Of a DNA stretch of 64,000 bases, positions 1 to 64,000 are shown piece after piece. The notes under the pieces were generated by a model, which made no database searches, was not told the origin of the DNA, and saw only the letters and a program-made list of their open reading frames with translations. The stretch is from positions 32,001-96,000 of the IMG/VR virus record IMGVR_UViG_3300028388_003908; one strand, 5' to 3'. The position numbers and the translations under genes are program-made. The DNA comes from a virus. The stretch's first letter is position 1. Every line of letters starts with the position of its first letter.

Positions 1-3000
1 GACGTTCGTGTTACCTGCGCTGAAATCAGGTTGCGTCACCGAATCCCCTGCGTTAGCGCTCGGGCGATAATCAGTATCATAGGCTTCCTCAGGTACGAGC
101 AATTGACCTCTAGAGAGTGACGCATACGCGCTTGTGCCGTTCGCGTTATAAAGGAACGGCATTGGTCCTACTTGAGCCTCGGGCTGACCTGATAAGAACG
201 TGACCGCTACGAGATTATATCCGTTTCTCACCCATCCCGATCCGCGATGATTGGGTGTCTGTATGTCTACAGGATTAAAATCGTTGTAGTAGTAATAGCT
301 GTCTCTGACCGTAAACGTGAAATCGAGCGCCCCTGTCCACGTTTGAATCTCCCCTGCTTGCTCTAAGACGTTACCGTAAGCGAGCAAATCAGAGAGCGCG
401 ACCGTGTTCCCTTGATCGGATGTCACGTTCTCAGAGAAGCCTGCAAAAGCGCAGGATATACGATACATCTCATCAAGGAATCTCTCAGAGGTGTCCTTCC
501 TAGCATCAAAACCACCTTGGTAAGGAATCAGATAGTTTGATGGGTTTCCGTAAATCGAGATCGCACCTGAATCCGTCTGATAGAAGTTACCGTAGTGACT
601 CATCTCATCTGCTTCGGTGTCGTAAACCTCTAGCGCGTAGAACGTGTTGTTGTGGTCAATCCTAGTCTGCCATGTGCTGGTGTCTAGATACTCCACATCC
701 GTGTAGACACCGCTAAAGTCCGTCTTGAAATCCATGCCATAATCGACCGTCACACCAAAGTTCGCGTTCGTGTCTCCTACCACGTTAAAGAGACCTTGAA
801 CGTCTCCATCTACCATGACCGAGAAGTCACCTACGCTAATCTGTGCTCTGTTCACAAACGCAAAGAAATAAGAATCAAAAGCAGGATAAGACGCGCTATA
901 TCCTAGACCCCCTGCAACGTGAACCTTGTAGTCATAGTTGAGTACCGCATCAAACGTGATCGCTACAGCCCCACCCGAATAACCGTTGTTATCTACAGGA
1001 CGATAAATCGGGATATCGCTTGAGTAAGTACCTCCGTAAGGATTTGCCTCTCCTGAGCATAGCTCAAATACTGCACCGTTAATCGTGAGCGTCTGCACGA
1101 CAGAGTAAGCTCCCCCACCATCTAGACGATAGATGAAGAACGCGAGCGCGTCCTTATTAAGGGCGTTGAACTCTGGTACAAGATTTATCGTGTCTATCGT
1201 GCAATCCTGTAAGAGAGATTTCATCCGAGCGCTGTGATACAGCAGAGGGTTACCGTAAGGATTTCCGCTGAAGGCTCCGCCGTCTACATAAGATGTATCT
1301 TGCAGAAGCTCGATGCCCAAACCTTCTTCATGCTTTGCCGGATTGAATAGGGCCGTGGTTAATCGGAAATCGCTCATAAAGACAGGAGGGCGCTCTGTCT
1401 CTAGTCCACCATCACCTAGAGGATAAACGCCCCTAAAACCGATCACAACGGGTGTGCTGTATACATCGTCTCTATCGGTCGCGTTGGAAAATAGTGTGTA
1501 CTCTAGATCAAGCGCGCCCTCTCTTAAACGCTCGCTTGTGAAATCGCTGTCAAGAAAAAAGGCAGGTTCGTTTGGAGCGCTCTCGCCTACAAACTGAATC
1601 GCCTTACCTGAGGTCAGATTGTTAAAGAGCAAGCGACCATAAGGTAGGGTCTGATAGGTGTAATTAGGGTCGTCCGTAAGCTCGGGTCGAGTGCTCGCTT
1701 CTGTGCTGTAAGTATAGAACGGGTGGCGCCAGTTTAGCGTGTGTCCAAGTCCGTTTGTAGCAGTAGAAGATTCCTCTGCGCGTAGAGACATACCGAGCGC
1801 GAGAGTGGCGATCTCTTCAGATCCTTCCTTGTTCTCCCCGTACACAAAACCATTAGTGTGGAAGTAGCCTTGCGTTCTCGGCAAGATAAAATGCACACCC
1901 GAGATGGTTGTAAATCTTACGTCCTCATTTGAGATCGAGGTGATATAGTTGTAGGTCTTGGTGAGACTGAATCCATATTTAGATGAAGCTGTCACGACCT
2001 GTGCGTTTTGTACCGTAGAGCCTTGCACACCCGTCACAATAAGACGCTCTAAAGCGCTGGAGATTCCGTATTCATTTAGAGCGCTTCCTGTCACAAGAGA
2101 GGTCGTATTGTCTGCCCCATCATACGGGATACCGACCGCGTTGACGCTCCATAAATCGTCTGCGCTCGGGATCTCTGCGTCTCTCACTAAGCGCTCAAAA
2201 GCCTCTTCCGTCTTGAAATGTACGAGCACAAAAGAGCCCAAGGAGTAATTTTGCTCATTAAAAGTAGCTGAGCTTGCAGACGCTTCAAGTCCCGCTTTTA
2301 TCTGCTTGTACTTGACCGTATATCTAAAGCGAGCGATCTGATCTGATACGGTGCTCTCCGCATATCCCGCATAAGCGCCTGCGCTCGTAAAGTAAGCGCC
2401 TTCTGCTTGATTATTAGGTCTGATAGGCAGGAAGAATCTGCCTCTCTCCTCAAGAGGAGTGGGCAAATCAGAAGGCAGATATGAGGTCAATCTAGGTAGA
2501 CGATAAGCTAGGAAGTTTAAGTCCTCCTCGCTGTCGCCTGTGTAGTTGAAGAAGCTCTCAGTATCGAAATCCCACATCTCTGTACCGAACAGAACAGGCA
2601 GGTTGCCTCCGGGGTGTGTCTCCCCGTAGAGCGCTGAAGGATCTCTTAACAATCTCACAGCGCCGGCGTGAGCGTTTGCCGTTATCCCTGCGATAGGATC
2701 GCCTGCTAGGTCAGGATGATCTGCTCGGTAAGTGCCTCTCTGTATCTCGGATAAATCGTATTGACCTAGATCTGCGCTCGGGAAGGTTTCTGCGTCACCT
2801 ATCGTAAAGATACCACCAGGTTGTCCGTCTCTTGTCGTCTCAAGACCTTGACCTAGATTGACGACAGCCACGACCTTGGACATGATCTCCTCTGCGGTCG
2901 TAGAGGGGGTCAACCAATCCGTCTGACCTTCTTCAATCCTAAGTAGCGCGACCGTGCCTCTGTCAGCAGGGGAGATGATACCCGAGATGGTAATGCCCCC

Positions 3001-3606
3001 TAACATACCCATGTTGTCATAGACGAGATTAACAGGTCTGATCTCTCTCTCATCCCCTAAAGGCTGTGTCTTATAAGTAGAGCAGAGATGGGCGCTACCT
3101 GGTCCTGACCCGGGGAGAGAGCTAGAGACAACGGGAATGTCCTCGTTAATGCCCACGTTAAAAATCGGGTCTGATCTATATTGAGAGCCGGTCGAATCAC
3201 CGCTTGGTTTGAATTCTCTAAAGTAAGGATAAGCGAGCGAGCTATCGTTTTTGTAGTACGCACTAATATAGCTTCCAAACCCTACAGAGACGGTCTCTTG
3301 TCTTTCCCAAACAGGGCCATCTGCCTGCTTAAAGGCGCCCCAATCTACAACCCCAATCGGATTGGTTGTCTCTGTTAGATTCAACGTGCCGAGGCGATTA
3401 ATCCTTGCAGGGAGCGCGCCTTCTAATTGATCTAGCTTTGAGCCTAAATCGGTGTCATAGAAATTCTCGCTAGGCCCGTCATAAATCTGAGCAGAGGTAT
3501 ATACTCCTCTCTGCTTGTCTAGATGCGCTCTTAATATATCTCCAGCGCTCGTCACGTTAACGCTTTGAGAGCTGGCTAGAAGCGTAGGGTCTGTACTCTT
3601 AGGCAT
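1..3606 (-). CDS. Large virion structural protein (tail fibre/baseplate-associated), partial, runs off the window
   Basis: Not in the ORF track because no stop codon falls in the window. ATG at 3606 overlaps the TAA of the upstream gene. Translation starts MPKSTDPTLLASSQSV and is in frame at position 1 (…GDSVTQPDFSAGNTNV). I checked both ends, not every codon. It lies in the baseplate operon. Confidence 0.75.
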   Translation of the reverse strand, partial: MPKSTDPTLLASSQSVNVTSAGDILRAHLDKQRGVYTSAQIYDGPSENFYDTDLGSKLDQLEGALPARINRLGTLNLTETTNPIGVVDWGAFKQADGPVWERQETVSVGFGSYISAYYKNDSSLAYPYFREFKPSGDSTGSQYRSDPIFNVGINEDIPVVSSSLPGSGPGSAHLCSTYKTQPLGDEREIRPVNLVYDNMGMLGGITISGIISPADRGTVALLRIEEGQTDWLTPSTTAEEIMSKVVAVVNLGQGLETTRDGQPGGIFTIGDAETFPSADLGQYDLSEIQRGTYRADHPDLAGDPIAGITANAHAGAVRLLRDPSALYGETHPGGNLPVLFGTEMWDFDTESFFNYTGDSEEDLNFLAYRLPRLTSYLPSDLPTPLEERGRFFLPIRPNNQAEGAYFTSAGAYAGYAESTVSDQIARFRYTVKYKQIKAGLEASASSATFNEQNYSLGSFVLVHFKTEEAFERLVRDAEIPSADDLWSVNAVGIPYDGADNTTSLVTGSALNEYGISSALERLIVTGVQGSTVQNAQVVTASSKYGFSLTKTYNYITSISNEDVRFTTISGVHFILPRTQGYFHTNGFVYGENKEGSEEIATLALGMSLRAEESSTATNGLGHTLNWRHPFYTYSTEASTRPELTDDPNYTYQTLPYGRLLFNNLTSGKAIQFVGESAPNEPAFFLDSDFTSERLREGALDLEYTLFSNATDRDDVYSTPVVIGFRGVYPLGDGGLETERPPVFMSDFRLTTALFNPAKHEEGLGIELLQDTSYVDGGAFSGNPYGNPLLYHSARMKSLLQDCTIDTINLVPEFNALNKDALAFFIYRLDGGGAYSVVQTLTINGAVFELCSGEANPYGGTYSSDIPIYRPVDNNGYSGGAVAITFDAVLNYDYKVHVAGGLGYSASYPAFDSYFFAFVNRAQISVGDFSVMVDGDVQGLFNVVGDTNANFGVTVDYGMDFKTDFSGVYTDVEYLDTSTWQTRIDHNNTFYALEVYDTEADEMSHYGNFYQTDSGAISIYGNPSNYLIPYQGGFDARKDTSERFLDEMYRISCAFAGFSENVTSDQGNTVALSDLLAYGNVLEQAGEIQTWTGALDFTFTVRDSYYYYNDFNPVDIQTPNHRGSGWVRNGYNLVAVTFLSGQPEAQVGPMPFLYNANGTSAYASLSRGQLLVPEEAYDTDYRPSANAGDSVTQPDFSAGNTNV

Positions 3607-6600
3607 TGGTGTCTCCTGTCGTTAGACGGCCTTGTGTTCTGTAAACGCTGGCGGATGTTCTCAGGTCGGTGTCTGAGAGAGTTATTTGGTTCTCTGAGGT
3701 TGGATTTACGCTCACGCTACCTGAAACACCTGATAGCCTAGAAAACACCACTAAAACAATCTCACCTTTACGATAGAGCGCGCTGTCCTCTCTTATCTCT
3801 GCTAAGAGAGATAGTGCGTTCTTGTGTAGTACATAAGACGCTAAAGATTGAGCGAAAACACCAGGAAGATATGTAGAGCCTACGCTTGTATAAACAACCC
3901 TGCTCTCTACGTCTTTGAGAGGGTTTTCAAGCACTAGGTCTAGCGTTGTGTCCATGTTCACTAGAGAAGGTAAAGAGAGCGCGCCTGTATTAACCGTAAA
4001 ATCTGTTAGAGACGCGCTCAAACTACCCTGTAAGAGATCATCTGATAGATAATCCGTCACGGCAGGATTAACACCCAACTGCTCATAAGGGGTTGCGTAA
4101 GGATAACCTTGACGAGACGATCCTGGTCCGTATTGGAACATCTCTATGCGCTCCCCTGCGCTTAATATTCTTAATCTCAAAGAAGCTGGCGCAGAAGGCA
4201 ATCCTGAGCGCGCTCCGCAAGATTGAGGCGCGCGCCTTCTATAGTAGTTTGAGACCTGAAAACCACTCGTACCGTAGTTAGGGAGCGCGTCCCTAGAATA
4301 AAAGGTAATATCTAAGAGCGTCTGAGGGGTAGGTAAGAGAACTTGGAAATAAATTCTCGTATATGTCTCCCCAAAGGTCGAGCTTGCTAGATCTATCGCT
4401 ACAGAGGTCGCGGTACCTGCTAGGTTTACGGTTGGATTTAACAGCGCGTTGTTAGGGTCATAGTGAACCTTGTAAGGTATCAACACGCTCTCTTGGTCAT
4501 AAGACCAAAAATCTTCAAGCGAGGTTCTACCTTCTAAGAGAGGGTCTGCCTGTGGGGTAGGGTCATTAACCCCTGCCAAGTTGCCATACCAACCGTTGTC
4601 TATTCCCCCTACATACTCAACACACACCTCTCTCAACCCTTGTCGATAGAAGCTCATAGGGTATGTGCCAATAATGTAAGGTGGTATCTGTGAGAAATCA
4701 TTTACTAATAAGGGGTTAGACAACCCACCTTCGGGAGCATAGACCGTATCGTCTGGCGTTAAGTTTTCTTGTGGGGTCGCGCTCAAGCCATTACTCGCAG
4801 GGTATTCAACCAAAAGCGAGACGTGCATTAAAGTAGCCCCTGCGTTATCCCCGACAACAGCGTCCCCAACAACAGGTGAATCGACACCTGAAAGCTCATG
4901 TATCGTTCGGTTTTTATCTAAGATAAGAGTGATCTGACTAGTGCCTAAGCCTTCAATACTCTTAAAGATAACCTGTTGAGAAATGATCCCGCCCGTATGA
5001 CCTACGTTGTGAAACGCCTCAGCCCCTATGATCTTAGTGCCTTGAGGTATAACGTCTGTTAAAGCGATAGGGGTATTGGCTGACCCGTCTCTCCAACCTT
5101 TTGAGGTAGAGCTTGTGTCTGCGATTGTGAGATCAATCTGTATTTGATCCCCTTCATACCAACCATTTGAGACGTGTAGGTTATTTGGGTTATTTGGCCA
5201 AGCGGTAGGGTCTGACATGACATTTACGAACTTACTTGTACCCGATATGGGAAACTCAACAGCCCCTAGACCCCCAACAAGATCGAAAGTCAAGCGCTCT
5301 ATCACAGGGTGTGATGAGAAACGTCTGCGAACGTGGTCAAATTGACCGATAAAATTGCCTCTGCCTGAGGTATCTCCTTCACCGCCTAGAGCGGTTGATC
5401 TGCCGATCTCGTCACACACCATAGGGGATGTGGATTGGTCTCCACTACCTCCCGCGATGTCGTGAAGATCAGAGCCATCCATCATCCATGTCTTGATCTG
5501 ATTATCGAGCAAGAGCTGAAATTGTCGCGTCCTCTCAGAAGCGAGATCAATACCTCTAAGCGTCACGCTAGGTCTTAGATCTAGCACGTCAAAAGCGGAT
5601 ATCTGATCAGAGAACAAGCCGTCAGGCCTGTCGGATACTCCCGCATTAACCGTGATGCTCAGATTGTCTGTGAGCGCGTTGTTTACATATCCTGCATGAG
5701 TAGTGAGAGGCCCGTTGTTAGCTCCAGAAGTAGGGCTGAAAGCACCATTATTTCTGCGCGCTACATAGAAAAGAGGTATCGCGTACACAAAACCATCTAC
5801 GGTACCTAGGTCAACAGCGCTCGCTTGAGAGCCGTCTCCTGAATAAAAGAGCCCATGATCTTCTCTGATCCCGAGCGCGTCAAAAAGCTCATTATTTGTA
5901 CCATCAGCCTGCTCAAAGCCATAACCTACAACGGGCGCGCTCTGGCCGCCTTGCGGATAGACGCCCGGATTATCAAAACCAAAAAACTGCGTCTTTGGAT
6001 CTATTCCGTTAAGCAGAGTAGCACCATCAAAATCAACCGCGTAGGTTCTGATCCTGTACTGAACCTGAACACGTCTTGATGTGCTCCTATTGACCGCAGG
6101 GTCTACGAGATCATCATCTAGCCACAGAGCGCTATCGCTCATGGTGTTTCCGTTAAACCAAATCTTGAGCGGACTTGGCTTGTTCTCTCCTGACGTGCCG
6201 GTGTAGCTCGTCTGTAGTACTAAACCTGCGGGCGCTGTGATGATTGCCGAGCCGTCATCTCCTTCGATCTGTAAGAAGATTCTGTCAGTACCTCTCGTCT
6301 CAGCGCTCACCGTAACCGCACCAAAAGCAGAGGCGTTGATAGCGTCTGAGATGAGACGCGCTGTCTCAGGATTGGTCAAGCCTATGCTGAAGTCCACACC
6401 TTCTGTGAGCGTGACAGAATTTCCTCCGATTGGGGTTGTGTCGATTGTGAAAGTAGCGCCAGCGCTCATAGAACCGTCTACGAGATATTGATTTCTTGTA
6501 GGGGAGGCAGGACTTACCTCTGCTTTCCAAACCTCTAAAAAGACAAAATCCGTGCGCTTAATATCGGGAGCTGAACCGAGAGGCGCGCTTGGGGCAGGTA

Positions 6601-6922
6601 GCTCGATCAGATTATTAAACGGATCGCTTGTACCTGTACCGCCTACAAACACAGGCATCCCTGCGATGTTGGCGATGAACGCGCTCATCTCAAACGTATT
6701 AGGTGCAAATGAGGGGTCGGACACGTCTCTAAAGACGGGCTCTGCTACATCTCTAGGGTCATGCACTAATACGCCAGAAGGCGCCCTTAAAAGGGGTCTC
6801 CGAGCGTCTTGAGACAGATTGAGTTCTGAGTCCAGAATAGGCAGACCAGCTTGATGAACAACCTGATCCCATGATCTGTGAGTAGCGCTCAGATTTCTAG
6901 ATACTGAAGTGAGGTATTTCAT
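3599..6922 (-). CDS. Virion structural protein (baseplate/tail fibre attachment), 1107 aa
   Basis: G/S/T/D-rich, beta-type composition. RTDFVFLEVW and RVQVQYRIR segments resemble phage baseplate/fibre-proximal proteins. Operon context agrees. Confidence 0.65.
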   Translation of the reverse strand: MKYLTSVSRNLSATHRSWDQVVHQAGLPILDSELNLSQDARRPLLRAPSGVLVHDPRDVAEPVFRDVSDPSFAPNTFEMSAFIANIAGMPVFVGGTGTSDPFNNLIELPAPSAPLGSAPDIKRTDFVFLEVWKAEVSPASPTRNQYLVDGSMSAGATFTIDTTPIGGNSVTLTEGVDFSIGLTNPETARLISDAINASAFGAVTVSAETRGTDRIFLQIEGDDGSAIITAPAGLVLQTSYTGTSGENKPSPLKIWFNGNTMSDSALWLDDDLVDPAVNRSTSRRVQVQYRIRTYAVDFDGATLLNGIDPKTQFFGFDNPGVYPQGGQSAPVVGYGFEQADGTNNELFDALGIREDHGLFYSGDGSQASAVDLGTVDGFVYAIPLFYVARRNNGAFSPTSGANNGPLTTHAGYVNNALTDNLSITVNAGVSDRPDGLFSDQISAFDVLDLRPSVTLRGIDLASERTRQFQLLLDNQIKTWMMDGSDLHDIAGGSGDQSTSPMVCDEIGRSTALGGEGDTSGRGNFIGQFDHVRRRFSSHPVIERLTFDLVGGLGAVEFPISGTSKFVNVMSDPTAWPNNPNNLHVSNGWYEGDQIQIDLTIADTSSTSKGWRDGSANTPIALTDVIPQGTKIIGAEAFHNVGHTGGIISQQVIFKSIEGLGTSQITLILDKNRTIHELSGVDSPVVGDAVVGDNAGATLMHVSLLVEYPASNGLSATPQENLTPDDTVYAPEGGLSNPLLVNDFSQIPPYIIGTYPMSFYRQGLREVCVEYVGGIDNGWYGNLAGVNDPTPQADPLLEGRTSLEDFWSYDQESVLIPYKVHYDPNNALLNPTVNLAGTATSVAIDLASSTFGETYTRIYFQVLLPTPQTLLDITFYSRDALPNYGTSGFQVSNYYRRRAPQSCGARSGLPSAPASLRLRILSAGERIEMFQYGPGSSRQGYPYATPYEQLGVNPAVTDYLSDDLLQGSLSASLTDFTVNTGALSLPSLVNMDTTLDLVLENPLKDVESRVVYTSVGSTYLPGVFAQSLASYVLHKNALSLLAEIREDSALYRKGEIVLVVFSRLSGVSGSVSVNPTSENQITLSDTDLRTSASVYRTQGRLTTGDTNA

Positions 6923-6937
6923 GTCTCAGACCTCACC

Positions 6938-7546
6938 TTAAAATGTTAAGCGCCATGTGATCGCTAGAGTAGCTCCACTCGGTTTATTGATCACAGGGAA
7001 AGGTAGATAGTTGACGAGCACGTCAAGCGAGGTAAGATCCGTTGATGTGTCTCTATCGGGAAAATTGTCTGCGGGCGCGTTGATCGCGCTCACGTTAATG
7101 GCAGAGACGATGCCCATCTCATTAAGCGCGCCTACAGCCTCTCCGCTTTCAAAGACGGTCGTGAAATCGAGCACGTTGGTAGGTACAGCGCTGATCGCAC
7201 CTGTGCTGTCTCTAAACACGGTTGAAGCGAATTCTTTACGGGTTAGCTCGGTGTTGAGCTTACGTTGTCGGGCGTCTGGACTATCAGGAGAGGATGAAGA
7301 ACCACTAGCGCCCGTACCTACAGCTAAGACGTTAGGTGCTCTAGTTAATCCTGAGAATAACATGGCAGCCAAGATACCACCATCTAGCGTGTAAATGTTA
7401 TTACGCTCTAGGACATTCCTCGTCTCTCCGTTCTCTGTGAGCGTAGCGCTCACCGCACCTTTCACTTGGATTACGCTCTCTTGAAAACCGAAACCCAAGC
7501 TAGACAGCATGGTGTTTGGTTGATTAATGCGATCCTTTGCGCTCAT
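6938..7546 (-). CDS. Tail collar/fibre-attachment-like protein
   Basis: LAVGTG…L..EL.RK…F…EAVGALNEMG…INK…LAITWRLTF pattern is typical of tail-collar fibre N-terminal domains. Confidence 0.65.
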   Translation of the reverse strand: MSAKDRINQPNTMLSSLGFGFQESVIQVKGAVSATLTENGETRNVLERNNIYTLDGGILAAMLFSGLTRAPNVLAVGTGASGSSSSPDSPDARQRKLNTELTRKEFASTVFRDSTGAISAVPTNVLDFTTVFESGEAVGALNEMGIVSAINVSAINAPADNFPDRDTSTDLTSLDVLVNYLPFPVINKPSGATLAITWRLTF

Positions 7547-7556
7547 GTTTTCCTCC

Positions 7557-10277
7557 TTAGGGGATAAGATATATGCTTACCTGCTCTGTCTCTGACGATG
7601 GATTTAATATAGATGGTCCATTTAAGATTGACGCATCGTAGACGGTACCTCCATTGTCTCCTCCACAGATGAAGTAGCTATGAAAGACCTGCTCGATCAT
7701 CGGGTTCGTGTTGTGAGCGATGGCGCTAATCTCGTTTAACGGATTATACGGTACATCTCTTATAGGACTAGCTGACTCCGTATATGAATCACCCGAGAAG
7801 GCGATCTCTGTCCATGTGTCCTCTGCGAACACAAGCTCCCCATCTGACCCCCTGCTCTCCGTGAAAACGGAGCCTGTATATCTGCGCGCTTCGTCCGGGG
7901 AAGCATCTGTTAAAGGTCTACCTTCCGGATTGGACATATAATCATCAATCGAGGGTACATCTTCATAAGGCGCAAAGGCTTTGTTGACGAAAGGTATCTG
8001 ACCTTCCGCGTATTCCTCATTACGAAACCACTCCTCAGATGACGTGAAAGGCTTTGTTGATAGGGCGGTTATCTCTAGCTCAACATCATCAGAAGGAGGG
8101 TCGGATATGATGATATAACCACCCGAAATCGCGTAAGAGTAGTAGGTTGAATTCGAGATGATTGAGATGATTCTTTCAGGATAAAAACCTAGATCAGCGA
8201 TATTGATCCTGCCGTCCTTAACGGTTGCGCTCACCACCGCAGGCTTGTAGACCTTTGAAGGATTGATTGAGACGCTAAGCGAGGATTTATTGAGCAAAAA
8301 TCCTGAACCTAGAACGCTCTTGGTATTGAGCGTGTCTGTCTTGAGCAGGGATGTTGAGATCTCTCTCCTCTCGTAAACACCTACCTCAACCTTAGAGGCT
8401 CGATTTAAGACCTGAGGGTGACCTAGAATCGTGTTAGAGGATCTAGCTTCCACACGCCCTCTGCCTGCGTAGCTGTCCTTTAAGCGATCATAGCGGTGAG
8501 CGTTGAGCTTAAATCCTGTATGGTTGAGCGCGCTAAATGTCGTGTTCTGATCAAATCCAAAAGGATAAGAGACCCGCAACACGTCCCCTGGCGATACGAT
8601 AGACGAGCGCGCCCCTGCACCGTCTATAAGATATGCGCTCAAGCCGGATCTGACATGAGGTGTAGGTAGATCATACCATCTTAGGATTAAGGAAGATCCT
8701 TCGGGCACAAGATCTGTAGCCTCTGTGTCGTTAATGTAGAGACGCAGTAAGTCCCCTAACACCGAAGCGTTAAATGATCTCTTTAAAATCGTAGGAAAAT
8801 CCGCAGGGGTAATGGGGTCTTCCACGTTGTTGATCGTATCCATTACCCAAGAATAATCTCGATACCTGCGCGCTCTAGTACGATAAGACAGATCGGAATC
8901 CGTGACAATCTTCAGACCATCGGTCACGGATTTTGTGTCAAGAGAAAAGACGACAGCTTCTAGTAAGATTGCCCCTAGATTGCAGGTAATCCCGTCTGTG
9001 TTGAGATAATCAGGTGCTCTCATTCTGCGCGCAAAATAACACACCCCATCTACTAGAACAGGCTCGCCATCCTGCACCTCAAGCCAAGCAAGCTCCTCAA
9101 CCCAACCGTCTGCTAAGAGCACGTCAGGAAGTTCAAGCAAGCCTCCCGACACCGTGTATGAAGCGCTAAAGGTCAGCGTCTCTCCGCTAAGACGATTTTT
9201 TATCCTAGGGAGTGTGATCTCGTAGGTGCCGTCTGCAAGCGTGATCTCTGATCTCGATAGGATTCTATGCTTTGAGCGCGTTGTGCTTGTCTCGTTATCT
9301 TGTAGATAAAGCGTGTCAGGCGTGTTGAAAATCGTAGACCAGGTGCGTAGTTCGCGCTGAGCGACATACCCTAGAATCTCGTTTTCATAGGTGCCCTCAC
9401 GCGCTGTTCTCATGTCTTCCTGATATGAAGACCCGAGCGATAATGTCAGAGACAAGACCGGCTCGTCCATATTCTCTCTTGTGACATTTGTCACGTTTGA
9501 AAGCGCAACATGGGCTGGTTTGGTAGCTTTTAATCCTCGCTCAATATCTTGTTGTAGCGATACGAGAGAGGGCGCTACGCCCGAGATAATCTCATGGGTG
9601 TGTAAGACACCATCTTGATCATAAGCGGGCTGAATTTGCCCGTCATAGATCTCATGGTAATGTAGGTCTTGACCCCATGTAGATCCGATAGGTCCGCCGG
9701 TGTTCTCAAGACCTTCACCTTTAATACGTAGGAGGTGACGGTGACCGTCTATGAGCACATCATCTACAAGAGGGGTTGTGGTCTGAGTGTAAGACGAGAG
9801 CGCGATATTAAACGAGTGCTCTGAGGTCTGCTCTATCGAGGATTTGATCTCAGCGCCCGCAAAGCCTTGCACCATCTCTGTGATTGATTCAAGACTAGAA
9901 CCCTTGTTAAGCGCCTCTAAAACCGCGTTTACGCGCTTGAGTAGCGTCTCCGTGTCTGAGTAGGACAACTGCTCATCTGCGCGGAATAAGACGGACAGGA
10001 TCTTCAGATTTAAAAACTCAACCCGCACGTTATTGAGCGCGTTATCGTCTGAGAGATCGGATATGTCGATCATCAGCTCAGAGATCAACTGAGCGCATTT
10101 TTCATAGATGATACGGTGCAGAGAGCCGTACTGATCCGACAAGTAATTAGAGGCTGTGGCGCTGGCAAGAGAGAGCGCGATGCCTTCGCCTAATAGATCT
10201 ATGAGCAGACGTGTGTTGGCGGACCGATTTAGGAGAGGATCTTTTCCTTGTCTCGGGTCGTTAAGGAAAATCGACAT
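7557..10277 (-). CDS. Baseplate wedge protein (P2 gpI/T4 gp7-like)
   Basis: Immediately follows the baseplate-J gene. Carries NKGS..ESI and LKATKPAHV motifs typical of gpI-like wedge proteins. Confidence 0.65.
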   Translation of the reverse strand: MSIFLNDPRQGKDPLLNRSANTRLLIDLLGEGIALSLASATASNYLSDQYGSLHRIIYEKCAQLISELMIDISDLSDDNALNNVRVEFLNLKILSVLFRADEQLSYSDTETLLKRVNAVLEALNKGSSLESITEMVQGFAGAEIKSSIEQTSEHSFNIALSSYTQTTTPLVDDVLIDGHRHLLRIKGEGLENTGGPIGSTWGQDLHYHEIYDGQIQPAYDQDGVLHTHEIISGVAPSLVSLQQDIERGLKATKPAHVALSNVTNVTRENMDEPVLSLTLSLGSSYQEDMRTAREGTYENEILGYVAQRELRTWSTIFNTPDTLYLQDNETSTTRSKHRILSRSEITLADGTYEITLPRIKNRLSGETLTFSASYTVSGGLLELPDVLLADGWVEELAWLEVQDGEPVLVDGVCYFARRMRAPDYLNTDGITCNLGAILLEAVVFSLDTKSVTDGLKIVTDSDLSYRTRARRYRDYSWVMDTINNVEDPITPADFPTILKRSFNASVLGDLLRLYINDTEATDLVPEGSSLILRWYDLPTPHVRSGLSAYLIDGAGARSSIVSPGDVLRVSYPFGFDQNTTFSALNHTGFKLNAHRYDRLKDSYAGRGRVEARSSNTILGHPQVLNRASKVEVGVYERREISTSLLKTDTLNTKSVLGSGFLLNKSSLSVSINPSKVYKPAVVSATVKDGRINIADLGFYPERIISIISNSTYYSYAISGGYIIISDPPSDDVELEITALSTKPFTSSEEWFRNEEYAEGQIPFVNKAFAPYEDVPSIDDYMSNPEGRPLTDASPDEARRYTGSVFTESRGSDGELVFAEDTWTEIAFSGDSYTESASPIRDVPYNPLNEISAIAHNTNPMIEQVFHSYFICGGDNGGTVYDASILNGPSILNPSSETEQVSIYLIP

Positions 10278-13200
10278 TATCTGCTCTCCTCATAGGTGAA
10301 GCTGATCTCTCCTGTCGTGAAGTAGGAGAGCTTATTGATCGAGATGTTTGACACATATCCAGCGGGCGCGCCTGTGCGGTAATTGACCTTGCAGACGTGA
10401 TTTGTCGGGTGATCTCCGACAGGCAAAGCGAGCAGGATTTTGTGAGATGTGTCAGCGATCTCAACATACGAACCGTCAACGTAAGCGCTCAGATTCTGCG
10501 CCCCGATAAACGAGATGGATGCTTTCTTCCAATTAGCGTTGAAAGGTCTCAGAGTGCTTGAGATCACGTCTAAGGTCTCACCGTCTAGCGTAGCGGTTGC
10601 ACCGACACCACCACCATCTACAACCCTATGCTTGAGCGTGTTTACAGAGCACCACACCAAGACCTTATCGTTGGAAAGCTCAGAGATCTGGACAAATCCA
10701 CCGATCTCATTTGAGGACACATCTTCCCTCAAAATGAGGGTGTTTCTAGCTAACGCCATCTCCGTCAACGGCACGTCAACGTAAGCGACACCTTCTATAT
10801 TATCAAGCGTTCTCAAAACGTCTGAAACGTAGAGGTCTCCTCCGATGGAGTATGAGTTGAGAAGATTAGAGATCTCACCCTTGACTAAGGTGTCTACGGT
10901 AGATGAATTCGCGCCTCTTCTGAGCGCGATGACGCCCTTCACATTAACGGGTGCGGATGTGATCTGCTTAGTGATCACATCCGCGGTTAAATGCTTTGTT
11001 GTGTCTAGTCTGCTCTGTACCTCAGAGACAATCTGATTGGTGGTGTAGGTGATGGTGACGTTCTCACGGTGACGATAAGAGATCAGGATTGTTTGTCCAT
11101 CTGCAATCGCGCTAGACGTGCTACGCTTGAGGTATGTCTCCCCTAGATCCCCTCTCTCTAGCGTGTAATCGGGCGCGCTTGAGTAAGGGTTCTCATAGGT
11201 GATCAGCTTATCTTGGTCCGTCACAACCACGGAGAGCAGATCAACGCCTAGATTGTTTAACTGCTCAGGGTAAGAGCCTAGGACAACGTGAGATTCGTCC
11301 GTCACGGATAGGATTTGACCTCTACCTTCAGAGGGTAGAATGACGTGATCACTAGCTTGAGTAGATCCGCCGAGATAGATAGGGTCCTCGTCTGAGATGA
11401 AATCATAATTCGTAATCGTACCGCTCTCGCTTGAGACAACAGACAAGACAGATAAGACCGGCTGTCTTCTCAGCGTGATTTTATCTGAGATAGCGTCTCT
11501 CCAATCGCCTAGGATAATGTCGGTAATACGGTACGAGGTCGTCTGTATGTCAGCGTCTAATACGAGAACTCTGCCGTCTTCCTCTAGCGTGTAACCTGTA
11601 AGATCAAAGCTCTCTCCTGTGGTCTGATTTCTCAACCCGAGATTAAGATCTGATCTGTCAATCATTTCAAAGATGAGATTACCACTCTCTAGTACAAAAC
11701 GATAAACGCCCTCACCTGAGATCGGTAGGAATCTATCCGAGAATCTCTCTTGATAAGAGGGAGCGTACACGTCTGTAACCACAGCCGTTGAGAGTCCTTT
11801 GACCCATACGTCAACCTTACCGCCTAGTCCGAGATCGCGCTCCATGTACTCGTCACCTGCGCCCACCGCAAAGCTATCGAGCACCCCTGCGGATTCTCTT
11901 GAGATGCGCTCGTATCCGGATCTAGTGCCTGTGTCAACAGACGTGAACGCGCTCACAGCCCTTGACGCTAGGTCGATATTTGATTCTGCGCTCTGACCCC
12001 CGAACAACGGGGATTCATTCACGACCTTTAAGCCTCTTGGCGCCCCCGCTAGAATCTGTCCGCTCGTAAGATTACCTGAGACACCAACCTCCTCTGCGAC
12101 AACGGGACAGGCGACTGACCATCTCTTCTTAACGGGGTTGTAGTAAGACGCTAGATTCTCAAATAAGATCTCTACCTCTTCTGTGGTCTTGAAGCTCAAA
12201 CCCGCACCTGTGAGCACCGTACCTCTCGGAACGGAGAGCGTTCTTGTGGGCGTAGTGGTCGTATAGAAGACGACCTCTCCTCTAGCTGGCACACCGCTAG
12301 AGCGATAGATACCCATATTAGACGCGAGACGATCAAAGCACTGATTTATGGTCGCTTGAATATCCGAATCCGAGACAAGATAGAGAGCTTGTCCGAGCGC
12401 TCTCTTGTAAGAGGACTGAACGACAGGCACCGATGAGCCTGTAGCGAATGGGTCATCAATCTGCAAGAGACCTTGAAACGTAGCGCTACGGTAGCAGAAA
12501 TCGAGCATAAAGCGGGCGCGCTCAAGCTCTGTCACGAAGGGGTCTATGATCACATCCCTAAAGACGGAGCCTGCGTGTACGGAGACCTCAGGCTGATAAG
12601 TCAAGACGTGACGTATCATGCTCTCAGTCATCTCTCTACGTCCAACAACGGGCAGAGATAGATTTGTGCTAAACACATCAGAAGGCTTGCCGGCGACCTC
12701 GTAAGAATAGGAGGATTCAATCTCCTCACCATCTGCTCCGAGCGAGATCGCCTTGATGACATAATAGAGAGGTAGAGATGGATCTAAGGTTCTGAATTCT
12801 CCGATTCTAACCGTAGGAGGTGTCGAGTTCTCCTGCGCTAGTCTATCGTGTCTAAAAGAGACCGTGCGCTTAATCTCAACAGAGGAGACCGTGCTGTTTA
12901 TCCTAAGACGTGTGGTAGCTTCAGGTATCTCAAGGGTGTCCGACAAGACCGTACTGAGTTCAGCACTCGTTGAGGATTGAGTGAGCGTAAGATTCGCATA
13001 AAGAGGGTCTGCGCTCTCGGTCGTTGTGTTGATCTCTAGAGAGCCTAGATCGGATAACGACTCTTCCGAGCTCCCGTAGGACAAGGGGTCGATAGGTAGA
13101 TAGTTAATCCTACGATAACCGAACGTACCTCCACCGCTCACTGAGGATGCGTAGATGTGATAATAACTAGCCTCGCCATTGTCCGTAAAAGAGATCTGAA

Positions 13201-13546
13201 CAGAGCGCGCCTCTCTCTTAACTCTAATCTCTGTAGGTGGATTGGGCGCTAAGGAATCGCTCTCCGATGAGAGCAGGATATTGACCGTCTTTTGGGTGGT
13301 GTCGGTGATGAAGGTGAACGTGTTGAGTCCTACGCTCAGATCAAAGCCATCGGGCTCTTGTGTCGGGTTCGGAAACGAGAAGCTACCGTCATCAAGCAAG
13401 GTTACCGAGTACACAACCCCCTCGTATCTGACGGATAAGGAGGCTTCATCGGTCATGCCATAGATGAACACGCTCAGTAAGGAGGTTGAATACTGATCAC
13501 CGTTAGACGCTTCTGTGCCGTCAGGTTTGTAAATGCTAATGCTCAT
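10277..13546 (-). CDS. Baseplate J-like wedge protein
   Basis: Motifs GSVFRDVIIDP, FDRLASNMGIYR…ARGEVVF…VPRGT, GVSGN, VVN…GG..AES, and IGGDLYVSDVL. Confidence 0.85.
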   Translation of the reverse strand: MSISIYKPDGTEASNGDQYSTSLLSVFIYGMTDEASLSVRYEGVVYSVTLLDDGSFSFPNPTQEPDGFDLSVGLNTFTFITDTTQKTVNILLSSESDSLAPNPPTEIRVKREARSVQISFTDNGEASYYHIYASSVSGGGTFGYRRINYLPIDPLSYGSSEESLSDLGSLEINTTTESADPLYANLTLTQSSTSAELSTVLSDTLEIPEATTRLRINSTVSSVEIKRTVSFRHDRLAQENSTPPTVRIGEFRTLDPSLPLYYVIKAISLGADGEEIESSYSYEVAGKPSDVFSTNLSLPVVGRREMTESMIRHVLTYQPEVSVHAGSVFRDVIIDPFVTELERARFMLDFCYRSATFQGLLQIDDPFATGSSVPVVQSSYKRALGQALYLVSDSDIQATINQCFDRLASNMGIYRSSGVPARGEVVFYTTTTPTRTLSVPRGTVLTGAGLSFKTTEEVEILFENLASYYNPVKKRWSVACPVVAEEVGVSGNLTSGQILAGAPRGLKVVNESPLFGGQSAESNIDLASRAVSAFTSVDTGTRSGYERISRESAGVLDSFAVGAGDEYMERDLGLGGKVDVWVKGLSTAVVTDVYAPSYQERFSDRFLPISGEGVYRFVLESGNLIFEMIDRSDLNLGLRNQTTGESFDLTGYTLEEDGRVLVLDADIQTTSYRITDIILGDWRDAISDKITLRRQPVLSVLSVVSSESGTITNYDFISDEDPIYLGGSTQASDHVILPSEGRGQILSVTDESHVVLGSYPEQLNNLGVDLLSVVVTDQDKLITYENPYSSAPDYTLERGDLGETYLKRSTSSAIADGQTILISYRHRENVTITYTTNQIVSEVQSRLDTTKHLTADVITKQITSAPVNVKGVIALRRGANSSTVDTLVKGEISNLLNSYSIGGDLYVSDVLRTLDNIEGVAYVDVPLTEMALARNTLILREDVSSNEIGGFVQISELSNDKVLVWCSVNTLKHRVVDGGGVGATATLDGETLDVISSTLRPFNANWKKASISFIGAQNLSAYVDGSYVEIADTSHKILLALPVGDHPTNHVCKVNYRTGAPAGYVSNISINKLSYFTTGEISFTYEESR

Positions 13547-14565
13547 GTCAGGTTACCTTCTAATGGGATGCTTCCGGGTACGGCAAAGATGAGATTGACG
13601 CTAACCCTCTCAAGGGATGCGCTTCTGACTGATATTGTGCAGAGCAGAGAGGTACCGTTCTCGTCTGTCTCTGTGATCTCTATGGATTCTACTTGGGAGA
13701 TGCGCTCTTTAGAGCTCACGTCCTGTAAGAGCGCTTGACTGCTCTGTACGTCAATCATCTTGTCGAGACATTCCCTTACGTATTGTCTCAGTAGTTGCTT
13801 ATTTGCAGAATTGCTTTTAGCCCCGACAAGATTCAGCGCGTTCGACCCGTACCAATCGTAGAAAGGATTAGATCCTCGCTCCGTGAGCACCGCTTTAGCG
13901 ATCATCTGATAGAGCAAATCATGATCTCTAATGGTCGTGATCGCACCATCTGAAGATATTTCTAGGTCATTCTCAATGCCCGTAGAACCGCATCTCCTAC
14001 AATAGCGCTTATCCGTGAGATAAGACACCTCTAGCAATCCTTCGGGATCGAGCGTCTGCTTGAACTTAACGATATTCCGATCTACGTCTTTAACAAGAGA
14101 CCAACCGGGCGCGATCCTTCTTTGCACGGAGGATGCTTGGTTTTCGGGGAAGCCCAAGGACGCAGACATAGCCTCACCCCCAATACTAAAAGCCTCTGAA
14201 TCGCTGTAAAAAGAGAGCGTACCGCTAAGATCTTCTGTGATGACCGAGACGATCTGTACTCTAGTCCTCAGATAATCGGAAAGCTCTTTGGCGCTGTACG
14301 TCTTAGAGGGCGGTATGCTGATCTCTAGTCCGTTGACGCTTAGAGTGTTTTTGCCCGTCTTAAATCGGTAAGGACCCCTCTTGAAAGCTGTTATTCTGTG
14401 GGAGGATCTCAGTCCCTCCATAGGTAAATCTACCCCATCTCTTCTCACGGTCATTTGACCTGAAGGAGGGGATAAGGGATAGATGTATCTACCTTGCGTG
14501 AGCGTAGCTCGCTCCCCTCTTATATAATGGGAGCAGGCGTGTGCAATCTTCGCGTCTTTACTCAT
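13543..14565 (-). CDS. Baseplate wedge/sheath initiator (gp25-like C-terminal domain) with a CxxC motif
   Basis: LYQMIAKAVLTERGSNPFYDWYGS is a gp25/GPW-like motif, preceded by CRRCGSTG. First gene of the baseplate operon. Confidence 0.75.
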   Translation of the reverse strand: MSKDAKIAHACSHYIRGERATLTQGRYIYPLSPPSGQMTVRRDGVDLPMEGLRSSHRITAFKRGPYRFKTGKNTLSVNGLEISIPPSKTYSAKELSDYLRTRVQIVSVITEDLSGTLSFYSDSEAFSIGGEAMSASLGFPENQASSVQRRIAPGWSLVKDVDRNIVKFKQTLDPEGLLEVSYLTDKRYCRRCGSTGIENDLEISSDGAITTIRDHDLLYQMIAKAVLTERGSNPFYDWYGSNALNLVGAKSNSANKQLLRQYVRECLDKMIDVQSSQALLQDVSSKERISQVESIEITETDENGTSLLCTISVRSASLERVSVNLIFAVPGSIPLEGNLT

Positions 14566-14566
14566 A

Positions 14567-14610
14567 TTATCTCGCTCCTTGTTTAGAGAAGGAGCGAGAT
14601 AAAGGACTTA
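14567..14610 (-). promoter_or_regulatory. Putative late promoter TAAGTCCTTTAT (14599-14610) overlapping a 14-bp hairpin that buries the SD of the baseplate operon
   Basis: Perfect inverted repeat 14567-14580/14589-14602. The AAGGAG SD lies in the 3' arm. Confidence 0.7.
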
Positions 14611-15849
14611 GCGGTCCCAGTTAACGGAGCGAGGCACCTCTAGCTTCTGACGTAGCTTCTCAAGCTCAACCTTGTCGGAGAGCTTGCTGAGATTGTCGAT
14701 ACAATCACCAACAAGACCAGTCTCTACGCCAGCGGTCATCTTCACAAGAACCTTCAAGAGTTCTGCATAGGCAGTCTCAATATATCTCTCCATGAGATTG
14801 GCTAAGCTCTCTGTGGCGATGCTGTTAAAGGCCTTCGCGGTCCCGTCAGGATCTTGTGATCTCACCCTAGACTCATTGAGCATCTTACGAACAACTTCGC
14901 CCGTCACTACTTCGTCAGGTCCGCTCATATCCCTCTTCATATACTCAATCGTCTTCTTGATTGATTCATAACGAGAGCTACCTTTAAGGAACTTCTTGGT
15001 GTAAGGAATGACCAGAGCGAGAGCTAGTAGATCATTACGGGTGCCGATTGAGTACTTAGAGGTGGTGGCGAACACTGAACAAGATCTGGCAGCCGAGACA
15101 AAAGAGCGCGCCCCATCTGCCCCGCGAATACGGAGGGCGCTCTGAGAATGCTTAACGATCTCTCGGGTCGCCTCAGGTGAATCAATGAGAGTTAGGATAG
15201 CTTCTCTCATCTTCTCAGATGGACGCGCTGAAAGGATCGTGTCCCCATCAAAAGCCTCTATCTCCTCAGGAGCTTGCATATCAAGTCCCATGTCTCTCTC
15301 AAGACGATAGCGATTTTTCTGAACACGGATAGCGTCAATCATATCGTTTCTCATGGTGGCTGCCACGAGATTGGCTGCGTCTGTCTTAGCCTTCTCTAGG
15401 GTAGTGATACCTCTCTCCCAAGAAGCGCTGTAGATGACCATATCGAGAACCATCTTAGTGTAAGACTCTTCAAGAGCATCTACACCAAAAGAGTTCACAT
15501 AAGAGTTATAACTCTTCTCTAGAGAAGTCTCTACCGCCTTCTCAATCTGCTTGAGATTGGCGGCAGCCTGCATACGGTTCAGATTCATAGAACCCATCAG
15601 CGTTTGAACCGCGTATCTCTCAGGATTTTTACGAACATCCTCCTTTGAGTATTCCCCGCCAGAACCCGCTACAAATTGTTGTGCAAGCATAGGTCCGATA
15701 GCCTTGAGCGACTGCGCGTCAACGGCCATCTTAACGAGAGCGTAGGCAGCCTTTATTCTCTCTGTTCGGGTACCGAAAGAAGCGAATCTTGAGTCGTTCT
15801 TTAGTAGCGCAACAGCCACTCTATAGTGCTTTAGAAATCTCTTACTCAT
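14608..15849 (-). CDS. Hypothetical protein with a basic R/K-x-A leader and a weak sigma-70 region 2-like segment
   Basis: 413 aa ORF with GGAG SD. LVAATMRNDMIDAIRVQKNR resembles ECF sigma region 2.3-2.4 (weak). Confidence 0.5.
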   Translation of the reverse strand: MSKRFLKHYRVAVALLKNDSRFASFGTRTERIKAAYALVKMAVDAQSLKAIGPMLAQQFVAGSGGEYSKEDVRKNPERYAVQTLMGSMNLNRMQAAANLKQIEKAVETSLEKSYNSYVNSFGVDALEESYTKMVLDMVIYSASWERGITTLEKAKTDAANLVAATMRNDMIDAIRVQKNRYRLERDMGLDMQAPEEIEAFDGDTILSARPSEKMREAILTLIDSPEATREIVKHSQSALRIRGADGARSFVSAARSCSVFATTSKYSIGTRNDLLALALVIPYTKKFLKGSSRYESIKKTIEYMKRDMSGPDEVVTGEVVRKMLNESRVRSQDPDGTAKAFNSIATESLANLMERYIETAYAELLKVLVKMTAGVETGLVGDCIDNLSKLSDKVELEKLRQKLEVPRSVNWDR

Positions 15850-15896
15850 AACGTGTTATCTCCACAGAGGTTGTATGTGTCTACATCAACTCGCAC

Positions 15897-15908
15897 ATAA
15901 AACGATTA
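15897..15908 (-). promoter_or_regulatory. Putative late promoter TAATCGTTTTAT
   Basis: Perfect TAA-N4-TTTAT, about 50 nt upstream of ATG 15849. Confidence 0.6.
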
Positions 15909-15925
15909 TCGAGACGAGAAAGCCC

Positions 15926-15955
15926 TTGACAAGGATCACAAGGTGATGACAATAT
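15926..15955 (+). promoter_or_regulatory. Possible sigma70-type early promoter
   Basis: Perfect TTGACA at 15926-15931, with an imperfect -10 (GACAAT at 16 nt or CAATAT at 18 nt). Upstream of the sigma-like gene at 16057. Confidence 0.4.
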
Positions 15956-16056
15956 ATCCCTGTCAGTAGACGTGATCGCGTCTAGACTAGCAAAGATATG
16001 ACATAGAAGCTCTGCTTCACGTCAACTCAACATATAAACCCTCACAGAGGTGTACC

Positions 16057-16794
16057 ATGACAGACAAAATGCCCCGCAACGCTCATCTTTGGTCAAAGCA
16101 ACTCGCTGATCTTCTCATCAAGGATGAGATGGATGACAATCTCACTCGCTCTTATCTGTTCTCTGTTAAAGACAACACATGGGAGAAGACGTTAAACGCG
16201 CTCAAGCGCTACGGTTGCTCTAAGGGCAATCAAGAAGATGAGATGCACGATTTCGCCACCGAATTCATGCTTGATCTTATCGACAAAGACACCCTGCGCT
16301 CTTATCTTGTCGAGGGCAAAGAGGTCAAAATGAGCGTACTCACCGCTTGGTTCGGTCAATTTATGATCCGTAAATGGCAGTATCTTGGCAAGGACGCTTC
16401 ATGTCGCGCTCTCATGGGCGCTCAATCTCAAGCTGAGCGTAAGAATAAGAAGCTCTATACGCTCACATCCGATCAGGTCGCTGAAATCTCTCTCTCAGGC
16501 GGTGACGAGAGCAAGCGCAACATGAACGTGGATTATTTCCGCCGTGACGAGATGACGATTGAGGACGTGTTGCATCAAGAGACCGTGCGCGATTGTATCC
16601 GTAAGCAGATCAACGACCGATTTGGCGAAAGAGCCGATTTCTATCAATCGCTCTACGAGACAGAGATTGATGGGGCGTTCAAGACCCGTACTGAATGGGC
16701 GCGTACTTGGAAGATTCCTTACCGTGATCTTAACAAGGCGCTTGACGAACTTCACAGCGCTGTCCGTGAGCTAGGGGAAGACGCTATCCTTTAA
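16057..16794 (+). CDS. Sigma-70/ECF-like transcription factor
   Basis: Region 2-like QEDEMHDFATEFMLDLI and a C-terminal HTH-like TRTEWARTWKIPYRDLNKALDEL. Confidence 0.55.
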   Translation: MTDKMPRNAHLWSKQLADLLIKDEMDDNLTRSYLFSVKDNTWEKTLNALKRYGCSKGNQEDEMHDFATEFMLDLIDKDTLRSYLVEGKEVKMSVLTAWFGQFMIRKWQYLGKDASCRALMGAQSQAERKNKKLYTLTSDQVAEISLSGGDESKRNMNVDYFRRDEMTIEDVLHQETVRDCIRKQINDRFGERADFYQSLYETEIDGAFKTRTEWARTWKIPYRDLNKALDELHSAVRELGEDAIL

Positions 16795-17068
16795 GATAAC
16801 GACTCGCTACCCTGCGAGCGCTACGGGAAGGGAAATACTCGCTCTTATCCTTCTTACAATGGGGCGAGTTGGGCTCCTTATATTTGCAGTAGATTGACCA
16901 AGCTACGGGGAAAGCGTACTCAGGACCTTCCCCTCTCTCTTCCTCGATCTGCTCTGCCTTCTCTTGAACATACTTGGGAATGTTCCTCTCAGGCTTGTCG
17001 TCATCTGCGTGTCTTGTGGGCAAGGCGTGGGTCGAATAGCCTCCGTAAATGCTGTCATATCCACTCAT
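16784..17068 (-). CDS. Small ChaB-like protein with C-terminal RRVASRYL tag
   Basis: EYAFPVAWSIY resembles the ChaB A..VAW.A motif. Likely start is ATG 17068 behind a GAGGA SD (the ORF track start is 17089). Confidence 0.55.
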   Translation of the reverse strand: MSGYDSIYGGYSTHALPTRHADDDKPERNIPKYVQEKAEQIEEERGEGPEYAFPVAWSIYCKYKEPNSPHCKKDKSEYFPSRSARRVASRYLKG

Positions 17069-17081
17069 GTCGTATCCTCTC

Positions 17082-17121
17082 GATAACACGTTTATATCAT
17101 CGCTTACATAAACGTGTTATC
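17082..17121. promoter_or_regulatory. Two identical face-to-face putative late promoters (GATAACACGTTTAT) forming a 14-bp inverted repeat
   Basis: 17082-17095 on plus points to the tail tube gene. 17108-17121 on minus points to the ChaB-like gene. Confidence 0.7.
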
Positions 17122-17135
17122 AAGGAGATCAGATT

Positions 17136-17930
17136 ATGGCTAATACAGATACCTATGGCTCAGGTTCCGCCCAAGGGTCGAGCGCTCTTTATAAGTACAA
17201 CACCAGCCCGAACACTAGGGCTGCCATCTCTCAGAAGGTGAGAATCCTATCGCCTGTTTATCAGAGAAATTCCAGCAGTAATGCCCTGAGATACCAACTC
17301 GGTGTGGTGTCGAGCTTTACGTTTGAGTATTCAAGAGACGCAGAGGCGATTCGTGGGGTGGGCTTCGGAGATCAGATCGCAGAGCGCGTCCCTGGTGTCA
17401 CACAGCCTGTTGACGTGGCGATGGAGCGCACCCTGCTCTATCTCTCAAACGCTCACCAAGCGTTTGGTTATGCTGGCGGGGTCGATGGTCCTGTGAGAAG
17501 CCTAGCGCATCACAGATGGCCCTTTGACATGGAGCAACAGCTTGTCTTCTCTCAGATCGCTGACGAGGAGGCTAATATCGGTACGCGCACTTTCAGCGCC
17601 GGTACAGCCGATGTTGATTTCTCTGGTCAGAACGCTCAAGGTGCTGATCTGCGTTATGCAGGGAAGGAGACGCACAAGGCGATCATTACGTTCTTTGAGG
17701 CTTGCTGGATGACTTCTGTGACAGGCGCTAACGTGACCGCAGATGCTTCTCTTATGAACGAGTCAATCACGGCCGCGGTGACCGATATCCATGATCTCTA
17801 CTCGACCTACGGAGAGTTCATGCCTACAGGTAACGATCCTACGCTTGGTCAGTTGGGCTCTATCCGCTATAGCAACCTCAGCACCGCGACCGGGTCAACG
17901 ACCGCGACCGCAAATAGCGGTAACGGGTAA
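17136..17930 (+). CDS. Tail tube protein
   Basis: LGVVSSF…IRGVGFGDQIAERVPG…ERTLLY…PFDMEQ…FFEACWMTS pattern of contractile-tail tube proteins. Precedes the chaperones and tape measure. Confidence 0.8.
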   Translation: MANTDTYGSGSAQGSSALYKYNTSPNTRAAISQKVRILSPVYQRNSSSNALRYQLGVVSSFTFEYSRDAEAIRGVGFGDQIAERVPGVTQPVDVAMERTLLYLSNAHQAFGYAGGVDGPVRSLAHHRWPFDMEQQLVFSQIADEEANIGTRTFSAGTADVDFSGQNAQGADLRYAGKETHKAIITFFEACWMTSVTGANVTADASLMNESITAAVTDIHDLYSTYGEFMPTGNDPTLGQLGSIRYSNLSTATGSTTATANSGNG

Positions 17931-17995
17931 TTGACGCTTGATCTGAGCGTATAATATAGGGCAGCCGTGTTCCCTTAAACTACACAGGAGATTAT

Positions 17996-18601
17996 ATGAA
18001 ACTATCTGATCTAAAGAGCGCCTTCCAACCTCTGTTGGAACTTTCCCATCGGGAAAAAACCATTGATGTTGCAGGGCTATCCTTGACGCTTAGAACCATC
18101 TCCCCCAAAGAAGAGGCTGAGATACAGAACAATCTACCTGTGATCAGCGAAGGGGAAGATGGTACGTCTGCGATGGAGTTCGTGGACGTGTTTCGTAAGG
18201 AAACGCTATCGCGCTCTATAGTTCAAGTAGGCGATCTCGATCTAAGAGGTGTTTCTTATGTCGAGACAGGCGAGGTGAATGATAAAGGGGTCGCGCTCAA
18301 GGTTCGTAAAGAGGAGGCTGTTCTCCAATTTATGGATGATTGGTCGAGAGCGATACTCACCTCAGTGTTTGAGAGCTTTACAGAGCTTGTAGAGGACCTT
18401 GAAGAGGACTTAGCTAAGAAGCTACTTATAGAGCCTAAAGATAAGGATGCCGAAAAAGAGGTCTTGAGAGAGCGACTTAATGATCTAGAGAGACAAGAGG
18501 CGATGACCGCTGTTTCAGATAGATCAAATGAGGTCCTTAAGGAAGTCTCCAACATTAATGGCGGGCTCTTTGAAGAGGCGCTGAGAGATGGGAAGTCCTG
18601 A
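17996..18601 (+). CDS. Tail assembly chaperone
   Basis: Lies between tube and tape measure genes. LRTISPKEE…ETLSRSIVQV pattern. Confidence 0.65.
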   Translation: MKLSDLKSAFQPLLELSHREKTIDVAGLSLTLRTISPKEEAEIQNNLPVISEGEDGTSAMEFVDVFRKETLSRSIVQVGDLDLRGVSYVETGEVNDKGVALKVRKEEAVLQFMDDWSRAILTSVFESFTELVEDLEEDLAKKLLIEPKDKDAEKEVLRERLNDLERQEAMTAVSDRSNEVLKEVSNINGGLFEEALRDGKS

Positions 18602-19685
18602 CATATACGAGGGGATCAGATCACAGATAAGATTGGGCTATATGCCCATGTCCGTTATCTTAGGGGACGTTTATCTAAAGTTCAGAAGCCCCTCGATAGA
18701 GGATTTTGATCTTGTCTCGGAGATCTCGCCTACTCAAGGCTGGAAACAGGATATGGCGCTTTTAAGCATCTGTCTTGTGTCGATTAACGGTAGAGATGTA
18801 GGTAGGGAGGTACACGCCTTTTTAGACGTGTTTTCCGATGTATCCAAGAGCTATAAGCGCAACGTGTTCTCTCATCTACTCAGATTGACGGAGAGAGCGC
18901 GCAAGTCATTTATCTATCTTGAAGCGTATTGCTATGAAGACGAGAGCCGAGCGCTCTGGCGCTCTTGGAAAGCCAATCGTTATGTAGGGCTTAATCCTGT
19001 TAGTCATCAACACACGTTGAGCGCCTTACAAGTGAGTTGGGTTACTTGGAATCTAGCAGAAGACGAGCGCCTAGATTCAAGAGAGGAATGGGATAGGACG
19101 CTCTTTAGCGCCAGCGCGTTTAATAGCTCTGTGCAGAAGGTACGACAGAAATGGGACGCCGGTGATAAGGAGGAAGAAGAAAACCGAAAGCAGGTAATAA
19201 AGGCTGCCCGAGAAGGTGATCTAGAAAAAGTTAAGGAAGGCATCCAAGGTCAACGCAAAAAAAGCGTTAAGGATCTACAAGAGGAGATGCGTCAATGGGT
19301 CTCGGGAGAGGAAGATGAGCACGACCGCATTGTGCGCGAATACAAGGAGACCGTACGTCAAAAAGTAAAAGAGCAAGCCGAGCGCGCTCAGAGAATGAGA
19401 GAAGAGAAGATACAGAGAGAGCGCGATCTGAGAGAACATAACGTGATAGCTCGACCAATACACGCGGTCTCAGATGAGGAACTAAAGAGGATTTTACAAG
19501 GGCAAACAGATAAAACCTCAATAGACACAGGAGAAGTAAGTGAGTACCGCAGAGACGTAATAGAGCGCTTTGTCCTGACCGGAGAAGATCGAGGGAACAT
19601 ATCCGTCTCCGATGACGGTAAGAAACTCGTGCAAAAATCCGAGAGCATGATGGAGAAGATTGCGGGAAGAAAACCATCTCTCTGA
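18588..19685 (+). CDS. Second tail assembly chaperone-like protein
   Basis: Directly before the tape measure gene. Charged coiled-coil C-terminal half. Confidence 0.55.
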   Translation: MGSPDIYEGIRSQIRLGYMPMSVILGDVYLKFRSPSIEDFDLVSEISPTQGWKQDMALLSICLVSINGRDVGREVHAFLDVFSDVSKSYKRNVFSHLLRLTERARKSFIYLEAYCYEDESRALWRSWKANRYVGLNPVSHQHTLSALQVSWVTWNLAEDERLDSREEWDRTLFSASAFNSSVQKVRQKWDAGDKEEEENRKQVIKAAREGDLEKVKEGIQGQRKKSVKDLQEEMRQWVSGEEDEHDRIVREYKETVRQKVKEQAERAQRMREEKIQRERDLREHNVIARPIHAVSDEELKRILQGQTDKTSIDTGEVSEYRRDVIERFVLTGEDRGNISVSDDGKKLVQKSESMMEKIAGRKPSL

Positions 19686-19697
19686 GAGGAGGCGTAA

Positions 19698-22600
19698 ATG
19701 GCGAAAACGGAAGATACCTTAACAGAACTTTTAGGTCAGATTAATCAGGCTGCCAAGAAAGGTCTTCTCGGTGGCGCGCAACAAGATCTGCGTCAACTGA
19801 ACCGATATAAAGATACGTTTAAAGGACTGATCTCTGCCATCAATAAAGCCTATGAAGATGGTTTTGAAGGGCAAGCTCAAGGTCTCCAAGAGGTACAGGA
19901 AAAACTAAACGAGAACATAAAATCCTATTCCGCACAGATCAATAAGTGCATGACGCACCTCAGAAAGAATCTGACGGACTCGGAGCGGGCTGCCGCCGAA
20001 GCACGTCTGAAATCTCTCAAGACCGAACTCGCTCAAAGGATCAAATCTCAAGCCGAACTCGCTCAAAAAGAGATCGCTCATAACAACAAGATCATAGAGG
20101 ACTACAAGACAAAGAGGGTCAATCTCAAGAAGCAGGTGTCAGAGCAGTTTCTTGAGATGAAGCTAGGGGATTCTGTCGAAGGGGCTTTTAATAATCTCAC
20201 GTCTGCCCTCAACGATGGCGGACAGACTATAGGAAAGGGCATTACCGGGGCTTTTAAGGTTGGGGCGGGTCTACTAGCGTCCCGTCAAGCTACGCTCGCT
20301 TTTAGGGCTAAACAAACATCGGATACCGGTGAAAAAGCTAGTCTTGAAAAGAGCGCCCAGGCGATGGCTGGTATGGGTAAGGCCATGCTTATAATCGGAG
20401 CAAGCGTAGGCGCGCTGTTCGCTGTAGTAAAAGCCTTTCAAGCGATTGAAGAAGCAGGTAAGAAGATCAACAAGCAGTTGATAACCGAGATAGGCGCAAC
20501 CGATCTTATGGCAAATAAGACGGGCAATCTCTATGAAGAAGTCAATAAGATGAGACAGCTAGTCACGAAAGCAGACTTTGCGCTGTCTCTAGGTATGACC
20601 ACAGAGGAAGCCATCTCCCTCGTAAAAGAATTTAACGAGGCTAATTTTTCTCTCGCGTCATTAGGAGATAACGCAGAGGAAGCGACCGGTCGTCTACATG
20701 ACATGATGATGACCGTTAGATCAGGCGCTGTCGCGCTCGGTGTGTCTACCTCTGAGCTTGTAGGTTTTGCAGAGCGCTACCGTATGGAGATGGGCATGAG
20801 CGCCCGAGAATCCGGATTCACCGCTAGAGTGGCAGAGGATTTTAAATCTATACGCGACATGGCCATGCAGAGCGGTTATTCAACCTCTAAGTTCTTTGAT
20901 AAGGTTAAAAGTCTTACCGAAGGTCTTGGTAAATTTAACGTCCGAACAGAGCAAGCGGGCAAGCTCTTGATCTCCTTAACCAAGGTGATCGGGCCTGAGG
21001 CAGCCGAGCAATTTACCAAAGGGCTTATGGGAGCCTTTAGACAAGAAGGATATACGGATCGTTTAAAGCGTCTGATGACGACACCTCAAAGACAGGTCGC
21101 TAAGGCTTTGACTGCGAGCGCGAAATCTCAAGCAAATGATTTCTCTAGGAACTTCTTAAGAAGCGGAAAGTCTAAGGATATTTTCGCTCAATACGGGATC
21201 ACAGGAGAGAACATTGTTGAAGGTACTAAAAGTCTCTCAGACGCAGACGTAAAAAAGCTCTTAGGTGAACTGCAAGGGGCGGGACAGACCGGAGCCGCCC
21301 GACAATTCTATGAGGTAATGGACGCGCTACACTCTAAAGGTCGGATGGGACAGGTGCGCCAGCTAGGTCAAGCAGACGCAGGGGCGACACTCAGAGTAAA
21401 GGCATCTCAATTTACAGGTGTAATGGGCGGTAAGAGCATCCGAGAAGCCGGTTTAGGTAAGCTCAAACTACTTGAAACCTTAGGTTTCTCGCCTGAGGAG
21501 ATCGAGCAATACGCCAAGATTGTCGAGCTAAAAGAAGCTGAGCTAGGTATGTTGAGACAAAAGAAAATTCTCACCGAGGAGGAACAGAAACAATACGGTG
21601 TCCAGATGAGAGAAGGTCAGCTTTACAATGTCGAGACAGGAGAGAAGGTCGACAACGTAGAAGCGTATCTACAAGCGCAAGGGGCGAGACTAGAGAAGGA
21701 GTTTGGAGATCTCAAAGCGCCTACCTTAGAGGAGATCATGCAGGATAATATCCGTGCAACGCAGACCTCTAGTGAGAAGCTAGGCGCTCATCTTGGAGAG
21801 ATCATGCAAGGCGTCTATGACGTGACGATGGGCATCTATAACAAGATCTTCGGAGACGATCAGAGCGATAAAGCCAAGGCAGCTCAGGCTCAGCTACTAG
21901 AGGAAACACAAGCTAAGATCGCAGGCTTTAGTAAGGAAATCATCTCCAACAACGATAAAATGAGACAGCTACAAGGTAAAGCTAAATCCTCAAAAGACCC
22001 CGCAGAGAAGAAGGCAATTAACGAACAGATAGACGCCTTGAAAAAGAGAAATCAATCCCTCTCTGACAGTCAAAAACTAAACAAGGCCTCGTTAGCGATC
22101 CTTAATCGTGAGAAGTTGACATCCGAAAGTATTGAGGAGATGAGATCAGAGACGCTAAATAAAGGGGTGATAAAGCTGGCACAATCTAGTCCTGAGGCAA
22201 AAGAGAGACTTTTAAGTTCTGGGATGATACGCAGTCCCAAATCTCTATTAGACATGGAAATAAAGGCGAAGGAGTTAGGATATTCTTCCGCACAAGAGAT
22301 GCTAGACTTTGACGATTATGACCATGATGAATTTCTTAAGATAACGTCTGCTCTGGAAGAGATTGGGGTTACCCTTAGAGGTTATGATACGACAGGGAAC
22401 CATGTTACCTATCAAGATGGAATGGGAATGAGATATAAGGGAGGGCGTGTCGCTGTAGACGCAGAAGGACGTGTTATAGGGGCGCAAACTGGCACTAAGA
22501 AATTTTCCAAAGATACGGGGACTGGTTTGTTTGGCAGTCTTACATCACCCGCAGAAGAATCCCTTAATGTCGCGCCTCTTAATCCAATGGACCCTCAAGT

Positions 22601-23132
22601 ACAAAAGGCGCGTAAAAAAGACGCAGAGGCTCAAGTCGAAGAATCCGCTAAAAGCTCTGCTATGAAGAAGGCGCGAGAGGAGGGCGTCTACAAGGGAATG
22701 AAGAGGGCTCAACAGGAAGATTATGAGTCCCGTATCAAAGGCATGGCTAGTGAGTTAGGTCTAAGTACACAAGGCTCCTTGAAGCAGATCACGGAGAGAT
22801 TCGCCGGCGCTAGAGAGGGCTTGAAAACAGACAATCCAGATCTTGTCGGTCGTCTAGGTGAGGTGATCGGTATCGCTAAAGAAGCGGGCTTTATTGATGA
22901 TGGTTTTGTACTAAAGAACGGGCGCGCTACTCGTATTGCGGAAGGGGATAACGTCCTAGCGTTTAAGGATGGTGGCCCTGCGGACCCTAGACGTATGAAC
23001 AAAGCGACCGCTTCCATTAACATCAACATTATGGGCGGTCGTCCTGATACTATTCCTCAGTTCCAACGCGCAGTAGAGCAAGTGTTAAGAAAGACCGGTG
23101 TGGTCGTAGAACCCGGCAATCGTCTCTCTTAA
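19698..23132 (+). CDS. Tape measure protein, 1144 aa
   Basis: Long helical A/K/Q/G-rich ORF with one hydrophobic segment and a C-terminal ININI motif. Position in the tail module agrees. Confidence 0.85.
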   Translation: MAKTEDTLTELLGQINQAAKKGLLGGAQQDLRQLNRYKDTFKGLISAINKAYEDGFEGQAQGLQEVQEKLNENIKSYSAQINKCMTHLRKNLTDSERAAAEARLKSLKTELAQRIKSQAELAQKEIAHNNKIIEDYKTKRVNLKKQVSEQFLEMKLGDSVEGAFNNLTSALNDGGQTIGKGITGAFKVGAGLLASRQATLAFRAKQTSDTGEKASLEKSAQAMAGMGKAMLIIGASVGALFAVVKAFQAIEEAGKKINKQLITEIGATDLMANKTGNLYEEVNKMRQLVTKADFALSLGMTTEEAISLVKEFNEANFSLASLGDNAEEATGRLHDMMMTVRSGAVALGVSTSELVGFAERYRMEMGMSARESGFTARVAEDFKSIRDMAMQSGYSTSKFFDKVKSLTEGLGKFNVRTEQAGKLLISLTKVIGPEAAEQFTKGLMGAFRQEGYTDRLKRLMTTPQRQVAKALTASAKSQANDFSRNFLRSGKSKDIFAQYGITGENIVEGTKSLSDADVKKLLGELQGAGQTGAARQFYEVMDALHSKGRMGQVRQLGQADAGATLRVKASQFTGVMGGKSIREAGLGKLKLLETLGFSPEEIEQYAKIVELKEAELGMLRQKKILTEEEQKQYGVQMREGQLYNVETGEKVDNVEAYLQAQGARLEKEFGDLKAPTLEEIMQDNIRATQTSSEKLGAHLGEIMQGVYDVTMGIYNKIFGDDQSDKAKAAQAQLLEETQAKIAGFSKEIISNNDKMRQLQGKAKSSKDPAEKKAINEQIDALKKRNQSLSDSQKLNKASLAILNREKLTSESIEEMRSETLNKGVIKLAQSSPEAKERLLSSGMIRSPKSLLDMEIKAKELGYSSAQEMLDFDDYDHDEFLKITSALEEIGVTLRGYDTTGNHVTYQDGMGMRYKGGRVAVDAEGRVIGAQTGTKKFSKDTGTGLFGSLTSPAEESLNVAPLNPMDPQVQKARKKDAEAQVEESAKSSAMKKAREEGVYKGMKRAQQEDYESRIKGMASELGLSTQGSLKQITERFAGAREGLKTDNPDLVGRLGEVIGIAKEAGFIDDGFVLKNGRATRIAEGDNVLAFKDGGPADPRRMNKATASININIMGGRPDTIPQFQRAVEQVLRKTGVVVEPGNRLS

Positions 23133-23143
23133 AGGAGCAAATT

Positions 23144-23845
23144 ATGACCGTTGTTAAGCCCCATTTTGAAAAACCTCTAAGCGAGTTTGACGGTACCGGT
23201 CGCAAGCCTTTCCTGTTTGATGTGCTCTCTCCTGATGGCAACTTCTCCTTGCTCTCAAGCGAGCAGACCAACATCCAAGTAGGCGGAGATTACAATCAAG
23301 GCGGTACGAGAGATCAATCCCGCATCATCAGCGAGCGCTCTGATTATCGTATGGTGCTCTATGCGAACCCTAAGGATATATCCTTCTCTTATACCAAAAA
23401 GACCGAGGTCAGTCAGACCATGGGAGGATGGGTAGAGACGTATTGGGGAGATGAGCCTGTCACCGTCACCTTAACCACTACGACCGGAGCTTTTATCCGT
23501 GTTGGCGGTACTGGTCTTACGACAACCACAGGACCCGTCTCAGCTAAAGGGCAAGTCTATGGTACCGATATTGAGGGCAATCGTAGAGAGACCTTGCAGT
23601 ACGACAAGATGTTGGATTTCCTAGCGTTGTTTCATAACAACGGCTCGATCTATGACGACCGAGGGAACATCATCTTTCAAGGCAAGATCAAGATGTACTT
23701 TGACCAGAGCGCGTGGACTGGTTGGTTCCAATCTTTTAGTATCGAGGAGGTCGCAGATCAGCCTTTCATGTTCTCCGTCTCTGCGGTCTTTCAGATAGAG
23801 ACCGAGACTCATGCGGTCAGAACCTTTGGAGGCAATCTGAGATGA
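23144..23845 (+). CDS. Tail tube initiator/baseplate protein
   Basis: NPKDISFSY.K…QTMGGWVETYWGDE…GWFQSFSIEE motif, immediately after the tape measure gene. Confidence 0.7.
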   Translation: MTVVKPHFEKPLSEFDGTGRKPFLFDVLSPDGNFSLLSSEQTNIQVGGDYNQGGTRDQSRIISERSDYRMVLYANPKDISFSYTKKTEVSQTMGGWVETYWGDEPVTVTLTTTTGAFIRVGGTGLTTTTGPVSAKGQVYGTDIEGNRRETLQYDKMLDFLALFHNNGSIYDDRGNIIFQGKIKMYFDQSAWTGWFQSFSIEEVADQPFMFSVSAVFQIETETHAVRTFGGNLR

Positions 23846-24771
23846 AAGCCACTACAGCGACAGCGCCTTATCTATCCTTACCGACAGGGGAGAGCATACT
23901 GCTCTTTCCCGATAACGGTAATCGAGCTTATCCCGTAGATACGACTCGGGAATCTTTGAGAGAGTACTCCCCTTTTATCTTGTCTGTGAACGCGCCAGAG
24001 ATGAACTTCGGTAATAATGGGGCTAGCTACACGGTGAGGCCCTTTTCCAACCCTCTCAAGAGCACAGACACACGTTATAGCTCTGCGACCCAATTATCGC
24101 AGGATTTCTCGTATGTGGCTGCGATACCCACACGCGCCCCTAGACCTATTCAAGGCTCGGCTAATCCTTCAGTAGTACCAGACTCCAAAAAACCAGGTTT
24201 CTTAAACCGTGATCAGATTGTAGATCACGCGAGACAAGGGACCTATCTACAATCACTGCCCCCTATCGTCTTTATGATTAACCCTACGTCTATCTCTAGA
24301 GAGTATAGTCACATACAGGCGTATCAGGAAATGTCTAGATATGGTTTTATCTTTCAGCGTTGGGGTGAGGAGCTAGTAAAGCTCTCGGTGACTTGTAAGA
24401 TCGGTGCTTTCCTTTCTATGAAGAATCGAGGGCAGGGGGTGCTTGATGGGCCTTCTGGATTGCAATACGCTTCGCGTCTAGATTCGGCAGCCTGGCGTCA
24501 ATTGCAAATACTCATGCTCTCATACAAAAACGCAGGGGCGATACATGATCGCCTAGGGCGCACCCGAGCTTATCATGGTGTCGGATCGCATACCATACAC
24601 TATGACGGACAAGAATGGACGGGTCGTATCACCTCTTTTAGCTACTCAAACTCGGAGGAGAATCCTCACGGAGGCACAGAGGTTTCTTTTGAGATGACCG
24701 TATTTAAGCACGTCATGTACGACAAGCAGTTAAAGACGAACGCGCTGTCTAGAATGAAGAAGGGAGGCTGA
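23842..24771 (+). CDS. Second tail tube initiator-like protein (paralog of 23144-23845)
   Basis: INPTSISREY…FQRWGEE…GRITSFSYS parallels the preceding gene. Confidence 0.65.
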   Translation: MKATTATAPYLSLPTGESILLFPDNGNRAYPVDTTRESLREYSPFILSVNAPEMNFGNNGASYTVRPFSNPLKSTDTRYSSATQLSQDFSYVAAIPTRAPRPIQGSANPSVVPDSKKPGFLNRDQIVDHARQGTYLQSLPPIVFMINPTSISREYSHIQAYQEMSRYGFIFQRWGEELVKLSVTCKIGAFLSMKNRGQGVLDGPSGLQYASRLDSAAWRQLQILMLSYKNAGAIHDRLGRTRAYHGVGSHTIHYDGQEWTGRITSFSYSNSEENPHGGTEVSFEMTVFKHVMYDKQLKTNALSRMKKGG

Positions 24772-24772
24772 G

Positions 24773-27700
24773 ATGAGTCTAGAGAATAGGCCTTATGCTG
24801 GTAACTGGTCGAGCGAGATTCAAGGAAAATATCGTAAGGTCACTTCTTGGACACCGGACGCCATTGTCAAGATCAACGGTGAAGCCTCTTTAATGGGCTG
24901 TCGAGATTGTAATAACCGCATAGATTTTCAGTCATTTATTACCTCATGTAACGTCAACGCCAGCTTAGATTCTCTGAGCGCAGACATAAGCATGAGCATA
25001 CCTAAGCACTATGGGGATTCGATTTTCAAGGACGGCACGTTTCTGATGGAGACGGGCATGGAAGTGCATATCTTCTATCGGGGATTTTTCCCGACAAAAG
25101 GTCTCATGGAAAAAGGAGATGTTGAAAGAGACGAGACGTTAGATGTGGAATACAACCTAGAAGAGGTCGAATATCGCCCCTATTATCCTGTTTTTCATGG
25201 GGTCGTGACGAGCTTAAATTATTCCTTCTCGGGAGGATTCTATAGCGCGTCTCTCTCATGTGCAGGGTTGCTACATTTTTGGGAATCTCAACAGGTCAAC
25301 ACCAACGCAGCCTATATGGCAGCCGGTCCCTCAGAGGATAGAGGCTCTGTCAGGATTAGCGGTCACGTTTATACTAGCATGACCCCTCACCAGATCATTT
25401 ATGATCTCTATCGACACACAGGCGGGGCAGCCGAAGGTCTATCTTGGGCTTGGTCTAGTAAATCAAACGTGAAAGCTAAATCCGCTACAGGTCAAGACTT
25501 CTATTCGCTCTCTATGCGCTATTGGGAAAAGCGCTTCTCAGAGGGTATGTATGATCTCCGTATGTACGGTGTATCAGGTCGTCTTTATAGCGCTACAGAG
25601 CAGGCTTTCCTTACGAATCTCTACGCAGGATCTTCTCTCGCTAAAGAGCTGAACAGCGTTGTTCAATCTACGCTTAATCCAGGGACGAACAAGCGAGCGT
25701 CTAGGAGATTTCAGCGCGCTCAGGCTGCCGGTTTTGGACCTAAAACAAAGACCTCAAAGGTGGTCGATTCACAGCTCTTGGATATTCGCTATCTAGCGCA
25801 GACCGCGTCTAAGGATAAAGTCGGTCTTGTCGCTACACAGCTTCAAGCGTTTATTCCCGATCTCAACAACATCGGGAATATCAATCTGTTTGAATCCTCC
25901 TATGAGTCCAAAAAAAGCATCGCCTCTAAGGTTGCAGAGACTATTGGATATGAGTTCTACCAAGACCTAGATGGGGACCTAGTTTTCAAGCCCCCTATGT
26001 ATAACATGGACACCTCTAAGAGTAGGGTCTATAGGATTCATAGAGAAGACATAATCGACATAAGCTATTCTCAAGACGAGCCGGCTGCCACATACGTTAT
26101 CTGTAAAGGAAGCCATTTTAGGAATCTAGGCGGTACGGGCATGGAAGGTGAGTTCGGTACCCGAGGCACTTATGTGGATTATCGTCTTGTCGCCAAGTAT
26201 GGTTGGAAGGCTTACGAGTTCGACACGACCTTTTATAACAGCGCTGAGAGCGCGTATTACGCGGCCGTTGTGAAGCTCGACACCATGAACAAGGACGTTA
26301 ATAAGGCGAGCGTCACGATCCCTCTACGTCCCGAGATCAAGATGGGATATCCTGTCTACATAGAACACATCGACTGCTTCTATTATGTCTCAAGCGTCTC
26401 TCACTCATTCGCTTTTGGTTCTTCATGCACCACGACCTTAGAGTTGACAGCGCGCAGACGTAAGTTTTTGCCTCCGGGTAATCCTTCGGTTGGTTACGAC
26501 CGAGACCCTAGCTTAGCTGTGGATTTCGAACGCACGTTCATGCCCCCTAAGAAACTCTATCAGAGAGACGCAGATGGTCGCCCTCGCGTAATCGGCTTCC
26601 CTAACGTAGTGATGGCGCTCGATCCTACCAAGATGGACCCCTCGTATCTCTACTTTCCTACCGAGTATTACCTTGGCGGTAACGAGAATGAAGAGACGAG
26701 AAGGATGTTTCAGAACATGATCATCCTTGAAGGATATCGTCTAGGGGTGCTCAAGCTACAGACTCCGATTGATTCTGAAGGAGAATCCCAAGATGTACCT
26801 TTATCCACGAACTTTAGCTACGACATAGACGATAAGTTTTTTAAAGGACCTTGGGTTATGTCTAGACCTATCGCTGGAGTAGATTCAGATGGTAATCCTA
26901 CACAAAGCTCCGAGAACGTATTGGTAGCTCTTGAAAGTGATGGCAGATTTTCAGGGGAGTCCGAGCTACAAGCAGCCAATCAGGACCTCAAGAAAGGTCG
27001 TAAACAAGCGGATCGTCTCAATTCTAAGGGCAAATTTATGGCCTCTCAGAACAAGAGAGAACAGGTGGCTAAAGCCTATGAAGAAGCGATAAAAAAGCTC
27101 AAAGAATCTCCTTCAGATAGTGGCAAGTCTCTTAACATTGTCCAGATTATTGACATTTACCGACAATACGCATCTGAGGGTTCTTCAGGTATTACAGCAC
27201 CTGGTTCTCTGTCCTCTCTCATACGTCTGTTGAGCAATAAAAAAGCGAGCTTTAATCCTAATCAACCTGGTTATTATCGCTATTATTCCTCTGCCCATCC
27301 TAATCCGAGATACCAAGCACCGCCTTTCGTAAAGGTCGGTTCTGACGGGAGCATCACGCTTGATGATCCGGCGTTTGCGATCACTAGGGACCCCGGTGCA
27401 GATAAGACCACAAACGTGGTCTCATCTGTCACAGATAATGAGGTGCTTATTGAACAAGGCTCTGCCATAAAAGGGTTCAACACCAAAGTTCTCACGTCTC
27501 AAGATTATGAGATTGTACCGAGCGAGCGAATCACAACGCTCAGCTTCACGAAGAACGAGGTTTCTAAGACAAGACGTGTTAGACCTACAATCTACGCCAA
27601 AACCCTCACGTTGAGCACTTTTCAGCAGGAATTTAGATCTGGTTTAGCGCGCTACATGAGCGCTAAATATACCGATGGCATGACCGTTGGGAAAATGTGC

Positions 27701-28834
27701 GATCTGCTTTTCCTTAAACGCGGAGCTAACGTCCGTATCGCTCGCTTAAAGAATGTTATCGGCAAGCTGTGGCTAAAAGGTCAAGCCCTTTCCGATAGTG
27801 CCGTCCTTAATAAAGGTCAGATCAGCGCTATCGCAGCCAACACGGCAGCCATGACTCTTTTACAAGCCCGGAGTGATTTATCAGGGATTGACGATCCCTC
27901 AAATTCTGAACAACAGAATTTGATCAAGACCTATATTAGAGAGCTACAGCTAGGCTATAGATATGCGGTGTTTTATGGGACACAAGCGCGTAAAGGTAGT
28001 CTACAAGACGTAGTGGACAAGACCACATTTATCAGTCCTATTTTCCCCGTATCGGATAAAGAAGGATATGAGGTCTTTGGTGCTTATGCGTATGGTCGAG
28101 GACTCGACATACAGACAGGCAACGCCTTTGATCAGATACTCAGGAATGACCCTACTCGTATTCTGACAGACGCGCAGAGAGACGCTTATCTGAGAGAGAT
28201 TATTTCCCGCAGAGTTCAAGCGGGGCCGCCAGATCCTAGAGGTAGTAGGTCCTTGAATGAAGCGGTCTCAAAGATGGTTGGAGAGGAGCTTGAGCGCGCC
28301 TATGAGGTCACAGGTCTTAAAGGGCAGAACGCAAATCAAGCGGGACTTGTCGATGCCATCGCTAATGCGATTTCTAATCAGAATGACACGCAGGTGATCG
28401 CTAACGTCCCCGCTAGAATGGCAGAGATTGTGCCTAGATCTCGACAAGACGTTATGTGTGGTTGTCGAACCGAGGATCAAGATCTCGTCTATGTTCTTAG
28501 AACCTTCGGTCAGGATATTCCTGAAGGTATTGAGGAAGGGGAGTTGTTTGTGCGCTTGAGAGATTACATCCGATCAAAGGTGCCCTCACACAAGCAACAT
28601 CAAGACATACTCAAGGGAGACATACCACCCACAACACTACAGCCGCCACAACCTGTTTCATCGGGTCAAGACACGCTCTCCAGCGCCAATATAGATCCCA
28701 ATGCGAGCTTTGCCGATAATGTGAAATCTGCGTATCAGCAGACCATAGGTAGTAGTCTTGAGACAGCAGAGGACTCAGTGCAAAACGTCAAGGATAGCTG
28801 GAAATCTGCTGTTCAACATCTGAAAGGTAAATGA
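24773..28834 (+). CDS. Baseplate hub protein (gp27/gpD-like), 1353 aa
   Basis: Motifs VFHGVVTS, IGYEFYQDLDGDLVFKPPMYN and LRPEIKMGYPVYI…YYVSSVSHSF. Confidence 0.8.
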   Translation: MSLENRPYAGNWSSEIQGKYRKVTSWTPDAIVKINGEASLMGCRDCNNRIDFQSFITSCNVNASLDSLSADISMSIPKHYGDSIFKDGTFLMETGMEVHIFYRGFFPTKGLMEKGDVERDETLDVEYNLEEVEYRPYYPVFHGVVTSLNYSFSGGFYSASLSCAGLLHFWESQQVNTNAAYMAAGPSEDRGSVRISGHVYTSMTPHQIIYDLYRHTGGAAEGLSWAWSSKSNVKAKSATGQDFYSLSMRYWEKRFSEGMYDLRMYGVSGRLYSATEQAFLTNLYAGSSLAKELNSVVQSTLNPGTNKRASRRFQRAQAAGFGPKTKTSKVVDSQLLDIRYLAQTASKDKVGLVATQLQAFIPDLNNIGNINLFESSYESKKSIASKVAETIGYEFYQDLDGDLVFKPPMYNMDTSKSRVYRIHREDIIDISYSQDEPAATYVICKGSHFRNLGGTGMEGEFGTRGTYVDYRLVAKYGWKAYEFDTTFYNSAESAYYAAVVKLDTMNKDVNKASVTIPLRPEIKMGYPVYIEHIDCFYYVSSVSHSFAFGSSCTTTLELTARRRKFLPPGNPSVGYDRDPSLAVDFERTFMPPKKLYQRDADGRPRVIGFPNVVMALDPTKMDPSYLYFPTEYYLGGNENEETRRMFQNMIILEGYRLGVLKLQTPIDSEGESQDVPLSTNFSYDIDDKFFKGPWVMSRPIAGVDSDGNPTQSSENVLVALESDGRFSGESELQAANQDLKKGRKQADRLNSKGKFMASQNKREQVAKAYEEAIKKLKESPSDSGKSLNIVQIIDIYRQYASEGSSGITAPGSLSSLIRLLSNKKASFNPNQPGYYRYYSSAHPNPRYQAPPFVKVGSDGSITLDDPAFAITRDPGADKTTNVVSSVTDNEVLIEQGSAIKGFNTKVLTSQDYEIVPSERITTLSFTKNEVSKTRRVRPTIYAKTLTLSTFQQEFRSGLARYMSAKYTDGMTVGKMCDLLFLKRGANVRIARLKNVIGKLWLKGQALSDSAVLNKGQISAIAANTAAMTLLQARSDLSGIDDPSNSEQQNLIKTYIRELQLGYRYAVFYGTQARKGSLQDVVDKTTFISPIFPVSDKEGYEVFGAYAYGRGLDIQTGNAFDQILRNDPTRILTDAQRDAYLREIISRRVQAGPPDPRGSRSLNEAVSKMVGEELERAYEVTGLKGQNANQAGLVDAIANAISNQNDTQVIANVPARMAEIVPRSRQDVMCGCRTEDQDLVYVLRTFGQDIPEGIEEGELFVRLRDYIRSKVPSHKQHQDILKGDIPPTTLQPPQPVSSGQDTLSSANIDPNASFADNVKSAYQQTIGSSLETAEDSVQNVKDSWKSAVQHLKGK

Positions 28835-28845
28835 GGTAAAACGAC

Positions 28846-31104
28846 ATGAAACCGATGAGCACATCCTCCGGATGGTCTAGTCTATCTCTTGCTATTGCTC
28901 GCGTGACCATGGTCTATTGGGAGGAGATGCGCTGTGACATAGAGGTCATTTATGGGGAGGATAACCGACCTAAATACTCGGGCGTAGAGTTGCTCATGCC
29001 CTCTATGGGCGCTCGACATTTCTTAGGGGCGATCCCGATGACCGGGGATTATTGCGTCTGCGGTTGGTTCGTGGTGAACTCTGATGGGGAGGCAAATAAG
29101 AAATCACCCGCCATCTTATCTTGGCTGCCTAGGACTCCATATCTAGGGCATGAGTGGGTACCTACTCAAGACTTCTCTATAGACGAGGCGCTACAAAACA
29201 CCCCAAAGGATCGTATCGAGCACAAGGCGATTATTGACCGCACAAGGCACAAGTTACGACATTATGAACCAGGTAACGTAGGCGCTACCTCTGCTCAAGG
29301 ATCAGATCTACACCTAGACGAGAGCGTCTTGATCTCTAACAGACGCGCCAATGAGATTCGTCTTAGAGATCAAGACCAAGCACTCGTCACGCGCTCATTA
29401 CAGCAGTTTCACAGCATGGCGGGCGCTCGCGTATATGGAGGCATGATACAGAGAGACGCTAGGTCTCTGCCTAGAGAGATGTTTTTCCGTCCAGAGGTGC
29501 TAGATCAGAGCGTTCTCTACGAAGACGGTAATATCATCTCAATCGAGGAAGATCCTACCATGATCGGTACGCTCAATCCTCACCCTCTGTTTGCCAAGCA
29601 ATATGATGGAACCTCGATCTTTCAGAAATCAGGAGGCTCGTACTCTGAGGAGCTTAATCCATATATCTTCCTTTATCAGGCTAAGCTCTTAGATGATCAA
29701 GCTAAGGGGCTACATAATGAGGGGGAGACATACGGCGGTAAATCTATCCTTAGAATCAATAAGAGCGGTGAGGTGCAATCCGAGACCGAGACGAGCGCTC
29801 TTGTTGAGTATCGCATAGACGTATGTCACACCTCTGACGGTACGCTTCCCGTTAATGAAGAGACGGATGGTTTTGATGTTGACCGTCTGCTAAATCCTGA
29901 AATCAACCTGCCTTTTGTTGAGATGGTTTTAGGTACGCCCGTAGGTAATGATCCGATCACCGATGCGGGTATTCAAAGATACGGCAAGCCTCTTTATTTG
30001 AACATAAACGATAAGGGAGGTTCGCTCGATACGATCACCGAGCAGATTCCGTTAGAAGAGCAACTCGCCACTCTGCTGACCGTTAAGCCTTTAGACAAGG
30101 TGACGCGCAGATCATCATCAGGATACACGAAAACGGGCGCTTATCGTGCTTACATAGGCGCAGATATACAAGACGCGCTCAAAGCCCGTATTGAGGGCGG
30201 AATGAGCTTGGTTACAGGCGACCGTGTAGAGATCACGTCCTCGTCTATTACGCTAAGATCAGATAGTGACCCGACAAATCCTACGCTTAATCTAGAGAGC
30301 GCAGGGGCGATCTCTCTTGTGAGCAGAGGTTATGTAAATAAAGGGGACGCTGACACAGGTGGAGATCTCGATCCTCTAAATAAAGTAGGCGCGCTGATCG
30401 ACACCTATGGTGCGGTCAAAATGCAATCTTCAACCGGCGTACAGGTGGCTGCCCCTCTGTTTGAGGTGAGCGAGGCGACCGAGGTTTCCGTAAACGCGCT
30501 CAATAACATGACGATTGAGAGCGGGGATAATCTCACCCTTACAGCGAAAACGCGCAAGGACACCATCACCGGAAAACAAGAGACCATAATCACTGGTCCT
30601 CCCGATTTTAATCCTCTTTATGGGGCGGTAAGAGAGACCACGATTGGCGCAAATCCTGCGACAGGATTCCCTGGCGGTATTGTAGACAAGTACACCTGCG
30701 CTTATGGGGATCGTACTGAAACCTATCTAACGACCAGCAACGTCTCCACTACCATCGCCTCGGGTAGTCACAATACCACGGTTGCTGTAGGCGCGATTAA
30801 TCACACAGCAGGGGCGACCTCGATCTCTCAAAATCCTGCGGGCATCGCGCTCACTGCAGGTGCAGGGAACATATCTGTGAGCGCGACAGCAGGGACGATC
30901 AATATCTCGTCAACAGCAAGCGCTAGTATCAGATCATTAGGGGCGACAAGCGTTAGCGGTACAAGCGTTGTTTTAGGGGCACCGGGGGCTGGGAGCGGGT
31001 GGATTATGTGCGCTACAGACAGAGACCCAACGACAGGCAGAACCTTCTTAGAATCGGGGTTAATGCTCCCGAGAGGACAATCACTCGCGCCCTCGATTGT
31101 CTGA
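28846..31104 (+). CDS. Baseplate central spike (gp5/gpV-like)
   Basis: N-terminal OB-fold-like region (IP..GDYCVCG) and C-terminal T/S/G/I-rich beta-helix repeats. Follows the hub gene. Confidence 0.75.
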   Translation: MKPMSTSSGWSSLSLAIARVTMVYWEEMRCDIEVIYGEDNRPKYSGVELLMPSMGARHFLGAIPMTGDYCVCGWFVVNSDGEANKKSPAILSWLPRTPYLGHEWVPTQDFSIDEALQNTPKDRIEHKAIIDRTRHKLRHYEPGNVGATSAQGSDLHLDESVLISNRRANEIRLRDQDQALVTRSLQQFHSMAGARVYGGMIQRDARSLPREMFFRPEVLDQSVLYEDGNIISIEEDPTMIGTLNPHPLFAKQYDGTSIFQKSGGSYSEELNPYIFLYQAKLLDDQAKGLHNEGETYGGKSILRINKSGEVQSETETSALVEYRIDVCHTSDGTLPVNEETDGFDVDRLLNPEINLPFVEMVLGTPVGNDPITDAGIQRYGKPLYLNINDKGGSLDTITEQIPLEEQLATLLTVKPLDKVTRRSSSGYTKTGAYRAYIGADIQDALKARIEGGMSLVTGDRVEITSSSITLRSDSDPTNPTLNLESAGAISLVSRGYVNKGDADTGGDLDPLNKVGALIDTYGAVKMQSSTGVQVAAPLFEVSEATEVSVNALNNMTIESGDNLTLTAKTRKDTITGKQETIITGPPDFNPLYGAVRETTIGANPATGFPGGIVDKYTCAYGDRTETYLTTSNVSTTIASGSHNTTVAVGAINHTAGATSISQNPAGIALTAGAGNISVSATAGTINISSTASASIRSLGATSVSGTSVVLGAPGAGSGWIMCATDRDPTTGRTFLESGLMLPRGQSLAPSIV

Positions 31105-31117
31105 GAGAAAGCCAAAA

Positions 31118-31168
31118 AAAAAGACCCCTACTACACGTCATTTTTAAACGTGTAGTAGGGGTCTTTTT
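31118..31168. terminator. Bidirectional intrinsic terminator
   Basis: 21-bp perfect inverted repeat (31118-31138/31148-31168) whose outer ends are A/T tracts. Lies between convergent genes. Confidence 0.85.
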
Positions 31169-31172
31169 AGTC

Positions 31173-31352
31173 TTAGTAGGGGCGCATAGACAAGCGCTTG
31201 TTTCTAGCGCTCTCCTCGTCTTTTGAACGCAGAAGATGATAGAGCGCTTGAGCCTCTTGATCGCTCATTTTCTCGATCATCGCCAGCAAGACGCGGCGGT
31301 CAAAAGAGCCGTTTGATTGATGTATTTTCGCTGTTAAATGTCTCTTAATCAT
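31173..31352 (-). CDS. Hypothetical protein, 59 aa
   Basis: Below the ORF-track cutoff. MIKRHLTAKIH…SMRPY, coupled to the upstream gene by an ATGA overlap. Confidence 0.6.
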   Translation of the reverse strand: MIKRHLTAKIHQSNGSFDRRVLLAMIEKMSDQEAQALYHLLRSKDEESARNKRLSMRPY

Positions 31353-31495
31353 AGCTGTATCTCTATAACGCGCTTAGGCTCGCGCTCTTTTTCGCGTTTT
31401 TTAGGGGGTGGGGGTGGAGGTGGAGGTATGTAGAGACGTGGTCTCTCTTGTTCGCGCTCTTGTTCGCGCTCTCTCTCTCGATCTCGCCACATCAT
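31349..31495 (-). CDS. Small RE-rich/polyproline protein, 48 aa
   Basis: MMWRDRERE…RPRLYIPPPPPPPPKK…KRVIEIQL, coupled to the upstream gene by a TAATG overlap. Confidence 0.65.
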   Translation of the reverse strand: MMWRDREREREQEREQERPRLYIPPPPPPPPKKREKEREPKRVIEIQL

Positions 31496-32076
31496 TAAAT
31501 GCTCGTAGGGGGCAGACCGCTGTTGGGATCGTCTGATACTCTCACGTCAGTAGACAACAACGCGCTCTTAATAGACGCTTTCGCGCCCGCTAGTGAGATC
31601 GCTTTGAGACGGCTCTTTTGATGACGCTTAGCGTAATCATGCGCCTCTTGATCGCATTTATTGCCCGAGTAGTAGTGACACATCTTGCTGTCAATCACGG
31701 TTGATCTTAGCGTTTTAGCGAAGCGCTTTTGAATATAGCGCAGATTAGCTTTGGCAGCCTTTGTGGCGAACACGAGGTCATTGTTGAGACGAGCGCAAGT
31801 AGCGCCTTTCACATACGACCATTTTGGGATCTGCTGGTAGACGCCACACGCATTGTCGCTTGAGATGGGCTTGAAGCCTTTGTAAGGCAGCCCGAAACGG
31901 CTCTCCTCGTAAGAGAGAGCGATCAGACGCACAGCGGGTACGTCTGTGTCTTGCTCTTGAGCGATTGCAGAGGCGAGCGCTGTGAGATGGGGCATAGCCT
32001 CGTCAATGCGCTCGGGTGTAGCGTTGTCCATGCGAAGCATATTGAGGATAATCATCAAGATAATCTCGGCGGTCAT
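31495..32076 (-). CDS. Lysozyme-fold/lytic transglycosylase-like protein
   Basis: LIALSYEESRF (catalytic ES) and ACGVYQ motifs. Hydrophobic N-terminus and a strong SD. Confidence 0.65.
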   Translation of the reverse strand: MTAEIILMIILNMLRMDNATPERIDEAMPHLTALASAIAQEQDTDVPAVRLIALSYEESRFGLPYKGFKPISSDNACGVYQQIPKWSYVKGATCARLNNDLVFATKAAKANLRYIQKRFAKTLRSTVIDSKMCHYYSGNKCDQEAHDYAKRHQKSRLKAISLAGAKASIKSALLSTDVRVSDDPNSGLPPTSI

Positions 32077-32207
32077 ACGACCCTCCTTTGTGTTGTTGTG
32101 TATTCCATAAGCGATTGGTAGACTATCCCTCCTAGGTCCAACACGAAAAAAATCTCAAAAAAATCTTTTATAGGGCTCAGATCACATCATCTCAGGGAGG
32201 GTTACTC

Positions 32208-32789
32208 ATGAGACAAGAGCGCGATAATATAAGCTCTCAGAGCAACAATGGAGGTTCTGTGAGCAAGAGATCAGATAGAATAAAGAGTCATGTACCTATA
32301 GAGCGTCTGCTGTCTCAATACGGATATGACGTGAGCGAGCTAGACGCAGAACAGCAGTTTAGATGTGATCTGCATGGAGATGGTTCAGACAACGCCCCTA
32401 GCGCTCGCGTCTATCCTTCAACGAATTCATGGTACTGCTTTGCCTGCGGGCGCGCTCGGGATGTGATCTCTACGGTCATGGAAAAAGAAGGTGTCGAGTA
32501 TAAGAAGGCGTGTCGTCTACTAGAGGAAAAATACGGACTAGAGCCTTGGGTGGAGTATGAGCGCTCATCGCCCCTAGACGAGGAGATCTCGATACAGACA
32601 GAGGCTGACATAAAAGAGATCTGCATAAGGCGATTAGAGCGCGTGACCAAGAGTAGGTCGATCTCATATCAAGACGCTCTCAGATTATGGGAGGCGGTTA
32701 ATCTTGTGAGCAATCAGGAAAATCCTAAGCAGTCGATGTGGGATAAGGTCTATCAGCGCGTCTTAAAAGCGGAAGGCTTAGACAGCTAG
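32208..32789 (+). CDS. Stand-alone primase CHC2 zinc-binding domain protein
   Basis: C.LH…PSA.VY…WYCFACG…DVI motif with no Toprim domain. The true start may be GTG 32259 behind GGAGG. Confidence 0.85.
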   Translation: MRQERDNISSQSNNGGSVSKRSDRIKSHVPIERLLSQYGYDVSELDAEQQFRCDLHGDGSDNAPSARVYPSTNSWYCFACGRARDVISTVMEKEGVEYKKACRLLEEKYGLEPWVEYERSSPLDEEISIQTEADIKEICIRRLERVTKSRSISYQDALRLWEAVNLVSNQENPKQSMWDKVYQRVLKAEGLDS

Positions 32790-32845
32790 TATTTCTATCC
32801 TTTGCGTCTCTGTAAAATGCAGATAAATAAGAGCAGAGGTGCATC

Positions 32846-33151
32846 ATGGATGAAACGATTCTACTGGATCTATTTGAGAATCTACTGAGACAGATTGCGG
32901 GTAGCGCTGTGGGGGACGAGGAACACATCGCGCTTTGGATGAACATAGGTAAGAAGCTAGGGGTGCATTTATATCTGCCCGAGATGAAAGCTGTTGCGAT
33001 AACAGACGAGGACACGGGAGAACGTCATGTTGTGGCTTTTATCGCCACAATAAACGAGGAGATTACCGAGTATGTCACCTCAGAAAACGTGTTTGATTCG
33101 GAGATAGTGTCGCGCTGTCTTGAGCTTAAAAAGCAGGAGCAATCTCATTGA
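32846..33151 (+). CDS. Hypothetical protein
   Basis: ORF with GAGGT SD. Confidence 0.6.
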   Translation: MDETILLDLFENLLRQIAGSAVGDEEHIALWMNIGKKLGVHLYLPEMKAVAITDEDTGERHVVAFIATINEEITEYVTSENVFDSEIVSRCLELKKQEQSH

Positions 33152-33582
33152 TCTACACAAGACATGACATGGTTTTTATGTCTTTTAGCGTAGAGGGTTG
33201 GGGTGATTTTAAGATCGCTAAAATCTTACCTAAAGATGGTAATCCTTGGGGCGCATACGCTGTACTACCTATCGAACATCCTTGGAGGTCTTTGATCTCT
33301 GAGGTCTCTGAGGAGAGCGTAGATCTCGCTCTGTCGGGTCACCCCAAGCCTCTACTAGAAGCAGGTATAAGATCAGCGAGCGCGTGTCTGCGTCTAGCGG
33401 GACTAGAGGATGATTGCTCAGATAAAGAGCATTGTCTAACCTATAAAAAGAACGTCTGCTCGATACGGTCTAAAAAGATACCTGATTGCTTTTCGTGTGA
33501 AGGATTAAAGGAACAGGAATCTTATCTTGCGAAGGCATGGCTGGAAGGATATTCGATATTGATTTTATCGGGCGCTACCTAA
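33148..33582 (+). CDS. Hypothetical Cys-rich protein
   Basis: ORF overlapping the upstream stop codon. Confidence 0.6.
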   Translation: MIYTRHDMVFMSFSVEGWGDFKIAKILPKDGNPWGAYAVLPIEHPWRSLISEVSEESVDLALSGHPKPLLEAGIRSASACLRLAGLEDDCSDKEHCLTYKKNVCSIRSKKIPDCFSCEGLKEQESYLAKAWLEGYSILILSGAT

Positions 33583-33706
33583 CAGACACATTAGAAAGGA
33601 TTTACGATGAATCGTACCGCTAATCTACTAAAGGCCGCCAACATCTAATTATAGCAAAGACAAGGTCGAACTTGTGTCGTATTTGGAGGGGCAAATCAGG
33701 GATATC

Positions 33707-34519
33707 TCAGCTAAGATCTCCTCTGAGGAGACACGTCTCCGTAGCGCTGTGTACGCTATCTAAAAAAGCATCGCTCCAAGCTAAGGTATATAAGCCTGTC
33801 TCATGTCTAGGTGTGTCCGTGTCAACCTGATTCGGATCCCCTAGCACGATACACTGGCTGTCTTCTGCCACTCTTGAGATGAGAGATAAAAGCTCATGCG
33901 GTGTGGTGTTCTGAGCCTCATCTATGATGACGATAGAATCGTTGAACTCGATACCTCGCACTAGCTCTAAAGGCATGAACGAGAGCTTGCCTTCCTCCTC
34001 TAGCTGAAAAAGCTGGTGCTCAAAGCTCGTACCGAATATCCTCTTGAGCACTACGAGATAAGAGGCGATGTAGCCTTCTAGCTTCTCCCTATGATCACCA
34101 GGGACGGCTGCGATAGCGTTTGATTTACGACCAACAAAGACGGTAGGCTTTACAAGCACAACCTTCTTCTCTTGTCGGAAAAGCTGTGTGAGCGCGTAAG
34201 CGAGCGCGATGGTGGTCTTGCCTGTACCTGCTTCTCCTAGACCGACAACAAGAGGAAAATTCTTGAGCGCGTAGAAAAAGCAAGATTGCTCCGCGTCTCT
34301 AGGCTTTAGCCCTTGATACTCAAGACCTTTTACGTCTACTCGGGAGATCTTGTCATCTAAGGAAAAGCCTAAAGCGCTCGCGCCCGTCTCAGATTTTAAG
34401 ATGTAAAATCCTTGACCGTCCATCATAGGATCAACAAGACCTTCCTTTTCGATCTGCCCCTTCTTATGTAAGACGTTTACGCGCTCGGTTGTGGTATCTA
34501 ACACCTGTATCTCAAGCAT
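33707..34519 (-). CDS. phoH: PhoH-like ATPase, C-terminus possibly truncated
   Basis: Walker A GEAGTGKT, RGIEF, IIDEAQN and LGDPNQVD motifs. Confidence 0.9.
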   Translation of the reverse strand: MLEIQVLDTTTERVNVLHKKGQIEKEGLVDPMMDGQGFYILKSETGASALGFSLDDKISRVDVKGLEYQGLKPRDAEQSCFFYALKNFPLVVGLGEAGTGKTTIALAYALTQLFRQEKKVVLVKPTVFVGRKSNAIAAVPGDHREKLEGYIASYLVVLKRIFGTSFEHQLFQLEEEGKLSFMPLELVRGIEFNDSIVIIDEAQNTTPHELLSLISRVAEDSQCIVLGDPNQVDTDTPRHETGLYTLAWSDAFLDSVHSATETCLLRGDLS

Positions 34520-34524
34520 AAAGC

Positions 34525-34561
34525 CCCCTCTGAATGATAGTGCTATTCAGAGGGGATTATA
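34525..34561 (-). promoter_or_regulatory. TATAAT -10 box abutting an 11-bp hairpin that buries the phoH SD
   Basis: Inverted repeat 34525-34535/34545-34555. TATAAT at 34556-34561 (minus). Confidence 0.6.
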
Positions 34562-34574
34562 GAGAGACTAGCGC

Positions 34575-35570
34575 TCAGTAAAGATCGTCCTCAAAATCAT
34601 AATCAGGATCGAAACCGAAAGTCTCCTCCTCTAGCTCCTCCAATGGGCTTGAATCAAAGATCCGATCCTCAAAATCATCCTCATCCTCATCCTCTTCCTC
34701 AAAAATATCTTCAAGAGGATCAATGCCCATGTCTGCGTCATACTCCATCTCATAAGGATAGTCTGGCTCGTACTCCTCATAAAATGTCTCGTCATGCAGT
34801 TTGCGCTCGCTGTCGGTCATAAACAGAGGCTCATCATCCTCTAGATCGAATTCTGCAACATCTGCATCGCCTAGATCATCCACGATAAGATCTGAGAGGT
34901 CGCCTTGAAATCTCTCGTCCTCAGGAAGATCAGCCTCAAGCTCCTCGAGGTCGAAGATAGGACCGTAATAAGCGCGTCTGCTTGAGCGCGCCTTCTTGCT
35001 CGCCTTGTCTAAGATCTCCTCTTGCTCCTCCTCAAGAGCTTTCACCTTAGCCTCAAGCTCTTCTAGCTCGTCCTCGTTCTCCTCGTAATCCTCTGACTGC
35101 ATCGCCTTAGCGCGATTCTTCACCACGTCCTTGTTGATCTCGGTTTGACGGTCGAACTCCTCGGCAGCTTCAGGATGTTCTTCCTTCCACTTCTTGAACT
35201 CTTCCTGACCTTTAGGTCCTGAATGAAAGCGAGCATAGCGAGGAATCATCATAGAGAAGATGCCGAGATCGTCAACGTAACCTTGACCGCCTTCGTATGA
35301 ACCCTCGCCCTCGTAATCGTCATCAAGATCAAGATAATCAACATAATCTTGAGCGTTGCCGGGACCGACAAGATCGAGACCTTGATCATATCCCGAGTTA
35401 ACCTGCACGGTGCTGTCTGCCAAGAAATCAACAGCCTCTCTTGAGCCGTAGTCTCTTCTCATTTGTAGAGGTTGGGTCAGAGCGATCTTCTTGCTGGCGA
35501 CCTTAGACGCGAGATCACCCCTTTGATCCTTCTTAAATTCGTTTGCGATCTTACTAAAAATATCAGACAT
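34575..35570 (-). CDS. Extremely acidic protein with several R/K-x-A motifs, candidate internal head/scaffold protein
   Basis: D/E-dominated composition. SKVASKKIA, PRYA and KKARSSRRA segments. Late-type promoter upstream. Confidence 0.55.
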   Translation of the reverse strand: MSDIFSKIANEFKKDQRGDLASKVASKKIALTQPLQMRRDYGSREAVDFLADSTVQVNSGYDQGLDLVGPGNAQDYVDYLDLDDDYEGEGSYEGGQGYVDDLGIFSMMIPRYARFHSGPKGQEEFKKWKEEHPEAAEEFDRQTEINKDVVKNRAKAMQSEDYEENEDELEELEAKVKALEEEQEEILDKASKKARSSRRAYYGPIFDLEELEADLPEDERFQGDLSDLIVDDLGDADVAEFDLEDDEPLFMTDSERKLHDETFYEEYEPDYPYEMEYDADMGIDPLEDIFEEEDEDEDDFEDRIFDSSPLEELEEETFGFDPDYDFEDDLY

Positions 35571-35615
35571 AAAACACCTCTGCGGATTGCGGGTTAGGTT
35601 TTATATCTCTCATAT

Positions 35616-35628
35616 ATAAAGCGTTTAT
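35616..35628. promoter_or_regulatory. Overlapping bidirectional putative late promoter (ATAAAGCGTTTAT)
   Basis: Reads TAA-AGCG-TTTAT on plus (35617-35628) and TAA-ACGC-TTTAT on minus (35616-35627). Lies between divergent genes. Confidence 0.65.
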
Positions 35629-35637
35629 CACGTCTCT

Positions 35638-36618
35638 ATGAAAATGATTAAGAGAGGAGATCTTATGCGTAGAATCGCTAAAGCGGATGTTAATCCGATA
35701 CGTCAAGGTTCTCAGTTTTCATGTGTGAGCGCGTCTACCTGTATGGCGTTAAATGCTGTAGGTGTTCAGTGCTCTGAGGAAGACGTAAACAAGGTGATTG
35801 GCGCAAAGCCCATGCAGGGTGCGCGTTGGGAAGAGGTGCTAGCCTGCGCTCAATACTTTGGTTGTAGAGCAACCTTGACCACCCCTGCGACCTTGACTCA
35901 AGTTAAAGCGTGGACAGATCAAGGGAAGCCTGTACTGATCGCTTGGAATCCGGAAGGACGCGATTGGTCACACGCGAGCTTGATCTTTGACGTGACCGGA
36001 GAGAAAGGGGATTATGTGGTTCACGTTGCCGACCCTAATATCCCCAACCCCGATAAGACGACCCGAGAGGTCTCGGAAGACGAATTCTACTCTAAATGGT
36101 TTGAGAAGTGGCCTAACTATCTAGTGCGTAGACCTGCGCTTATGATCGAGCGCGAGATTGACCCTCAAGGCAGACAGATCATGGCGAGCCTTGATAGGGA
36201 ATCTAGGGTCAAGAGTCATAAGCACAACACCAAAAAGGAAGTTAAGGATTCTTACGAGGAGCAAAAGAAGAACTTTGGAAAAGAATGGGCAAAGTATGAA
36301 GGGGCTATGACACCTGAAGGACTTAATCAAGATCGCATTAATAAGAACTTAGGTAAAAAGCCTTCAGGTGGAGGTTTATCTCCTCTCGATAGTCTCGGTA
36401 AAGGTAAAAGCAAGCCTTCAGGAGGAGGTTTGTCCCCTCTTGATAGTCTCGGTAAAGGTAAAAGCAAGCCTTCGGGTGGGGGTTTGTCCCCTCTTGATAG
36501 ACTCGCTTCAGATGACGAGATATTTGATGATCTAGAAATCTACGCAGACGAGCACATGGCGGACCACAGAATCGCGTCATTAAAGCGCTACGCAATCCGG
36601 AAGATGATGGGTCGCTAA
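35638..36618 (+). CDS. C39-like papain-fold cysteine peptidase with low-complexity tail
   Basis: Catalytic residues in RQGSQFSC (Q…C), SHASLI (H) and VADP (D). Likely start is ATG 35665 (MRRIAKA) behind GAGGAG. Confidence 0.8.
   Translation: MKMIKRGDLMRRIAKADVNPIRQGSQFSCVSASTCMALNAVGVQCSEEDVNKVIGAKPMQGARWEEVLACAQYFGCRATLTTPATLTQVKAWTDQGKPVLIAWNPEGRDWSHASLIFDVTGEKGDYVVHVADPNIPNPDKTTREVSEDEFYSKWFEKWPNYLVRRPALMIEREIDPQGRQIMASLDRESRVKSHKHNTKKEVKDSYEEQKKNFGKEWAKYEGAMTPEGLNQDRINKNLGKKPSGGGLSPLDSLGKGKSKPSGGGLSPLDSLGKGKSKPSGGGLSPLDRLASDDEIFDDLEIYADEHMADHRIASLKRYAIRKMMGR
36358..36500 (+). repeat. 54-bp coding tandem repeat, about 2.7 copies (KPSGGGLSPLDSLGKGKS)
   Basis: Units start at 36358, 36412 and 36466 and differ at synonymous positions. 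Confidence 0.95.
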
Positions 36619-36914
36619 GATTTCCACCAATCGTCAAAGGCGCCCCATTCTATCTGCTCGTAAAAGCTCTCAGGTATCGAGCCTACGCAATCAACAGAGA
36701 ACCACTCTCCTTTGAGTCTCCAATCTCTAAGCAACTCATGTAAGTAGGCTTCCTGATCGCCTTTACCTTTAAAGTATGCGATCAGCTTCAATCTCTTAGC
36801 GTTGCCTGTCTGTAGAGATCGAACCCTACGTTTAGGATCTACTGATCTACCGATCTTAATGTGACCTGTACCTTGCTCTTGTATGAAATAGAGATGATCT
36901 CCGTGTCGCGCCAT
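36615..36914 (-). CDS. GIY-YIG superfamily T5orf172/MUG113-like protein
   Basis: YFIQ…IKIGRS.DP.RRV.SLQTGN…E..LH…GEWF motif. Confidence 0.85.
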   Translation of the reverse strand: MARHGDHLYFIQEQGTGHIKIGRSVDPKRRVRSLQTGNAKRLKLIAYFKGKGDQEAYLHELLRDWRLKGEWFSVDCVGSIPESFYEQIEWGAFDDWWKS

Positions 36915-36922
36915 ATCTGCTT

Positions 36923-36966
36923 TAACCTCTTTATCGTTAACGCTTATTATTATCTTAAAGAGAGGT
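36923..36966 (+). promoter_or_regulatory. Putative late promoter TAACCTCTTTAT in an imperfect hairpin pairing with the downstream SD
   Basis: Perfect motif at 36923-36934. ACCTCTTTA can pair with TAAAGAGAGGT (with a bulge) just before ATG 36971. Confidence 0.6.
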
Positions 36967-36970
36967 CGCT

Positions 36971-37477
36971 ATGTCGAGATACGCAAAAGAAAAATATCCT
37001 TGGGACGAGTGCATTAAGGATCAGCTAGAGCAATATGGAGATCAAGAGGTTGCGGAGAAGGTCTGCGGTAAGATCAAAGCACAATCCCAATCTAAGCCCG
37101 CTTCAAGGATTGCCTCTCGCTATCTTCAATCGTCCCGTATGAAGAGTCTTATGATGGAGATAGACGATTCTGACGAGGCTTGGGACTATCTGCATGATAG
37201 TCCAATAGATCGTAGAACTAAAGCGCTTACTTTTATCCGTGCTCTCAGAAGTAGCGTAAATCTGAACAGAGAGCAGGAGACAGCGGTTGCAATTGCCCTA
37301 GATGCGCTCACATACGTCTCTGGCGGTGCAGAGCCTTCAGACATCATCCCCGACAAAGCCCGTAAGATGATACGTCATCTCGCGTATAGAAATGAGCGCA
37401 AGTTGATGACGAGACTGCCTGCCTTACCTGCTGGCATTGTCTATAAAGACGAGATCCGCAGATTGTTCGGTTCATAA
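36971..37477 (+). CDS. Hypothetical protein with internal SRIASRYL tag
   Basis: Small YPWDECI…AEKVCGKIK domain followed by the tag at 37103-37126. Confidence 0.7.
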   Translation: MSRYAKEKYPWDECIKDQLEQYGDQEVAEKVCGKIKAQSQSKPASRIASRYLQSSRMKSLMMEIDDSDEAWDYLHDSPIDRRTKALTFIRALRSSVNLNREQETAVAIALDALTYVSGGAEPSDIIPDKARKMIRHLAYRNERKLMTRLPALPAGIVYKDEIRRLFGS

Positions 37478-37519
37478 AAAAAGAGCCTCTGTCTAACGTC
37501 CTAGGCAGAGGCTCTTTTT
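37478..37519. terminator. Bidirectional intrinsic terminator
   Basis: AAAAAGAGCCTCTGTCTA-loop-TAGGCAGAGGCTCTTTTT between convergent genes. Confidence 0.85.
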
Positions 37520-37542
37520 AAAAGATCAGATTCAGAGCAGGA

Positions 37543-37749
37543 TTATCCAGCGTTCTTACCGCCCTCAAGAATCGCAACGCGAGCTTCCTTAGCGGAAGCG
37601 ATCACGCCTTGAAGCGTCTTGCGAAGACGAGTGCGCGCAGACTTGTTGTTCTTGTTGTCAATCTTCTGAGCATCCAACATCGCCTCGTCAAGAGTAGCGC
37701 GTAGATTGTTGATAAGGTCTTGTGTTGTAGCTGTAGTGTTCTCAGACAT
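37543..37749 (-). CDS. Histone H1-like protein (Hc1/HctA family)
   Basis: DAQK…NKSARTRLRKTLQ…AKEAR matches the Hc1 GNKAA.TR.RK pattern. AAGGAG SD and TATAAT upstream. Confidence 0.75.
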   Translation of the reverse strand: MSENTTATTQDLINNLRATLDEAMLDAQKIDNKNNKSARTRLRKTLQGVIASAKEARVAILEGGKNAG

Positions 37750-37833
37750 AACGTGTCTCCTTGATGTGGTTAAAGGGCGAGATCAGATGCCCTCATACGC
37801 TTTATTATACTCTCTGAGAAAGGATTTTCTCCT

Positions 37834-38301
37834 ATGTCATTACTGATCTGGATGATTTTCAGTTTTTTTATGTGGGTCTACCTACATGAGTACGCTCATC
37901 TCCTAATGCTCTCGCGCTTTAAAGAGATAAAAGGCTACATCATAAGACCTTACCCGCATAAGCATAAGGAGCTAGGATTTGTCTACGGTTCCGTGTCTTA
38001 CGATTATGAAGGCAAATTGACCGATAAAGAACTAGCTTGGGTCTCCATCGCCCCTAGATTCGCTAACATGATGGTGCTCCCCTGCGCTCTGTTTATTGAT
38101 CTAAACACCTTGCCTTGGTTAGCGCTCTTGATAGGGGGCGTTGTCGATCTCTTGAGGGGGTCTATGACGCACAGAGAGAGCGCAGACATTAGACGCTATA
38201 GTAAGGGCTTTGATGTGCCCTTAAAAGCCTTTGTAGGTTGTCAACTCGTCTACGCGCTCACCTGTCTCTTAGCGATATACGGGCGCATCTATGTCTGGTG
38301 A
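37834..38301 (+). CDS. Membrane zinc metallopeptidase (M50-like)
   Basis: LHEYAH in a transmembrane context, followed by SIAP and a downstream D. Confidence 0.7.
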   Translation: MSLLIWMIFSFFMWVYLHEYAHLLMLSRFKEIKGYIIRPYPHKHKELGFVYGSVSYDYEGKLTDKELAWVSIAPRFANMMVLPCALFIDLNTLPWLALLIGGVVDLLRGSMTHRESADIRRYSKGFDVPLKAFVGCQLVYALTCLLAIYGRIYVW

Positions 38302-38821
38302 ACACAGAGACGGAAAGAAGCGTTTTGTTTTTAAATCCCGCGTAGGGACCAAAGGCCCTATCAAGATCGGTAAAGACGCTAAGCTCAAGCAAGAGGTAGG
38401 TAAGATATATGGTCGCTACATACTGAACGCGATCAAGGAAGAGATCTCTAAATCTTACGCGCTCGGGAGAGGTATACCACGTACCAAGGCTTTCAGGGAT
38501 TCATTCTCCTTTGAGGTAAACGAGAGCGGGGACGTGATCATCAGATCTGACTGGCCTTGGGTTAATCGCTATCTGAAGATGAGAGGTCCCGTCAAAATGA
38601 CCTGGCTTACTCAGGTAAATCCACGTCTAAGAGGTCGCAAGGTTATACCTCTTAAACAGCGAGACGGTACGATAAAATTCCGTACCTTACCTCTCACGAC
38701 AAAGCAGGCTTGGGTTCATCCTGCTATCGGGAAATATACGTTCATCCAAAGAGGCGTAGAGAAGGGTAAGCGCAAAGCTAAAGCAGAGGTCTTACGTTAT
38801 CTCATGTCCGTTAAGCGCTAG
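38291..38821 (+). CDS. Basic protein, possible neck/tail-completion protein
   Basis: C-terminal WVHP…FIQRGVE resembles HK97 gp10-like proteins. Confidence 0.45.
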   Translation: MSGEHRDGKKRFVFKSRVGTKGPIKIGKDAKLKQEVGKIYGRYILNAIKEEISKSYALGRGIPRTKAFRDSFSFEVNESGDVIIRSDWPWVNRYLKMRGPVKMTWLTQVNPRLRGRKVIPLKQRDGTIKFRTLPLTTKQAWVHPAIGKYTFIQRGVEKGKRKAKAEVLRYLMSVKR

Positions 38822-39328
38822 ATGTTCACGAAGCACTAGATATAGATCCTTCAGCGTGTGACGAGAAGAACCCTCATGCGCTATCGTACAATCGCTCGTC
38901 TCGTCAGGCGTAGGCATGAGATTTATTTGACGAGCCTTAACATGGGTTCTACCGAGCAAGAGCGCTTTAAGTACGCGGTGATATCCGTCTACAATCTCTC
39001 CCTGCCACAAGAGAATAGGATAAGATAGATCTGCTTCAAGGGTGCGCGCCATGTGATCGCTTATATGATCATCACCCCAAACCCAAGAATCTAGGATACG
39101 ATCCGACGGTATCTCCCAATCGAACGCTTCCAATTCACTAGTCATCTTCAGCAAGGGATTGATTTCCCACGTCATCTCTAGGCCCTCTTTACAGGTGCTA
39201 AACGTGTGCCCCTCAAGCTGACGATAGGATTCTGCGCTCAACGTCATCTCTACTTGCTTATCGTGAGTGCGCAAAAGAGATCTTAAAAGGAGATACTCCA
39301 AGATACCGATCAGAACATATTTCAGCAT
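38792..39328 (-). CDS. ParB/sulfiredoxin N-terminal-like domain protein
   Basis: ADLSYPILL…IVDGYHRVLKA motif. Confidence 0.75.
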   Translation of the reverse strand: MLKYVLIGILEYLLLRSLLRTHDKQVEMTLSAESYRQLEGHTFSTCKEGLEMTWEINPLLKMTSELEAFDWEIPSDRILDSWVWGDDHISDHMARTLEADLSYPILLWQGEIVDGYHRVLKALLLGRTHVKARQINLMPTPDETSDCTIAHEGSSRHTLKDLYLVLREHLALNGHEIT

Positions 39329-39329
39329 A

Positions 39330-40274
39330 TCAACCTAAATACTTAGAGGCTACTCTGACCGGATTTGATCGGATCTCTTGCATCTCAAAATTACCGTTCT
39401 CGTCTCCGTGACCGTAGCGATAAATCTCAAAAGAGCATACCGCAGGTCCGGAAAATCTCTTCTCAAAACCCGCATAACCACAGCAATCTGGAAACAGATA
39501 AAGATACATCTTACGCTCTATCGGATCAAACACCGTGTGAGAGCTTGTGTAAAGATTAGACCTGCGCGAGACGTTGAAAGGATCATCAGGATTTCTGAGA
39601 CGGTCGCCATAGATACTAGGGGCTAAGTCTTGCACCTTTTGAATCTGTCTTATGCGCTTCTGCGCTCTGCGCTTTCTCTCATGGGAAGAATCTCGATTGA
39701 CACCATACTGATAGCCTGTATCAGGATTCCAAACACCATGGTTTGTGCGAACGTGGGTCTTGTCCGATCTCAGCTTTCTAACGTGAAGATCGCCTTCTTC
39801 CCCCTCTAGTACGCCTTTCAAGGTGCGCTCGATCCCATACGTCTCATAACCATCTGAGAGCAGATTATGCCCCAACACACCCTTGTTAGTGGAAGCCTTC
39901 CTGACCGCTTCATCTAAGGTAGTGCTCGATAGTATCTCAAGCATCAAGTTACCGTCCTTATAGCTATCTCTAGCTAGGATTCGGGACAAATTCTCCATGC
40001 CCTCATCATCGGGGTCGTATTCATCCTTCTTCTTTGAGGGGCGGTCCTTCTCGTCATCTAAGACCATCAGAGCGCTGTTGACGAGAGAGATACCGTACTC
40101 GTTAATACCCTCAATCCAACCCGTATCAACATCCTGAAAATATAGGATCTCAACCCCGTTGACGCGGTCGTGATACACCTTAATGTCGGGGTCATAATTG
40201 CGATCTCTGTTCTTAAACAGGACCACCTTGCCCTCACATGGTGTCGCAGAGATTGTGCAAGCCTTTTTGTCCAT
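39330..40274 (-). CDS. Ntn-hydrolase (C45/NRDE-like) with MDKKA leader and C-terminal VRVASKYL tag
   Basis: CT…KNRDR, EGINEYGISLVNSAL and RTNH motifs. Confidence 0.8.
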   Translation of the reverse strand: MDKKACTISATPCEGKVVLFKNRDRNYDPDIKVYHDRVNGVEILYFQDVDTGWIEGINEYGISLVNSALMVLDDEKDRPSKKKDEYDPDDEGMENLSRILARDSYKDGNLMLEILSSTTLDEAVRKASTNKGVLGHNLLSDGYETYGIERTLKGVLEGEEGDLHVRKLRSDKTHVRTNHGVWNPDTGYQYGVNRDSSHERKRRAQKRIRQIQKVQDLAPSIYGDRLRNPDDPFNVSRRSNLYTSSHTVFDPIERKMYLYLFPDCCGYAGFEKRFSGPAVCSFEIYRYGHGDENGNFEMQEIRSNPVRVASKYLG

Positions 40275-40275
40275 A

Positions 40276-41745
40276 TCAACCTGCCATATACGCGGTTCGG
40301 AATCTAGGATTCTGTCTCAAGAGACGATGAATCTGCTGTATAGAGGCTCTTCTAAATATCTTCTTGAAGAGGCTCTTACCGCCTTCCCAAATCTTAGAAC
40401 CTACGTTCTTTAAGAACTTGAATCCTTTGGCAAGGTCCTTAATGACTGCCACACTCACCGGCGCTAGAGACACACCTAATTTTCGGATAATCTGAGCAGT
40501 AGCTTTAGTGTCGGAGATTAAAACGATCAGTAGAATCACACCTAAGATCTTCACGATACCTAGACCTACCGTGGCGAGCGCTGTCTTCATCAAGAGCGCG
40601 ATTGCAGAAGCCTTTAGGATTGAGAGACCGAGCTTAACCACAATCAACTGATGATCAGGAATGCCGGTTGACACATATTGATTGAGATCCTCCCACTTAG
40701 TCATACCCCAATTCGCAAGGGTAATCTCTTTAGGATCAATCCCCAACATATCTCTAATCTCTGACGTACCTGTCCCCGCTACTTTAGCGACCTGAGCAGG
40801 TGTACGGGCAGAGAGCAATTGACCTATTACTTTGAGCGTAGAACTAAAATCACCTGCGCTCTTTAGACGACTCGCAATCAAGCGCTCATACTCGGTCTTA
40901 GGTTTCGTGCCTGCGTCTACAAGCACATGAACCTTTTTTGTAAGACCTTTCGCCTTCAGTACGTTCACGAAAAGATCAATCTCACCTTTGTTGATACCCT
41001 TGATCTTCTCTTTAAAATTGTTGATGATCTCAGAGAGATAACCCATACCTACAGCGTCTTTAACCTCGGGATTATCGAGCTGTTCCATCGCATCGTCCAT
41101 AGCGCCTGCGTATGCGGTCTTTGTATCTCCTATCACTAGAGATAGTACCTTACGCATACGATCAAACTCTCTCATAGAACCTGAGGCGATAATGGCTCTG
41201 CGGATCATCTGATTCTGCTCATGGGCAATCAGTACATTGTGAATAGAGGCTTGTCTGCTTCTCATATAAGAACCTTTCTTTTGTGTGTGTTTCTTTTTCC
41301 ATGCCCTCCACTTAGCGTGTTGAGGGCTAGATTTAAGCGAGGGATCGTGTCCCCAATTTCTAAGACTGATTTCCCATTTAGACATACCGCTGTCTTCTAT
41401 AGGCTCACCCGGCTCATTCCCGAGCATCCTGGAATTAAAGCCGTTCTCTTGCGAGGCGTTGTCGAAATCGTCTGCGCTCCAATCCTCAAAAGGCTTGGAT
41501 TTCCTGCGCTTAATCCGATGGAAAGAGTCGTAACCTGATTGTATACCGCCAGAATCCTTAGCCTCTGATCTGTTGATAGAGGCGAGCAATCTCCGTTCAT
41601 CCTCAGCCCATTTATCAAGCGCATCTTGACTCATGTTAATGAGCTTATGCCACTTGTCATATATCTCACGCTTTTCTTTGTCGGAGCGCGCCTTCGCTGA
41701 TCGGTACATACATCTGCCCCTATCTCTTTTCTTAGAGACAGACAA
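40276..41745 (-). CDS. DUF3140-like N-terminal domain fused to a helical/hydrophobic domain
   Basis: INMS…L..W…SLRNWGHDP motif. The real start is probably the downstream ATG of MYRSA. Confidence 0.7.
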   Translation of the reverse strand: MSVSKKRDRGRCMYRSAKARSDKEKREIYDKWHKLINMSQDALDKWAEDERRLLASINRSEAKDSGGIQSGYDSFHRIKRRKSKPFEDWSADDFDNASQENGFNSRMLGNEPGEPIEDSGMSKWEISLRNWGHDPSLKSSPQHAKWRAWKKKHTQKKGSYMRSRQASIHNVLIAHEQNQMIRRAIIASGSMREFDRMRKVLSLVIGDTKTAYAGAMDDAMEQLDNPEVKDAVGMGYLSEIINNFKEKIKGINKGEIDLFVNVLKAKGLTKKVHVLVDAGTKPKTEYERLIASRLKSAGDFSSTLKVIGQLLSARTPAQVAKVAGTGTSEIRDMLGIDPKEITLANWGMTKWEDLNQYVSTGIPDHQLIVVKLGLSILKASAIALLMKTALATVGLGIVKILGVILLIVLISDTKATAQIIRKLGVSLAPVSVAVIKDLAKGFKFLKNVGSKIWEGGKSLFKKIFRRASIQQIHRLLRQNPRFRTAYMAG

Positions 41746-41748
41746 TAT

Positions 41749-41760
41749 ATAAAAAGGTAA
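41749..41760 (-). promoter_or_regulatory. Putative late promoter variant TTACCTTTTTAT
   Basis: One mismatch to TAA-N4-TTTAT. Heads the 41745>40274>39328 gene run. Confidence 0.45.
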
Positions 41761-42837
41761 TCACCACACCTTGAAATAGAGACCTAGCGAAGGAGCGTGA
41801 TATCCGTCCTTGAACAGATAGTCATATCCGACAAAAGGCGCGATGTTCACCTCTCTACCTAAGACCTCAGGATGCCAGCTTGCAAACCCGCCTACGCCTA
41901 AGCCTCGATTCTCTGAGAACACGCCTCTAACACCTAGACGATAGCGACCCTTAGATAGATTGATCATCGAAGTCCCCGCGCTCGCCATCAAGCCTTCCTC
42001 ATAGATGTACCCAAATCCGGCGAGTACGGATAAATCGAACAAACCAAGCTCTTTAGCTTGATAAACCTGCGTAGGTGAGTAGATCGACAACCCTTGATAA
42101 CGCGGGTCGTCTGACAGGATTTTATCCTCTGCCAAGGCTACGAATTCTCCCTTGTCGTCAAGATAACCCGCCATCAAATGGATGCCTTGATTACGCACTA
42201 GACCATCTTCCGGATTGTTGGGGTCTGCTCTGTAAGTGAGCGCTGTCACTTTAAAGGCGAGATTTAGATCCAAGCGCGTTTCGTCTCCCCAAAGGTTGTC
42301 TGAAGCAAAGCGAGCCACAGGTTGTCCATTAACCCTATGCTCACTTTCCCAAGCGAACACGAAAGGGGCGCATCTGCTCGGATCTGATTTGCACCATGAA
42401 AGCTCCTCAGCGGTAATACCTTCCCACACCGTAGGGGCGGGTTCAGAGGGCTTTTCCGAGGGCTTACCTACTCTACTTGACCCCTTATCTAAGGAAACCT
42501 TTACCTGCTTAAAAGCCCTCGTTACCATGTCGATACGAGCGTTGGTGCTTTTCATATAGCGATCAATAGACGAGCGCGTCTCTGCGCTCAGATCTCTTGT
42601 TATGCTCTCGGTTCTGCGCTGAAGCTCCTCATGCGTCACCATACGAGATTCAACCTGTCTTATATCCTCTCGGGCAGAGGCGATAAGACGTGCGTTTTCT
42701 GAGAGCTTTCCTTCTAGCTGTTCGCTTACGACCTTGGCTAGTGTGCTCGCGTCCTCCGATTTAGACGCTTGTTTATAGAGCAACACAGATGACACCATCA
42801 CATAAGCGCCTATTGCGTATTGTAGATAAGGGTTCAT
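41761..42837 (-). CDS. Envelope protein with N-terminal TM helix, coiled coil and C-terminal beta-barrel-like region
   Basis: Hydrophobic residues 4-20. Alternating G/aromatic strands ending SLGLYFKVW. Confidence 0.55.
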   Translation of the reverse strand: MNPYLQYAIGAYVMVSSVLLYKQASKSEDASTLAKVVSEQLEGKLSENARLIASAREDIRQVESRMVTHEELQRRTESITRDLSAETRSSIDRYMKSTNARIDMVTRAFKQVKVSLDKGSSRVGKPSEKPSEPAPTVWEGITAEELSWCKSDPSRCAPFVFAWESEHRVNGQPVARFASDNLWGDETRLDLNLAFKVTALTYRADPNNPEDGLVRNQGIHLMAGYLDDKGEFVALAEDKILSDDPRYQGLSIYSPTQVYQAKELGLFDLSVLAGFGYIYEEGLMASAGTSMINLSKGRYRLGVRGVFSENRGLGVGGFASWHPEVLGREVNIAPFVGYDYLFKDGYHAPSLGLYFKVW

Positions 42838-42880
42838 ATTTTAGTCCTTGTACTGGTTTCAGAGGATTAAGGACTAAAAT
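42838..42880 (-). promoter_or_regulatory. 12-bp hairpin burying the SD, with a late-promoter variant (TTAGTCCTTAAT) overlapping the 5' arm
   Basis: Inverted repeat 42838-42849/42869-42880. Confidence 0.6.
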
Positions 42881-42888
42881 GTGAGCCC

Positions 42889-43299
42889 TTACCTCCACAT
42901 ATCATTACGAGTAAAAAAACTATCTAAGTAAGTAGGTTGCGATTTCTTCTCGTAGTATTCATCATACGTCTCTCCGAGAAAATTGTACTTTTCCTTGCAT
43001 ACGGGACAAGTGCTTATGCGTCTTGCGTCAACATCAAACCACGTTGAACAGCAACGAATCTGCGCTGGAAAGTAGATTGTGAAGACCTTGCTCTTTTCAA
43101 ATCTGAGCACCCCGCCCTTCTTAAAGCTCTCGGGCAAGGGCCCGTAATCTTGCTCATGTATCTGCTTGAATTCTTGAACAGAATCCACACGACCCAAGAC
43201 GAATCGCTCCTCCCCTTCAAAAGATTTCAAGACGGTAGCGTCTGCGATTAAAGAGGAGTGGGAACCTTGCTTTTTCTCAACCGGCATGATGACCTCCAA
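42889..43299 (-). CDS. Hypothetical protein with zinc-ribbon-like CC…CPVC
   Basis: Likely start is ATG 43287 behind GGAGG. Confidence 0.6.
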   Translation of the reverse strand: MEVIMPVEKKQGSHSSLIADATVLKSFEGEERFVLGRVDSVQEFKQIHEQDYGPLPESFKKGGVLRFEKSKVFTIYFPAQIRCCSTWFDVDARRISTCPVCKEKYNFLGETYDEYYEKKSQPTYLDSFFTRNDMWR

Positions 43300-43328
43300 G
43301 AATGACGTTTACGTCTGCTCTTAGAGTA

Positions 43329-44609
43329 TCAGCCCTTGGTTATGTAATAATCATCCGAGAGAAGGTCGATACACTTTTGCGTCTCTTTATCCTCTCTCAC
43401 CTCAGACAGCCCCTTGCCGTGTGAAGATTCGATCTTCACCTTGTAGTAGAGATAAGGCTTATTAGACATGACGTGAGGTATCAAGAGCGTTTGACCATAA
43501 TCCTCGATTGTGCCTAGATCCCTGGCTGCGTCTGACTCAAACACAAACTTGATGCCCTCACGCTCTACCGTAAAGCCCTCATAGATAGATCTCAGATTAT
43601 CGTTGTACGCGCTGAAGTTCTTAGCGTCCCATTTGTCGTAAATGCGCTCCTTGAACATCTTAGCGAGCTCGGGACGCAAGAACTTAGCTACCTCTTTAGC
43701 CTTGTCACCGTCTCCCAAACTAAGAGCATTAGTAGCCTCGCTCTCGTCCATCTTCATCTCAATGTTCAAGCCGTAGTTGAATGGGCCTACCCAACCTTCC
43801 CCGTTGGAGCGTAGCATAGATCCATCGGCTTGGGTCAGGATAACAGAGGGTCTAAAGCGCTTGGGCAGATAAGCTAGACGAGAGGAGCCCTTCTTGGTCA
43901 GCGTATATCCTTTGCTCTCTAGCACCTCTTTACAATGCGCCTTCTCTAGATCCTCTTTGGTAATACGAGATCTGTTACCGCCCATGACGCTCACAATGTT
44001 AATAACAACGGTCGAAGCGCTAGGCGTCTTAACCGCTATGTCTCCTCGTCTTGTCTTGAGCAAATCACTATGATTAGGGAAGTTAACAGGCGCCATAACA
44101 TAGAGCAGATTGTCCCCGTTTGAGGGGGCCTTGATTTTCTCACTACCGCCGGTGCCTTGGGAAAACCATTTAAATATCTTGTTGTAATCAGAGACGTTTT
44201 TACTATTCCAAGCCTGCTCCATCTTAAGAAAGGTGTGCTTCACCATATTATGCACATCTCCGGATGTGATACAGCGCAAGTCCATTCGATGTTGAGCATG
44301 GGACGTAAGTCTCACCCCGATCTTGAACGTGTCTTTTCCGGACCAAGGACTGCCGTCAGACAGCTTCATGCTGTGCTTTACGCTCACCACGAAATCCGGA
44401 TCAGATGATGCAGGATAGATTTTCTTCTCTAGCGTGTTTGTGAGGAAAGTCTGATTTCTAAGCTGATCAGACACCTCAAATCTCATGTTCTCGGGCGCTC
44501 TCTTGAGTACAAGATCAGGTCCACATTCCTTGCGATCCCCTAAATCGTCAAAACGTGAGCGCGCTGTTCTCATCATAGCTCTAATGATCTGTCTTCTGGA
44601 TGTCCTCAT
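43329..44609 (-). CDS. Protein with a DUF4258-like (RelE-fold) domain and basic MMRTA leader
   Basis: LTSHAQHRMDLRCITSGDV matches S.HA..RM..R.I. Confidence 0.55.
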   Translation of the reverse strand: MRTSRRQIIRAMMRTARSRFDDLGDRKECGPDLVLKRAPENMRFEVSDQLRNQTFLTNTLEKKIYPASSDPDFVVSVKHSMKLSDGSPWSGKDTFKIGVRLTSHAQHRMDLRCITSGDVHNMVKHTFLKMEQAWNSKNVSDYNKIFKWFSQGTGGSEKIKAPSNGDNLLYVMAPVNFPNHSDLLKTRRGDIAVKTPSASTVVINIVSVMGGNRSRITKEDLEKAHCKEVLESKGYTLTKKGSSRLAYLPKRFRPSVILTQADGSMLRSNGEGWVGPFNYGLNIEMKMDESEATNALSLGDGDKAKEVAKFLRPELAKMFKERIYDKWDAKNFSAYNDNLRSIYEGFTVEREGIKFVFESDAARDLGTIEDYGQTLLIPHVMSNKPYLYYKVKIESSHGKGLSEVREDKETQKCIDLLSDDYYITKG

Positions 44610-44878
44610 TTCTTCTCCCCTTTATCAGGACCGTCTACCGTGTCTAGTACGTTGTTGGCTACATGGGTGTACTTATCTAAGGCAGCCTGACCTAAGATAT
44701 AACCTACTTGGATGAAACCGCTCACGATAATGAGCGTTATCAAGACCATGAAAGAGTAATGCTCGATCTTGTTCTGATAGGTGTAAAGCAGATAAAACAT
44801 GGCGAGTTTCCAGCCAGCCTCTGCGATCAAATAAGCTAAGAATTTCTTGCTCTTTAAAGGTAGTTTTCCCATCTTCAT
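44606..44878 (-). CDS. Holin-like two-TM protein
   Basis: KSKKFLAYL N-terminus, two hydrophobic helices and a YILGQA.LD motif. Confidence 0.55.
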   Translation of the reverse strand: MKMGKLPLKSKKFLAYLIAEAGWKLAMFYLLYTYQNKIEHYSFMVLITLIIVSGFIQVGYILGQAALDKYTHVANNVLDTVDGPDKGEKK

Positions 44879-45225
44879 CGCCTCACAACGAGTTTATTGG
44901 AGCCCTCTACAACCCTGCGCGCTTGCACAGGTAGATTGACTCTTGTGTCATTAAGTTTTGTCTGTACGCGGTCCTCTATGATCTGAGGCTCCTCGTCACC
45001 GATAAGAGATCTTGGGCTGTCTCTCAACATCTCGTCCAAGCGCGCCTTCTCATCAGCCTCCAACAAGCTGTATGCAGAAGGAAAGTCCTCTCTCGCCTTG
45101 GGATTCTCTCTCAAGAACTCTGCGATAATGTAGAGAGGCAACACAGGCGGATTGTCCGTGTCCTCTATGCCTTTGAGCGTGTTGAGACCGTTGTTTTGAC
45201 GTATCCAAAAGTTTGACATGATCAT
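44875..45225 (-). CDS. Hypothetical protein
   Basis: ORF behind the late-type promoter. Likely start is 45219. Confidence 0.6.
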   Translation of the reverse strand: MIMSNFWIRQNNGLNTLKGIEDTDNPPVLPLYIIAEFLRENPKAREDFPSAYSLLEADEKARLDEMLRDSPRSLIGDEEPQIIEDRVQTKLNDTRVNLPVQARRVVEGSNKLVVRR

Positions 45226-45267
45226 CCTCTATCTACTCTTTAACCGTGCTAGAGGATAAAAGGATTA
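45224..45267 (-). promoter_or_regulatory. Putative late promoter TAATCCTTTTAT (45256-45267) with an 8-bp SD-burying hairpin
   Basis: Inverted repeat 45224-45231/45250-45257 contains GAGGA. Confidence 0.65.
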
Positions 45268-45325
45268 AGACAGATAATCTAAGACATAGCGCTTCAGTCA
45301 CACAAGCAAACACAGGAGGTAGACG

Positions 45326-46390
45326 ATGAAGCGCTGTTTTATGATCGGCGGTATGCCCGACCAGCAAAAGAAATTCCTCGATAAGGTCAACGCGATTGGC
45401 TATCCTCTTGAGTACATCGGAGGATACGATTCAGACGTTAACCCTTCTAATATGAGGATCCCATCCGATTGCGTCTGCATGATACTAAAAGACAAGATCT
45501 CACATAAGCAGAGAGATCTCGCTAAGTCTATGTGCGCGAGTCGTGAAGACGTTATCTTTATCGAGACCGCAAGTAAGATTTCAAAAGCGGTTGATACACT
45601 GGCAGTCGTGTTAGGTCATAACGAGATTTACCAGAGCTACGCTCATGTTGAGCATGACAGACCTTTGTCGGAAGAGGAACAAGGGGAAGATCCTTCCTTC
45701 TTAAACGCTGTTCTTAACGTGCCTTGGGCTATGTTCCCCTATGACCCTCGTCATTCTGGATCTCGTAAAAATCTGAGCAACTATTGGCTCAACACCTATC
45801 GTAAAAATGACACAGCGCAGAGCGCGTTTTTACCTTCAATGTCAGAGGTTAAGAAAGGTCTCAAAATCCACCCCATGCTACACGCCTCCGATCTGCTACG
45901 ACAGCACGATAAGCCTGGACGCAAAGAGACCGCGATTCTATCTGCTAAGGCATGGCTCTTGGGGGCAGAGGAGAGTGGATATACGTTCCTCTCAAAACAC
46001 GCGCTGAATCGCGCTCTTAGCATGACTTTTGGACTCACACCGGAAGATCTGCCCGAGGCGCTTTGGTGTGAACTCTTAAAGAAGCCAGAGAAGAAATCCA
46101 AAACGAAAACGACCAAACCCACCGAGAACCCCATCACCGAGAACCCCATCACCGAGGAGACAGAGAACGTGACCGATACGAATCAAGAAGTCCGAGACGA
46201 GGTGCTTATCCATGCAGAGCAAGATGAAGGCGTTTACATCTGTGGCGCGCTCTTACAGATCACAGGTGATCTCTCCGTCAAGGCCATCTCCGTAGATGAT
46301 CTGCTTGTCTGCGGTCCATATAACGTCTCCATCGGCAAGGTTGAAGATGGCATCTTACATGACGTGCTTGTCTCTCTCGTTAAAGGTTAA
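45326..46390 (+). CDS. Protein with DUF2325-like N-terminal domain
   Basis: MIGG…ILKDKISH…AKS.C motif. Strong AGGAGG SD. TENPI repeat at 46121-46156. Confidence 0.6.
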   Translation: MKRCFMIGGMPDQQKKFLDKVNAIGYPLEYIGGYDSDVNPSNMRIPSDCVCMILKDKISHKQRDLAKSMCASREDVIFIETASKISKAVDTLAVVLGHNEIYQSYAHVEHDRPLSEEEQGEDPSFLNAVLNVPWAMFPYDPRHSGSRKNLSNYWLNTYRKNDTAQSAFLPSMSEVKKGLKIHPMLHASDLLRQHDKPGRKETAILSAKAWLLGAEESGYTFLSKHALNRALSMTFGLTPEDLPEALWCELLKKPEKKSKTKTTKPTENPITENPITEETENVTDTNQEVRDEVLIHAEQDEGVYICGALLQITGDLSVKAISVDDLLVCGPYNVSIGKVEDGILHDVLVSLVKG

Positions 46391-46395
46391 TCATC

Positions 46396-47016
46396 ATGTA
46401 TAGCATGAGCACAATATCTAAAGATTTTGTCGATTATCCTTATCTTCATTTTCCGGAGATACCTCCTGTCTCACATAAGCTCGCTGGTCTGAGACGTATA
46501 TGGGAGCTTAACCGTAAAGAACTCACCGATGTGAATCTCGGGCGCAACGATTTCATGGATTTGATGTGTTATCTAAGGCGTTTAGATGACAACCCATCAG
46601 ATGAAACCTGTCCCAAGCGCAATCTGACCAAGCGCTGGTTACAAGGATGGATAGAATCAAATCCTCCTTTTGAAGGATCAGCCCTCTTAAAGGAAGCAAG
46701 CTATCTAGCCCGATGCGTCTTTAATTGGGAAGCGCCGGTACACGATCTGCTCTTAGAGGTTCTTGATGACTTTGATGTAGAGGAGGAGACCACTGAGCCT
46801 GTTGAGGAGGAGACCACTGAGCCTGTTGAGATGGAGAGCGCGTCCCCTATCAAATCTTGGAGCGTTCTAAACCTCACGATAAAGGGCGCAGGGGAGGTCT
46901 TTATCGGGGAGGTGAGCAACACCCCTCTCTCGATTGAGGGTGACGTTAAAGTACACATAAAAGGCGCAGAAGGAGACAAGATCTACGGTCTTCGTGTCAC
47001 CTCTAAAGATCAGTGA
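46396..47016 (+). CDS. Hypothetical protein, probable paralog of the C-terminal part of 45326-46390
   Basis: Same layout (helical WL segment, acidic repeat EEETTEPV x2 at 46780-46827, beta-rich C-terminal domain). Confidence 0.6.
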   Translation: MYSMSTISKDFVDYPYLHFPEIPPVSHKLAGLRRIWELNRKELTDVNLGRNDFMDLMCYLRRLDDNPSDETCPKRNLTKRWLQGWIESNPPFEGSALLKEASYLARCVFNWEAPVHDLLLEVLDDFDVEEETTEPVEEETTEPVEMESASPIKSWSVLNLTIKGAGEVFIGEVSNTPLSIEGDVKVHIKGAEGDKIYGLRVTSKDQ

Positions 47017-47339
47017 TTCTGATTCTCCCATGTGACCGTGCGACCCGCTACCTCAGCCTGCGCTGATATGCTCTTTTTGTCGGTTACCATCGGTGTCGCG
47101 CTGTCTGCACTAACAGGATAAGGGGCGTCTGATCTCGCGTCATACGTCTCTCTTATCGTGTTGTAAGAGAAGCTATAACGAGGCCATATTGAAGGCACAC
47201 CATCTACAGGAACCTTATAGCGTATGTCGTTTGAATCGAGATACGCTATGTTGAAATGCTGTTGTAGGATATTTCCTCTGTTAGATGTGCTCTTTACGTC
47301 TACCTTGTGATAGCTGAGAGATCCTACGCTCAGCCTCAT
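47010..47339 (-). CDS. Probable C-terminal part of the neck/head-tail protein, out of frame with 47281-48258
   Basis: No convincing SD. Protein-like sequence begins (SNRGNILQQHF) where the upstream ORF stops. Confidence 0.5.
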   Translation of the reverse strand: MRLSVGSLSYHKVDVKSTSNRGNILQQHFNIAYLDSNDIRYKVPVDGVPSIWPRYSFSYNTIRETYDARSDAPYPVSADSATPMVTDKKSISAQAEVAGRTVTWENQNH

Positions 47340-48258
47340 CGGGAGCGATGATTAATTCATAAGGACCATCATAGCCTCCTAAGATGCCCGTACCAAAGCA
47401 ACCGAGACAGAGCGAATCCGGATGCTTTCCGTAGGTGATGGTCTGAGGATCAAAAGCGGAGCAAGCGCAAGGCTGACCGGTCAATCTGCGGGTGAAGAAC
47501 TTAACGCGCTCGCCTCCTTGCTCAAGCATCCAATTGTTTCTTCGGATGCCCTCTCGCCAGATGTAATCAATCTTCTCTATATCAGCATCGGAAACGGGCT
47601 GACAGCGATCTAAAGGTGTCTCATATAGCTCACCAGTGGCGGTGTCTTCAGCGACCGTAGAAACCCTATAAAACGAGCGCTTGTCGATACGCTTAACAGA
47701 GGGATCATAAGAGAGATAAGAGATAGTCACCTCGTCTTGATCCGTAATGGTTAAGCTGGCGCCTTTGCGTAAGAGCACAGGATCAGGATGATAGGCTGCC
47801 TCTAGACTGACCTCCCCGGTGTTACCCATGACGGTGCGCGCCGGTATCTCTGACCCATTTAAGAGCACCATCACATCTCTACCCGAGAAGGAAGGCTCTG
47901 AGTAGAGATAAGGTGACGCTATCGGATATTGAGTACGAAAGCGCCATGGGTCTTCAGCTTGATCTCCGAAGCTAATCCAACTCGTCACAACCTCGTCATG
48001 TACGGGCGTCACCGCGTAGGCGTCCCGATAGAACGTACCGCCTACGGGGAGCAGATTAATGCGCTTGTAAGGTCCTCTGTCAGAGCCTTGAGAACGATAA
48101 ATGTTAACCCCTCTTATGAGCCATCCTTCGTTCTCATGTATCTCCGCAGGGGAAGACCATCTAAGGTCAATAACACCCCTCTTATAAGGGGAGAGCGCGT
48201 TGACCGTCTTAGGGGGTAAGGGCCAAGGGCCTCTCGATAAATTCCATCCTGCGGTCAT
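47281..48258 (-). CDS. Putative neck/head-to-tail joining protein, N-terminal part
   Basis: FN3-like N-terminus. LEQGGERVK…CAC…CLGCFGTG..GGY motif as seen in neck proteins of large myophages. Confidence 0.6.
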   Translation of the reverse strand: MTAGWNLSRGPWPLPPKTVNALSPYKRGVIDLRWSSPAEIHENEGWLIRGVNIYRSQGSDRGPYKRINLLPVGGTFYRDAYAVTPVHDEVVTSWISFGDQAEDPWRFRTQYPIASPYLYSEPSFSGRDVMVLLNGSEIPARTVMGNTGEVSLEAAYHPDPVLLRKGASLTITDQDEVTISYLSYDPSVKRIDKRSFYRVSTVAEDTATGELYETPLDRCQPVSDADIEKIDYIWREGIRRNNWMLEQGGERVKFFTRRLTGQPCACSAFDPQTITYGKHPDSLCLGCFGTGILGGYDGPYELIIAPDEAERRISQLSQGRRKEHI

Positions 48259-48277
48259 ACGCGCTCCTTACATGATG

Positions 48278-48562
48278 TTAACCCTCTGCGGAGGTGTCTT
48301 CATCATCAGTAAGAACAATAAAAGAACCATCTTGGTCCACCTTCCAAGAGGTCTCCTCTGTGACCTCAAAGCGATCACGAACGTCTACGAGCAACTGACG
48401 AGCAGCCTGCTCATTAGCCTCAAGTTGAGCGGTCAAGCGCGACTTCTGCCACTCAAGGTTTCCGATCTGATTCAAGATCTGAGTGGTGAGATTACGCCTC
48501 GTAGTGAGCGTGTTCTTCTCTTCGTCAGTGAGCGTGCCAAGTGTCTTCTCTGTCTGTGCCAT
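48278..48562 (-). CDS. Small coiled-coil hypothetical protein
   Basis: AAGGA SD, TATAAT upstream, heptad pattern. Confidence 0.65.
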   Translation of the reverse strand: MAQTEKTLGTLTDEEKNTLTTRRNLTTQILNQIGNLEWQKSRLTAQLEANEQAARQLLVDVRDRFEVTEETSWKVDQDGSFIVLTDDEDTSAEG

Positions 48563-48611
48563 GATTCAGTCCTTTCAAGATGCAAGATAACATGGTCACA
48601 GCATTATACTC

Positions 48612-48908
48612 TCACTTAGCGACAGCGCCTTCCTTATCTCGACATAATCTAGGAAGCTCTCTCACATATAAATGAATCTGCTCGGCTTCTGCCTTCATGT
48701 CTTGAGCGTCTCTCTGCATGATCTCAACCCCTCCAAGAGCGTGATTACTTGGAGGACCGACAAAAGATTTCTGCTCAAGATTGGGGCTTTTGATTTTTAG
48801 TCTAGTAACCTTCTTCTCCTTCTTTGATTCTTTTTCCGAGGAAGAACCACACGATGGAAGCAGAGCCCATACGCAGAAGGATATGACGACAAAAAGTAGC
48901 GTTTTCAT
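48612..48908 (-). CDS. Lipoprotein, o-spanin candidate
   Basis: Signal peptide ending in lipobox-like LLPS-C followed by GSSS. Confidence 0.55.
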   Translation of the reverse strand: MKTLLFVVISFCVWALLPSCGSSSEKESKKEKKVTRLKIKSPNLEQKSFVGPPSNHALGGVEIMQRDAQDMKAEAEQIHLYVRELPRLCRDKEGAVAK

Positions 48909-49186
48909 TGACGGATCTCCTGCAACATACGTCTAATGTCCTCTAACATGAGACGGGTGCGCTCAAGATCTTTTCTTATCTGCTCAAGCGCTTGAGCGTT
49001 AAGCTCGACCTTGGTCATGGAAGCCTTACATTCTTTCAGACCTTGTGTATTTTCGGTCTGCTCTCTCTCGATAAGAGCAAGCTGAACGCTAATGCTATTT
49101 ACCCACAATAAGATTGGGATAATCAGCACTGATAAGATCTTAAATCCAAGGTCGATGATGTTCTTGTTATTTTCGCTGTTAGACAT
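48905..49186 (-). CDS. Single-TM coiled-coil protein, i-spanin candidate
   Basis: N-terminal TM helix then heptads. ATGA overlap with the lipoprotein gene. Confidence 0.5.
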   Translation of the reverse strand: MSNSENNKNIIDLGFKILSVLIIPILLWVNSISVQLALIEREQTENTQGLKECKASMTKVELNAQALEQIRKDLERTRLMLEDIRRMLQEIRQ

Positions 49187-49210
49187 GATCTTACGTCCCC
49201 CTAAAACCGA

Positions 49211-49954
49211 TCAAACTCGGAAGTATGATCTCAAGCTCTTGAAGGTCTCCACATCCTCTTTAGAAGGAGATTGACCTGCCACAGCATTAAGACCGAGCGT
49301 CTTAATCGCATCCATCGCTCTCTGATCGCCTTGTGAGCGCGCCCTACGGAAAAGCTCTCTCAAGATCTCAGCGTCAAGAGGTGCAACAGGAGTAGAGACG
49401 TTTTGTCCATTACCTGCGCCTTGCATGGACAAGATTCTCTGCTCTTGAGAAGGCCAAAGAACATAACCCTTAGTCAGAGATTGATGATTCTTTACGAGAC
49501 CTTGATTGCTCGCCCAATTGGGCACCGATTCGATATGTGCAATCCACTCTTGAGTGTACTTAGCGCGATCTGGTACACGCGCTATGTTGTCGTAAAAATC
49601 CGCCTTATCAGAGTAGACCCCAACCCAATGCAAGATACCCTCAAGCCAAGTCTTTTTCCAATTGGTCGTGCGGTGGAAGCGCGCTCTATCTCTCGCCTTT
49701 CTATTTAAGACAAGAGAAGGATAAAGACGAGACACAAGAGTCAGATTCATAGACGCTTTGCCTTTGCCCTTAGCGTCATCTGTTGTCCCAATCGTTGAAC
49801 TCAGTTTCACGCTCACCATCTCCGAAAGATGAATTAGATAAACGCCTTTAAATCCTGAGACGCGAGACCAGCCCTTGATCTTGGGATTACTCTTAATCGA
49901 ATCTAACCATGATTCGAGTTCTGCGCGTGATATTTGAACATATGTTGCAGCCAT
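49211..49954 (-). CDS. Hypothetical protein
   Basis: 247 aa ORF, co-oriented in the run starting at 51638. Confidence 0.7.
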   Translation of the reverse strand: MAATYVQISRAELESWLDSIKSNPKIKGWSRVSGFKGVYLIHLSEMVSVKLSSTIGTTDDAKGKGKASMNLTLVSRLYPSLVLNRKARDRARFHRTTNWKKTWLEGILHWVGVYSDKADFYDNIARVPDRAKYTQEWIAHIESVPNWASNQGLVKNHQSLTKGYVLWPSQEQRILSMQGAGNGQNVSTPVAPLDAEILRELFRRARSQGDQRAMDAIKTLGLNAVAGQSPSKEDVETFKSLRSYFRV

Positions 49955-49956
49955 TT

Positions 49957-51276
49957 TTATGACCTCTTTCTTTGACGTAGAAGATAAAGATTCGTCTCAT
50001 GTGCGTTAGCAATAGACATAATAAAATCATCAAGTCCTAGAGACATACCGCCATTATCTTTTATCATATCGTAGACGCGCTTTAAGATGGGCTGTATGCG
50101 CTCCTCTGCGATAAGAGCGCGTGTAATAGGATCGGTAGCGTCATTGTGGATCAAGACCTGAATCGACTGCTGAGCTTGAGGCACCGGCGCAACCGCTACA
50201 GGACCGTATTCCCCTACAATCTTCTCCGCTAAGGTGTCGATCTCGTCCTCTAAGGACTCATAGAGACGCTCCATCAGCTGATGATCCCCATAAGAGGATA
50301 GTCCTTTAACCTGCCAATGTGAGGTCCAATGGGACCAATGCACAGCGCGCAGTACAGCCAAGAGCGTCTGCATGATCTCTAGCTTCACGTCAGCGGAGGC
50401 ATATCGGATTTTATTAGAGGAAGCCTTCTTAGAACGAACCTTAAAGAACTCCTTAGACCCGTTGTGTGAGAGATTTCCTTGTCGATCAATATCGTAGTAA
50501 CCCATGTCATTTACCCCTATATCAAGCGCCTTGCGCGAGCGTCTGTTCTTCTGTCTTACGGTAGAGACACCACCGCCCTCGTATCTTTTAAATCTGTTCA
50601 AGTGCTTACGCCTCTTTTGATTGTAGCGCTTGATCCTTGAGCGATTTTTCAGATAGTAGCGTCTTCTCTTTGTCTTGAGTTTGGTCTTGTTCTTAAGACG
50701 GTTTTTAATGCGCCATTTTTTGTACTCTCTGCGAGCCTGACCCTTCTGCTTACGCTGTCTTTTTGAAGGGATTTTTACCGAGATAAACGCGCTCTTAAAG
50801 AGATCTCCGTTCTCGTCTACGTCATAGATAAAATCCTCGTCTTCAAGATAAGGATCTAATACCTCACCCATGAGCGCGTCTAAAGCTACTCTGCGCTTCA
50901 ATCCTGTAGAGGTAGACTGATCTATATAAGGATGACCATACTGATCTCCGGGTAAACCACTAGAGCGAGGTCGCTGATGTAGAGGCTTACCGTCAGGCTG
51001 ATTTGGTATCGCGTTAGGATTGGGAGCTTTGGAGTAAGACGTAGAAGCACCCGATGAATCCGAAGGTGTATTCGATACAGGAGGTCCCGCCCTCTGCTCT
51101 GTCCTGCCTTCTGGATGACCTGAAGGTAGGGGCAATACCCGATCTCTTTTAGGCTGACCGTCTGCGTAATCCTCTCTACTTGGAGAAGGCGCCGGCGTGT
51201 TCTCTCTAGAATCATTTACCCATGTACGAACGCCACTAAGCTCTTGAACAGGTTGACTATGACCCATAGTGTTCAC
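49957..51276 (-). CDS. Multidomain protein: disordered N-terminus, very basic K/R tract, C-terminal Dps/ferritin-like domain
   Basis: HWQVKG…DH.LMERLY…EIDTLAE matches the Dps ferroxidase-centre pattern. Confidence 0.8.
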   Translation of the reverse strand: MNTMGHSQPVQELSGVRTWVNDSRENTPAPSPSREDYADGQPKRDRVLPLPSGHPEGRTEQRAGPPVSNTPSDSSGASTSYSKAPNPNAIPNQPDGKPLHQRPRSSGLPGDQYGHPYIDQSTSTGLKRRVALDALMGEVLDPYLEDEDFIYDVDENGDLFKSAFISVKIPSKRQRKQKGQARREYKKWRIKNRLKNKTKLKTKRRRYYLKNRSRIKRYNQKRRKHLNRFKRYEGGGVSTVRQKNRRSRKALDIGVNDMGYYDIDRQGNLSHNGSKEFFKVRSKKASSNKIRYASADVKLEIMQTLLAVLRAVHWSHWTSHWQVKGLSSYGDHQLMERLYESLEDEIDTLAEKIVGEYGPVAVAPVPQAQQSIQVLIHNDATDPITRALIAEERIQPILKRVYDMIKDNGGMSLGLDDFIMSIANAHETNLYLLRQRKRS

Positions 51277-51638
51277 CTGCCTTTGAGATAGGCGAGCGCT
51301 ACCTTCTTGACGGGATCTTGATTGTACTTAGAGGCGATATCCACCTTCTCTCGATCCGTGTGAGGCAAGCGTTGACGATAAAAACCTTCACCCATCTTGA
51401 TGAGCGCATAATTGGTCATATCTAGAGAGCGCTCTAGTCTATCTAAAGACTGAGGAATACCGCTAAGCGCGTCCCCAAACTTCTGATAGATTTCCTCTTT
51501 CAGATCCTCATCGCAATCTTCCAAGGTCTCTCGGATTTGATTGCAAAAGGATCTGATAATATGCGCCTGTACTCTAGAGGAGGAAGCCCCCTCTGCGAGC
51601 ACAGACCAACTAGCTTGACTTGAGGATCTTTTTCTCAT
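51273..51638 (-). CDS. Hypothetical helical protein with C-terminal KKVALAYL tag
   Basis: ORF with AGGAG SD and late-type promoter. Confidence 0.7.
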   Translation of the reverse strand: MRKRSSSQASWSVLAEGASSSRVQAHIIRSFCNQIRETLEDCDEDLKEEIYQKFGDALSGIPQSLDRLERSLDMTNYALIKMGEGFYRQRLPHTDREKVDIASKYNQDPVKKVALAYLKGR

Positions 51639-51641
51639 AAC

Positions 51642-51682
51642 CGCTCTCCTTCTTTATGTAGAGAGCGTTCATAAATGAGTTA
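51642..51682 (-). promoter_or_regulatory. Putative late promoter TAACTCATTTAT (51671-51682) followed by an SD-burying hairpin
   Basis: Inverted repeat 51642-51648/51661-51667 plus a G-U pair. Confidence 0.65.
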
Positions 51683-51686
51683 AAGA

Positions 51687-52610
51687 TTAACCCTCCTCAA
51701 GACCCTTCTCAATACCATTCACAACGCCAGCGCTCTCTACTGCCTTGATCTCCTCAAGAACCTCAGGGCTGTCCGAGTAAAGCTCAAGAGCCTTCTTGAC
51801 GCGCTTAGTCCAGTGAGGGTTCATATCCCACTCAATACCATTTGAAAGGATCTTGATCTTGCTATCTTCTCCTACCTCGACAGCCCCTTGCTCGGGTGCT
51901 TGCTCAAGTCCGTCAAGAATCTGAGCTTCCTCTGAGGGACCTTCATCCTCAACGGGCTCCTCAACGGGCTCCTCAACAGGCTCAAAATCCTCCTCCTGCT
52001 CGATGATCTCAGTAGAGAAATTACCTTCAAGATTCTCTAGCGTGTCAATCTCTTGACCGACCGCGTTCACGTCTGAGATCACGGTCTTTTGTTGGGCTGC
52101 GGTCTTGAGAGTAAGATTAACAGAGGTAGCGCCTTGCATCTCAGCTAGACCATCCTCTGCGCTTGACGCGCTCTTTACGTCTGCACCTGAAGTGTCTGAC
52201 ACAGAACCGACAAGATAATTATCCTCGTCCTCTGTGGAGACCACTACAGGAAACTTAACACCCTCTTGCTCTACAACTGGCTCGGCAACAGGCTCGTTTA
52301 CGGAAGACACCTTTGTCTCCTCGTCATAAACGGTCTCTACCTCCATCGAGGTGCGCTCTTTAACCTGCTCTACCGCCTGCTTTACGGGAGCCGGAGCAGG
52401 ATCTGCCTTTGCCTCAGGTACTCGTAGCCAGCCTCTCTTAAGACCTGCTTTAAGCTCAGGCATCGCAACCTCTTCCCCACCGATGCGTAGAGAAGATCCG
52501 TCAAATTCGATAATGTCACCCGCAGTAAGATTACGCTCTAGTCTGCCAAGGTGGATTGTGGTTGTAGCCTCAAGCTCAATAAAGCTACCCTTTTTAAATG
52601 TAATGGACAC
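51687..52610 (-). CDS. Acidic hypothetical protein
   Basis: GTG start behind AGGAGG. EPVE 12-bp repeat x3 at about 51946-51981. Confidence 0.7.
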   Translation of the reverse strand: MSITFKKGSFIELEATTTIHLGRLERNLTAGDIIEFDGSSLRIGGEEVAMPELKAGLKRGWLRVPEAKADPAPAPVKQAVEQVKERTSMEVETVYDEETKVSSVNEPVAEPVVEQEGVKFPVVVSTEDEDNYLVGSVSDTSGADVKSASSAEDGLAEMQGATSVNLTLKTAAQQKTVISDVNAVGQEIDTLENLEGNFSTEIIEQEEDFEPVEEPVEEPVEDEGPSEEAQILDGLEQAPEQGAVEVGEDSKIKILSNGIEWDMNPHWTKRVKKALELYSDSPEVLEEIKAVESAGVVNGIEKGLEEG

Positions 52611-52736
52611 GTTGTGTTCCTCCTAGGTTATCTGCATCACGCGCTCTATAATACAGAGTTCGATATGCAGGTTCTTGGATTTTTGTTAATGCTTATATCC
52701 GACGTATAAGTAAATCAATGAGGCTAAGGGGTAAAC

Positions 52737-53192
52737 ATGAAACCGTCTAGAAGAGCAAAGATCATACGCGCTTTAAATCAATCGCTCAAAATCGCCATAC
52801 AACATAGTCTCCGAAAGCTAAGAGAGACCAATGATGATGCGGTTTTCGAGGAGGCGCTCCGACGCTTTTACCTCAACAAAGGGTTACCTAAGGATTATGA
52901 AAACACCTTAGAAATGAGATACTTATCTGCATACTATAGAGATTCTCAGAAAATGCAAGTCGTTAAGCAGGATCTTAGCTATGAGCAGGAAAATGAGGTC
53001 TGCGACCGACTGCTTGAGGTCGGTATGTGGCTTCATACGAGATGGGCGCCTAAGGTTCGTACTCTAGTGGTAAAGGTCTGTGGGGGACAGGAAAATACTC
53101 TCACCTTCACGCGAACGCTCTTTGATATAAAGGATCGCACCCCTAACGGACTACATATCGGTCGTATGCTTAACGTGATTTTAGACGCATAG
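52737..53192 (+). CDS. Hypothetical protein with basic leader (SRRAKIIRAL…LKIA)
   Basis: Promoter variant TAATGCTTATAT at 52687-52698. Confidence 0.65.
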   Translation: MKPSRRAKIIRALNQSLKIAIQHSLRKLRETNDDAVFEEALRRFYLNKGLPKDYENTLEMRYLSAYYRDSQKMQVVKQDLSYEQENEVCDRLLEVGMWLHTRWAPKVRTLVVKVCGGQENTLTFTRTLFDIKDRTPNGLHIGRMLNVILDA

Positions 53193-53238
53193 TATAAGAT
53201 AGTTTGTCTTTTAACACCCTCACACGAAAGGTAAAAAC

Positions 53239-54840
53239 GTGGAGAGCGACAAGCTATTAAAGACTATCGAGAAGCTGAGAAAAATCCGAACTAGAGAAGA
53301 TCTTGTGCCTCCTGCTTCTAACATCTTGAGATCGCATCTGCCGGACGGAAACAAACTCACCCTTCGTCAATATCAGATCCAAGGTATCCTACATCTGCTC
53401 GCCATGCCTCGCTTTGTGCTAGGGGATGACACCGGTCTTGGTAAGACTCTACAGACGATCAGCGCGCTCTCGTATGTTTGGGATAAGCGACCAGAGATAC
53501 CCGCGATTATCTGTACGACCAAGAGCGCTGTTGGTCAGTGGGAATCAGAATTTGAGCGCTTTACACATGGCGTCAAGGTCTTTAAATGTCTCGGGACAAA
53601 AAAACAGCGCAGGAAGATTTATGACGCCTTCTTTGAAGCGGAAGGCCCTAAAGCGATCATCCTAGGATATCGCACCGCTTGCGTTGATTTCGACATCCTT
53701 CAACCTATGGCCGGTCACGTTATGATCTTTGACGAGGCGACCGCGTTTAAGAATGATACCTCACAAGTGCACCAAGTATGCAAGCACCTAGCAGGCTCAG
53801 CAGAGCGCGTGTGGTCTCTAAGCGCTACCATCATCAAAAATCGTCTGATGGAAGCATGGGCGATTTACAAAGTTACCGTGCCTCACCTCTTTACAACCAA
53901 GACCGCGTTTATGCGTGATTACTGCATCACCCGAGATCAACCCCTACCTGGAGGGCGCAGACGCATTAAGGTTGTGGTCGGTCACCGTAAGCATGACATA
54001 CAAGCGTTCAGAGAGCTTATCGACCCGTACTTTATCGGAAGACCCAAGCATGAGGTGGCTAAGGAGCTACCCCCTCTCACCTCTAAGACCATCGCTTGCG
54101 AACTCACAAAAGAGCAGAAGGTAAAGTATCGTGAAGCGCTTAATGGTCTACTAGAGGTTAATGATGACGAGACCGGCGAGACAAAAGAGCGCGAGGTTAC
54201 TAAGCTCACCGCCGTGACCGTCTGTCAGCAAATCGTAAACCACCCCTCTCTCGTTAATGTCGATGGTGAATCCGGTAAGCTAGACTCTCTTGTCGATTTG
54301 CTCACCAATGAGCTTGACGGTGAGAAGGTAATCGTCTTCTCTCGCTTCCGACAGATGGTCGATATACTAGAGGAAACGCTGAAAAAAGCTAAGATTAAGA
54401 CGAGCAGGATCACCGGCGCAGAGGGCGGGGATCAGCGTCTCGCGTCTCAGAAGGCCTTTCAAGACGAGAAATCAGACGTGAGGGTGTGCCTTATCACCAT
54501 GGCGGCTGCCGAAGGCGTCAATCTACAGCTAGCCAAAGCGGTCGTCTTCTATGACACGCCATGGAGCGCTGGTGATTATCTACAGATCATAGGGCGCATG
54601 ATCCGTATTGGCTCAATACATGAGCGCGTATTCTCATATCACCTATGCGCCCCTAAGACCATTGATGACCGCGTTATGAAATCTCTCAAAGCTAAGATGA
54701 ATCTGATCGAGAGCGTCTTAGGTAAGCGTCTCAAAGCAGAAGGCGAGGAAGAGGACGTGATCGAGGTCGGGCGCTCGGAGATCGCAGATCTATTCGATGG
54801 TCTGCTAGAGGATGCAAACGATATAATCAAAACCAAGTAA
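53239..54840 (+). CDS. SNF2-family helicase/ATPase
   Basis: Motifs DDTGLGKT, FDEA, LSAT, KVIVFSRF, EGVNLQ and QIIGRMIRIG. Confidence 0.95.
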   Translation: MESDKLLKTIEKLRKIRTREDLVPPASNILRSHLPDGNKLTLRQYQIQGILHLLAMPRFVLGDDTGLGKTLQTISALSYVWDKRPEIPAIICTTKSAVGQWESEFERFTHGVKVFKCLGTKKQRRKIYDAFFEAEGPKAIILGYRTACVDFDILQPMAGHVMIFDEATAFKNDTSQVHQVCKHLAGSAERVWSLSATIIKNRLMEAWAIYKVTVPHLFTTKTAFMRDYCITRDQPLPGGRRRIKVVVGHRKHDIQAFRELIDPYFIGRPKHEVAKELPPLTSKTIACELTKEQKVKYREALNGLLEVNDDETGETKEREVTKLTAVTVCQQIVNHPSLVNVDGESGKLDSLVDLLTNELDGEKVIVFSRFRQMVDILEETLKKAKIKTSRITGAEGGDQRLASQKAFQDEKSDVRVCLITMAAAEGVNLQLAKAVVFYDTPWSAGDYLQIIGRMIRIGSIHERVFSYHLCAPKTIDDRVMKSLKAKMNLIESVLGKRLKAEGEEEDVIEVGRSEIADLFDGLLEDANDIIKTK

Positions 54841-54967
54841 AAAGGACTTACTGCGTGAAGCCCATTGAAGTGATTAAATATCTCAATCATCAAACCAAGA
54901 AATGTGCTTCATGCGGTAAGCGTATTGACAAGCGCATCGTCTGCCCCTGCATCAAAAGGAAGACAGC

Positions 54968-55543
54968 ATGAAAGATCTCTATCTTGAATGTAATGACCGG
55001 GGTATGACGGAGCTTGAGTTTCAATCTTCCTTTTGCAACTACTGCCGACAGACGCGCTGTAGTAGAGCAGGATGGTCTAAAACCTCTTGGGAACAGCGCA
55101 TAAATACGCAGGTAGATCGCCTGCTCATCAACCCTAATATCCATCTACAGAGCGAATCGGAGAGATGGGCTGAGATACCGAACTTTGAGCTACCTCAAGA
55201 GGTCTTAGAGATATGGGGCTCAAAGAAGGTGAGCGCTGACCTTGCTGAGATACTAGAGAACGTTCCTGAGACAGAATCTCCATTAGAGATTGAGGGAGCG
55301 AGCGCAGAAGAACCTGCGAGCCCAAGGAATGACACATCGGAGAGCGTCACAGAAGGCTCTTTAGACGCTACAAGCCCTCAGATACTTGTCCCCGACAATA
55401 AGCCCTCAAAAAGAGCAAATACGAAAGCTCAAGAGATTATGATAGGAGAGGCGCCCGATACACCAAGCGCTCCTGCGGTAGATCCTTGGGCTCCTCAACC
55501 CGCTTCGATCAAGGTGGGCGGTACTTTTAAGATGGGCGGTTGA
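54968..55543 (+). CDS. Hypothetical protein with Cys-rich N-terminus
   Basis: C…FCNYCRQTRC motif and AAGGA SD. Confidence 0.7.
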   Translation: MKDLYLECNDRGMTELEFQSSFCNYCRQTRCSRAGWSKTSWEQRINTQVDRLLINPNIHLQSESERWAEIPNFELPQEVLEIWGSKKVSADLAEILENVPETESPLEIEGASAEEPASPRNDTSESVTEGSLDATSPQILVPDNKPSKRANTKAQEIMIGEAPDTPSAPAVDPWAPQPASIKVGGTFKMGG

Positions 55544-55577
55544 TAAGTAGAACGTCTCTTGATAATAGGATTATCGT

Positions 55578-55823
55578 ATGGTCATCTTACCCCATGAGCG
55601 CTTGTTTCAAATACATCTGACCTACACAAAACCTACAGACCGTGTACCGATTGCAGTAGGTCTTGGTCGTAGAGCTTATGTGCAGGGCTCGGAGAACTCA
55701 CCTAACACCGACATAAAGTTTCAGCGTTGGGTTGAGAAGATCGAGAACTCAAGCATACGAGAGAACCTAGAGAGCGCTTGGCTCAGAGGTTGGGCACTAG
55801 AAGCTCAAAGAAGGTCTGTATAA
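55578..55823 (+). CDS. Hypothetical protein
   Basis: ORF with AGGA SD. Confidence 0.6.
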   Translation: MVILPHERLFQIHLTYTKPTDRVPIAVGLGRRAYVQGSENSPNTDIKFQRWVEKIENSSIRENLESAWLRGWALEAQRRSV

Positions 55824-55854
55824 TCCAACAAACCTTCAACGATAAGGCTGACAC

Positions 55855-56427
55855 ATGAGCAACGTATTTGGCGGGAAAAATGAGCGGGCGGTATATATAC
55901 CCATGTCCGAGACCGAGCTTGAGGTTATAGCGCGTCTGGTTGATTCAGACGACCTCAAGGTCGTGTTGCACGGTTGGGGAGTGATCGAATCTCCAAAGAT
56001 CACATACGGAGACAAGAACTTGCACATCCCTATCAAGATGACCTTCAACAAGCCTGTAGAGGCTCCTCAAGACGTTTACTATTTCGACATGGAGCTAAAG
56101 ACAGGATCAGGCATCTCTCTCTTTAAGAAGCGCATGAGCACCTCGTATGGAGGACAACCTTTAAAGGTGATGGCAGGTCTAGAGCTAGAGATGGTTTGGG
56201 ATATCTCTATACGTCACCTAGACCCAAACCTAGTGCGCGCAGTAAAGCCCGGTGCTAGAGGTCTGACCTCTAAGCTACAAGACAAGCTGACGCTCGATTT
56301 TACCGATACCGGAAACATGAGGTTAGACCGGAATCAAGCAGATCAAGCTCGACAAATCCGTGCGATGGAGAAACTGATCAACAAGATGGATCAGGGCAAG
56401 CTCGCAAAGAACAATCAGAAGACGTAA
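55855..56427 (+). CDS. Hypothetical protein
   Basis: 190 aa ORF with TATAAT upstream. Confidence 0.7.
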   Translation: MSNVFGGKNERAVYIPMSETELEVIARLVDSDDLKVVLHGWGVIESPKITYGDKNLHIPIKMTFNKPVEAPQDVYYFDMELKTGSGISLFKKRMSTSYGGQPLKVMAGLELEMVWDISIRHLDPNLVRAVKPGARGLTSKLQDKLTLDFTDTGNMRLDRNQADQARQIRAMEKLINKMDQGKLAKNNQKT

Positions 56428-56906
56428 ACGCGGTAACCGGGGATGCCCGACATACGCGAGATCTCTCTTGAGATGGTCAAGCCTTTCTTGATCTTCGCAA
56501 CATCTACGATAAGCTCATCATGCTCTTGACGAGTCTCATCGAGATTACTTGAAGTCACCTCAAGCTGATAAGTATCGCCCCTGCGCTCAGCCTGCTTTAG
56601 ATCGCGCTCTAATCTAGAGATTATAGAGGCGTAATCTTTCTGCCTCTGCTCAAGATTCTTGATAATCTCCTTGTTCAGATTGGTCCGAGACCTCGTGATC
56701 AGATCACCCTCATCTTTGATCCAAATGGTCTCTCCAGTGTGGTATGTCCCGAGCAAACGGAAAGCGATAGCCTCTACAATCGAGGCAGGGTCACGATACT
56801 TTGCGGTATCGAAAATGGTAGGCTTACCTGCGCTACGCTCAAGGCGCGCTACGCGCATCTCTAGGTCTTTTAGATTGAACATCATCAAATCCTTCACTTG
56901 TGTCAT
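56415..56906 (-). CDS. Coiled-coil protein with N-terminal LEMRVARLERSA leader
   Basis: Leader resembles the R-V-A tag family found elsewhere in the window. Confidence 0.65.
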   Translation of the reverse strand: MTQVKDLMMFNLKDLEMRVARLERSAGKPTIFDTAKYRDPASIVEAIAFRLLGTYHTGETIWIKDEGDLITRSRTNLNKEIIKNLEQRQKDYASIISRLERDLKQAERRGDTYQLEVTSSNLDETRQEHDELIVDVAKIKKGLTISREISRMSGIPGYRVYVF

Positions 56907-56936
56907 GTACTATAATCGAACCCTATTAAAGCAGAA

Positions 56937-57353
56937 TCAATGAGATTCTGCCTCGCCATAAGCAGGCATAAAATATGGATTCTCAATCTTCTCTAAAGCG
57001 CTCAGATCCATCGGACACATATAATGCTCTACTAACGAGCCTAGATTCATAGTGAGACATAAATGATCTTGATCTGTGTCGAGATCATTCTCCCCTACAA
57101 CACATAGTATGACGTAACCTACTCCGCTGAGATTAAGGCGGGCGTCCTCTGCCACTGCTCTCCAATCATCTAGGGGAATGTCATCAAGCAAGAGGAAATC
57201 CTCTTGAAAAGAGAACCCATGCCCCGACATATCCGTGATAAACAGATGAGGCGGCATACCGTGTATGTTAAGATTATTCTCTTGAGCCTTGAGGATGTAA
57301 TCCTTCAAAGAATCAGCGATCCAGACCTTATATAAATCAGGGAGTTTCTCCAT
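56937..57353 (-). CDS. Hypothetical protein
   Basis: The ORF track start is 57416. In-frame ATG 57353 has a GAGGT SD. Confidence 0.6.
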   Translation of the reverse strand: MEKLPDLYKVWIADSLKDYILKAQENNLNIHGMPPHLFITDMSGHGFSFQEDFLLLDDIPLDDWRAVAEDARLNLSGVGYVILCVVGENDLDTDQDHLCLTMNLGSLVEHYMCPMDLSALEKIENPYFMPAYGEAESH

Positions 57354-57555
57354 GGATGACCTCGACATGAGAAGACGCTTGAGCGCGTTGAAGACGTTGA
57401 CCGATTGTCTTAGCAATACGCAGAGACAGATCGCTAAGTATTATAGTAGCCGAGACCCAATGATGAACCATCTCAACAAGCTAAAGACAGAATCTATCAA
57501 GGAGATTCAGCAACTTGAGCGCGTGTCTCGACAGAAGAAAAAAGGAGAAAAGTAA
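57352..57555 (+). CDS. Hypothetical coiled-coil protein
   Basis: AGGGAG SD. TAATG-coupled to the next gene. Confidence 0.6.
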   Translation: MDDLDMRRRLSALKTLTDCLSNTQRQIAKYYSSRDPMMNHLNKLKTESIKEIQQLERVSRQKKKGEK

Positions 57556-57728
57556 TGCCGATCTACACCTTTAAATGTAAGAAGTGCGGTGAGGAAACCA
57601 AGAAGCTACAGAAGTACGAGGACGCGCCACCCGCTTGTCCTAAATGCGAGGGTGAGACAGAGCGCGCACCGTCAAAAAGCTCTTTCGTGCTCAAAGGTCC
57701 CGGATGGTTTAACACAGGCGGTTATTGA
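57555..57728 (+). CDS. FmdB-family zinc ribbon protein, 57 aa
   Basis: Below the ORF-track cutoff. MPIYTFKCKKCG…CPKCEG…SFVLKGPGWF. Confidence 0.9.
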   Translation: MPIYTFKCKKCGEETKKLQKYEDAPPACPKCEGETERAPSKSSFVLKGPGWFNTGGY

Positions 57729-58057
57729 TGACAGGCTATCTTCTGCCATCGTTAGCGCTCTGCTTTGCTAACGTCATCTTCTGGTATAAGGGCAACGCAA
57801 AAGAGATCTACGGTCTCGATTGGAGCCCCTTCAAATGGTGGCTCTTTACGAGCTTGTTCACCAATTACATCACGCTCTACTCATGGTGGAGATTGATCGA
57901 GATCGGAGATGTTTGGAGAGCAGGGGTGACGTGGGGTCTGTGCAGTCTCACCACTGATCTCATCTTAAACACCGTTTATTTCGGCTTTAATGTTCGAGGT
58001 ATACTAGCTCTCTTACTCTGCGCTTTATCTGCGTTTATCGCGCACGGAAAGAGCTAA
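57725..58057 (+). CDS. Small four-TM membrane protein
   Basis: Four hydrophobic segments, SMR/DMT-like size. Confidence 0.65.
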   Translation: MMTGYLLPSLALCFANVIFWYKGNAKEIYGLDWSPFKWWLFTSLFTNYITLYSWWRLIEIGDVWRAGVTWGLCSLTTDLILNTVYFGFNVRGILALLLCALSAFIAHGKS

Positions 58058-58635
58058 CGAGACAAATCCTCAGCGCTGTCTGCGCCCTCTAAGAATTCTT
58101 TTAGAGAGACAGGCACATAATGAAAACCTACGTCTTTAGAAGCGCCTGTTCTTACGCGCTCTCCTTGCTCATCTATCTTGATGTTGAACGTAGCCTTAGC
58201 TGGATAAGACGTGTCACGTCTTGAGAAGGTTGAAATCTCCTCAATCTGATCTGCCCATGCCAACAGATAGTGAGAGCCCTCAAAAAGCTCTCCTTGGAAA
58301 TCCGTTCTCAGCCCGTAAGCGTAGACCTTGATCCCTTCTGTTGAGAGCGCGCAGAGATCAAAAACCTGCTGTTTGCTCAAGAACTGAGCCTCGTCCACAA
58401 AGATAATCTTAGCGCTACCTGCCGACAAGAGATAGAGATTAGATTCTTCCGTAAAGGTCTGCGCTTGCGCCTTAAAACCTGTCCTTGAGGAAATGAACCC
58501 TTCCCCATCTCTGCCCGAGACTATCTCCGGAATAAGCATGGTGTAAGGTATATTAGAGGTCTCACAGGAGTGCGCTCTCATAAGCAGATTCGCGCTTTTG
58601 CCTGCGTTTACGGTTGAGTAAATGAAGGTGATCAT
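58054..58635 (-). CDS. tdk: Thymidine kinase
   Basis: Motifs YSTVNAGKS, ISSRTG, FVDEAQFL and YGLRTDFQGELFEGS. Confidence 0.95.
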   Translation of the reverse strand: MITFIYSTVNAGKSANLLMRAHSCETSNIPYTMLIPEIVSGRDGEGFISSRTGFKAQAQTFTEESNLYLLSAGSAKIIFVDEAQFLSKQQVFDLCALSTEGIKVYAYGLRTDFQGELFEGSHYLLAWADQIEEISTFSRRDTSYPAKATFNIKIDEQGERVRTGASKDVGFHYVPVSLKEFLEGADSAEDLSR

Positions 58636-59252
58636 CTCGATCCTAACTGCGTCTTGTGTGTGACAATCTCTCTTATATCATTAACGTGCTTACGGACAAC
58701 CTTACTTTCAACACCCATGATCTCAGAGATCTCCTTGGTCTTGTAGCCATCTGTGAGCAGATCAAAAACCTTGCGATAATCACCTTTAAAAAGAGAGCCA
58801 ATATCTCTGCGTAGCTCTTGATAATCGCGCTCGATCTCTACGTCTTCCAGATCATGTATGCGGCCCTCAATAGGCTCAATCGCAATCTCAACACCTTTGG
58901 TTTTAGAGTGCTTCTTCAGAAAGTTGGTCATCACACAATGACAGACCATGGTCACATAGGTCGAGAAGGCGGATTTCTTAGGGTCATAAGGACACTTACC
59001 CTTATTCCTTATGAGTATGCCTTGCAGGATCTCCTGTAGCATATCCTGAGGATCTTCTCCGATGGCGATGATCTGCTTGAGATAGCGCTTGAAATAAATC
59101 CTCTTAATGTCCTCGTACTTAGCCTCCACATCTATGCCTAGTTTCCGCGTAGGTGGATTTTGAAAGTTAAGATCAAATTCGTAAAGCGGGATACAATGTC
59201 TCTGCCAACGTCTGCTCTTAGTAGAATCTGAAACGCAAAGAAAATCACCCAT
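58632..59252 (-). CDS. ECF-like RNA polymerase sigma factor
   Basis: QDMLQE…YDPKKSAFSTYV (region 2) and GYKTKEISEIMGV (region 4 HTH). Likely start is ATG 59252 behind AGGAG (the ORF track start is 59315). Confidence 0.85.
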   Translation of the reverse strand: MGDFLCVSDSTKSRRWQRHCIPLYEFDLNFQNPPTRKLGIDVEAKYEDIKRIYFKRYLKQIIAIGEDPQDMLQEILQGILIRNKGKCPYDPKKSAFSTYVTMVCHCVMTNFLKKHSKTKGVEIAIEPIEGRIHDLEDVEIERDYQELRRDIGSLFKGDYRKVFDLLTDGYKTKEISEIMGVESKVVRKHVNDIREIVTHKTQLGSR

Positions 59253-59323
59253 AAAACGCTCTCCTAAGGGAAACAAGATTTCCGATACTCTAAGAGCAAC
59301 ATCCGTAAATCGCAAGGGACAAG

Positions 59324-60055
59324 ATGAATTACTTACTTGTATTATCCGTGTTCACTCAATGTATGATCACGAACGTCCAGAAACTCTCGGGTTTGGAGAT
59401 CACGAAAAAAGGTCACGTTAAATGCAGACCAGCAAGCAAAAAACAGGTGACCAGACTCGTCAAGATGTGGGAGAAACACTCGTCTGAAAAAGACGTGCGT
59501 CTACTCTCTCTCGCTTGGATGGAGAGCCGTCTAAGACCTTACACTAAGCGCGGAGATCGCGGTAAAGCGTGTGGTGTCTTTCAGATACACGCCCGTCACT
59601 CTTATCCGCTTTTCAGACGTAAAGGAGGCTATAAGGATTGGGACGAGAAATCCTCTCGTAGAGAGATCGCGCTTGAGTGCGCCAAGCTAGAGCGTCTTGA
59701 ATACTCTATCGAGACCATGAATCGTCTGATCAAACTTCTTGATCAAAAAGACAAACACATCTGCCATCATAACAGCGGTATATATGCTAAATGTAATCCT
59801 TGGTATAAATATCGTCTTGATTATATCAACCAACAGCTAGAGCAGAGCAAAGCGCTCTGCGAAAAGGAACATGACATGGCTATGATAAGAACAGGCAACC
59901 CCGTATCTGTAGCACCTACCGAGAAGGTACAAGGCTATCTCGATTTCATGGCGGGCAAAGACCCCGCAAAGGATGACGAGGTTTATATGTCCGGGTATAA
60001 GCTGGCTGAGCAAGTCAAGAAAGGCGAGGCTGAGGCTCCCGTATGGGCAAAATAA
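59324..60055 (+). CDS. Lytic transglycosylase-like protein with an appended C-terminal domain
   Basis: LAWMESRL and ACGVFQI motifs. Hydrophobic N-terminus. Confidence 0.65.
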   Translation: MNYLLVLSVFTQCMITNVQKLSGLEITKKGHVKCRPASKKQVTRLVKMWEKHSSEKDVRLLSLAWMESRLRPYTKRGDRGKACGVFQIHARHSYPLFRRKGGYKDWDEKSSRREIALECAKLERLEYSIETMNRLIKLLDQKDKHICHHNSGIYAKCNPWYKYRLDYINQQLEQSKALCEKEHDMAMIRTGNPVSVAPTEKVQGYLDFMAGKDPAKDDEVYMSGYKLAEQVKKGEAEAPVWAK

Positions 60056-60729
60056 GCGATTGGCTTAAAGATCATCTAGAGACCTGTCATCTCTCTGAGG
60101 ATCATCAGCGCTTGCTTATGCGTAGAGGGGTTGACGAAGATTCGTCCGTTAGATTTCACACATGGAATCGAGCAACAACCCCCGCACCTTGTCCTGTGTT
60201 CGCTAAGAACTTTGGCGTGTACGGAGAGAAAGCTCAAGGTTTTCTGAGCTTCCCCATCACGTCACCTAAAGGCGAGGTCATAGGCTTAGAAGCTCGGAGA
60301 TCGCTCCCTGACGGGTCCAAGAAGGTCTACCAATACAGAACCCCTAGCGCGTCTTGGAACCCCTATATGATAGGCTCAGAGAAGGCTTTTCAATCGCTGT
60401 GGACCGGCTGCGATTTGTGGGTTGTAGAAGGGGTGTTTGATATGACCACTCTTGAGCGCGTTACCGCCCCTTGTGATGCGGTTGTCTCTACCCTCAGAGC
60501 AGGCATGGATCAAGTGACCATGAACATGATCTCGCGCTTTGCAGGTAAAGGTAGCACCATCTTTATCGCCTATGATAATGACGAGACCGGACGTAAAAAA
60601 GCTCAGTGGCTACACCGACAATTCAGCAACCTAGACGTGCGCTGTGTCGTGTGGAACTACAAAGGCAAGGACCCAAACGAAGTCTGGAAAGCAGGGGGTG
60701 ATCGCTTACTCAGACGTATGTTTCTTTAA
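60043..60729 (+). CDS. DnaG-type primase catalytic/Toprim domain without a zinc finger
   Basis: Motifs FPI…G.VIG..AR, VVEGVFD, AYDNDETG and KDPNE. Confidence 0.9.
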   Translation: MGKISDWLKDHLETCHLSEDHQRLLMRRGVDEDSSVRFHTWNRATTPAPCPVFAKNFGVYGEKAQGFLSFPITSPKGEVIGLEARRSLPDGSKKVYQYRTPSASWNPYMIGSEKAFQSLWTGCDLWVVEGVFDMTTLERVTAPCDAVVSTLRAGMDQVTMNMISRFAGKGSTIFIAYDNDETGRKKAQWLHRQFSNLDVRCVVWNYKGKDPNEVWKAGGDRLLRRMFL

Positions 60730-61856
60730 AGCTCTGATCTCATCATCTTATCTAGGCTAGGGGTCGTCTCTAGATCAATAACGAGATGCAGACGATCCGC
60801 GCCTCGATTGATCACGCTGTGAGGCTTGCGGGTGTCGAGATACCACAGCGTACCAGGCAACATCCTGTGAGATTCCTTGCCGTCCATGCCCCACACAAGA
60901 AACTCACAATCCTCGCTTACAAGGGGGATGTGAAATCTCGGTAGCTTCCCGAGCGCTACACCTGCGTCATCGTCAACAAGATCCGTATGCTGACCAATAA
61001 CCTTGTCGCGCTCTAATCGCATAATACGAACACGGTGTACGGGCGCATCTCCTGCAAATGAGGCGATCATCTCTCTCACCTCAGGGAACTGATCATATAG
61101 CTCCGTATCTCTTAGCTGAGCTTCAGCCATCTCTGGATGCTTCTCATGCCATTTATCGTTCATCTCAGAGGGCTTGGTAATGAACATCGGGTCGTCTGAA
61201 TATCCTCTAAGCGCGACAGCGCCCCAACCACCATCGTTGTAGTTTGAGTAGTGATTGGAAAAACCCATGTTACCGAGCTTGCTCACAAGAGAAGAAACAT
61301 CAAACGTGTAGCTCTTGAGTTGATACGCGGTAGCGCGCTCTAGAGGATCTGTGTAAAGACAGGTTTCAACGCTCTCTAGTACACCAAACATATCATCTGA
61401 AGGCGCTTCTGCCGTGTACTTAAAGACAAAAATGCAGTCGCCAAACGAGCTATATTTAGCCCCTACTCGGGACAGACCATCAATCTTACTCAGAAGAGTG
61501 CCCGCACCCTCAGAGCAGAAGATCCACACAGAGGAGCCCAAGCCTTTCACATACGATTCAAAGGCCTTCACGTCCTCAATAACCGGATAAAGGATCTCTA
61601 CGTCACCCTTACTCTTGATCGCTAACAGATGCTCCGGTCTTGATGAGTAGATCTTAATCGGAGTGTCTCTGCTAGACGTTCTCTGGATAAATCGGTAGTG
61701 GTCCTCGTGCACCAAATGACCGCTCTTGAGCGCGTCAGCTATCTTGTTCTTCTTGACCTCTAGAAAGGGAGAGATCATCTGCTCATTATGCGGTTTAAAA
61801 GTGCTCTCCAGCTCTTTTAGATAATCGAGTTCATAACCGTTTTGCCAAGGCTTCAT
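60726..61856 (-). CDS. 2OG-Fe(II) oxygenase (Asp/Asn beta-hydroxylase-like cupin) fused to an unknown N-terminal domain
   Basis: RVRIMRL…HTD…RFHIPL…HSVIN…R.HLVID gives the HxD…H triad. Confidence 0.8.
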   Translation of the reverse strand: MKPWQNGYELDYLKELESTFKPHNEQMISPFLEVKKNKIADALKSGHLVHEDHYRFIQRTSSRDTPIKIYSSRPEHLLAIKSKGDVEILYPVIEDVKAFESYVKGLGSSVWIFCSEGAGTLLSKIDGLSRVGAKYSSFGDCIFVFKYTAEAPSDDMFGVLESVETCLYTDPLERATAYQLKSYTFDVSSLVSKLGNMGFSNHYSNYNDGGWGAVALRGYSDDPMFITKPSEMNDKWHEKHPEMAEAQLRDTELYDQFPEVREMIASFAGDAPVHRVRIMRLERDKVIGQHTDLVDDDAGVALGKLPRFHIPLVSEDCEFLVWGMDGKESHRMLPGTLWYLDTRKPHSVINRGADRLHLVIDLETTPSLDKMMRSEL

Positions 61857-61888
61857 TCTGTACCCATTCTGAACAAATTGTGAAAGTC

Positions 61889-63712
61889 TTACTTCTTCAA
61901 GAATCCATAGGTATACACCCCATGCTCCAAGTTCTTAGCAAGCTGACGGTGCTTCACCTTCAGAGCTTCCCACTTCGACTTCAGCGTAGGGTCAGTAGCC
62001 CATAGCTTCTTATGCTGATAGACACCTGCGTCCCATGCTTGTAAGTGGAGATCAATAGACTTGCCCTTCTCCAACACAGAGGTTGTCTGTGAACGTAGAG
62101 AGAAGCTCTCCACATGGAGGGCTTTGAGGTCATCTAGGATTTCATTAGCTAATGGAGAGAGGTTAAGTGTGGGCAAGATGTGGGCGAAGTAGGGGTCACC
62201 GTCTTTACGCCATTGAGGGGTCAGGTCTTCACCGAGTACGCCTTCTTCCTTCTCATATGGGATAGGGTTTTTCTTAGCGTCTTGGTAGAGCTTCCTTGTA
62301 TCGGGATGGTTGCCGTAGAGGTCGAGAGCTTCTTGACGAGTGAGCCAGAAGAAGTGGTTATGGATATTATGGGACTTACCCTTGTACACGACATCACGCA
62401 TAGAGGTCATGTTGTTAGAGGTATGAAGCAAGGCGTAAATATGGCAATCGTCAAGCCATTGCTCATAGCCTTCTGCTTCAGTATTAGGGGCTAGGTATTC
62501 GTCTTTGTCATTAGCCCAATCCCCTGTGACGAGCTTACGCGCTGAGAATAACGCGATGGAGCGTCTCCACCCCTCTCCTGCTAGGACTGAGAGCCCGTTT
62601 GAGGCAGAGCCACAAGAAGAAGTAAAAAACACAACCTGATTTTGAGCGATGCAGTTCGCGTTAGAGGTGAAATAAAGCAGGGCTTGAGGTGTGAGGTTTC
62701 CTCTGCCTGTTTGACCCACATTAAGACCCGATTTCATCTGAGGGGCATCTGTAGTCTTAATCCCCTTAACAGGCTCTCTCACCCAATCAGAAGCCTTGCG
62801 CCCATCTGCGTTATATAAGTCCTTATGTCCGATAGAAGCCACCTCTCCCATATCGAGGTCTTTCAGAGTGATTGGGAGGTCTTGTGTAATCTCTGTCTTA
62901 CCTTCGTTCCATAGCGTAAAGGAGACGCCCCATGCTCCGCTCACATCTGCAAAGTGTGAGGCTTGAAACAGAAATCCTGACTCGTAAGAATAACGCTCAT
63001 ACCAAAAGGGGCGGAACTTGGCGAAAGACCCCGAAGTCATGAACAAGGTGGGTGAGAACACGCCCACAGACTTCTGCTTAAAGCCGTACTCCTGCGCTAC
63101 TTGCTCACATTGAAATAAGAACTGAGCATAAAGCTGTTGCGAGCAAGCCCCCATCTTCGCGTCCTTCATCGCGCTGTTCACAATCGTGGAAGAAACATTC
63201 GCTTTTGAGGAGGTGGTTTTGACTCCGTTTCGTGCTGTCGCATAAGGGGGGTTAATCAGAAATACTAAACGCTTCCCCTCCTTCGCCCCCTTCTTCAAGA
63301 GCTTCTTCACCGCCAAAGGCAATACGTTGTCCCCATCTTCCTCCTCAAAGAAAGGACTCTCAGCGTCAGGGTTTAAGAAATCATACTGAAAGACATGAGC
63401 ACCCTTGTTAGAACCCCCACGAATGATCGCCTTCACATCAGGTGACTCTGCCGTAGAAAGAATCAAGTTCTTAAAGTCATGCTCGTCACGAGTAAGGTTG
63501 CCCGTCCCCGCACAACAATCCCATACGATACACTCCTCGCGCCATTTCGCACCTAAGGATTTCTCAATCTCTCTGTGCGCCTCATCGACCCATAAACGTG
63601 GCGTATAAAAAGCACCTTGTCTACGTCTAGCACCATCTTCCATAAGGCGATCTCTCATAGAGAGAAGCACCTCAGCATCCTTTGCACTTAACCCTCTCAT
63701 AATTTCGTGCAT
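61889..63712 (-). CDS. N6-adenine DNA methyltransferase (Type IIG/Eco57I-like MTase core plus recognition region, no obvious nuclease domain)
   Basis: Motifs GAFYTP, WDCCAGTGN, YDFL and INPPY. Confidence 0.9.
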   Translation of the reverse strand: MHEIMRGLSAKDAEVLLSMRDRLMEDGARRRQGAFYTPRLWVDEAHREIEKSLGAKWREECIVWDCCAGTGNLTRDEHDFKNLILSTAESPDVKAIIRGGSNKGAHVFQYDFLNPDAESPFFEEEDGDNVLPLAVKKLLKKGAKEGKRLVFLINPPYATARNGVKTTSSKANVSSTIVNSAMKDAKMGACSQQLYAQFLFQCEQVAQEYGFKQKSVGVFSPTLFMTSGSFAKFRPFWYERYSYESGFLFQASHFADVSGAWGVSFTLWNEGKTEITQDLPITLKDLDMGEVASIGHKDLYNADGRKASDWVREPVKGIKTTDAPQMKSGLNVGQTGRGNLTPQALLYFTSNANCIAQNQVVFFTSSCGSASNGLSVLAGEGWRRSIALFSARKLVTGDWANDKDEYLAPNTEAEGYEQWLDDCHIYALLHTSNNMTSMRDVVYKGKSHNIHNHFFWLTRQEALDLYGNHPDTRKLYQDAKKNPIPYEKEEGVLGEDLTPQWRKDGDPYFAHILPTLNLSPLANEILDDLKALHVESFSLRSQTTSVLEKGKSIDLHLQAWDAGVYQHKKLWATDPTLKSKWEALKVKHRQLAKNLEHGVYTYGFLKK

Positions 63713-63717
63713 AAATC

Positions 63718-63753
63718 ATAACCTGTCTAAGTTATTTCCGACAGATTATTATA
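63718..63753 (-). promoter_or_regulatory. TATAAT -10 box overlapping a 10-bp SD-burying hairpin
   Basis: Arms 63718-63727/63740-63749 with one G-U pair. TATAAT at 63748-63753 (minus). Confidence 0.5.
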
Positions 63754-63768
63754 CTCAACAGGCTATGT

Positions 63769-63999
63769 CTAAAAACCGAAAAATCCAGTGTCAGACCAAA
63801 CAGGAGGACGAGCATCGCCTTTAGACCATATAAAGATCGGCTCGCCTAGCTCAGTACCTTCCTTAATGAAAGGATCGTTAGGTCGCTTCTTGAGTTTATA
63901 ACCTATCACGCCTTCATAAATAGCGCCCAAGCTCTCCATATATTCGATCATAGGCTGACAGACTATCTTATATTCATCTTTGCCCGCTTTAACATCCGA
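63769..63999 (-). CDS. 3' end of a probable DNA methyltransferase, partial
   Basis: Frame is open to the window edge. SDV…VCQPM…IGY…RPN…EPIFIW resembles C-termini of phage MTases as I recall them. Confidence 0.5.
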   Translation of the reverse strand, partial: SDVKAGKDEYKIVCQPMIEYMESLGAIYEGVIGYKLKKRPNDPFIKEGTELGEPIFIWSKGDARPPVWSDTGFFGF

Positions 64000-64000
64000 G

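Follow-up and report, generated by a model that had tools for sequence, protein, structure and literature searches.

In encapsulins, which are not viruses, a short peptide at one terminus, carried by a flexible linker, sends unrelated enzymes inside an HK97-fold shell, and the binding of this peptide, with a consensus such as LxxGxGxLK, to the shell has been solved structurally. Terminal helices also dock assembly proteins inside the procapsid, as in the P22 scaffold helix-turn-helix, the C-terminal segment of the HK97 protease and the herpesvirus scaffold tail, which lies downstream of a maturation site cut between Ala and Ser. Ala-Ser sites are likewise a feature of assemblin. According to Mullaney and Black 1996, as cited in PMC10052503, the capsid targeting sequence (CTS) of T4 is carried by IPI-III and Alt and is removed by the prohead protease gp21. 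This peptide of about 10 residues, common to unrelated proteins that include the ADP-ribosyltransferase Alt, is strictly N-terminal, ends in the gp21 site L/I-x-E, and is clipped off after loading into the prohead core. In phiKZ and SPN3US, giant phages with many internal or ejected head proteins, the N-terminal propeptides of head and ejection proteins are cut by gp175 and gp245, respectively, at (A/G/S)-x-E (PMC10052503, PMC5694885); these removable segments are mostly 20-254 residues long and family-specific. Iyer et al. 2017 (PMC5512222) describe polyvalent proteins as travelling into the host along with the DNA. They and the MuF-fused effectors combine shuffled modules (ART, peptidases, hydrolases) in very large polypeptides, whose packaging is ascribed to covalent MuF or portal-associated fusion.

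In this study, we analysed a 64,000-nucleotide stretch, the window, of a 143-kb phage contig with 160 ORFs. The original prediction had placed a short peptide, here designated tag A (strict pattern [RK][VI]A.[RKA]YL), on four non-homologous ORFs, three times at the extreme C-terminus. All four copies were recovered where predicted, three of them 1-3 residues before the stop, and two further strict copies and a looser one were found elsewhere in the genome. The tagged genes are as follows.

16784-17089, minus strand: 101-aa protein with C-terminal tag A (..SARRVASRYLKG, then stop); residues 93-99 of 101, core 16793-16813, matrix score 31.6
36971-37477, plus strand: 168-aa protein with internal tag A; residues 46-52 of 168, core 37106-37126, matrix score 30.4
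39330-40274, minus strand: 314-aa Ntn-hydrolase-like enzyme (AAT / peptidase C45 type) with C-terminal tag A (..NPVRVASKYLG, then stop); residues 307-313, core 39336-39356
51273-51638, minus strand: 121-aa protein with C-terminal tag A (..DPVKKVALAYLKGR, then stop); residues 112-118 of 121, core 51285-51305, matrix score 25.5
112418-112645 (genome coordinates), minus strand: strict tag A at residue 13 of 75
127838-129976 (genome coordinates), minus strand: strict tag A at residue 10 of 712; residues 522 and 639 mark two weaker copies
139005-139679 (genome coordinates), minus strand: looser C-terminal copy

The pattern was set only after copies had been seen, which leaves room for chance, a compositional artefact or a translated DNA repeat. 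Six strict copies were observed against 0.027 expected, and none of 2000 within-protein shuffles reached six. A scoring matrix at a threshold of at least 12 bits gave 8 matches against 0.2 expected. In a six-frame search every match lay in a called gene frame, with none in the other five. Codon usage differed from one copy to the next, which argues against a DNA repeat and for selection on the peptide. Tag A was also enriched independently in the near-complete relatives G003 (6 copies against 0.7 expected) and G004 (12 against 0.3), in 80 other loci and in the published huge phage LR745208.1. Shuffles, codons, frames and relatives together refute such an origin, the probability of which is practically nil. 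The six strictly tagged proteins gave no mutual BLAST match at 1e-5; as with the CTS of T4, the same short peptide stands on otherwise unrelated proteins.

A large clade of uncultured jumbo phages related to Bacillus phage G places tag A on unrelated proteins. We examined where the tag stands in them. Under the loose pattern, 15 of 29 matches were no more than 20 residues away from a terminus, where 5.7 would be expected. Among 120 orthologues of a 224-aa family, the tag was N-terminal only in 58, C-terminal only in 31 and at both ends in 3 (odds ratio 0.05, p = 2.6e-9). Of 120 homologues in the Ntn-hydrolase family, 18 had it at the C-terminus, at the N-terminus or between domains. The Ala and Tyr were invariant across proteins merely 30-60% identical. 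Orthology of the tag was patchy, many orthologues of tagged proteins being without it, and tagged genes were dispersed across the genomes, both of which count against loading into the head. Conservation in relatives, the switching of ends among orthologues, and the junction copies and lone helix described below strongly support a tag that is portable among unrelated late proteins. Whereas the T4 sequence is strictly N-terminal, tag A is found at either end or at the joints between modules.

The joints bear on a second explanation, in which tag A would be part of a processing code, with no addressing, and the head protease or a polyvalent-type zincin peptidase would cut modular precursors. Tag A lies at module junctions in G003 172626-174179, in G004 72288-74183 and in an 804-aa protein (genome 119818-122232), which has a HELVH (HExxH) motif but no Pfam match. 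Gene borders also slide around the tag at the 207/712 and 121/439 pairs. The neighbour of the tagged 121-aa protein illustrates this.

49957-51276, minus strand: 439-aa protein with a Dps/ferritin-like C-terminal domain (DUF5856, phrog_858) and no tag of its own

Its gene begins directly behind tag A and the stop codon of 51273-51638, and in G003 172626-174179 an internal tag A (..SMARRVAYLYLQGA) and then its N-terminal module form one polypeptide. In 36971-37477, tag A separates a small Cys-containing N-terminal module from a second one. G003 and G004 homologues of 16784-17089 keep the domain and continue with other sequence beyond a [RK]-K-A-[ST] site. In addition, [RK]-x-A-[ST] shows a 1.7-1.9 fold enrichment across the whole genome, and the sites R25-x-A27-S28 and K280-x-A282, one on each side of the protease domain, are invariant. 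However, many tags lie 1-5 residues from the stop or 5-12 from the start, and a cut there would shorten the protein hardly at all. The residue after the Ala is variable (S, N, H, L, E, Q, D, K), so that tag A itself is no fixed cut site, and the 224-aa family has a separate [RK]-[TK]-A-[SG] site between tag and core in N-type and C-type orthologues alike ([RK]-T-A-[SG] being one form). Finally, the conserved positions form one helix face and not an extended substrate. A pure processing code is therefore unlikely.

The core of tag A is [RK]-[VI]-A-x-x-Y-[LM], often with a Pro-containing helix cap (N/D/S-P-x-x) just ahead. The conserved V/I, A, Y and L/M, at i, i+1, i+4 and i+5, fall on that single face. 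In an AlphaFold2 model the core is helical, residues 170-206 form a disordered linker, and tag A stands as a lone helix at 210-220 (pLDDT about 80). In the model and in the alignment, tag A thus appears as a terminal peptide on a flexible linker, like the encapsulin peptide; its sequence is unrelated to that consensus, and shell binding, solved structurally for encapsulins, is putative for tag A. Short basic amphipathic helices at extreme termini behind a flexible linker can also target membranes, as do the C-terminal helices of MinD and FtsA, and membrane-targeting helices work from either end. Tag A could in this way recruit late proteins to the inner membrane, perhaps where proheads start or where lysis takes place. 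Its conservation is far stricter than membrane binding requires (invariant Ala and Tyr), its hydrophobic residues number just four, Ala among them, and no payload has a membrane-related appearance, which makes this a very improbable role.

Next, we considered the promoter-like motif TAA-N4-TTTAT (TAANNNNTTTAT). The window has 9 occurrences, where 1.65 would be expected.

17108-17119, minus strand: TAACACGTTTAT, 19 nt upstream of tagged 16784-17089
36923-36934, plus strand: TAACCTCTTTAT, 37 nt upstream of tagged 36971-37477
45256-45267, minus strand: TAATCCTTTTAT, at the head of a series of minus-strand genes (45225 to 38792) that includes tagged 39330-40274
51671-51682, minus strand: TAACTCATTTAT, 33 nt upstream of tagged 51273-51638
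14599-14610, minus strand: motif preceding the baseplate-wedge operon (13543-14565 with the genes downstream of it; phrog_975, phrog_43, phrog_6)

The site at 17108-17119 is mirrored by an identical plus-strand site at 17084-17095, ahead of the operon starting at 17136. The strict tag genes of the window had been said to lie behind this motif. This holds directly for 16784, 36971 and 51273, at 19-37 nt, and for 39330 through the head of its operon. Three of the 6 tag genes stood directly behind the motif compared with 8 of 148 untagged ORFs (p = 0.005), in agreement with the predicted enrichment. The copy that precedes the baseplate-wedge operon links the motif to virion genes, and the motif also heads the head operon, which runs 207 aa, 712 aa (with the three tag A copies), protease, scaffold and capsid protein. 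Copies of tag A lie within the head modules of relatives and of LR745208.1; homologues of 51273-51638 in the relatives' head modules end in ..SARRIASKYMSKK or ..KKVAHKYLNSKR before the stop.

The capsid protein resembles tag A at its N-terminus. The signature [RK][VI]...Y[LMI] occurred in the first 30 residues of 3 of the 160 proteins (0.36 expected), namely two tagged proteins and the capsid protein, whose helix K-I-I-A-D-Y-I lacks the invariant Ala of the tag; this likeness was spotted post hoc. Phage G and Tunturi_5 have a capsid protein without the signature and head modules without tag A. No protein of the clade is better conserved than the capsid protein (93% identity), as expected of a common receptor for a near-invariant tag. 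The C-termini of the scaffold (invariant ..APDVSK[FY]F[GSN], then stop) and of the protease (..LVRLAKLLSL..) are loosely tag-like as well.

Another possible partner is a non-capsid hub, such as host ClpX or ClpA with phage ClpP, a chaperone or the transcription machinery, for which tag A would be a docking motif or terminal degron that times the activity or turnover of late proteins. Basic amphipathic helices belong to a class able to act as terminal degrons, and ClpX recognition tags are reported (Flynn et al. 2003) to be typically terminal, position-independent, short basic-hydrophobic signals. One ClpP homologue was found in each of G003 and G004 (E = 1e-26). However, neither the relatives nor this fragment yielded a ClpX-type AAA_2 domain, and the internal junction copies are unlike a degron. 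Copies also stand in head-module proteins between portal and protease behind the virion-type promoter, and the tag A signature co-occurs with the clade-specific N-terminal signature of the capsid protein. This explanation is likewise unlikely.

One of the variants in the original prediction belongs to a different leader, two tags having been merged.

56415-56906, minus strand: 163-aa protein with a partial tag B leader (..KDLEMRVARLERSA..), not tag A

Tag B is a separate N-terminal leader of 24 residues with a two-heptad coiled-coil pattern; in G004, the homologue of the first module of 36971-37477 begins with it instead. Both tags share the start R-R-[VT]-A-S-x-hydrophobic-hydrophobic, and none of the best 150 tag B proteins carried tag A. 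Together with the coiled-coil pattern and the three tag A copies on the 712-aa head protein, these points would fit helices of tags A and B that bind each other and bundle proteins into an inner-body-like core or condensate, with no dedicated receptor. Tag A, of about two turns, is nevertheless too short for a stable self-bundle, so that bundling as the whole explanation is improbable; it overlaps head loading and does not exclude it.

Two further proteins of the window had been listed with looser versions of the tag.

34575-35570, minus strand: 331-aa acidic protein with a weak tag-like LASKVASKKIA, matrix score 10.2
35638-36618, plus strand: C39-like peptidase with a degenerate tag-like C-terminus (..HRIASLKRYAIRKMMGR, then stop); PF13529, E = 1.3e-4

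Most such versions did not hold up: those at 40276, 49957, 14608, 43329 and 52737 found no statistical support, and 34575 alone kept a weak score. The N-terminus of 34575-35570 is a copy of capsid-protein residues about 10-43 (SKIANEF.. then TQPLQMRRDY), and its homologues in G003 and G004 have more tag-like N-termini. The G003 orthologue of 35638-36618 ends in a canonical tag A (..SQKIADLYLRQLHR, then stop). For 35638-36618 itself, translation probably begins at residue 10, with MRRIAK... The peptidase half makes up about 55% of the protein; it is 86% identical to G003/G004 and ranks second in identity among 92 own ORFs with homologues in both.

As to the proposed cargo, the Ntn hydrolase was supported by PF03417 on many homologues, one of which (P0176) is fused to ART-PolyVal. 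The C39 peptidase match fell just short of the Pfam cut-off (23.0 against 24 bits), and DUF3140 gave a weak match. The Dps-like domain was supported as well, in a protein that is itself untagged. Neither Pfam nor PHROGs gave a DUF4258, ChaB-like or sigma-like domain in the scanned ORFs; for 43329 the scan covered PHROGs only, with no match, and the scanned set did not extend to 52737. For most payloads no known function was recognised, which also counts against head loading. One G004 protein combines an N-terminal tag A with ART-PolyVal (PF18760, E = 1.9e-12), recalling Alt in the T4 cargo, and this domain and the HExxH motif on tagged proteins recall the polyvalent effectors. In contrast to those very large polypeptides, the tagged proteins of the window are small, of one or two modules, and many separate proteins here each bear their own short tag.

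The best reading of this circumstantial evidence (late-type promoter, head-module copies, effector-type cargo, likeness to the capsid N-terminal helix, and candidate release sites [RK]-x-A-[SG] between tag and core) is that tag A may be an address label that loads proteins into the virus head, with a probability of about 0.5. The tag would be a portable docking peptide, functional from either protein end, in the form of an amphipathic helix of two to three turns carried by a flexible linker. Tagged proteins would share their TTTAT-type promoters with head and baseplate genes. The helix would bind one common, highly conserved prohead partner, the scaffold core or the capsid inner face being candidates, perhaps by imitating the capsid protein's own N-terminal helix. 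Through this binding, tagged enzymes and effector modules would become enclosed in the head, and might be injected into the host. The head-maturation protease would then probably cut at a nearby [RK]-x-A-[SG], parting cargo from tag. These conserved sites recall those of assemblin. They are separate from tag A, whose own sequence differs from the T4 CTS and has no Glu-type site; at the relevant place its consensus has no Glu of the (A/G/S)-x-E motif either. Tag A also differs from the family-specific propeptides of phiKZ and SPN3US in being one short common tag, and from the P22, HK97 and herpesvirus segments, which belong to core assembly proteins, in being portable on putative cargo. It is possible, though doubtful, that tags A and B together form a clade-wide capsid cargo-loading code that imitates a capsid propeptide helix from either end and serves a fast-changing effector arsenal of over a thousand protein families, released by the protease between the Ala and the [SG] of [RK]-x-A-[SG].

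We found no paper on tag A in the literature. Should it bind something other than the head, it would still be an unusually clear network of a conserved short linear motif in a virus, without a described partner. If it does load the head, capsid addressing would have arisen repeatedly, each time with its own code, and the code found here would be free of the N-terminal restriction seen in T4. Some 10 residues, placed at either end, would then suffice as a simple handle by which to package foreign proteins in HK97-type shells. The cargo set could be read straight from sequence by means of the tag. With over 2000 relatives of the capsid gene in public data, very abundant environmental giant phages would then carry a large, quickly shuffled set of enzymes into the host together with their DNA.

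A helical peptide with the pattern [RK]-[VI]-A-x-x-Y-[LM], referred to here as tag A, was found on unrelated late proteins of a single virus contig of 143,151 bp, of which the window is bases 32001-96000. A greedy ORF call covered 94% of this contig and gave 160 proteins. The strict form of the tag, [RK][VI]A.[RKA]YL, was present in six of them, compared with a mean of 0.027 in within-protein shuffles, and none of 2000 shuffles gave six strict matches. The strictly tagged genes are as follows.

Window 16784-17089 (-), tagged protein
Window 36971-37477 (+), tagged protein
Window 39330-40274 (-), tagged Ntn hydrolase
Window 51273-51638 (-), tagged protein
Genome 112418-112645 (-), tagged 75-aa protein
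Genome 127838-129976 (-), tagged 712-aa protein

The four window copies lie where the original prediction had placed them, three of the four at 1-3 residues from the stop codon. The two remaining strict copies lie outside the window, as does a looser one at the C-terminus of a 224-aa protein (genome 139005-139679(-)). With a scoring matrix derived from every copy, 8 hits reached at least 12 bits, where 0.2 were expected. When the whole contig was translated in six frames, each of the six strict matches fell in the frame of a called gene. Chance is excluded by the shuffles together with the six-frame check, and its probability is virtually negligible. No BLAST similarity was detected among the six strictly tagged proteins. 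The codons differed between the copies, which indicates that the conserved unit is the peptide and excludes a DNA-level repeat. A Tat signal was also rejected, as tag A has no hydrophobic region. The original prediction had further listed looser versions in eight genes. From that list, 34575 was retained with a weak matrix score, and 35638 gained support because its orthologue in a near-complete relative, G003, ends in a canonical C-terminal tag A; 56415 carries a different leader, and the rest were unsupported.

The contig is 46% complete (CheckV). The window contains baseplate and tail genes, a helicase, and numerous ORFs without a family. The head module lies outside it and comprises, in order, the large terminase, the portal, small proteins, a 207-aa protein, the 712-aa protein, a head-maturation protease (phrog_18299), a 451-aa scaffold-like protein, a 210-aa protein, and a 292-aa HK97-type major capsid protein. 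The capsid protein showed 86% identity to that of LR745208.1 (a published uncultured phage of 485 kb), 46% to that of Tunturiibacter phage Tunturi_5, and 38% to gp27 of Bacillus phage G. Its relatives numbered more than 2000 in public protein data and 573 IMG/VR loci, some on contigs of 170-375 kb. Nothing in the phage collection matched a 7.9-kb part of the window by blastn.

We also related the tag to the promoter-like motif TAANNNNTTTAT, of which the window has 9 copies where 1.65 would be expected. The contig has 13, and in 11 cases a start codon follows within 50 nt. Copies of the motif stand ahead of three operons (baseplate-wedge, the one at 17136, and the head operon, with the 207-aa gene first) and of three of the six tagged genes. 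One more tagged gene belongs to an operon headed by the motif, and another, the 712-aa gene, is inside the head operon. Tagged genes stood directly behind TAA-N4-TTTAT in 3 of 6 cases, compared with 8 of 148 untagged ORFs (p = 0.005). In G003 and a second relative, G004, only a shorter TTTAT element was enriched ahead of tagged genes. Separately, two divergent gene pairs, at window 17084-17119 and 35616-35628, carry mirrored or overlapping copies of TAA-N4-TTTAT: TAACACGTTTAT stands on both strands, 13 nt apart, and TAAACGCTTTAT and TAAAGCGTTTAT overlap.

The relatives G003 (290 kb, 93% complete) and G004 (376 kb, 100% complete) were taken in full. Tag A was enriched in both (6 against 0.7 expected in G003; 12 against 0.3 in G004), and it was also present in the head modules of many among 80 IMG/VR loci and of LR745208.1. 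Phage G and Tunturi_5 had none in their head modules. Among 120 listed of 661 relatives of the 224-aa protein, the tag was confined to the first 30 residues in 58 and to the last 22 in 31; double tagging, seen in 3, was rare (odds ratio 0.05, p = 2.6e-9). Shuffled termini gave about 2 N-terminal and 1 C-terminal tags. The alignment showed a conserved core of 145 residues, with the tag attached on either side via variable, partly acidic linkers. In an AlphaFold2 model of the 224-aa protein, the core was helical, residues 170-206 were disordered, and the tag formed a separate helix at 210-220 (pLDDT about 80). A fold search with this model gave generic helical hairpins only, with no match at E <= 0.001. 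Read from the pattern, V/I, A, Y, and L/M (i, i+1, i+4, i+5) would form one helix face, with Arg/Lys on the opposite face. Such a helix might instead bundle with other tags, which we regard as quite unlikely, or target a membrane, which is very unlikely.

The tag was similarly mobile elsewhere. Of 120 homologues in the Ntn-hydrolase family of window gene 39330-40274, 18 carried it at the C-terminus, at the N-terminus, or between domains. Larger proteins carry the tag where modules join, and gene borders shift around it. In G003 an internal tag precedes the module that is N-terminal in window gene 49957-51276; here that module comes after the tag and the stop codon of 51273-51638. The 207-aa head protein homologues of G003 and G004 end with tag A; here the 207-aa ORF is cut short, and the tag stands at the start of the 712-aa ORF, which overlaps it downstream in a different frame (genome 129976). 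This border could be a real shift or an assembly frameshift. The 224-aa family, the Ntn-hydrolase family, and the module junctions and gene borders show that tag A is an autonomous unit.

Most tagged proteins have no family, and those that could be assigned are "effector"-type enzymes. Neither Pfam nor PHROGs returned a hit for any of the four strictly tagged window proteins, nor for the 712-aa, 224-aa, and 75-aa proteins. Many homologues of the Ntn hydrolase matched PF03417; one of them (P0176) is fused to ART-PolyVal and others to ChaC/GGCT or PAP2 domains. In the Ntn hydrolase itself (39330-40274(-), residues 1-6), an invariant Cys6 follows M-D-K-K-A. Some homologues have an N-terminal tag-like segment ahead of ..KKA-C, and self-processing at the nucleophile would then remove the tag too. 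G004 encodes an N-terminally tagged protein matching ART-PolyVal (E = 1.9e-12), as well as one that bears HAD_SAK_1. Effector domains like these are described by Iyer et al. (PMC5512222) as belonging to polyvalent proteins delivered together with phage DNA, with T4 Alt cited as a precedent. The effector-type proteins also include a C39-like peptidase (35638-36618(+)). Between its peptidase domain and tag-like C-terminus, at residues about 238-295, are three tandem units of ~20 residues (..KPSGGGLSPLDSLGKGKS..). An 804-aa protein (genome 119818-122232(-)) has a zincin-type HELVH motif and an internal degenerate tag A. This protein and G004 72288-74183(-) are polyvalent-like and modular; a Cys-rich N-terminal module ends in tag A or in the degenerate ..GERLTDRYL.., and their modules recur in G003 and G004 in altered order. 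An exact-word scan of viral contigs confirmed no relative of the 712-aa protein, probably due to the limit of exact words, since BLAST finds homologues in G003 and G004. An Atlas look-up with its C-terminal half gave no usable lead, and it showed no similarity to the 'DNA ejection protein' of Tunturi_5.

A second, separate leader of 24 N-terminal residues, tag B, has the consensus M-R-R-[ST]-A-S-E-[VI]-[IL]-x-x-L-E-x-R-[VI]-A-R-L-E-[RK]-x-[AS]. Four proteins here open with it, and two more copies are partial or C-terminal.

Window 56415-56906 (-), tag B
Genome 1729-2187 (+), tag B
Genome 4273-4674 (+), tag B
Genome 24520-24810 (+), tag B
Genome 115572-115973 (-), tag B, C-terminal copy
Genome 130666-131028 (-), tag B

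There were 14 tag B proteins in G003 and about 28 in G004. A profile search of 1.84 billion representatives gave 1082 protein clusters. In the best 150 of these 1082, tag B almost always started at residue 1, [RK]-x-[AS] followed it in 130, and tag A co-occurred in none. The only Pfam hit among 64 tag B payloads was one WGR domain. Tags A and B share the start R-R-[VT]-A-S-x-hydrophobic-hydrophobic, and in homologues one may stand where the other does.

The motif [RK]-x-A-[ST], which resembles a cut site, was enriched 1.7-1.9 fold in this contig, G003, and G004. It lies between tag and core in 224-aa proteins, in N-type and C-type alike. The catalytic domain of the head protease (genome 126477-127883(-)) and its homologues in related loci is flanked by invariant R25-[VI]-A27-S28 and K280-x-A282-[SG], which are candidate self-cleavage sites. 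PDB and Pfam sequence searches with the protease gave no hit, and its AlphaFold2 model had a mean pLDDT of 49.5, with an unreliable catalytic domain. It is doubtful that tag A is purely a processing signal. The idea that the tag itself is a fixed Ala|Ser cut site was rejected because the residue after Ala is variable.

We also looked for a docking partner. No protein of the clade is more conserved than the capsid protein, which is 93% identical to its counterparts in G003 and G004 (compared with 83-85% for the portal and 57-61% for the protease). Its residues 12-18 (genome 123420-124298(-)), K-I-I-A-D-Y-I, match 4 of 5 defined tag A positions and are followed by T-P-x-G-R-A-K-L-A-A-S. This is the layout of N-type cargo: helix, linker, [RK]..A site, and core. 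The G-R-x-x-L-A after residues 12-18 is invariant. [RK][VI]...Y[LMI] occurred in the first 30 residues of 3 of 160 proteins, the capsid protein and two tagged ones (0.36 expected). The capsid proteins of phage G and Tunturi_5, both without tag A in their head modules, keep G-R-x-x-L-A and lack the Y-I signature. A copy of capsid residues about 10-43, with TQPLQMRRDY among them, is present in the acidic window protein 34575-35570(-). Loosely tag-like ends are also seen on the scaffold (invariant ..APDVSK[FY]F[GSN]*) and on the protease (..LVRLAKLLSL..). These features may point to the partner of tag A; they are leads, not proof.

Tag A could also be a degron or another hub motif. A ClpP homologue (E about 1e-26) is encoded in G003 163600-164085(+) and G004 81099-81539(+), but no ClpX-type AAA_2 domain was found in these genomes, and neither was found in the present 46%-complete contig. 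We consider this reading unlikely. No paper came up in a search of full-text literature for the tag motif. Among known systems, the nearest is the capsid targeting sequence of T4 (PMC10052503), whose N-terminal rule and Glu-type cut site do not hold for tag A. Tag A would therefore be a variant of T4's kind rather than a member of the T4 family. Our preferred reading, with a probability of about 0.5, is that late proteins would dock via tag A onto a common partner in the prohead, that this docking would enclose the tagged proteins in the head, and that the head protease would later clip them at [RK]-x-A-[SG] sites near the tag.

Follow-up and report, generated by a model that had tools for sequence, protein, structure and literature searches.

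A capped Cys-Ntn amidase in a phage with a phage-G-like head module, and its possible arming by the head maturation protease

The window analysed here is the whole stretch of 64,000 nucleotides that makes up bases 32001-96000 of a 143,151-base viral record, which CheckV estimated to be 46% complete; no close relative came up when 20 kb of the window were compared with the phage collection by megablast. The gene under study, its parts, and its upstream neighbor are the following:

39330..40274, minus strand: gene for a Cys-Ntn hydrolase (C45/AAT-like amidase) of 314 residues, assigned from the open reading frame, homologs, and fold
40260..40274, minus strand: leader codons M1-D2-K3-K4-A5, with Lys at P3 and Ala at P1 (open reading frame and homolog alignment)
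40257..40259, minus strand: codon of Cys6, the predicted N-terminal nucleophile (near-invariant in the homolog alignment, with a structural match)
39333..39356, minus strand: C-terminal peptide RVASKYLG of the Ntn protein, a recurrent tag
40276..41745, minus strand: DUF3140-like gene upstream of the Ntn gene (sub-threshold DUF3140 match), possibly starting MYRSA and having RFRTAYMAG as its C-terminal tag

The Ntn protein begins MDKKA-CTIS, and the NRD, GINE.G, and TNH motifs that a sequence-only reading of this DNA had picked out behind the MDKKA-CTI start are present as KNRDR, GINEYG, and RTNHG. Because the ATG at 40274 is the sole start codon 3' of the upstream in-frame stop, the leader is exactly five residues long. 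The TGA of the DUF3140-like gene adjoins this ATG, with one base between them, and in four relatives (P0005, P0006, P0011, and P0013) the DUF3140 protein is fused to the Ntn domain through a K-x-A|C junction (...NKKA|C).

Searches of Pfam and PHROGs with the Ntn protein gave no match, and sequence searches of the PDB (with the protein, the Ntn profile, and the head protease described below) gave nothing useful. An AlphaFold model built on 66 relatives (pLDDT 85.7) has the four-layer alpha-beta-beta-alpha fold, and Foldseek matched it to isopenicillin N acyltransferase (IAT; E 5e-8), CV2077, bile salt hydrolases, penicillin V acylase, NAAA, and acid ceramidase. A second aligner, VIA, gave Z 15-19 for CV2077, NAAA, acid ceramidase, IAT, BSH, PVA, and PGA, and paired model residue 6 with Cys103 of mature IAT, Cys126 of NAAA, Cys143 of acid ceramidase, and Cys2 of bile salt hydrolases. 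Nearly all mature chains align from model residue 6 onward, while residues 1-5 pair with the end of the IAT propeptide (in the IAT precursor, model residue 1 falls on residue 98). Since Cys6 matches the solved nucleophiles, we take it as the Ntn nucleophile and MDKKA as a propeptide. Membership in the Cys-Ntn hydrolases, as proposed from the letters alone together with a masked Cys, is thus confirmed at the level of the modeled fold, in which the nucleophile is hidden by a true five-residue cap. In the same model, residues 305-313, over the RVASKYLG tag region, form a separate terminal helix.

The sequence-only reading had placed the enzyme among NRDE-type members, and here our results differ. 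The enzyme appears closest to C45/AAT: TANGO2 appeared at Foldseek ranks 39-48 (E about 1e-3), far behind IAT, which points to a C45-like family rather than NRDE, and PF05742 (NRDE/TANGO2) matched neither the Ntn protein nor the homologs listed. Among 600 relatives in a large protein collection, many carry PF03417 (AAT/C45), including many homologs at 35-66% identity, and residues 4-256 align to positions 88-313 of NCBIfam NF040521 (C45 family autoproteolytic acyltransferase/hydrolase; E 6e-6, 25.7 bits against a cutoff of 85). Peptidase C45/IAT (PF03417; PDB 2x1c, 2x1d, 2x1e) resembles the Ntn protein in fold and in having its Cys nucleophile where the first core strand begins, preceded by a propeptide. 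Unlike the Ntn protein, IAT has a propeptide of about 100 residues that is self-cleaved at Gly102-Cys103, whereas the phage protein has a five-residue cap with Ala at P1 and scores under the C45 family cut-offs. The C59 enzymes (BSH and penicillin V acylase) and C89 enzymes (NAAA and acid ceramidase) likewise agree in fold and nucleophile position at the Z scores given above, though at identities of only 14-18%. In BSH, removal of Met1 alone exposes the Cys, a situation that recurs in the M|C homologs of the Ntn protein described below.

Ntn hydrolases are textbook self-activating enzymes, and self-cleavage is the rule in every solved relative with a propeptide: IAT, NAAA, acid ceramidase, and the penicillin and cephalosporin acylases. 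An alternative to any outside protease is that Cys6 itself attacks the A5-C6 bond and the cap is lost in the cytoplasm, with the motif before the Cys maintained by common descent or as a consequence of leaders being cut there in any case. Two facts speak for such self-processing: autoproteolysis holds without exception among the close structural relatives made with a propeptide (the precursors of IAT, NAAA, and acid ceramidase, the last two cleaving themselves in the lysosome), and the nearest NCBIfam model is named for an "autoproteolytic" proenzyme. As a point against cleavage by the head protease, the model places the scissile A5-C6 bond at the start of a core beta-strand, where an outside protease might find it hard to reach.

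The residues before the Cys were compared in 245 relatives with a recognizable Cys. The class [KR]-x-[ASG]|C accounts for 170/245, which bears out the expectation that K-x-A would precede the Cys in homologs; 59/245 have [LIVM]-x-E|C, 11/245 have the start codon alone (M|C), and the remaining 5/245 fall outside these classes (e.g., TSE, RLV, LGQ). In the K-x-A class, P3 is Lys or Arg and P1 is Ala, Ser, or Gly, while P2 and P4 vary. Leader length before the Cys ranges from 4 to 1557 residues, being 7 or fewer in roughly half of the K-x-A class, and the fixed positions are P3 and P1 alone. On these alignments, selection on P3 and P1 alone looks like the pattern expected of a protease site. In the tree of Ntn domains, the K-x-A and L-x-E classes are separated by one change, and this single phylogenetic split is a further point for self-processing. 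The M|C forms have several separate origins on the same tree, which indicates that the enzyme folds without any leader; a propeptide is therefore not needed for folding, and this weighs against self-processing, as does the switch of P1 and P3 from small/basic to acidic/hydrophobic on a conserved core, which is hard to ascribe to the enzyme's own active site.

A prohead protease lying outside the window had been postulated, and the head module was indeed found outside the window in the same record (genome coordinates):

133478-135298: large terminase
131580-133268: portal
126477-127883: head maturation protease, phage-G-like (phrog_18299, E 3e-16), between the portal and the major capsid protein
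125089-126444: putative scaffold, very acidic, 451 residues
123420-124298: major capsid protein

The major capsid protein shares 86% identity with its counterpart in a 485-kb uncultured phage, 46% with the one in Tunturi_5, and 38% with gp27 of Bacillus phage G. Relatives of the G-type protease number more than 1000 and are widespread in huge phages; searches with the protease also reach cluster C mycobacteriophages. No T4-type S77 protease was found in this genome, of which the record is estimated to hold 46%. Protease type follows the pre-Cys class of the Ntn enzyme. Among K-x-A records including this genome, 9/10 have the G-type protease (the one without is 42% complete) and 0/6 have S77; among L-x-E records, S77 was found in 7/9, one of them the cultured phage MA9V-1 (both exceptions are fragments), and phrog_18299 in 0/5. 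We rejected this co-variation as independent replication: the tree holds one K-x-A/L-x-E change and the sampled K-x-A phages have capsid proteins 81-93% identical to each other, so the link between motif and protease amounts to one event, not many.

Within the protease itself, 117 relatives have W..K-[SA]-A|S directly after the catalytic domain, ahead of an acidic linker that varies. Self-cleavage of related giant-phage proteases falls at this place, and the G-type protease may carry its own cut site in the conserved sequence. Residues 39-44 near its N-terminus read VRVASK, a tag-like stretch kept in 98% of the 117 relatives.

Other open reading frames in the window carry the motif or a related tag:

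35638..36618, plus strand: C39-like peptidase with MRRIA|KADV; Pfam C39_2 match from residue 17; the ortholog in the complete relative G003 starts MRRKAKADV
56415..56906, minus strand: member of a leader-cassette family, ...LEMRVARLERSA|GKP; paralogous leaders elsewhere end RRA, KTA, RSS, KTA, and KEA
36971..37477, plus strand: open reading frame starting MSRYA|KEKYPW, with an internal RIASRYL tag
43329..44609, minus strand: open reading frame with MMRTA|RSRF near its N-terminus; no family recognized
49957..51276, minus strand: 439-residue protein in which KIRYA|SADVK (residues 289-298) precedes a C-terminal domain
14608..15849, minus strand: open reading frame with VKMA|VDA at residues 39-45; no family recognized
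16784..17089, minus strand: small protein ending in the tag RRVASRYLKG
51273..51638, minus strand: small protein ending in the tag KKVALAYLKGR

All seven [RK]-x-A peptides quoted in the sequence-only reading occur in the frames it named. Its generalization that recognizable domains begin right after such sites stood in part: the C39-like match starts 3 residues past RIA, but the DUF3140 match is below threshold and the other examples are without a recognized domain. The protein with KIRYA|SADVK, which had been called a Dps, could not be confirmed as one; its sole match is a sub-threshold one to DUF5856 (residues 327-370). A PhoH-like ATPase (window 33707-34519, minus strand) and a SNF2-family helicase (53239-54840, plus strand) flank the cargo gene cluster.

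Enrichment across genomes was assessed against chance by shuffling residues 2-30 of each open reading frame. In this genome, 9 open reading frames start M-x-[KR]-x-A versus 1.4 expected, and [KR]-x-A occurs 63 times in the first 30 residues versus about 40 expected (z about 3.8); the complete relative G003 has 129 N-terminal [KR]-x-A versus 80 expected (z 7.1), and [LIV]-x-E is enriched at N-termini in neither. The L-x-E genome G007 shows the opposite, with 233 N-terminal [LIV]-x-E versus 161 expected (z 6.1) and [KR]-x-A depleted. Once open reading frames with recurrent leaders or tags were removed, the [KR]-x-A excess fell to z 1.4-1.9, which is not significant, so what looked like a separate "site" is in several cases the R-[VI]-A core of a tag, and we rejected the genome-wide excess as a free-standing signal.

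Leader cassettes of the form ...LE.R[IV]A.LE end in [KR]-x-[AS] exactly where paralogs pass from conserved to variable sequence, with the endings RRA, KTA, RSS, KTA, RSA, and KEA in this genome and KEA, REA, KKS, KES, and DKA in G003. One small-protein family has the leader MRRTASEVIRDLEMRVARLE followed by unrelated sequence (genome 1729, 4273, 24520, 112063, and 130666, and window 56415-56906), and G003 has at least 10 genes of this family, several of them beside the head module. In G007, the Ntn leader has IRRIL.EE in common with other open reading frames of that genome. Each pre-Cys motif is thus the leader-end motif of its own phage group, a second point that self-processing does not readily accommodate. 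At G007 loci L116-L128, dozens of open reading frames have leaders of the types MKIIITE[SN]Q..L..E or MK..I[KR][KR]ILKEE, and these sequences suggest that G007, whose protease is of the T4 type, has a very large set of cargo proteins marked by leaders.

Relative to composition, the largest [KR]-x-A excess in this genome lies in the putative scaffold (18 versus 5.6 expected, p about 2e-5). The second-largest belongs to a 789-residue protein, and the head protease ranks fifth by p-value and third by raw excess; orthologs of the scaffold and of the 789-residue protein head the list in G003 as well. The many motifs recall T4, whose scaffold is cut at many sites. The check proposed earlier, whether scaffold and capsid have the same site as the Ntn leader, gave support in the putative scaffold, while the major capsid protein gave none: K26-L-A28 was considered as a cut site there and dropped, as it is conserved in close relatives only and reads A-L-A in phage G, and no conserved site common to the major capsid protein and phage G was found. 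The 789-residue protein (genome 136639-139008) has the ortholog with the highest [KR]-x-A excess in G003, and its neighbor gene (genome 139005-139679) ends in the tag-like RLLADRYMRGSK. An acidic protein encoded at window 34575-35570 (minus strand) repeats the capsid N-terminal TQPL.(M/L)RRDY at identical residue numbers and is fourth in the genome for [KR]-x-A excess.

Peptides of the RVASKYLG type are common to several unrelated proteins of this phage, and the copy at the end of the Ntn protein is probably a head-loading tag. The strict form R-[VI]-A-x-x-[YF]-[LIMF] occurs in 23/170 K-x-A homologs, 0/59 L-x-E forms, and 0/11 M|C forms; of these 23, 9 have it ahead of the Cys, 5 have it at the C-terminus like the Ntn protein, and 9 have it elsewhere. 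The putative scaffold ends ...APDVSRYFG and its G003 counterpart (178152-179819) DVSKFFG, both of which resemble the cargo tags ...RVASKYLG and ...RVASRYLKG. Judging from this resemblance, cargo tags may mimic the C-terminal peptide of the scaffold, which would be its coat-binding end. The suggestion that the protease also strips tags found no support for C-terminal ones, as tags such as RVASKYLG are without a downstream site to remove them.

Long relatives often carry the Ntn domain internally in multi-enzyme proteins, for example RNA ligase + nucleotidyltransferase + HAD + 2H phosphoesterase + Ntn + topoisomerase IB, or 2H + superoxide dismutase + DUF5661 + Ntn. The metagenomic relatives P0132 and P0136 are cargo-like proteins of 1900-2800 residues that join RNA ligase, nucleotidyltransferase, HAD, 2H phosphoesterase, superoxide dismutase, and topoisomerase IB modules to Ntn. 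Tags at other domain borders were few in the five polyproteins searched for them. The internal position also suits self-processing, since a self-cleaving module would help there, and it raises a different possibility, namely that the chief role of the Ntn domain is to cut itself free and so split packaged polyproteins, the 314-residue form being a remnant with little catalytic role of its own. Relatives of 500-2800 residues do place Ntn between RNA-repair, SOD, PAP2, and topoisomerase IB modules, and the upstream DUF3140 gene is fused across K-K-A|C in the relatives described above; we nevertheless regard a release role as highly improbable, as the short leaders (7 residues or fewer) found in roughly half of the K-x-A class leave nothing to release and stand-alone forms keep the full set of invariant residues. 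More improbable still is that a host peptidase takes off the cap, or that the cap stays on, leaving a protein that is inactive or needs no free alpha-amine to work: we found no specific point in favor, the motif follows the type of phage protease and not the host, and the Cys and catalytic residues are nearly invariant. Taken jointly, the explanations other than self-cleavage that compete with the head protease are improbable.

Among the relatives listed, about a fifth have C-terminal ChaC/GGACT gamma-glutamyl cyclotransferase domains, and for this reason the substrate of the Ntn enzyme is probably a small amide or gamma-glutamyl compound. These fusions and the cargo-polyprotein setting fit an injected enzyme that would act on a host amide. 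The large Ntn relatives are in this respect like the polyvalent proteins of Iyer et al. 2017 (PMC5512222), being multi-enzyme proteins that are probably packaged and injected, though that paper has no mention of Ntn hydrolases (0 occurrences of "Ntn") and proposes embedded metallopeptidases, not a head protease, for the processing of polyvalent proteins.

Together, these observations favor an activation route in which the Ntn amidase would be made with its nucleophile capped by MDKKA, and the C-terminal RVASKYLG would probably load it into the head. There the phage-G-like protease (phrog_18299), which we infer to cut after [KR]-x-[ASG], would cleave after K3-K4-A5, making Cys6 the new N-terminus and arming the enzyme inside the prohead, and the armed enzyme would then be delivered with the DNA into the next host. 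The protease specificity, the packaging of the enzyme, and the cleavage in trans are all steps that we infer. The strongest argument for an outside protease comes from comparing sequences: two clades have opposite P1/P3 chemistry on one conserved core, each matching the leader-end motif of its own phage group. On this comparison, the earlier idea of activation by a prohead protease is partly supported, and we consider it somewhat probable that the head maturation protease cuts the cap in trans and arms the enzyme in the prohead. Self-processing of the cap by Cys6 is possible but, in our judgment, rather unlikely. We found no papers describing Ntn activation by a head protease or cleavage or packaging in the K-x-A clade, nor any on G-type protease specificity, Ntn domains in polyvalent proteins, or phage G processing sites. 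Among the cultured phages of the phage collection, only the Chryseobacterium phages MA9V-1 and MA9V-2 were found to have the Ntn enzyme, and the papers on them report SDS-PAGE only, without virion mass spectrometry.

T4 offers the nearest comparison. Its internal proteins IPI-III and Alt are head-packaged with a short N-terminal leader, the capsid targeting sequence, which ends in a consensus site of the prohead protease gp21 and is removed by it; the Ntn protein would be built and processed along similar lines. Proteases of the gp21 group recognize a short motif and cut behind its Glu, a type of site that [LIV]-x-E matches. Alt loses a 6-residue leader at ITE-6 (PMC5694885). The second class of Ntn leaders, MKITE|C or MITE|C, has an architecture matching that of the Alt leader, and the L-x-E sister clade of the enzyme sits in phages with a gp21-type S77 protease. 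Unlike T4, the phage described here has another protease family (phrog_18299, phage-G-like) with the motif that the leaders point to being [KR]-x-[AS], and the putative loading tag of its Ntn protein is C-terminal, whereas the capsid targeting sequence of T4 is N-terminal. Further, no catalytic residue is known to arise from the T4 cut, but the one proposed for the Ntn protein would create the nucleophile itself. A broader reading, to which we give about an even chance, is that a large clade of huge phages with phage-G-like heads runs a head-cargo system of portable tags and a [KR]-x-[AS]-cutting protease, in which the cut creates the catalytic N-terminus of a packaged Ntn amidase, and that T4-like phages do the same with L-x-E.

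If true, the arming of an Ntn enzyme in trans by a viral capsid protease would add a new activation route, because Ntn hydrolases are textbook self-activators, and the phage would offer a clear case of an injected enzyme kept silent while still in the producing cell. We found no description of a maturation-protease specificity of the form [KR]-x-[AS] in the literature, and as the enzyme narrows the scissile bond to one peptide bond, it yields a precise and testable prediction of how the G-type protease family cleaves. The residues before the Cys in this Ntn family would, if the reading holds, report the head-protease specificity of uncultured phages, and the leader and tag rules could serve to list head cargo in metagenomic phage genomes.
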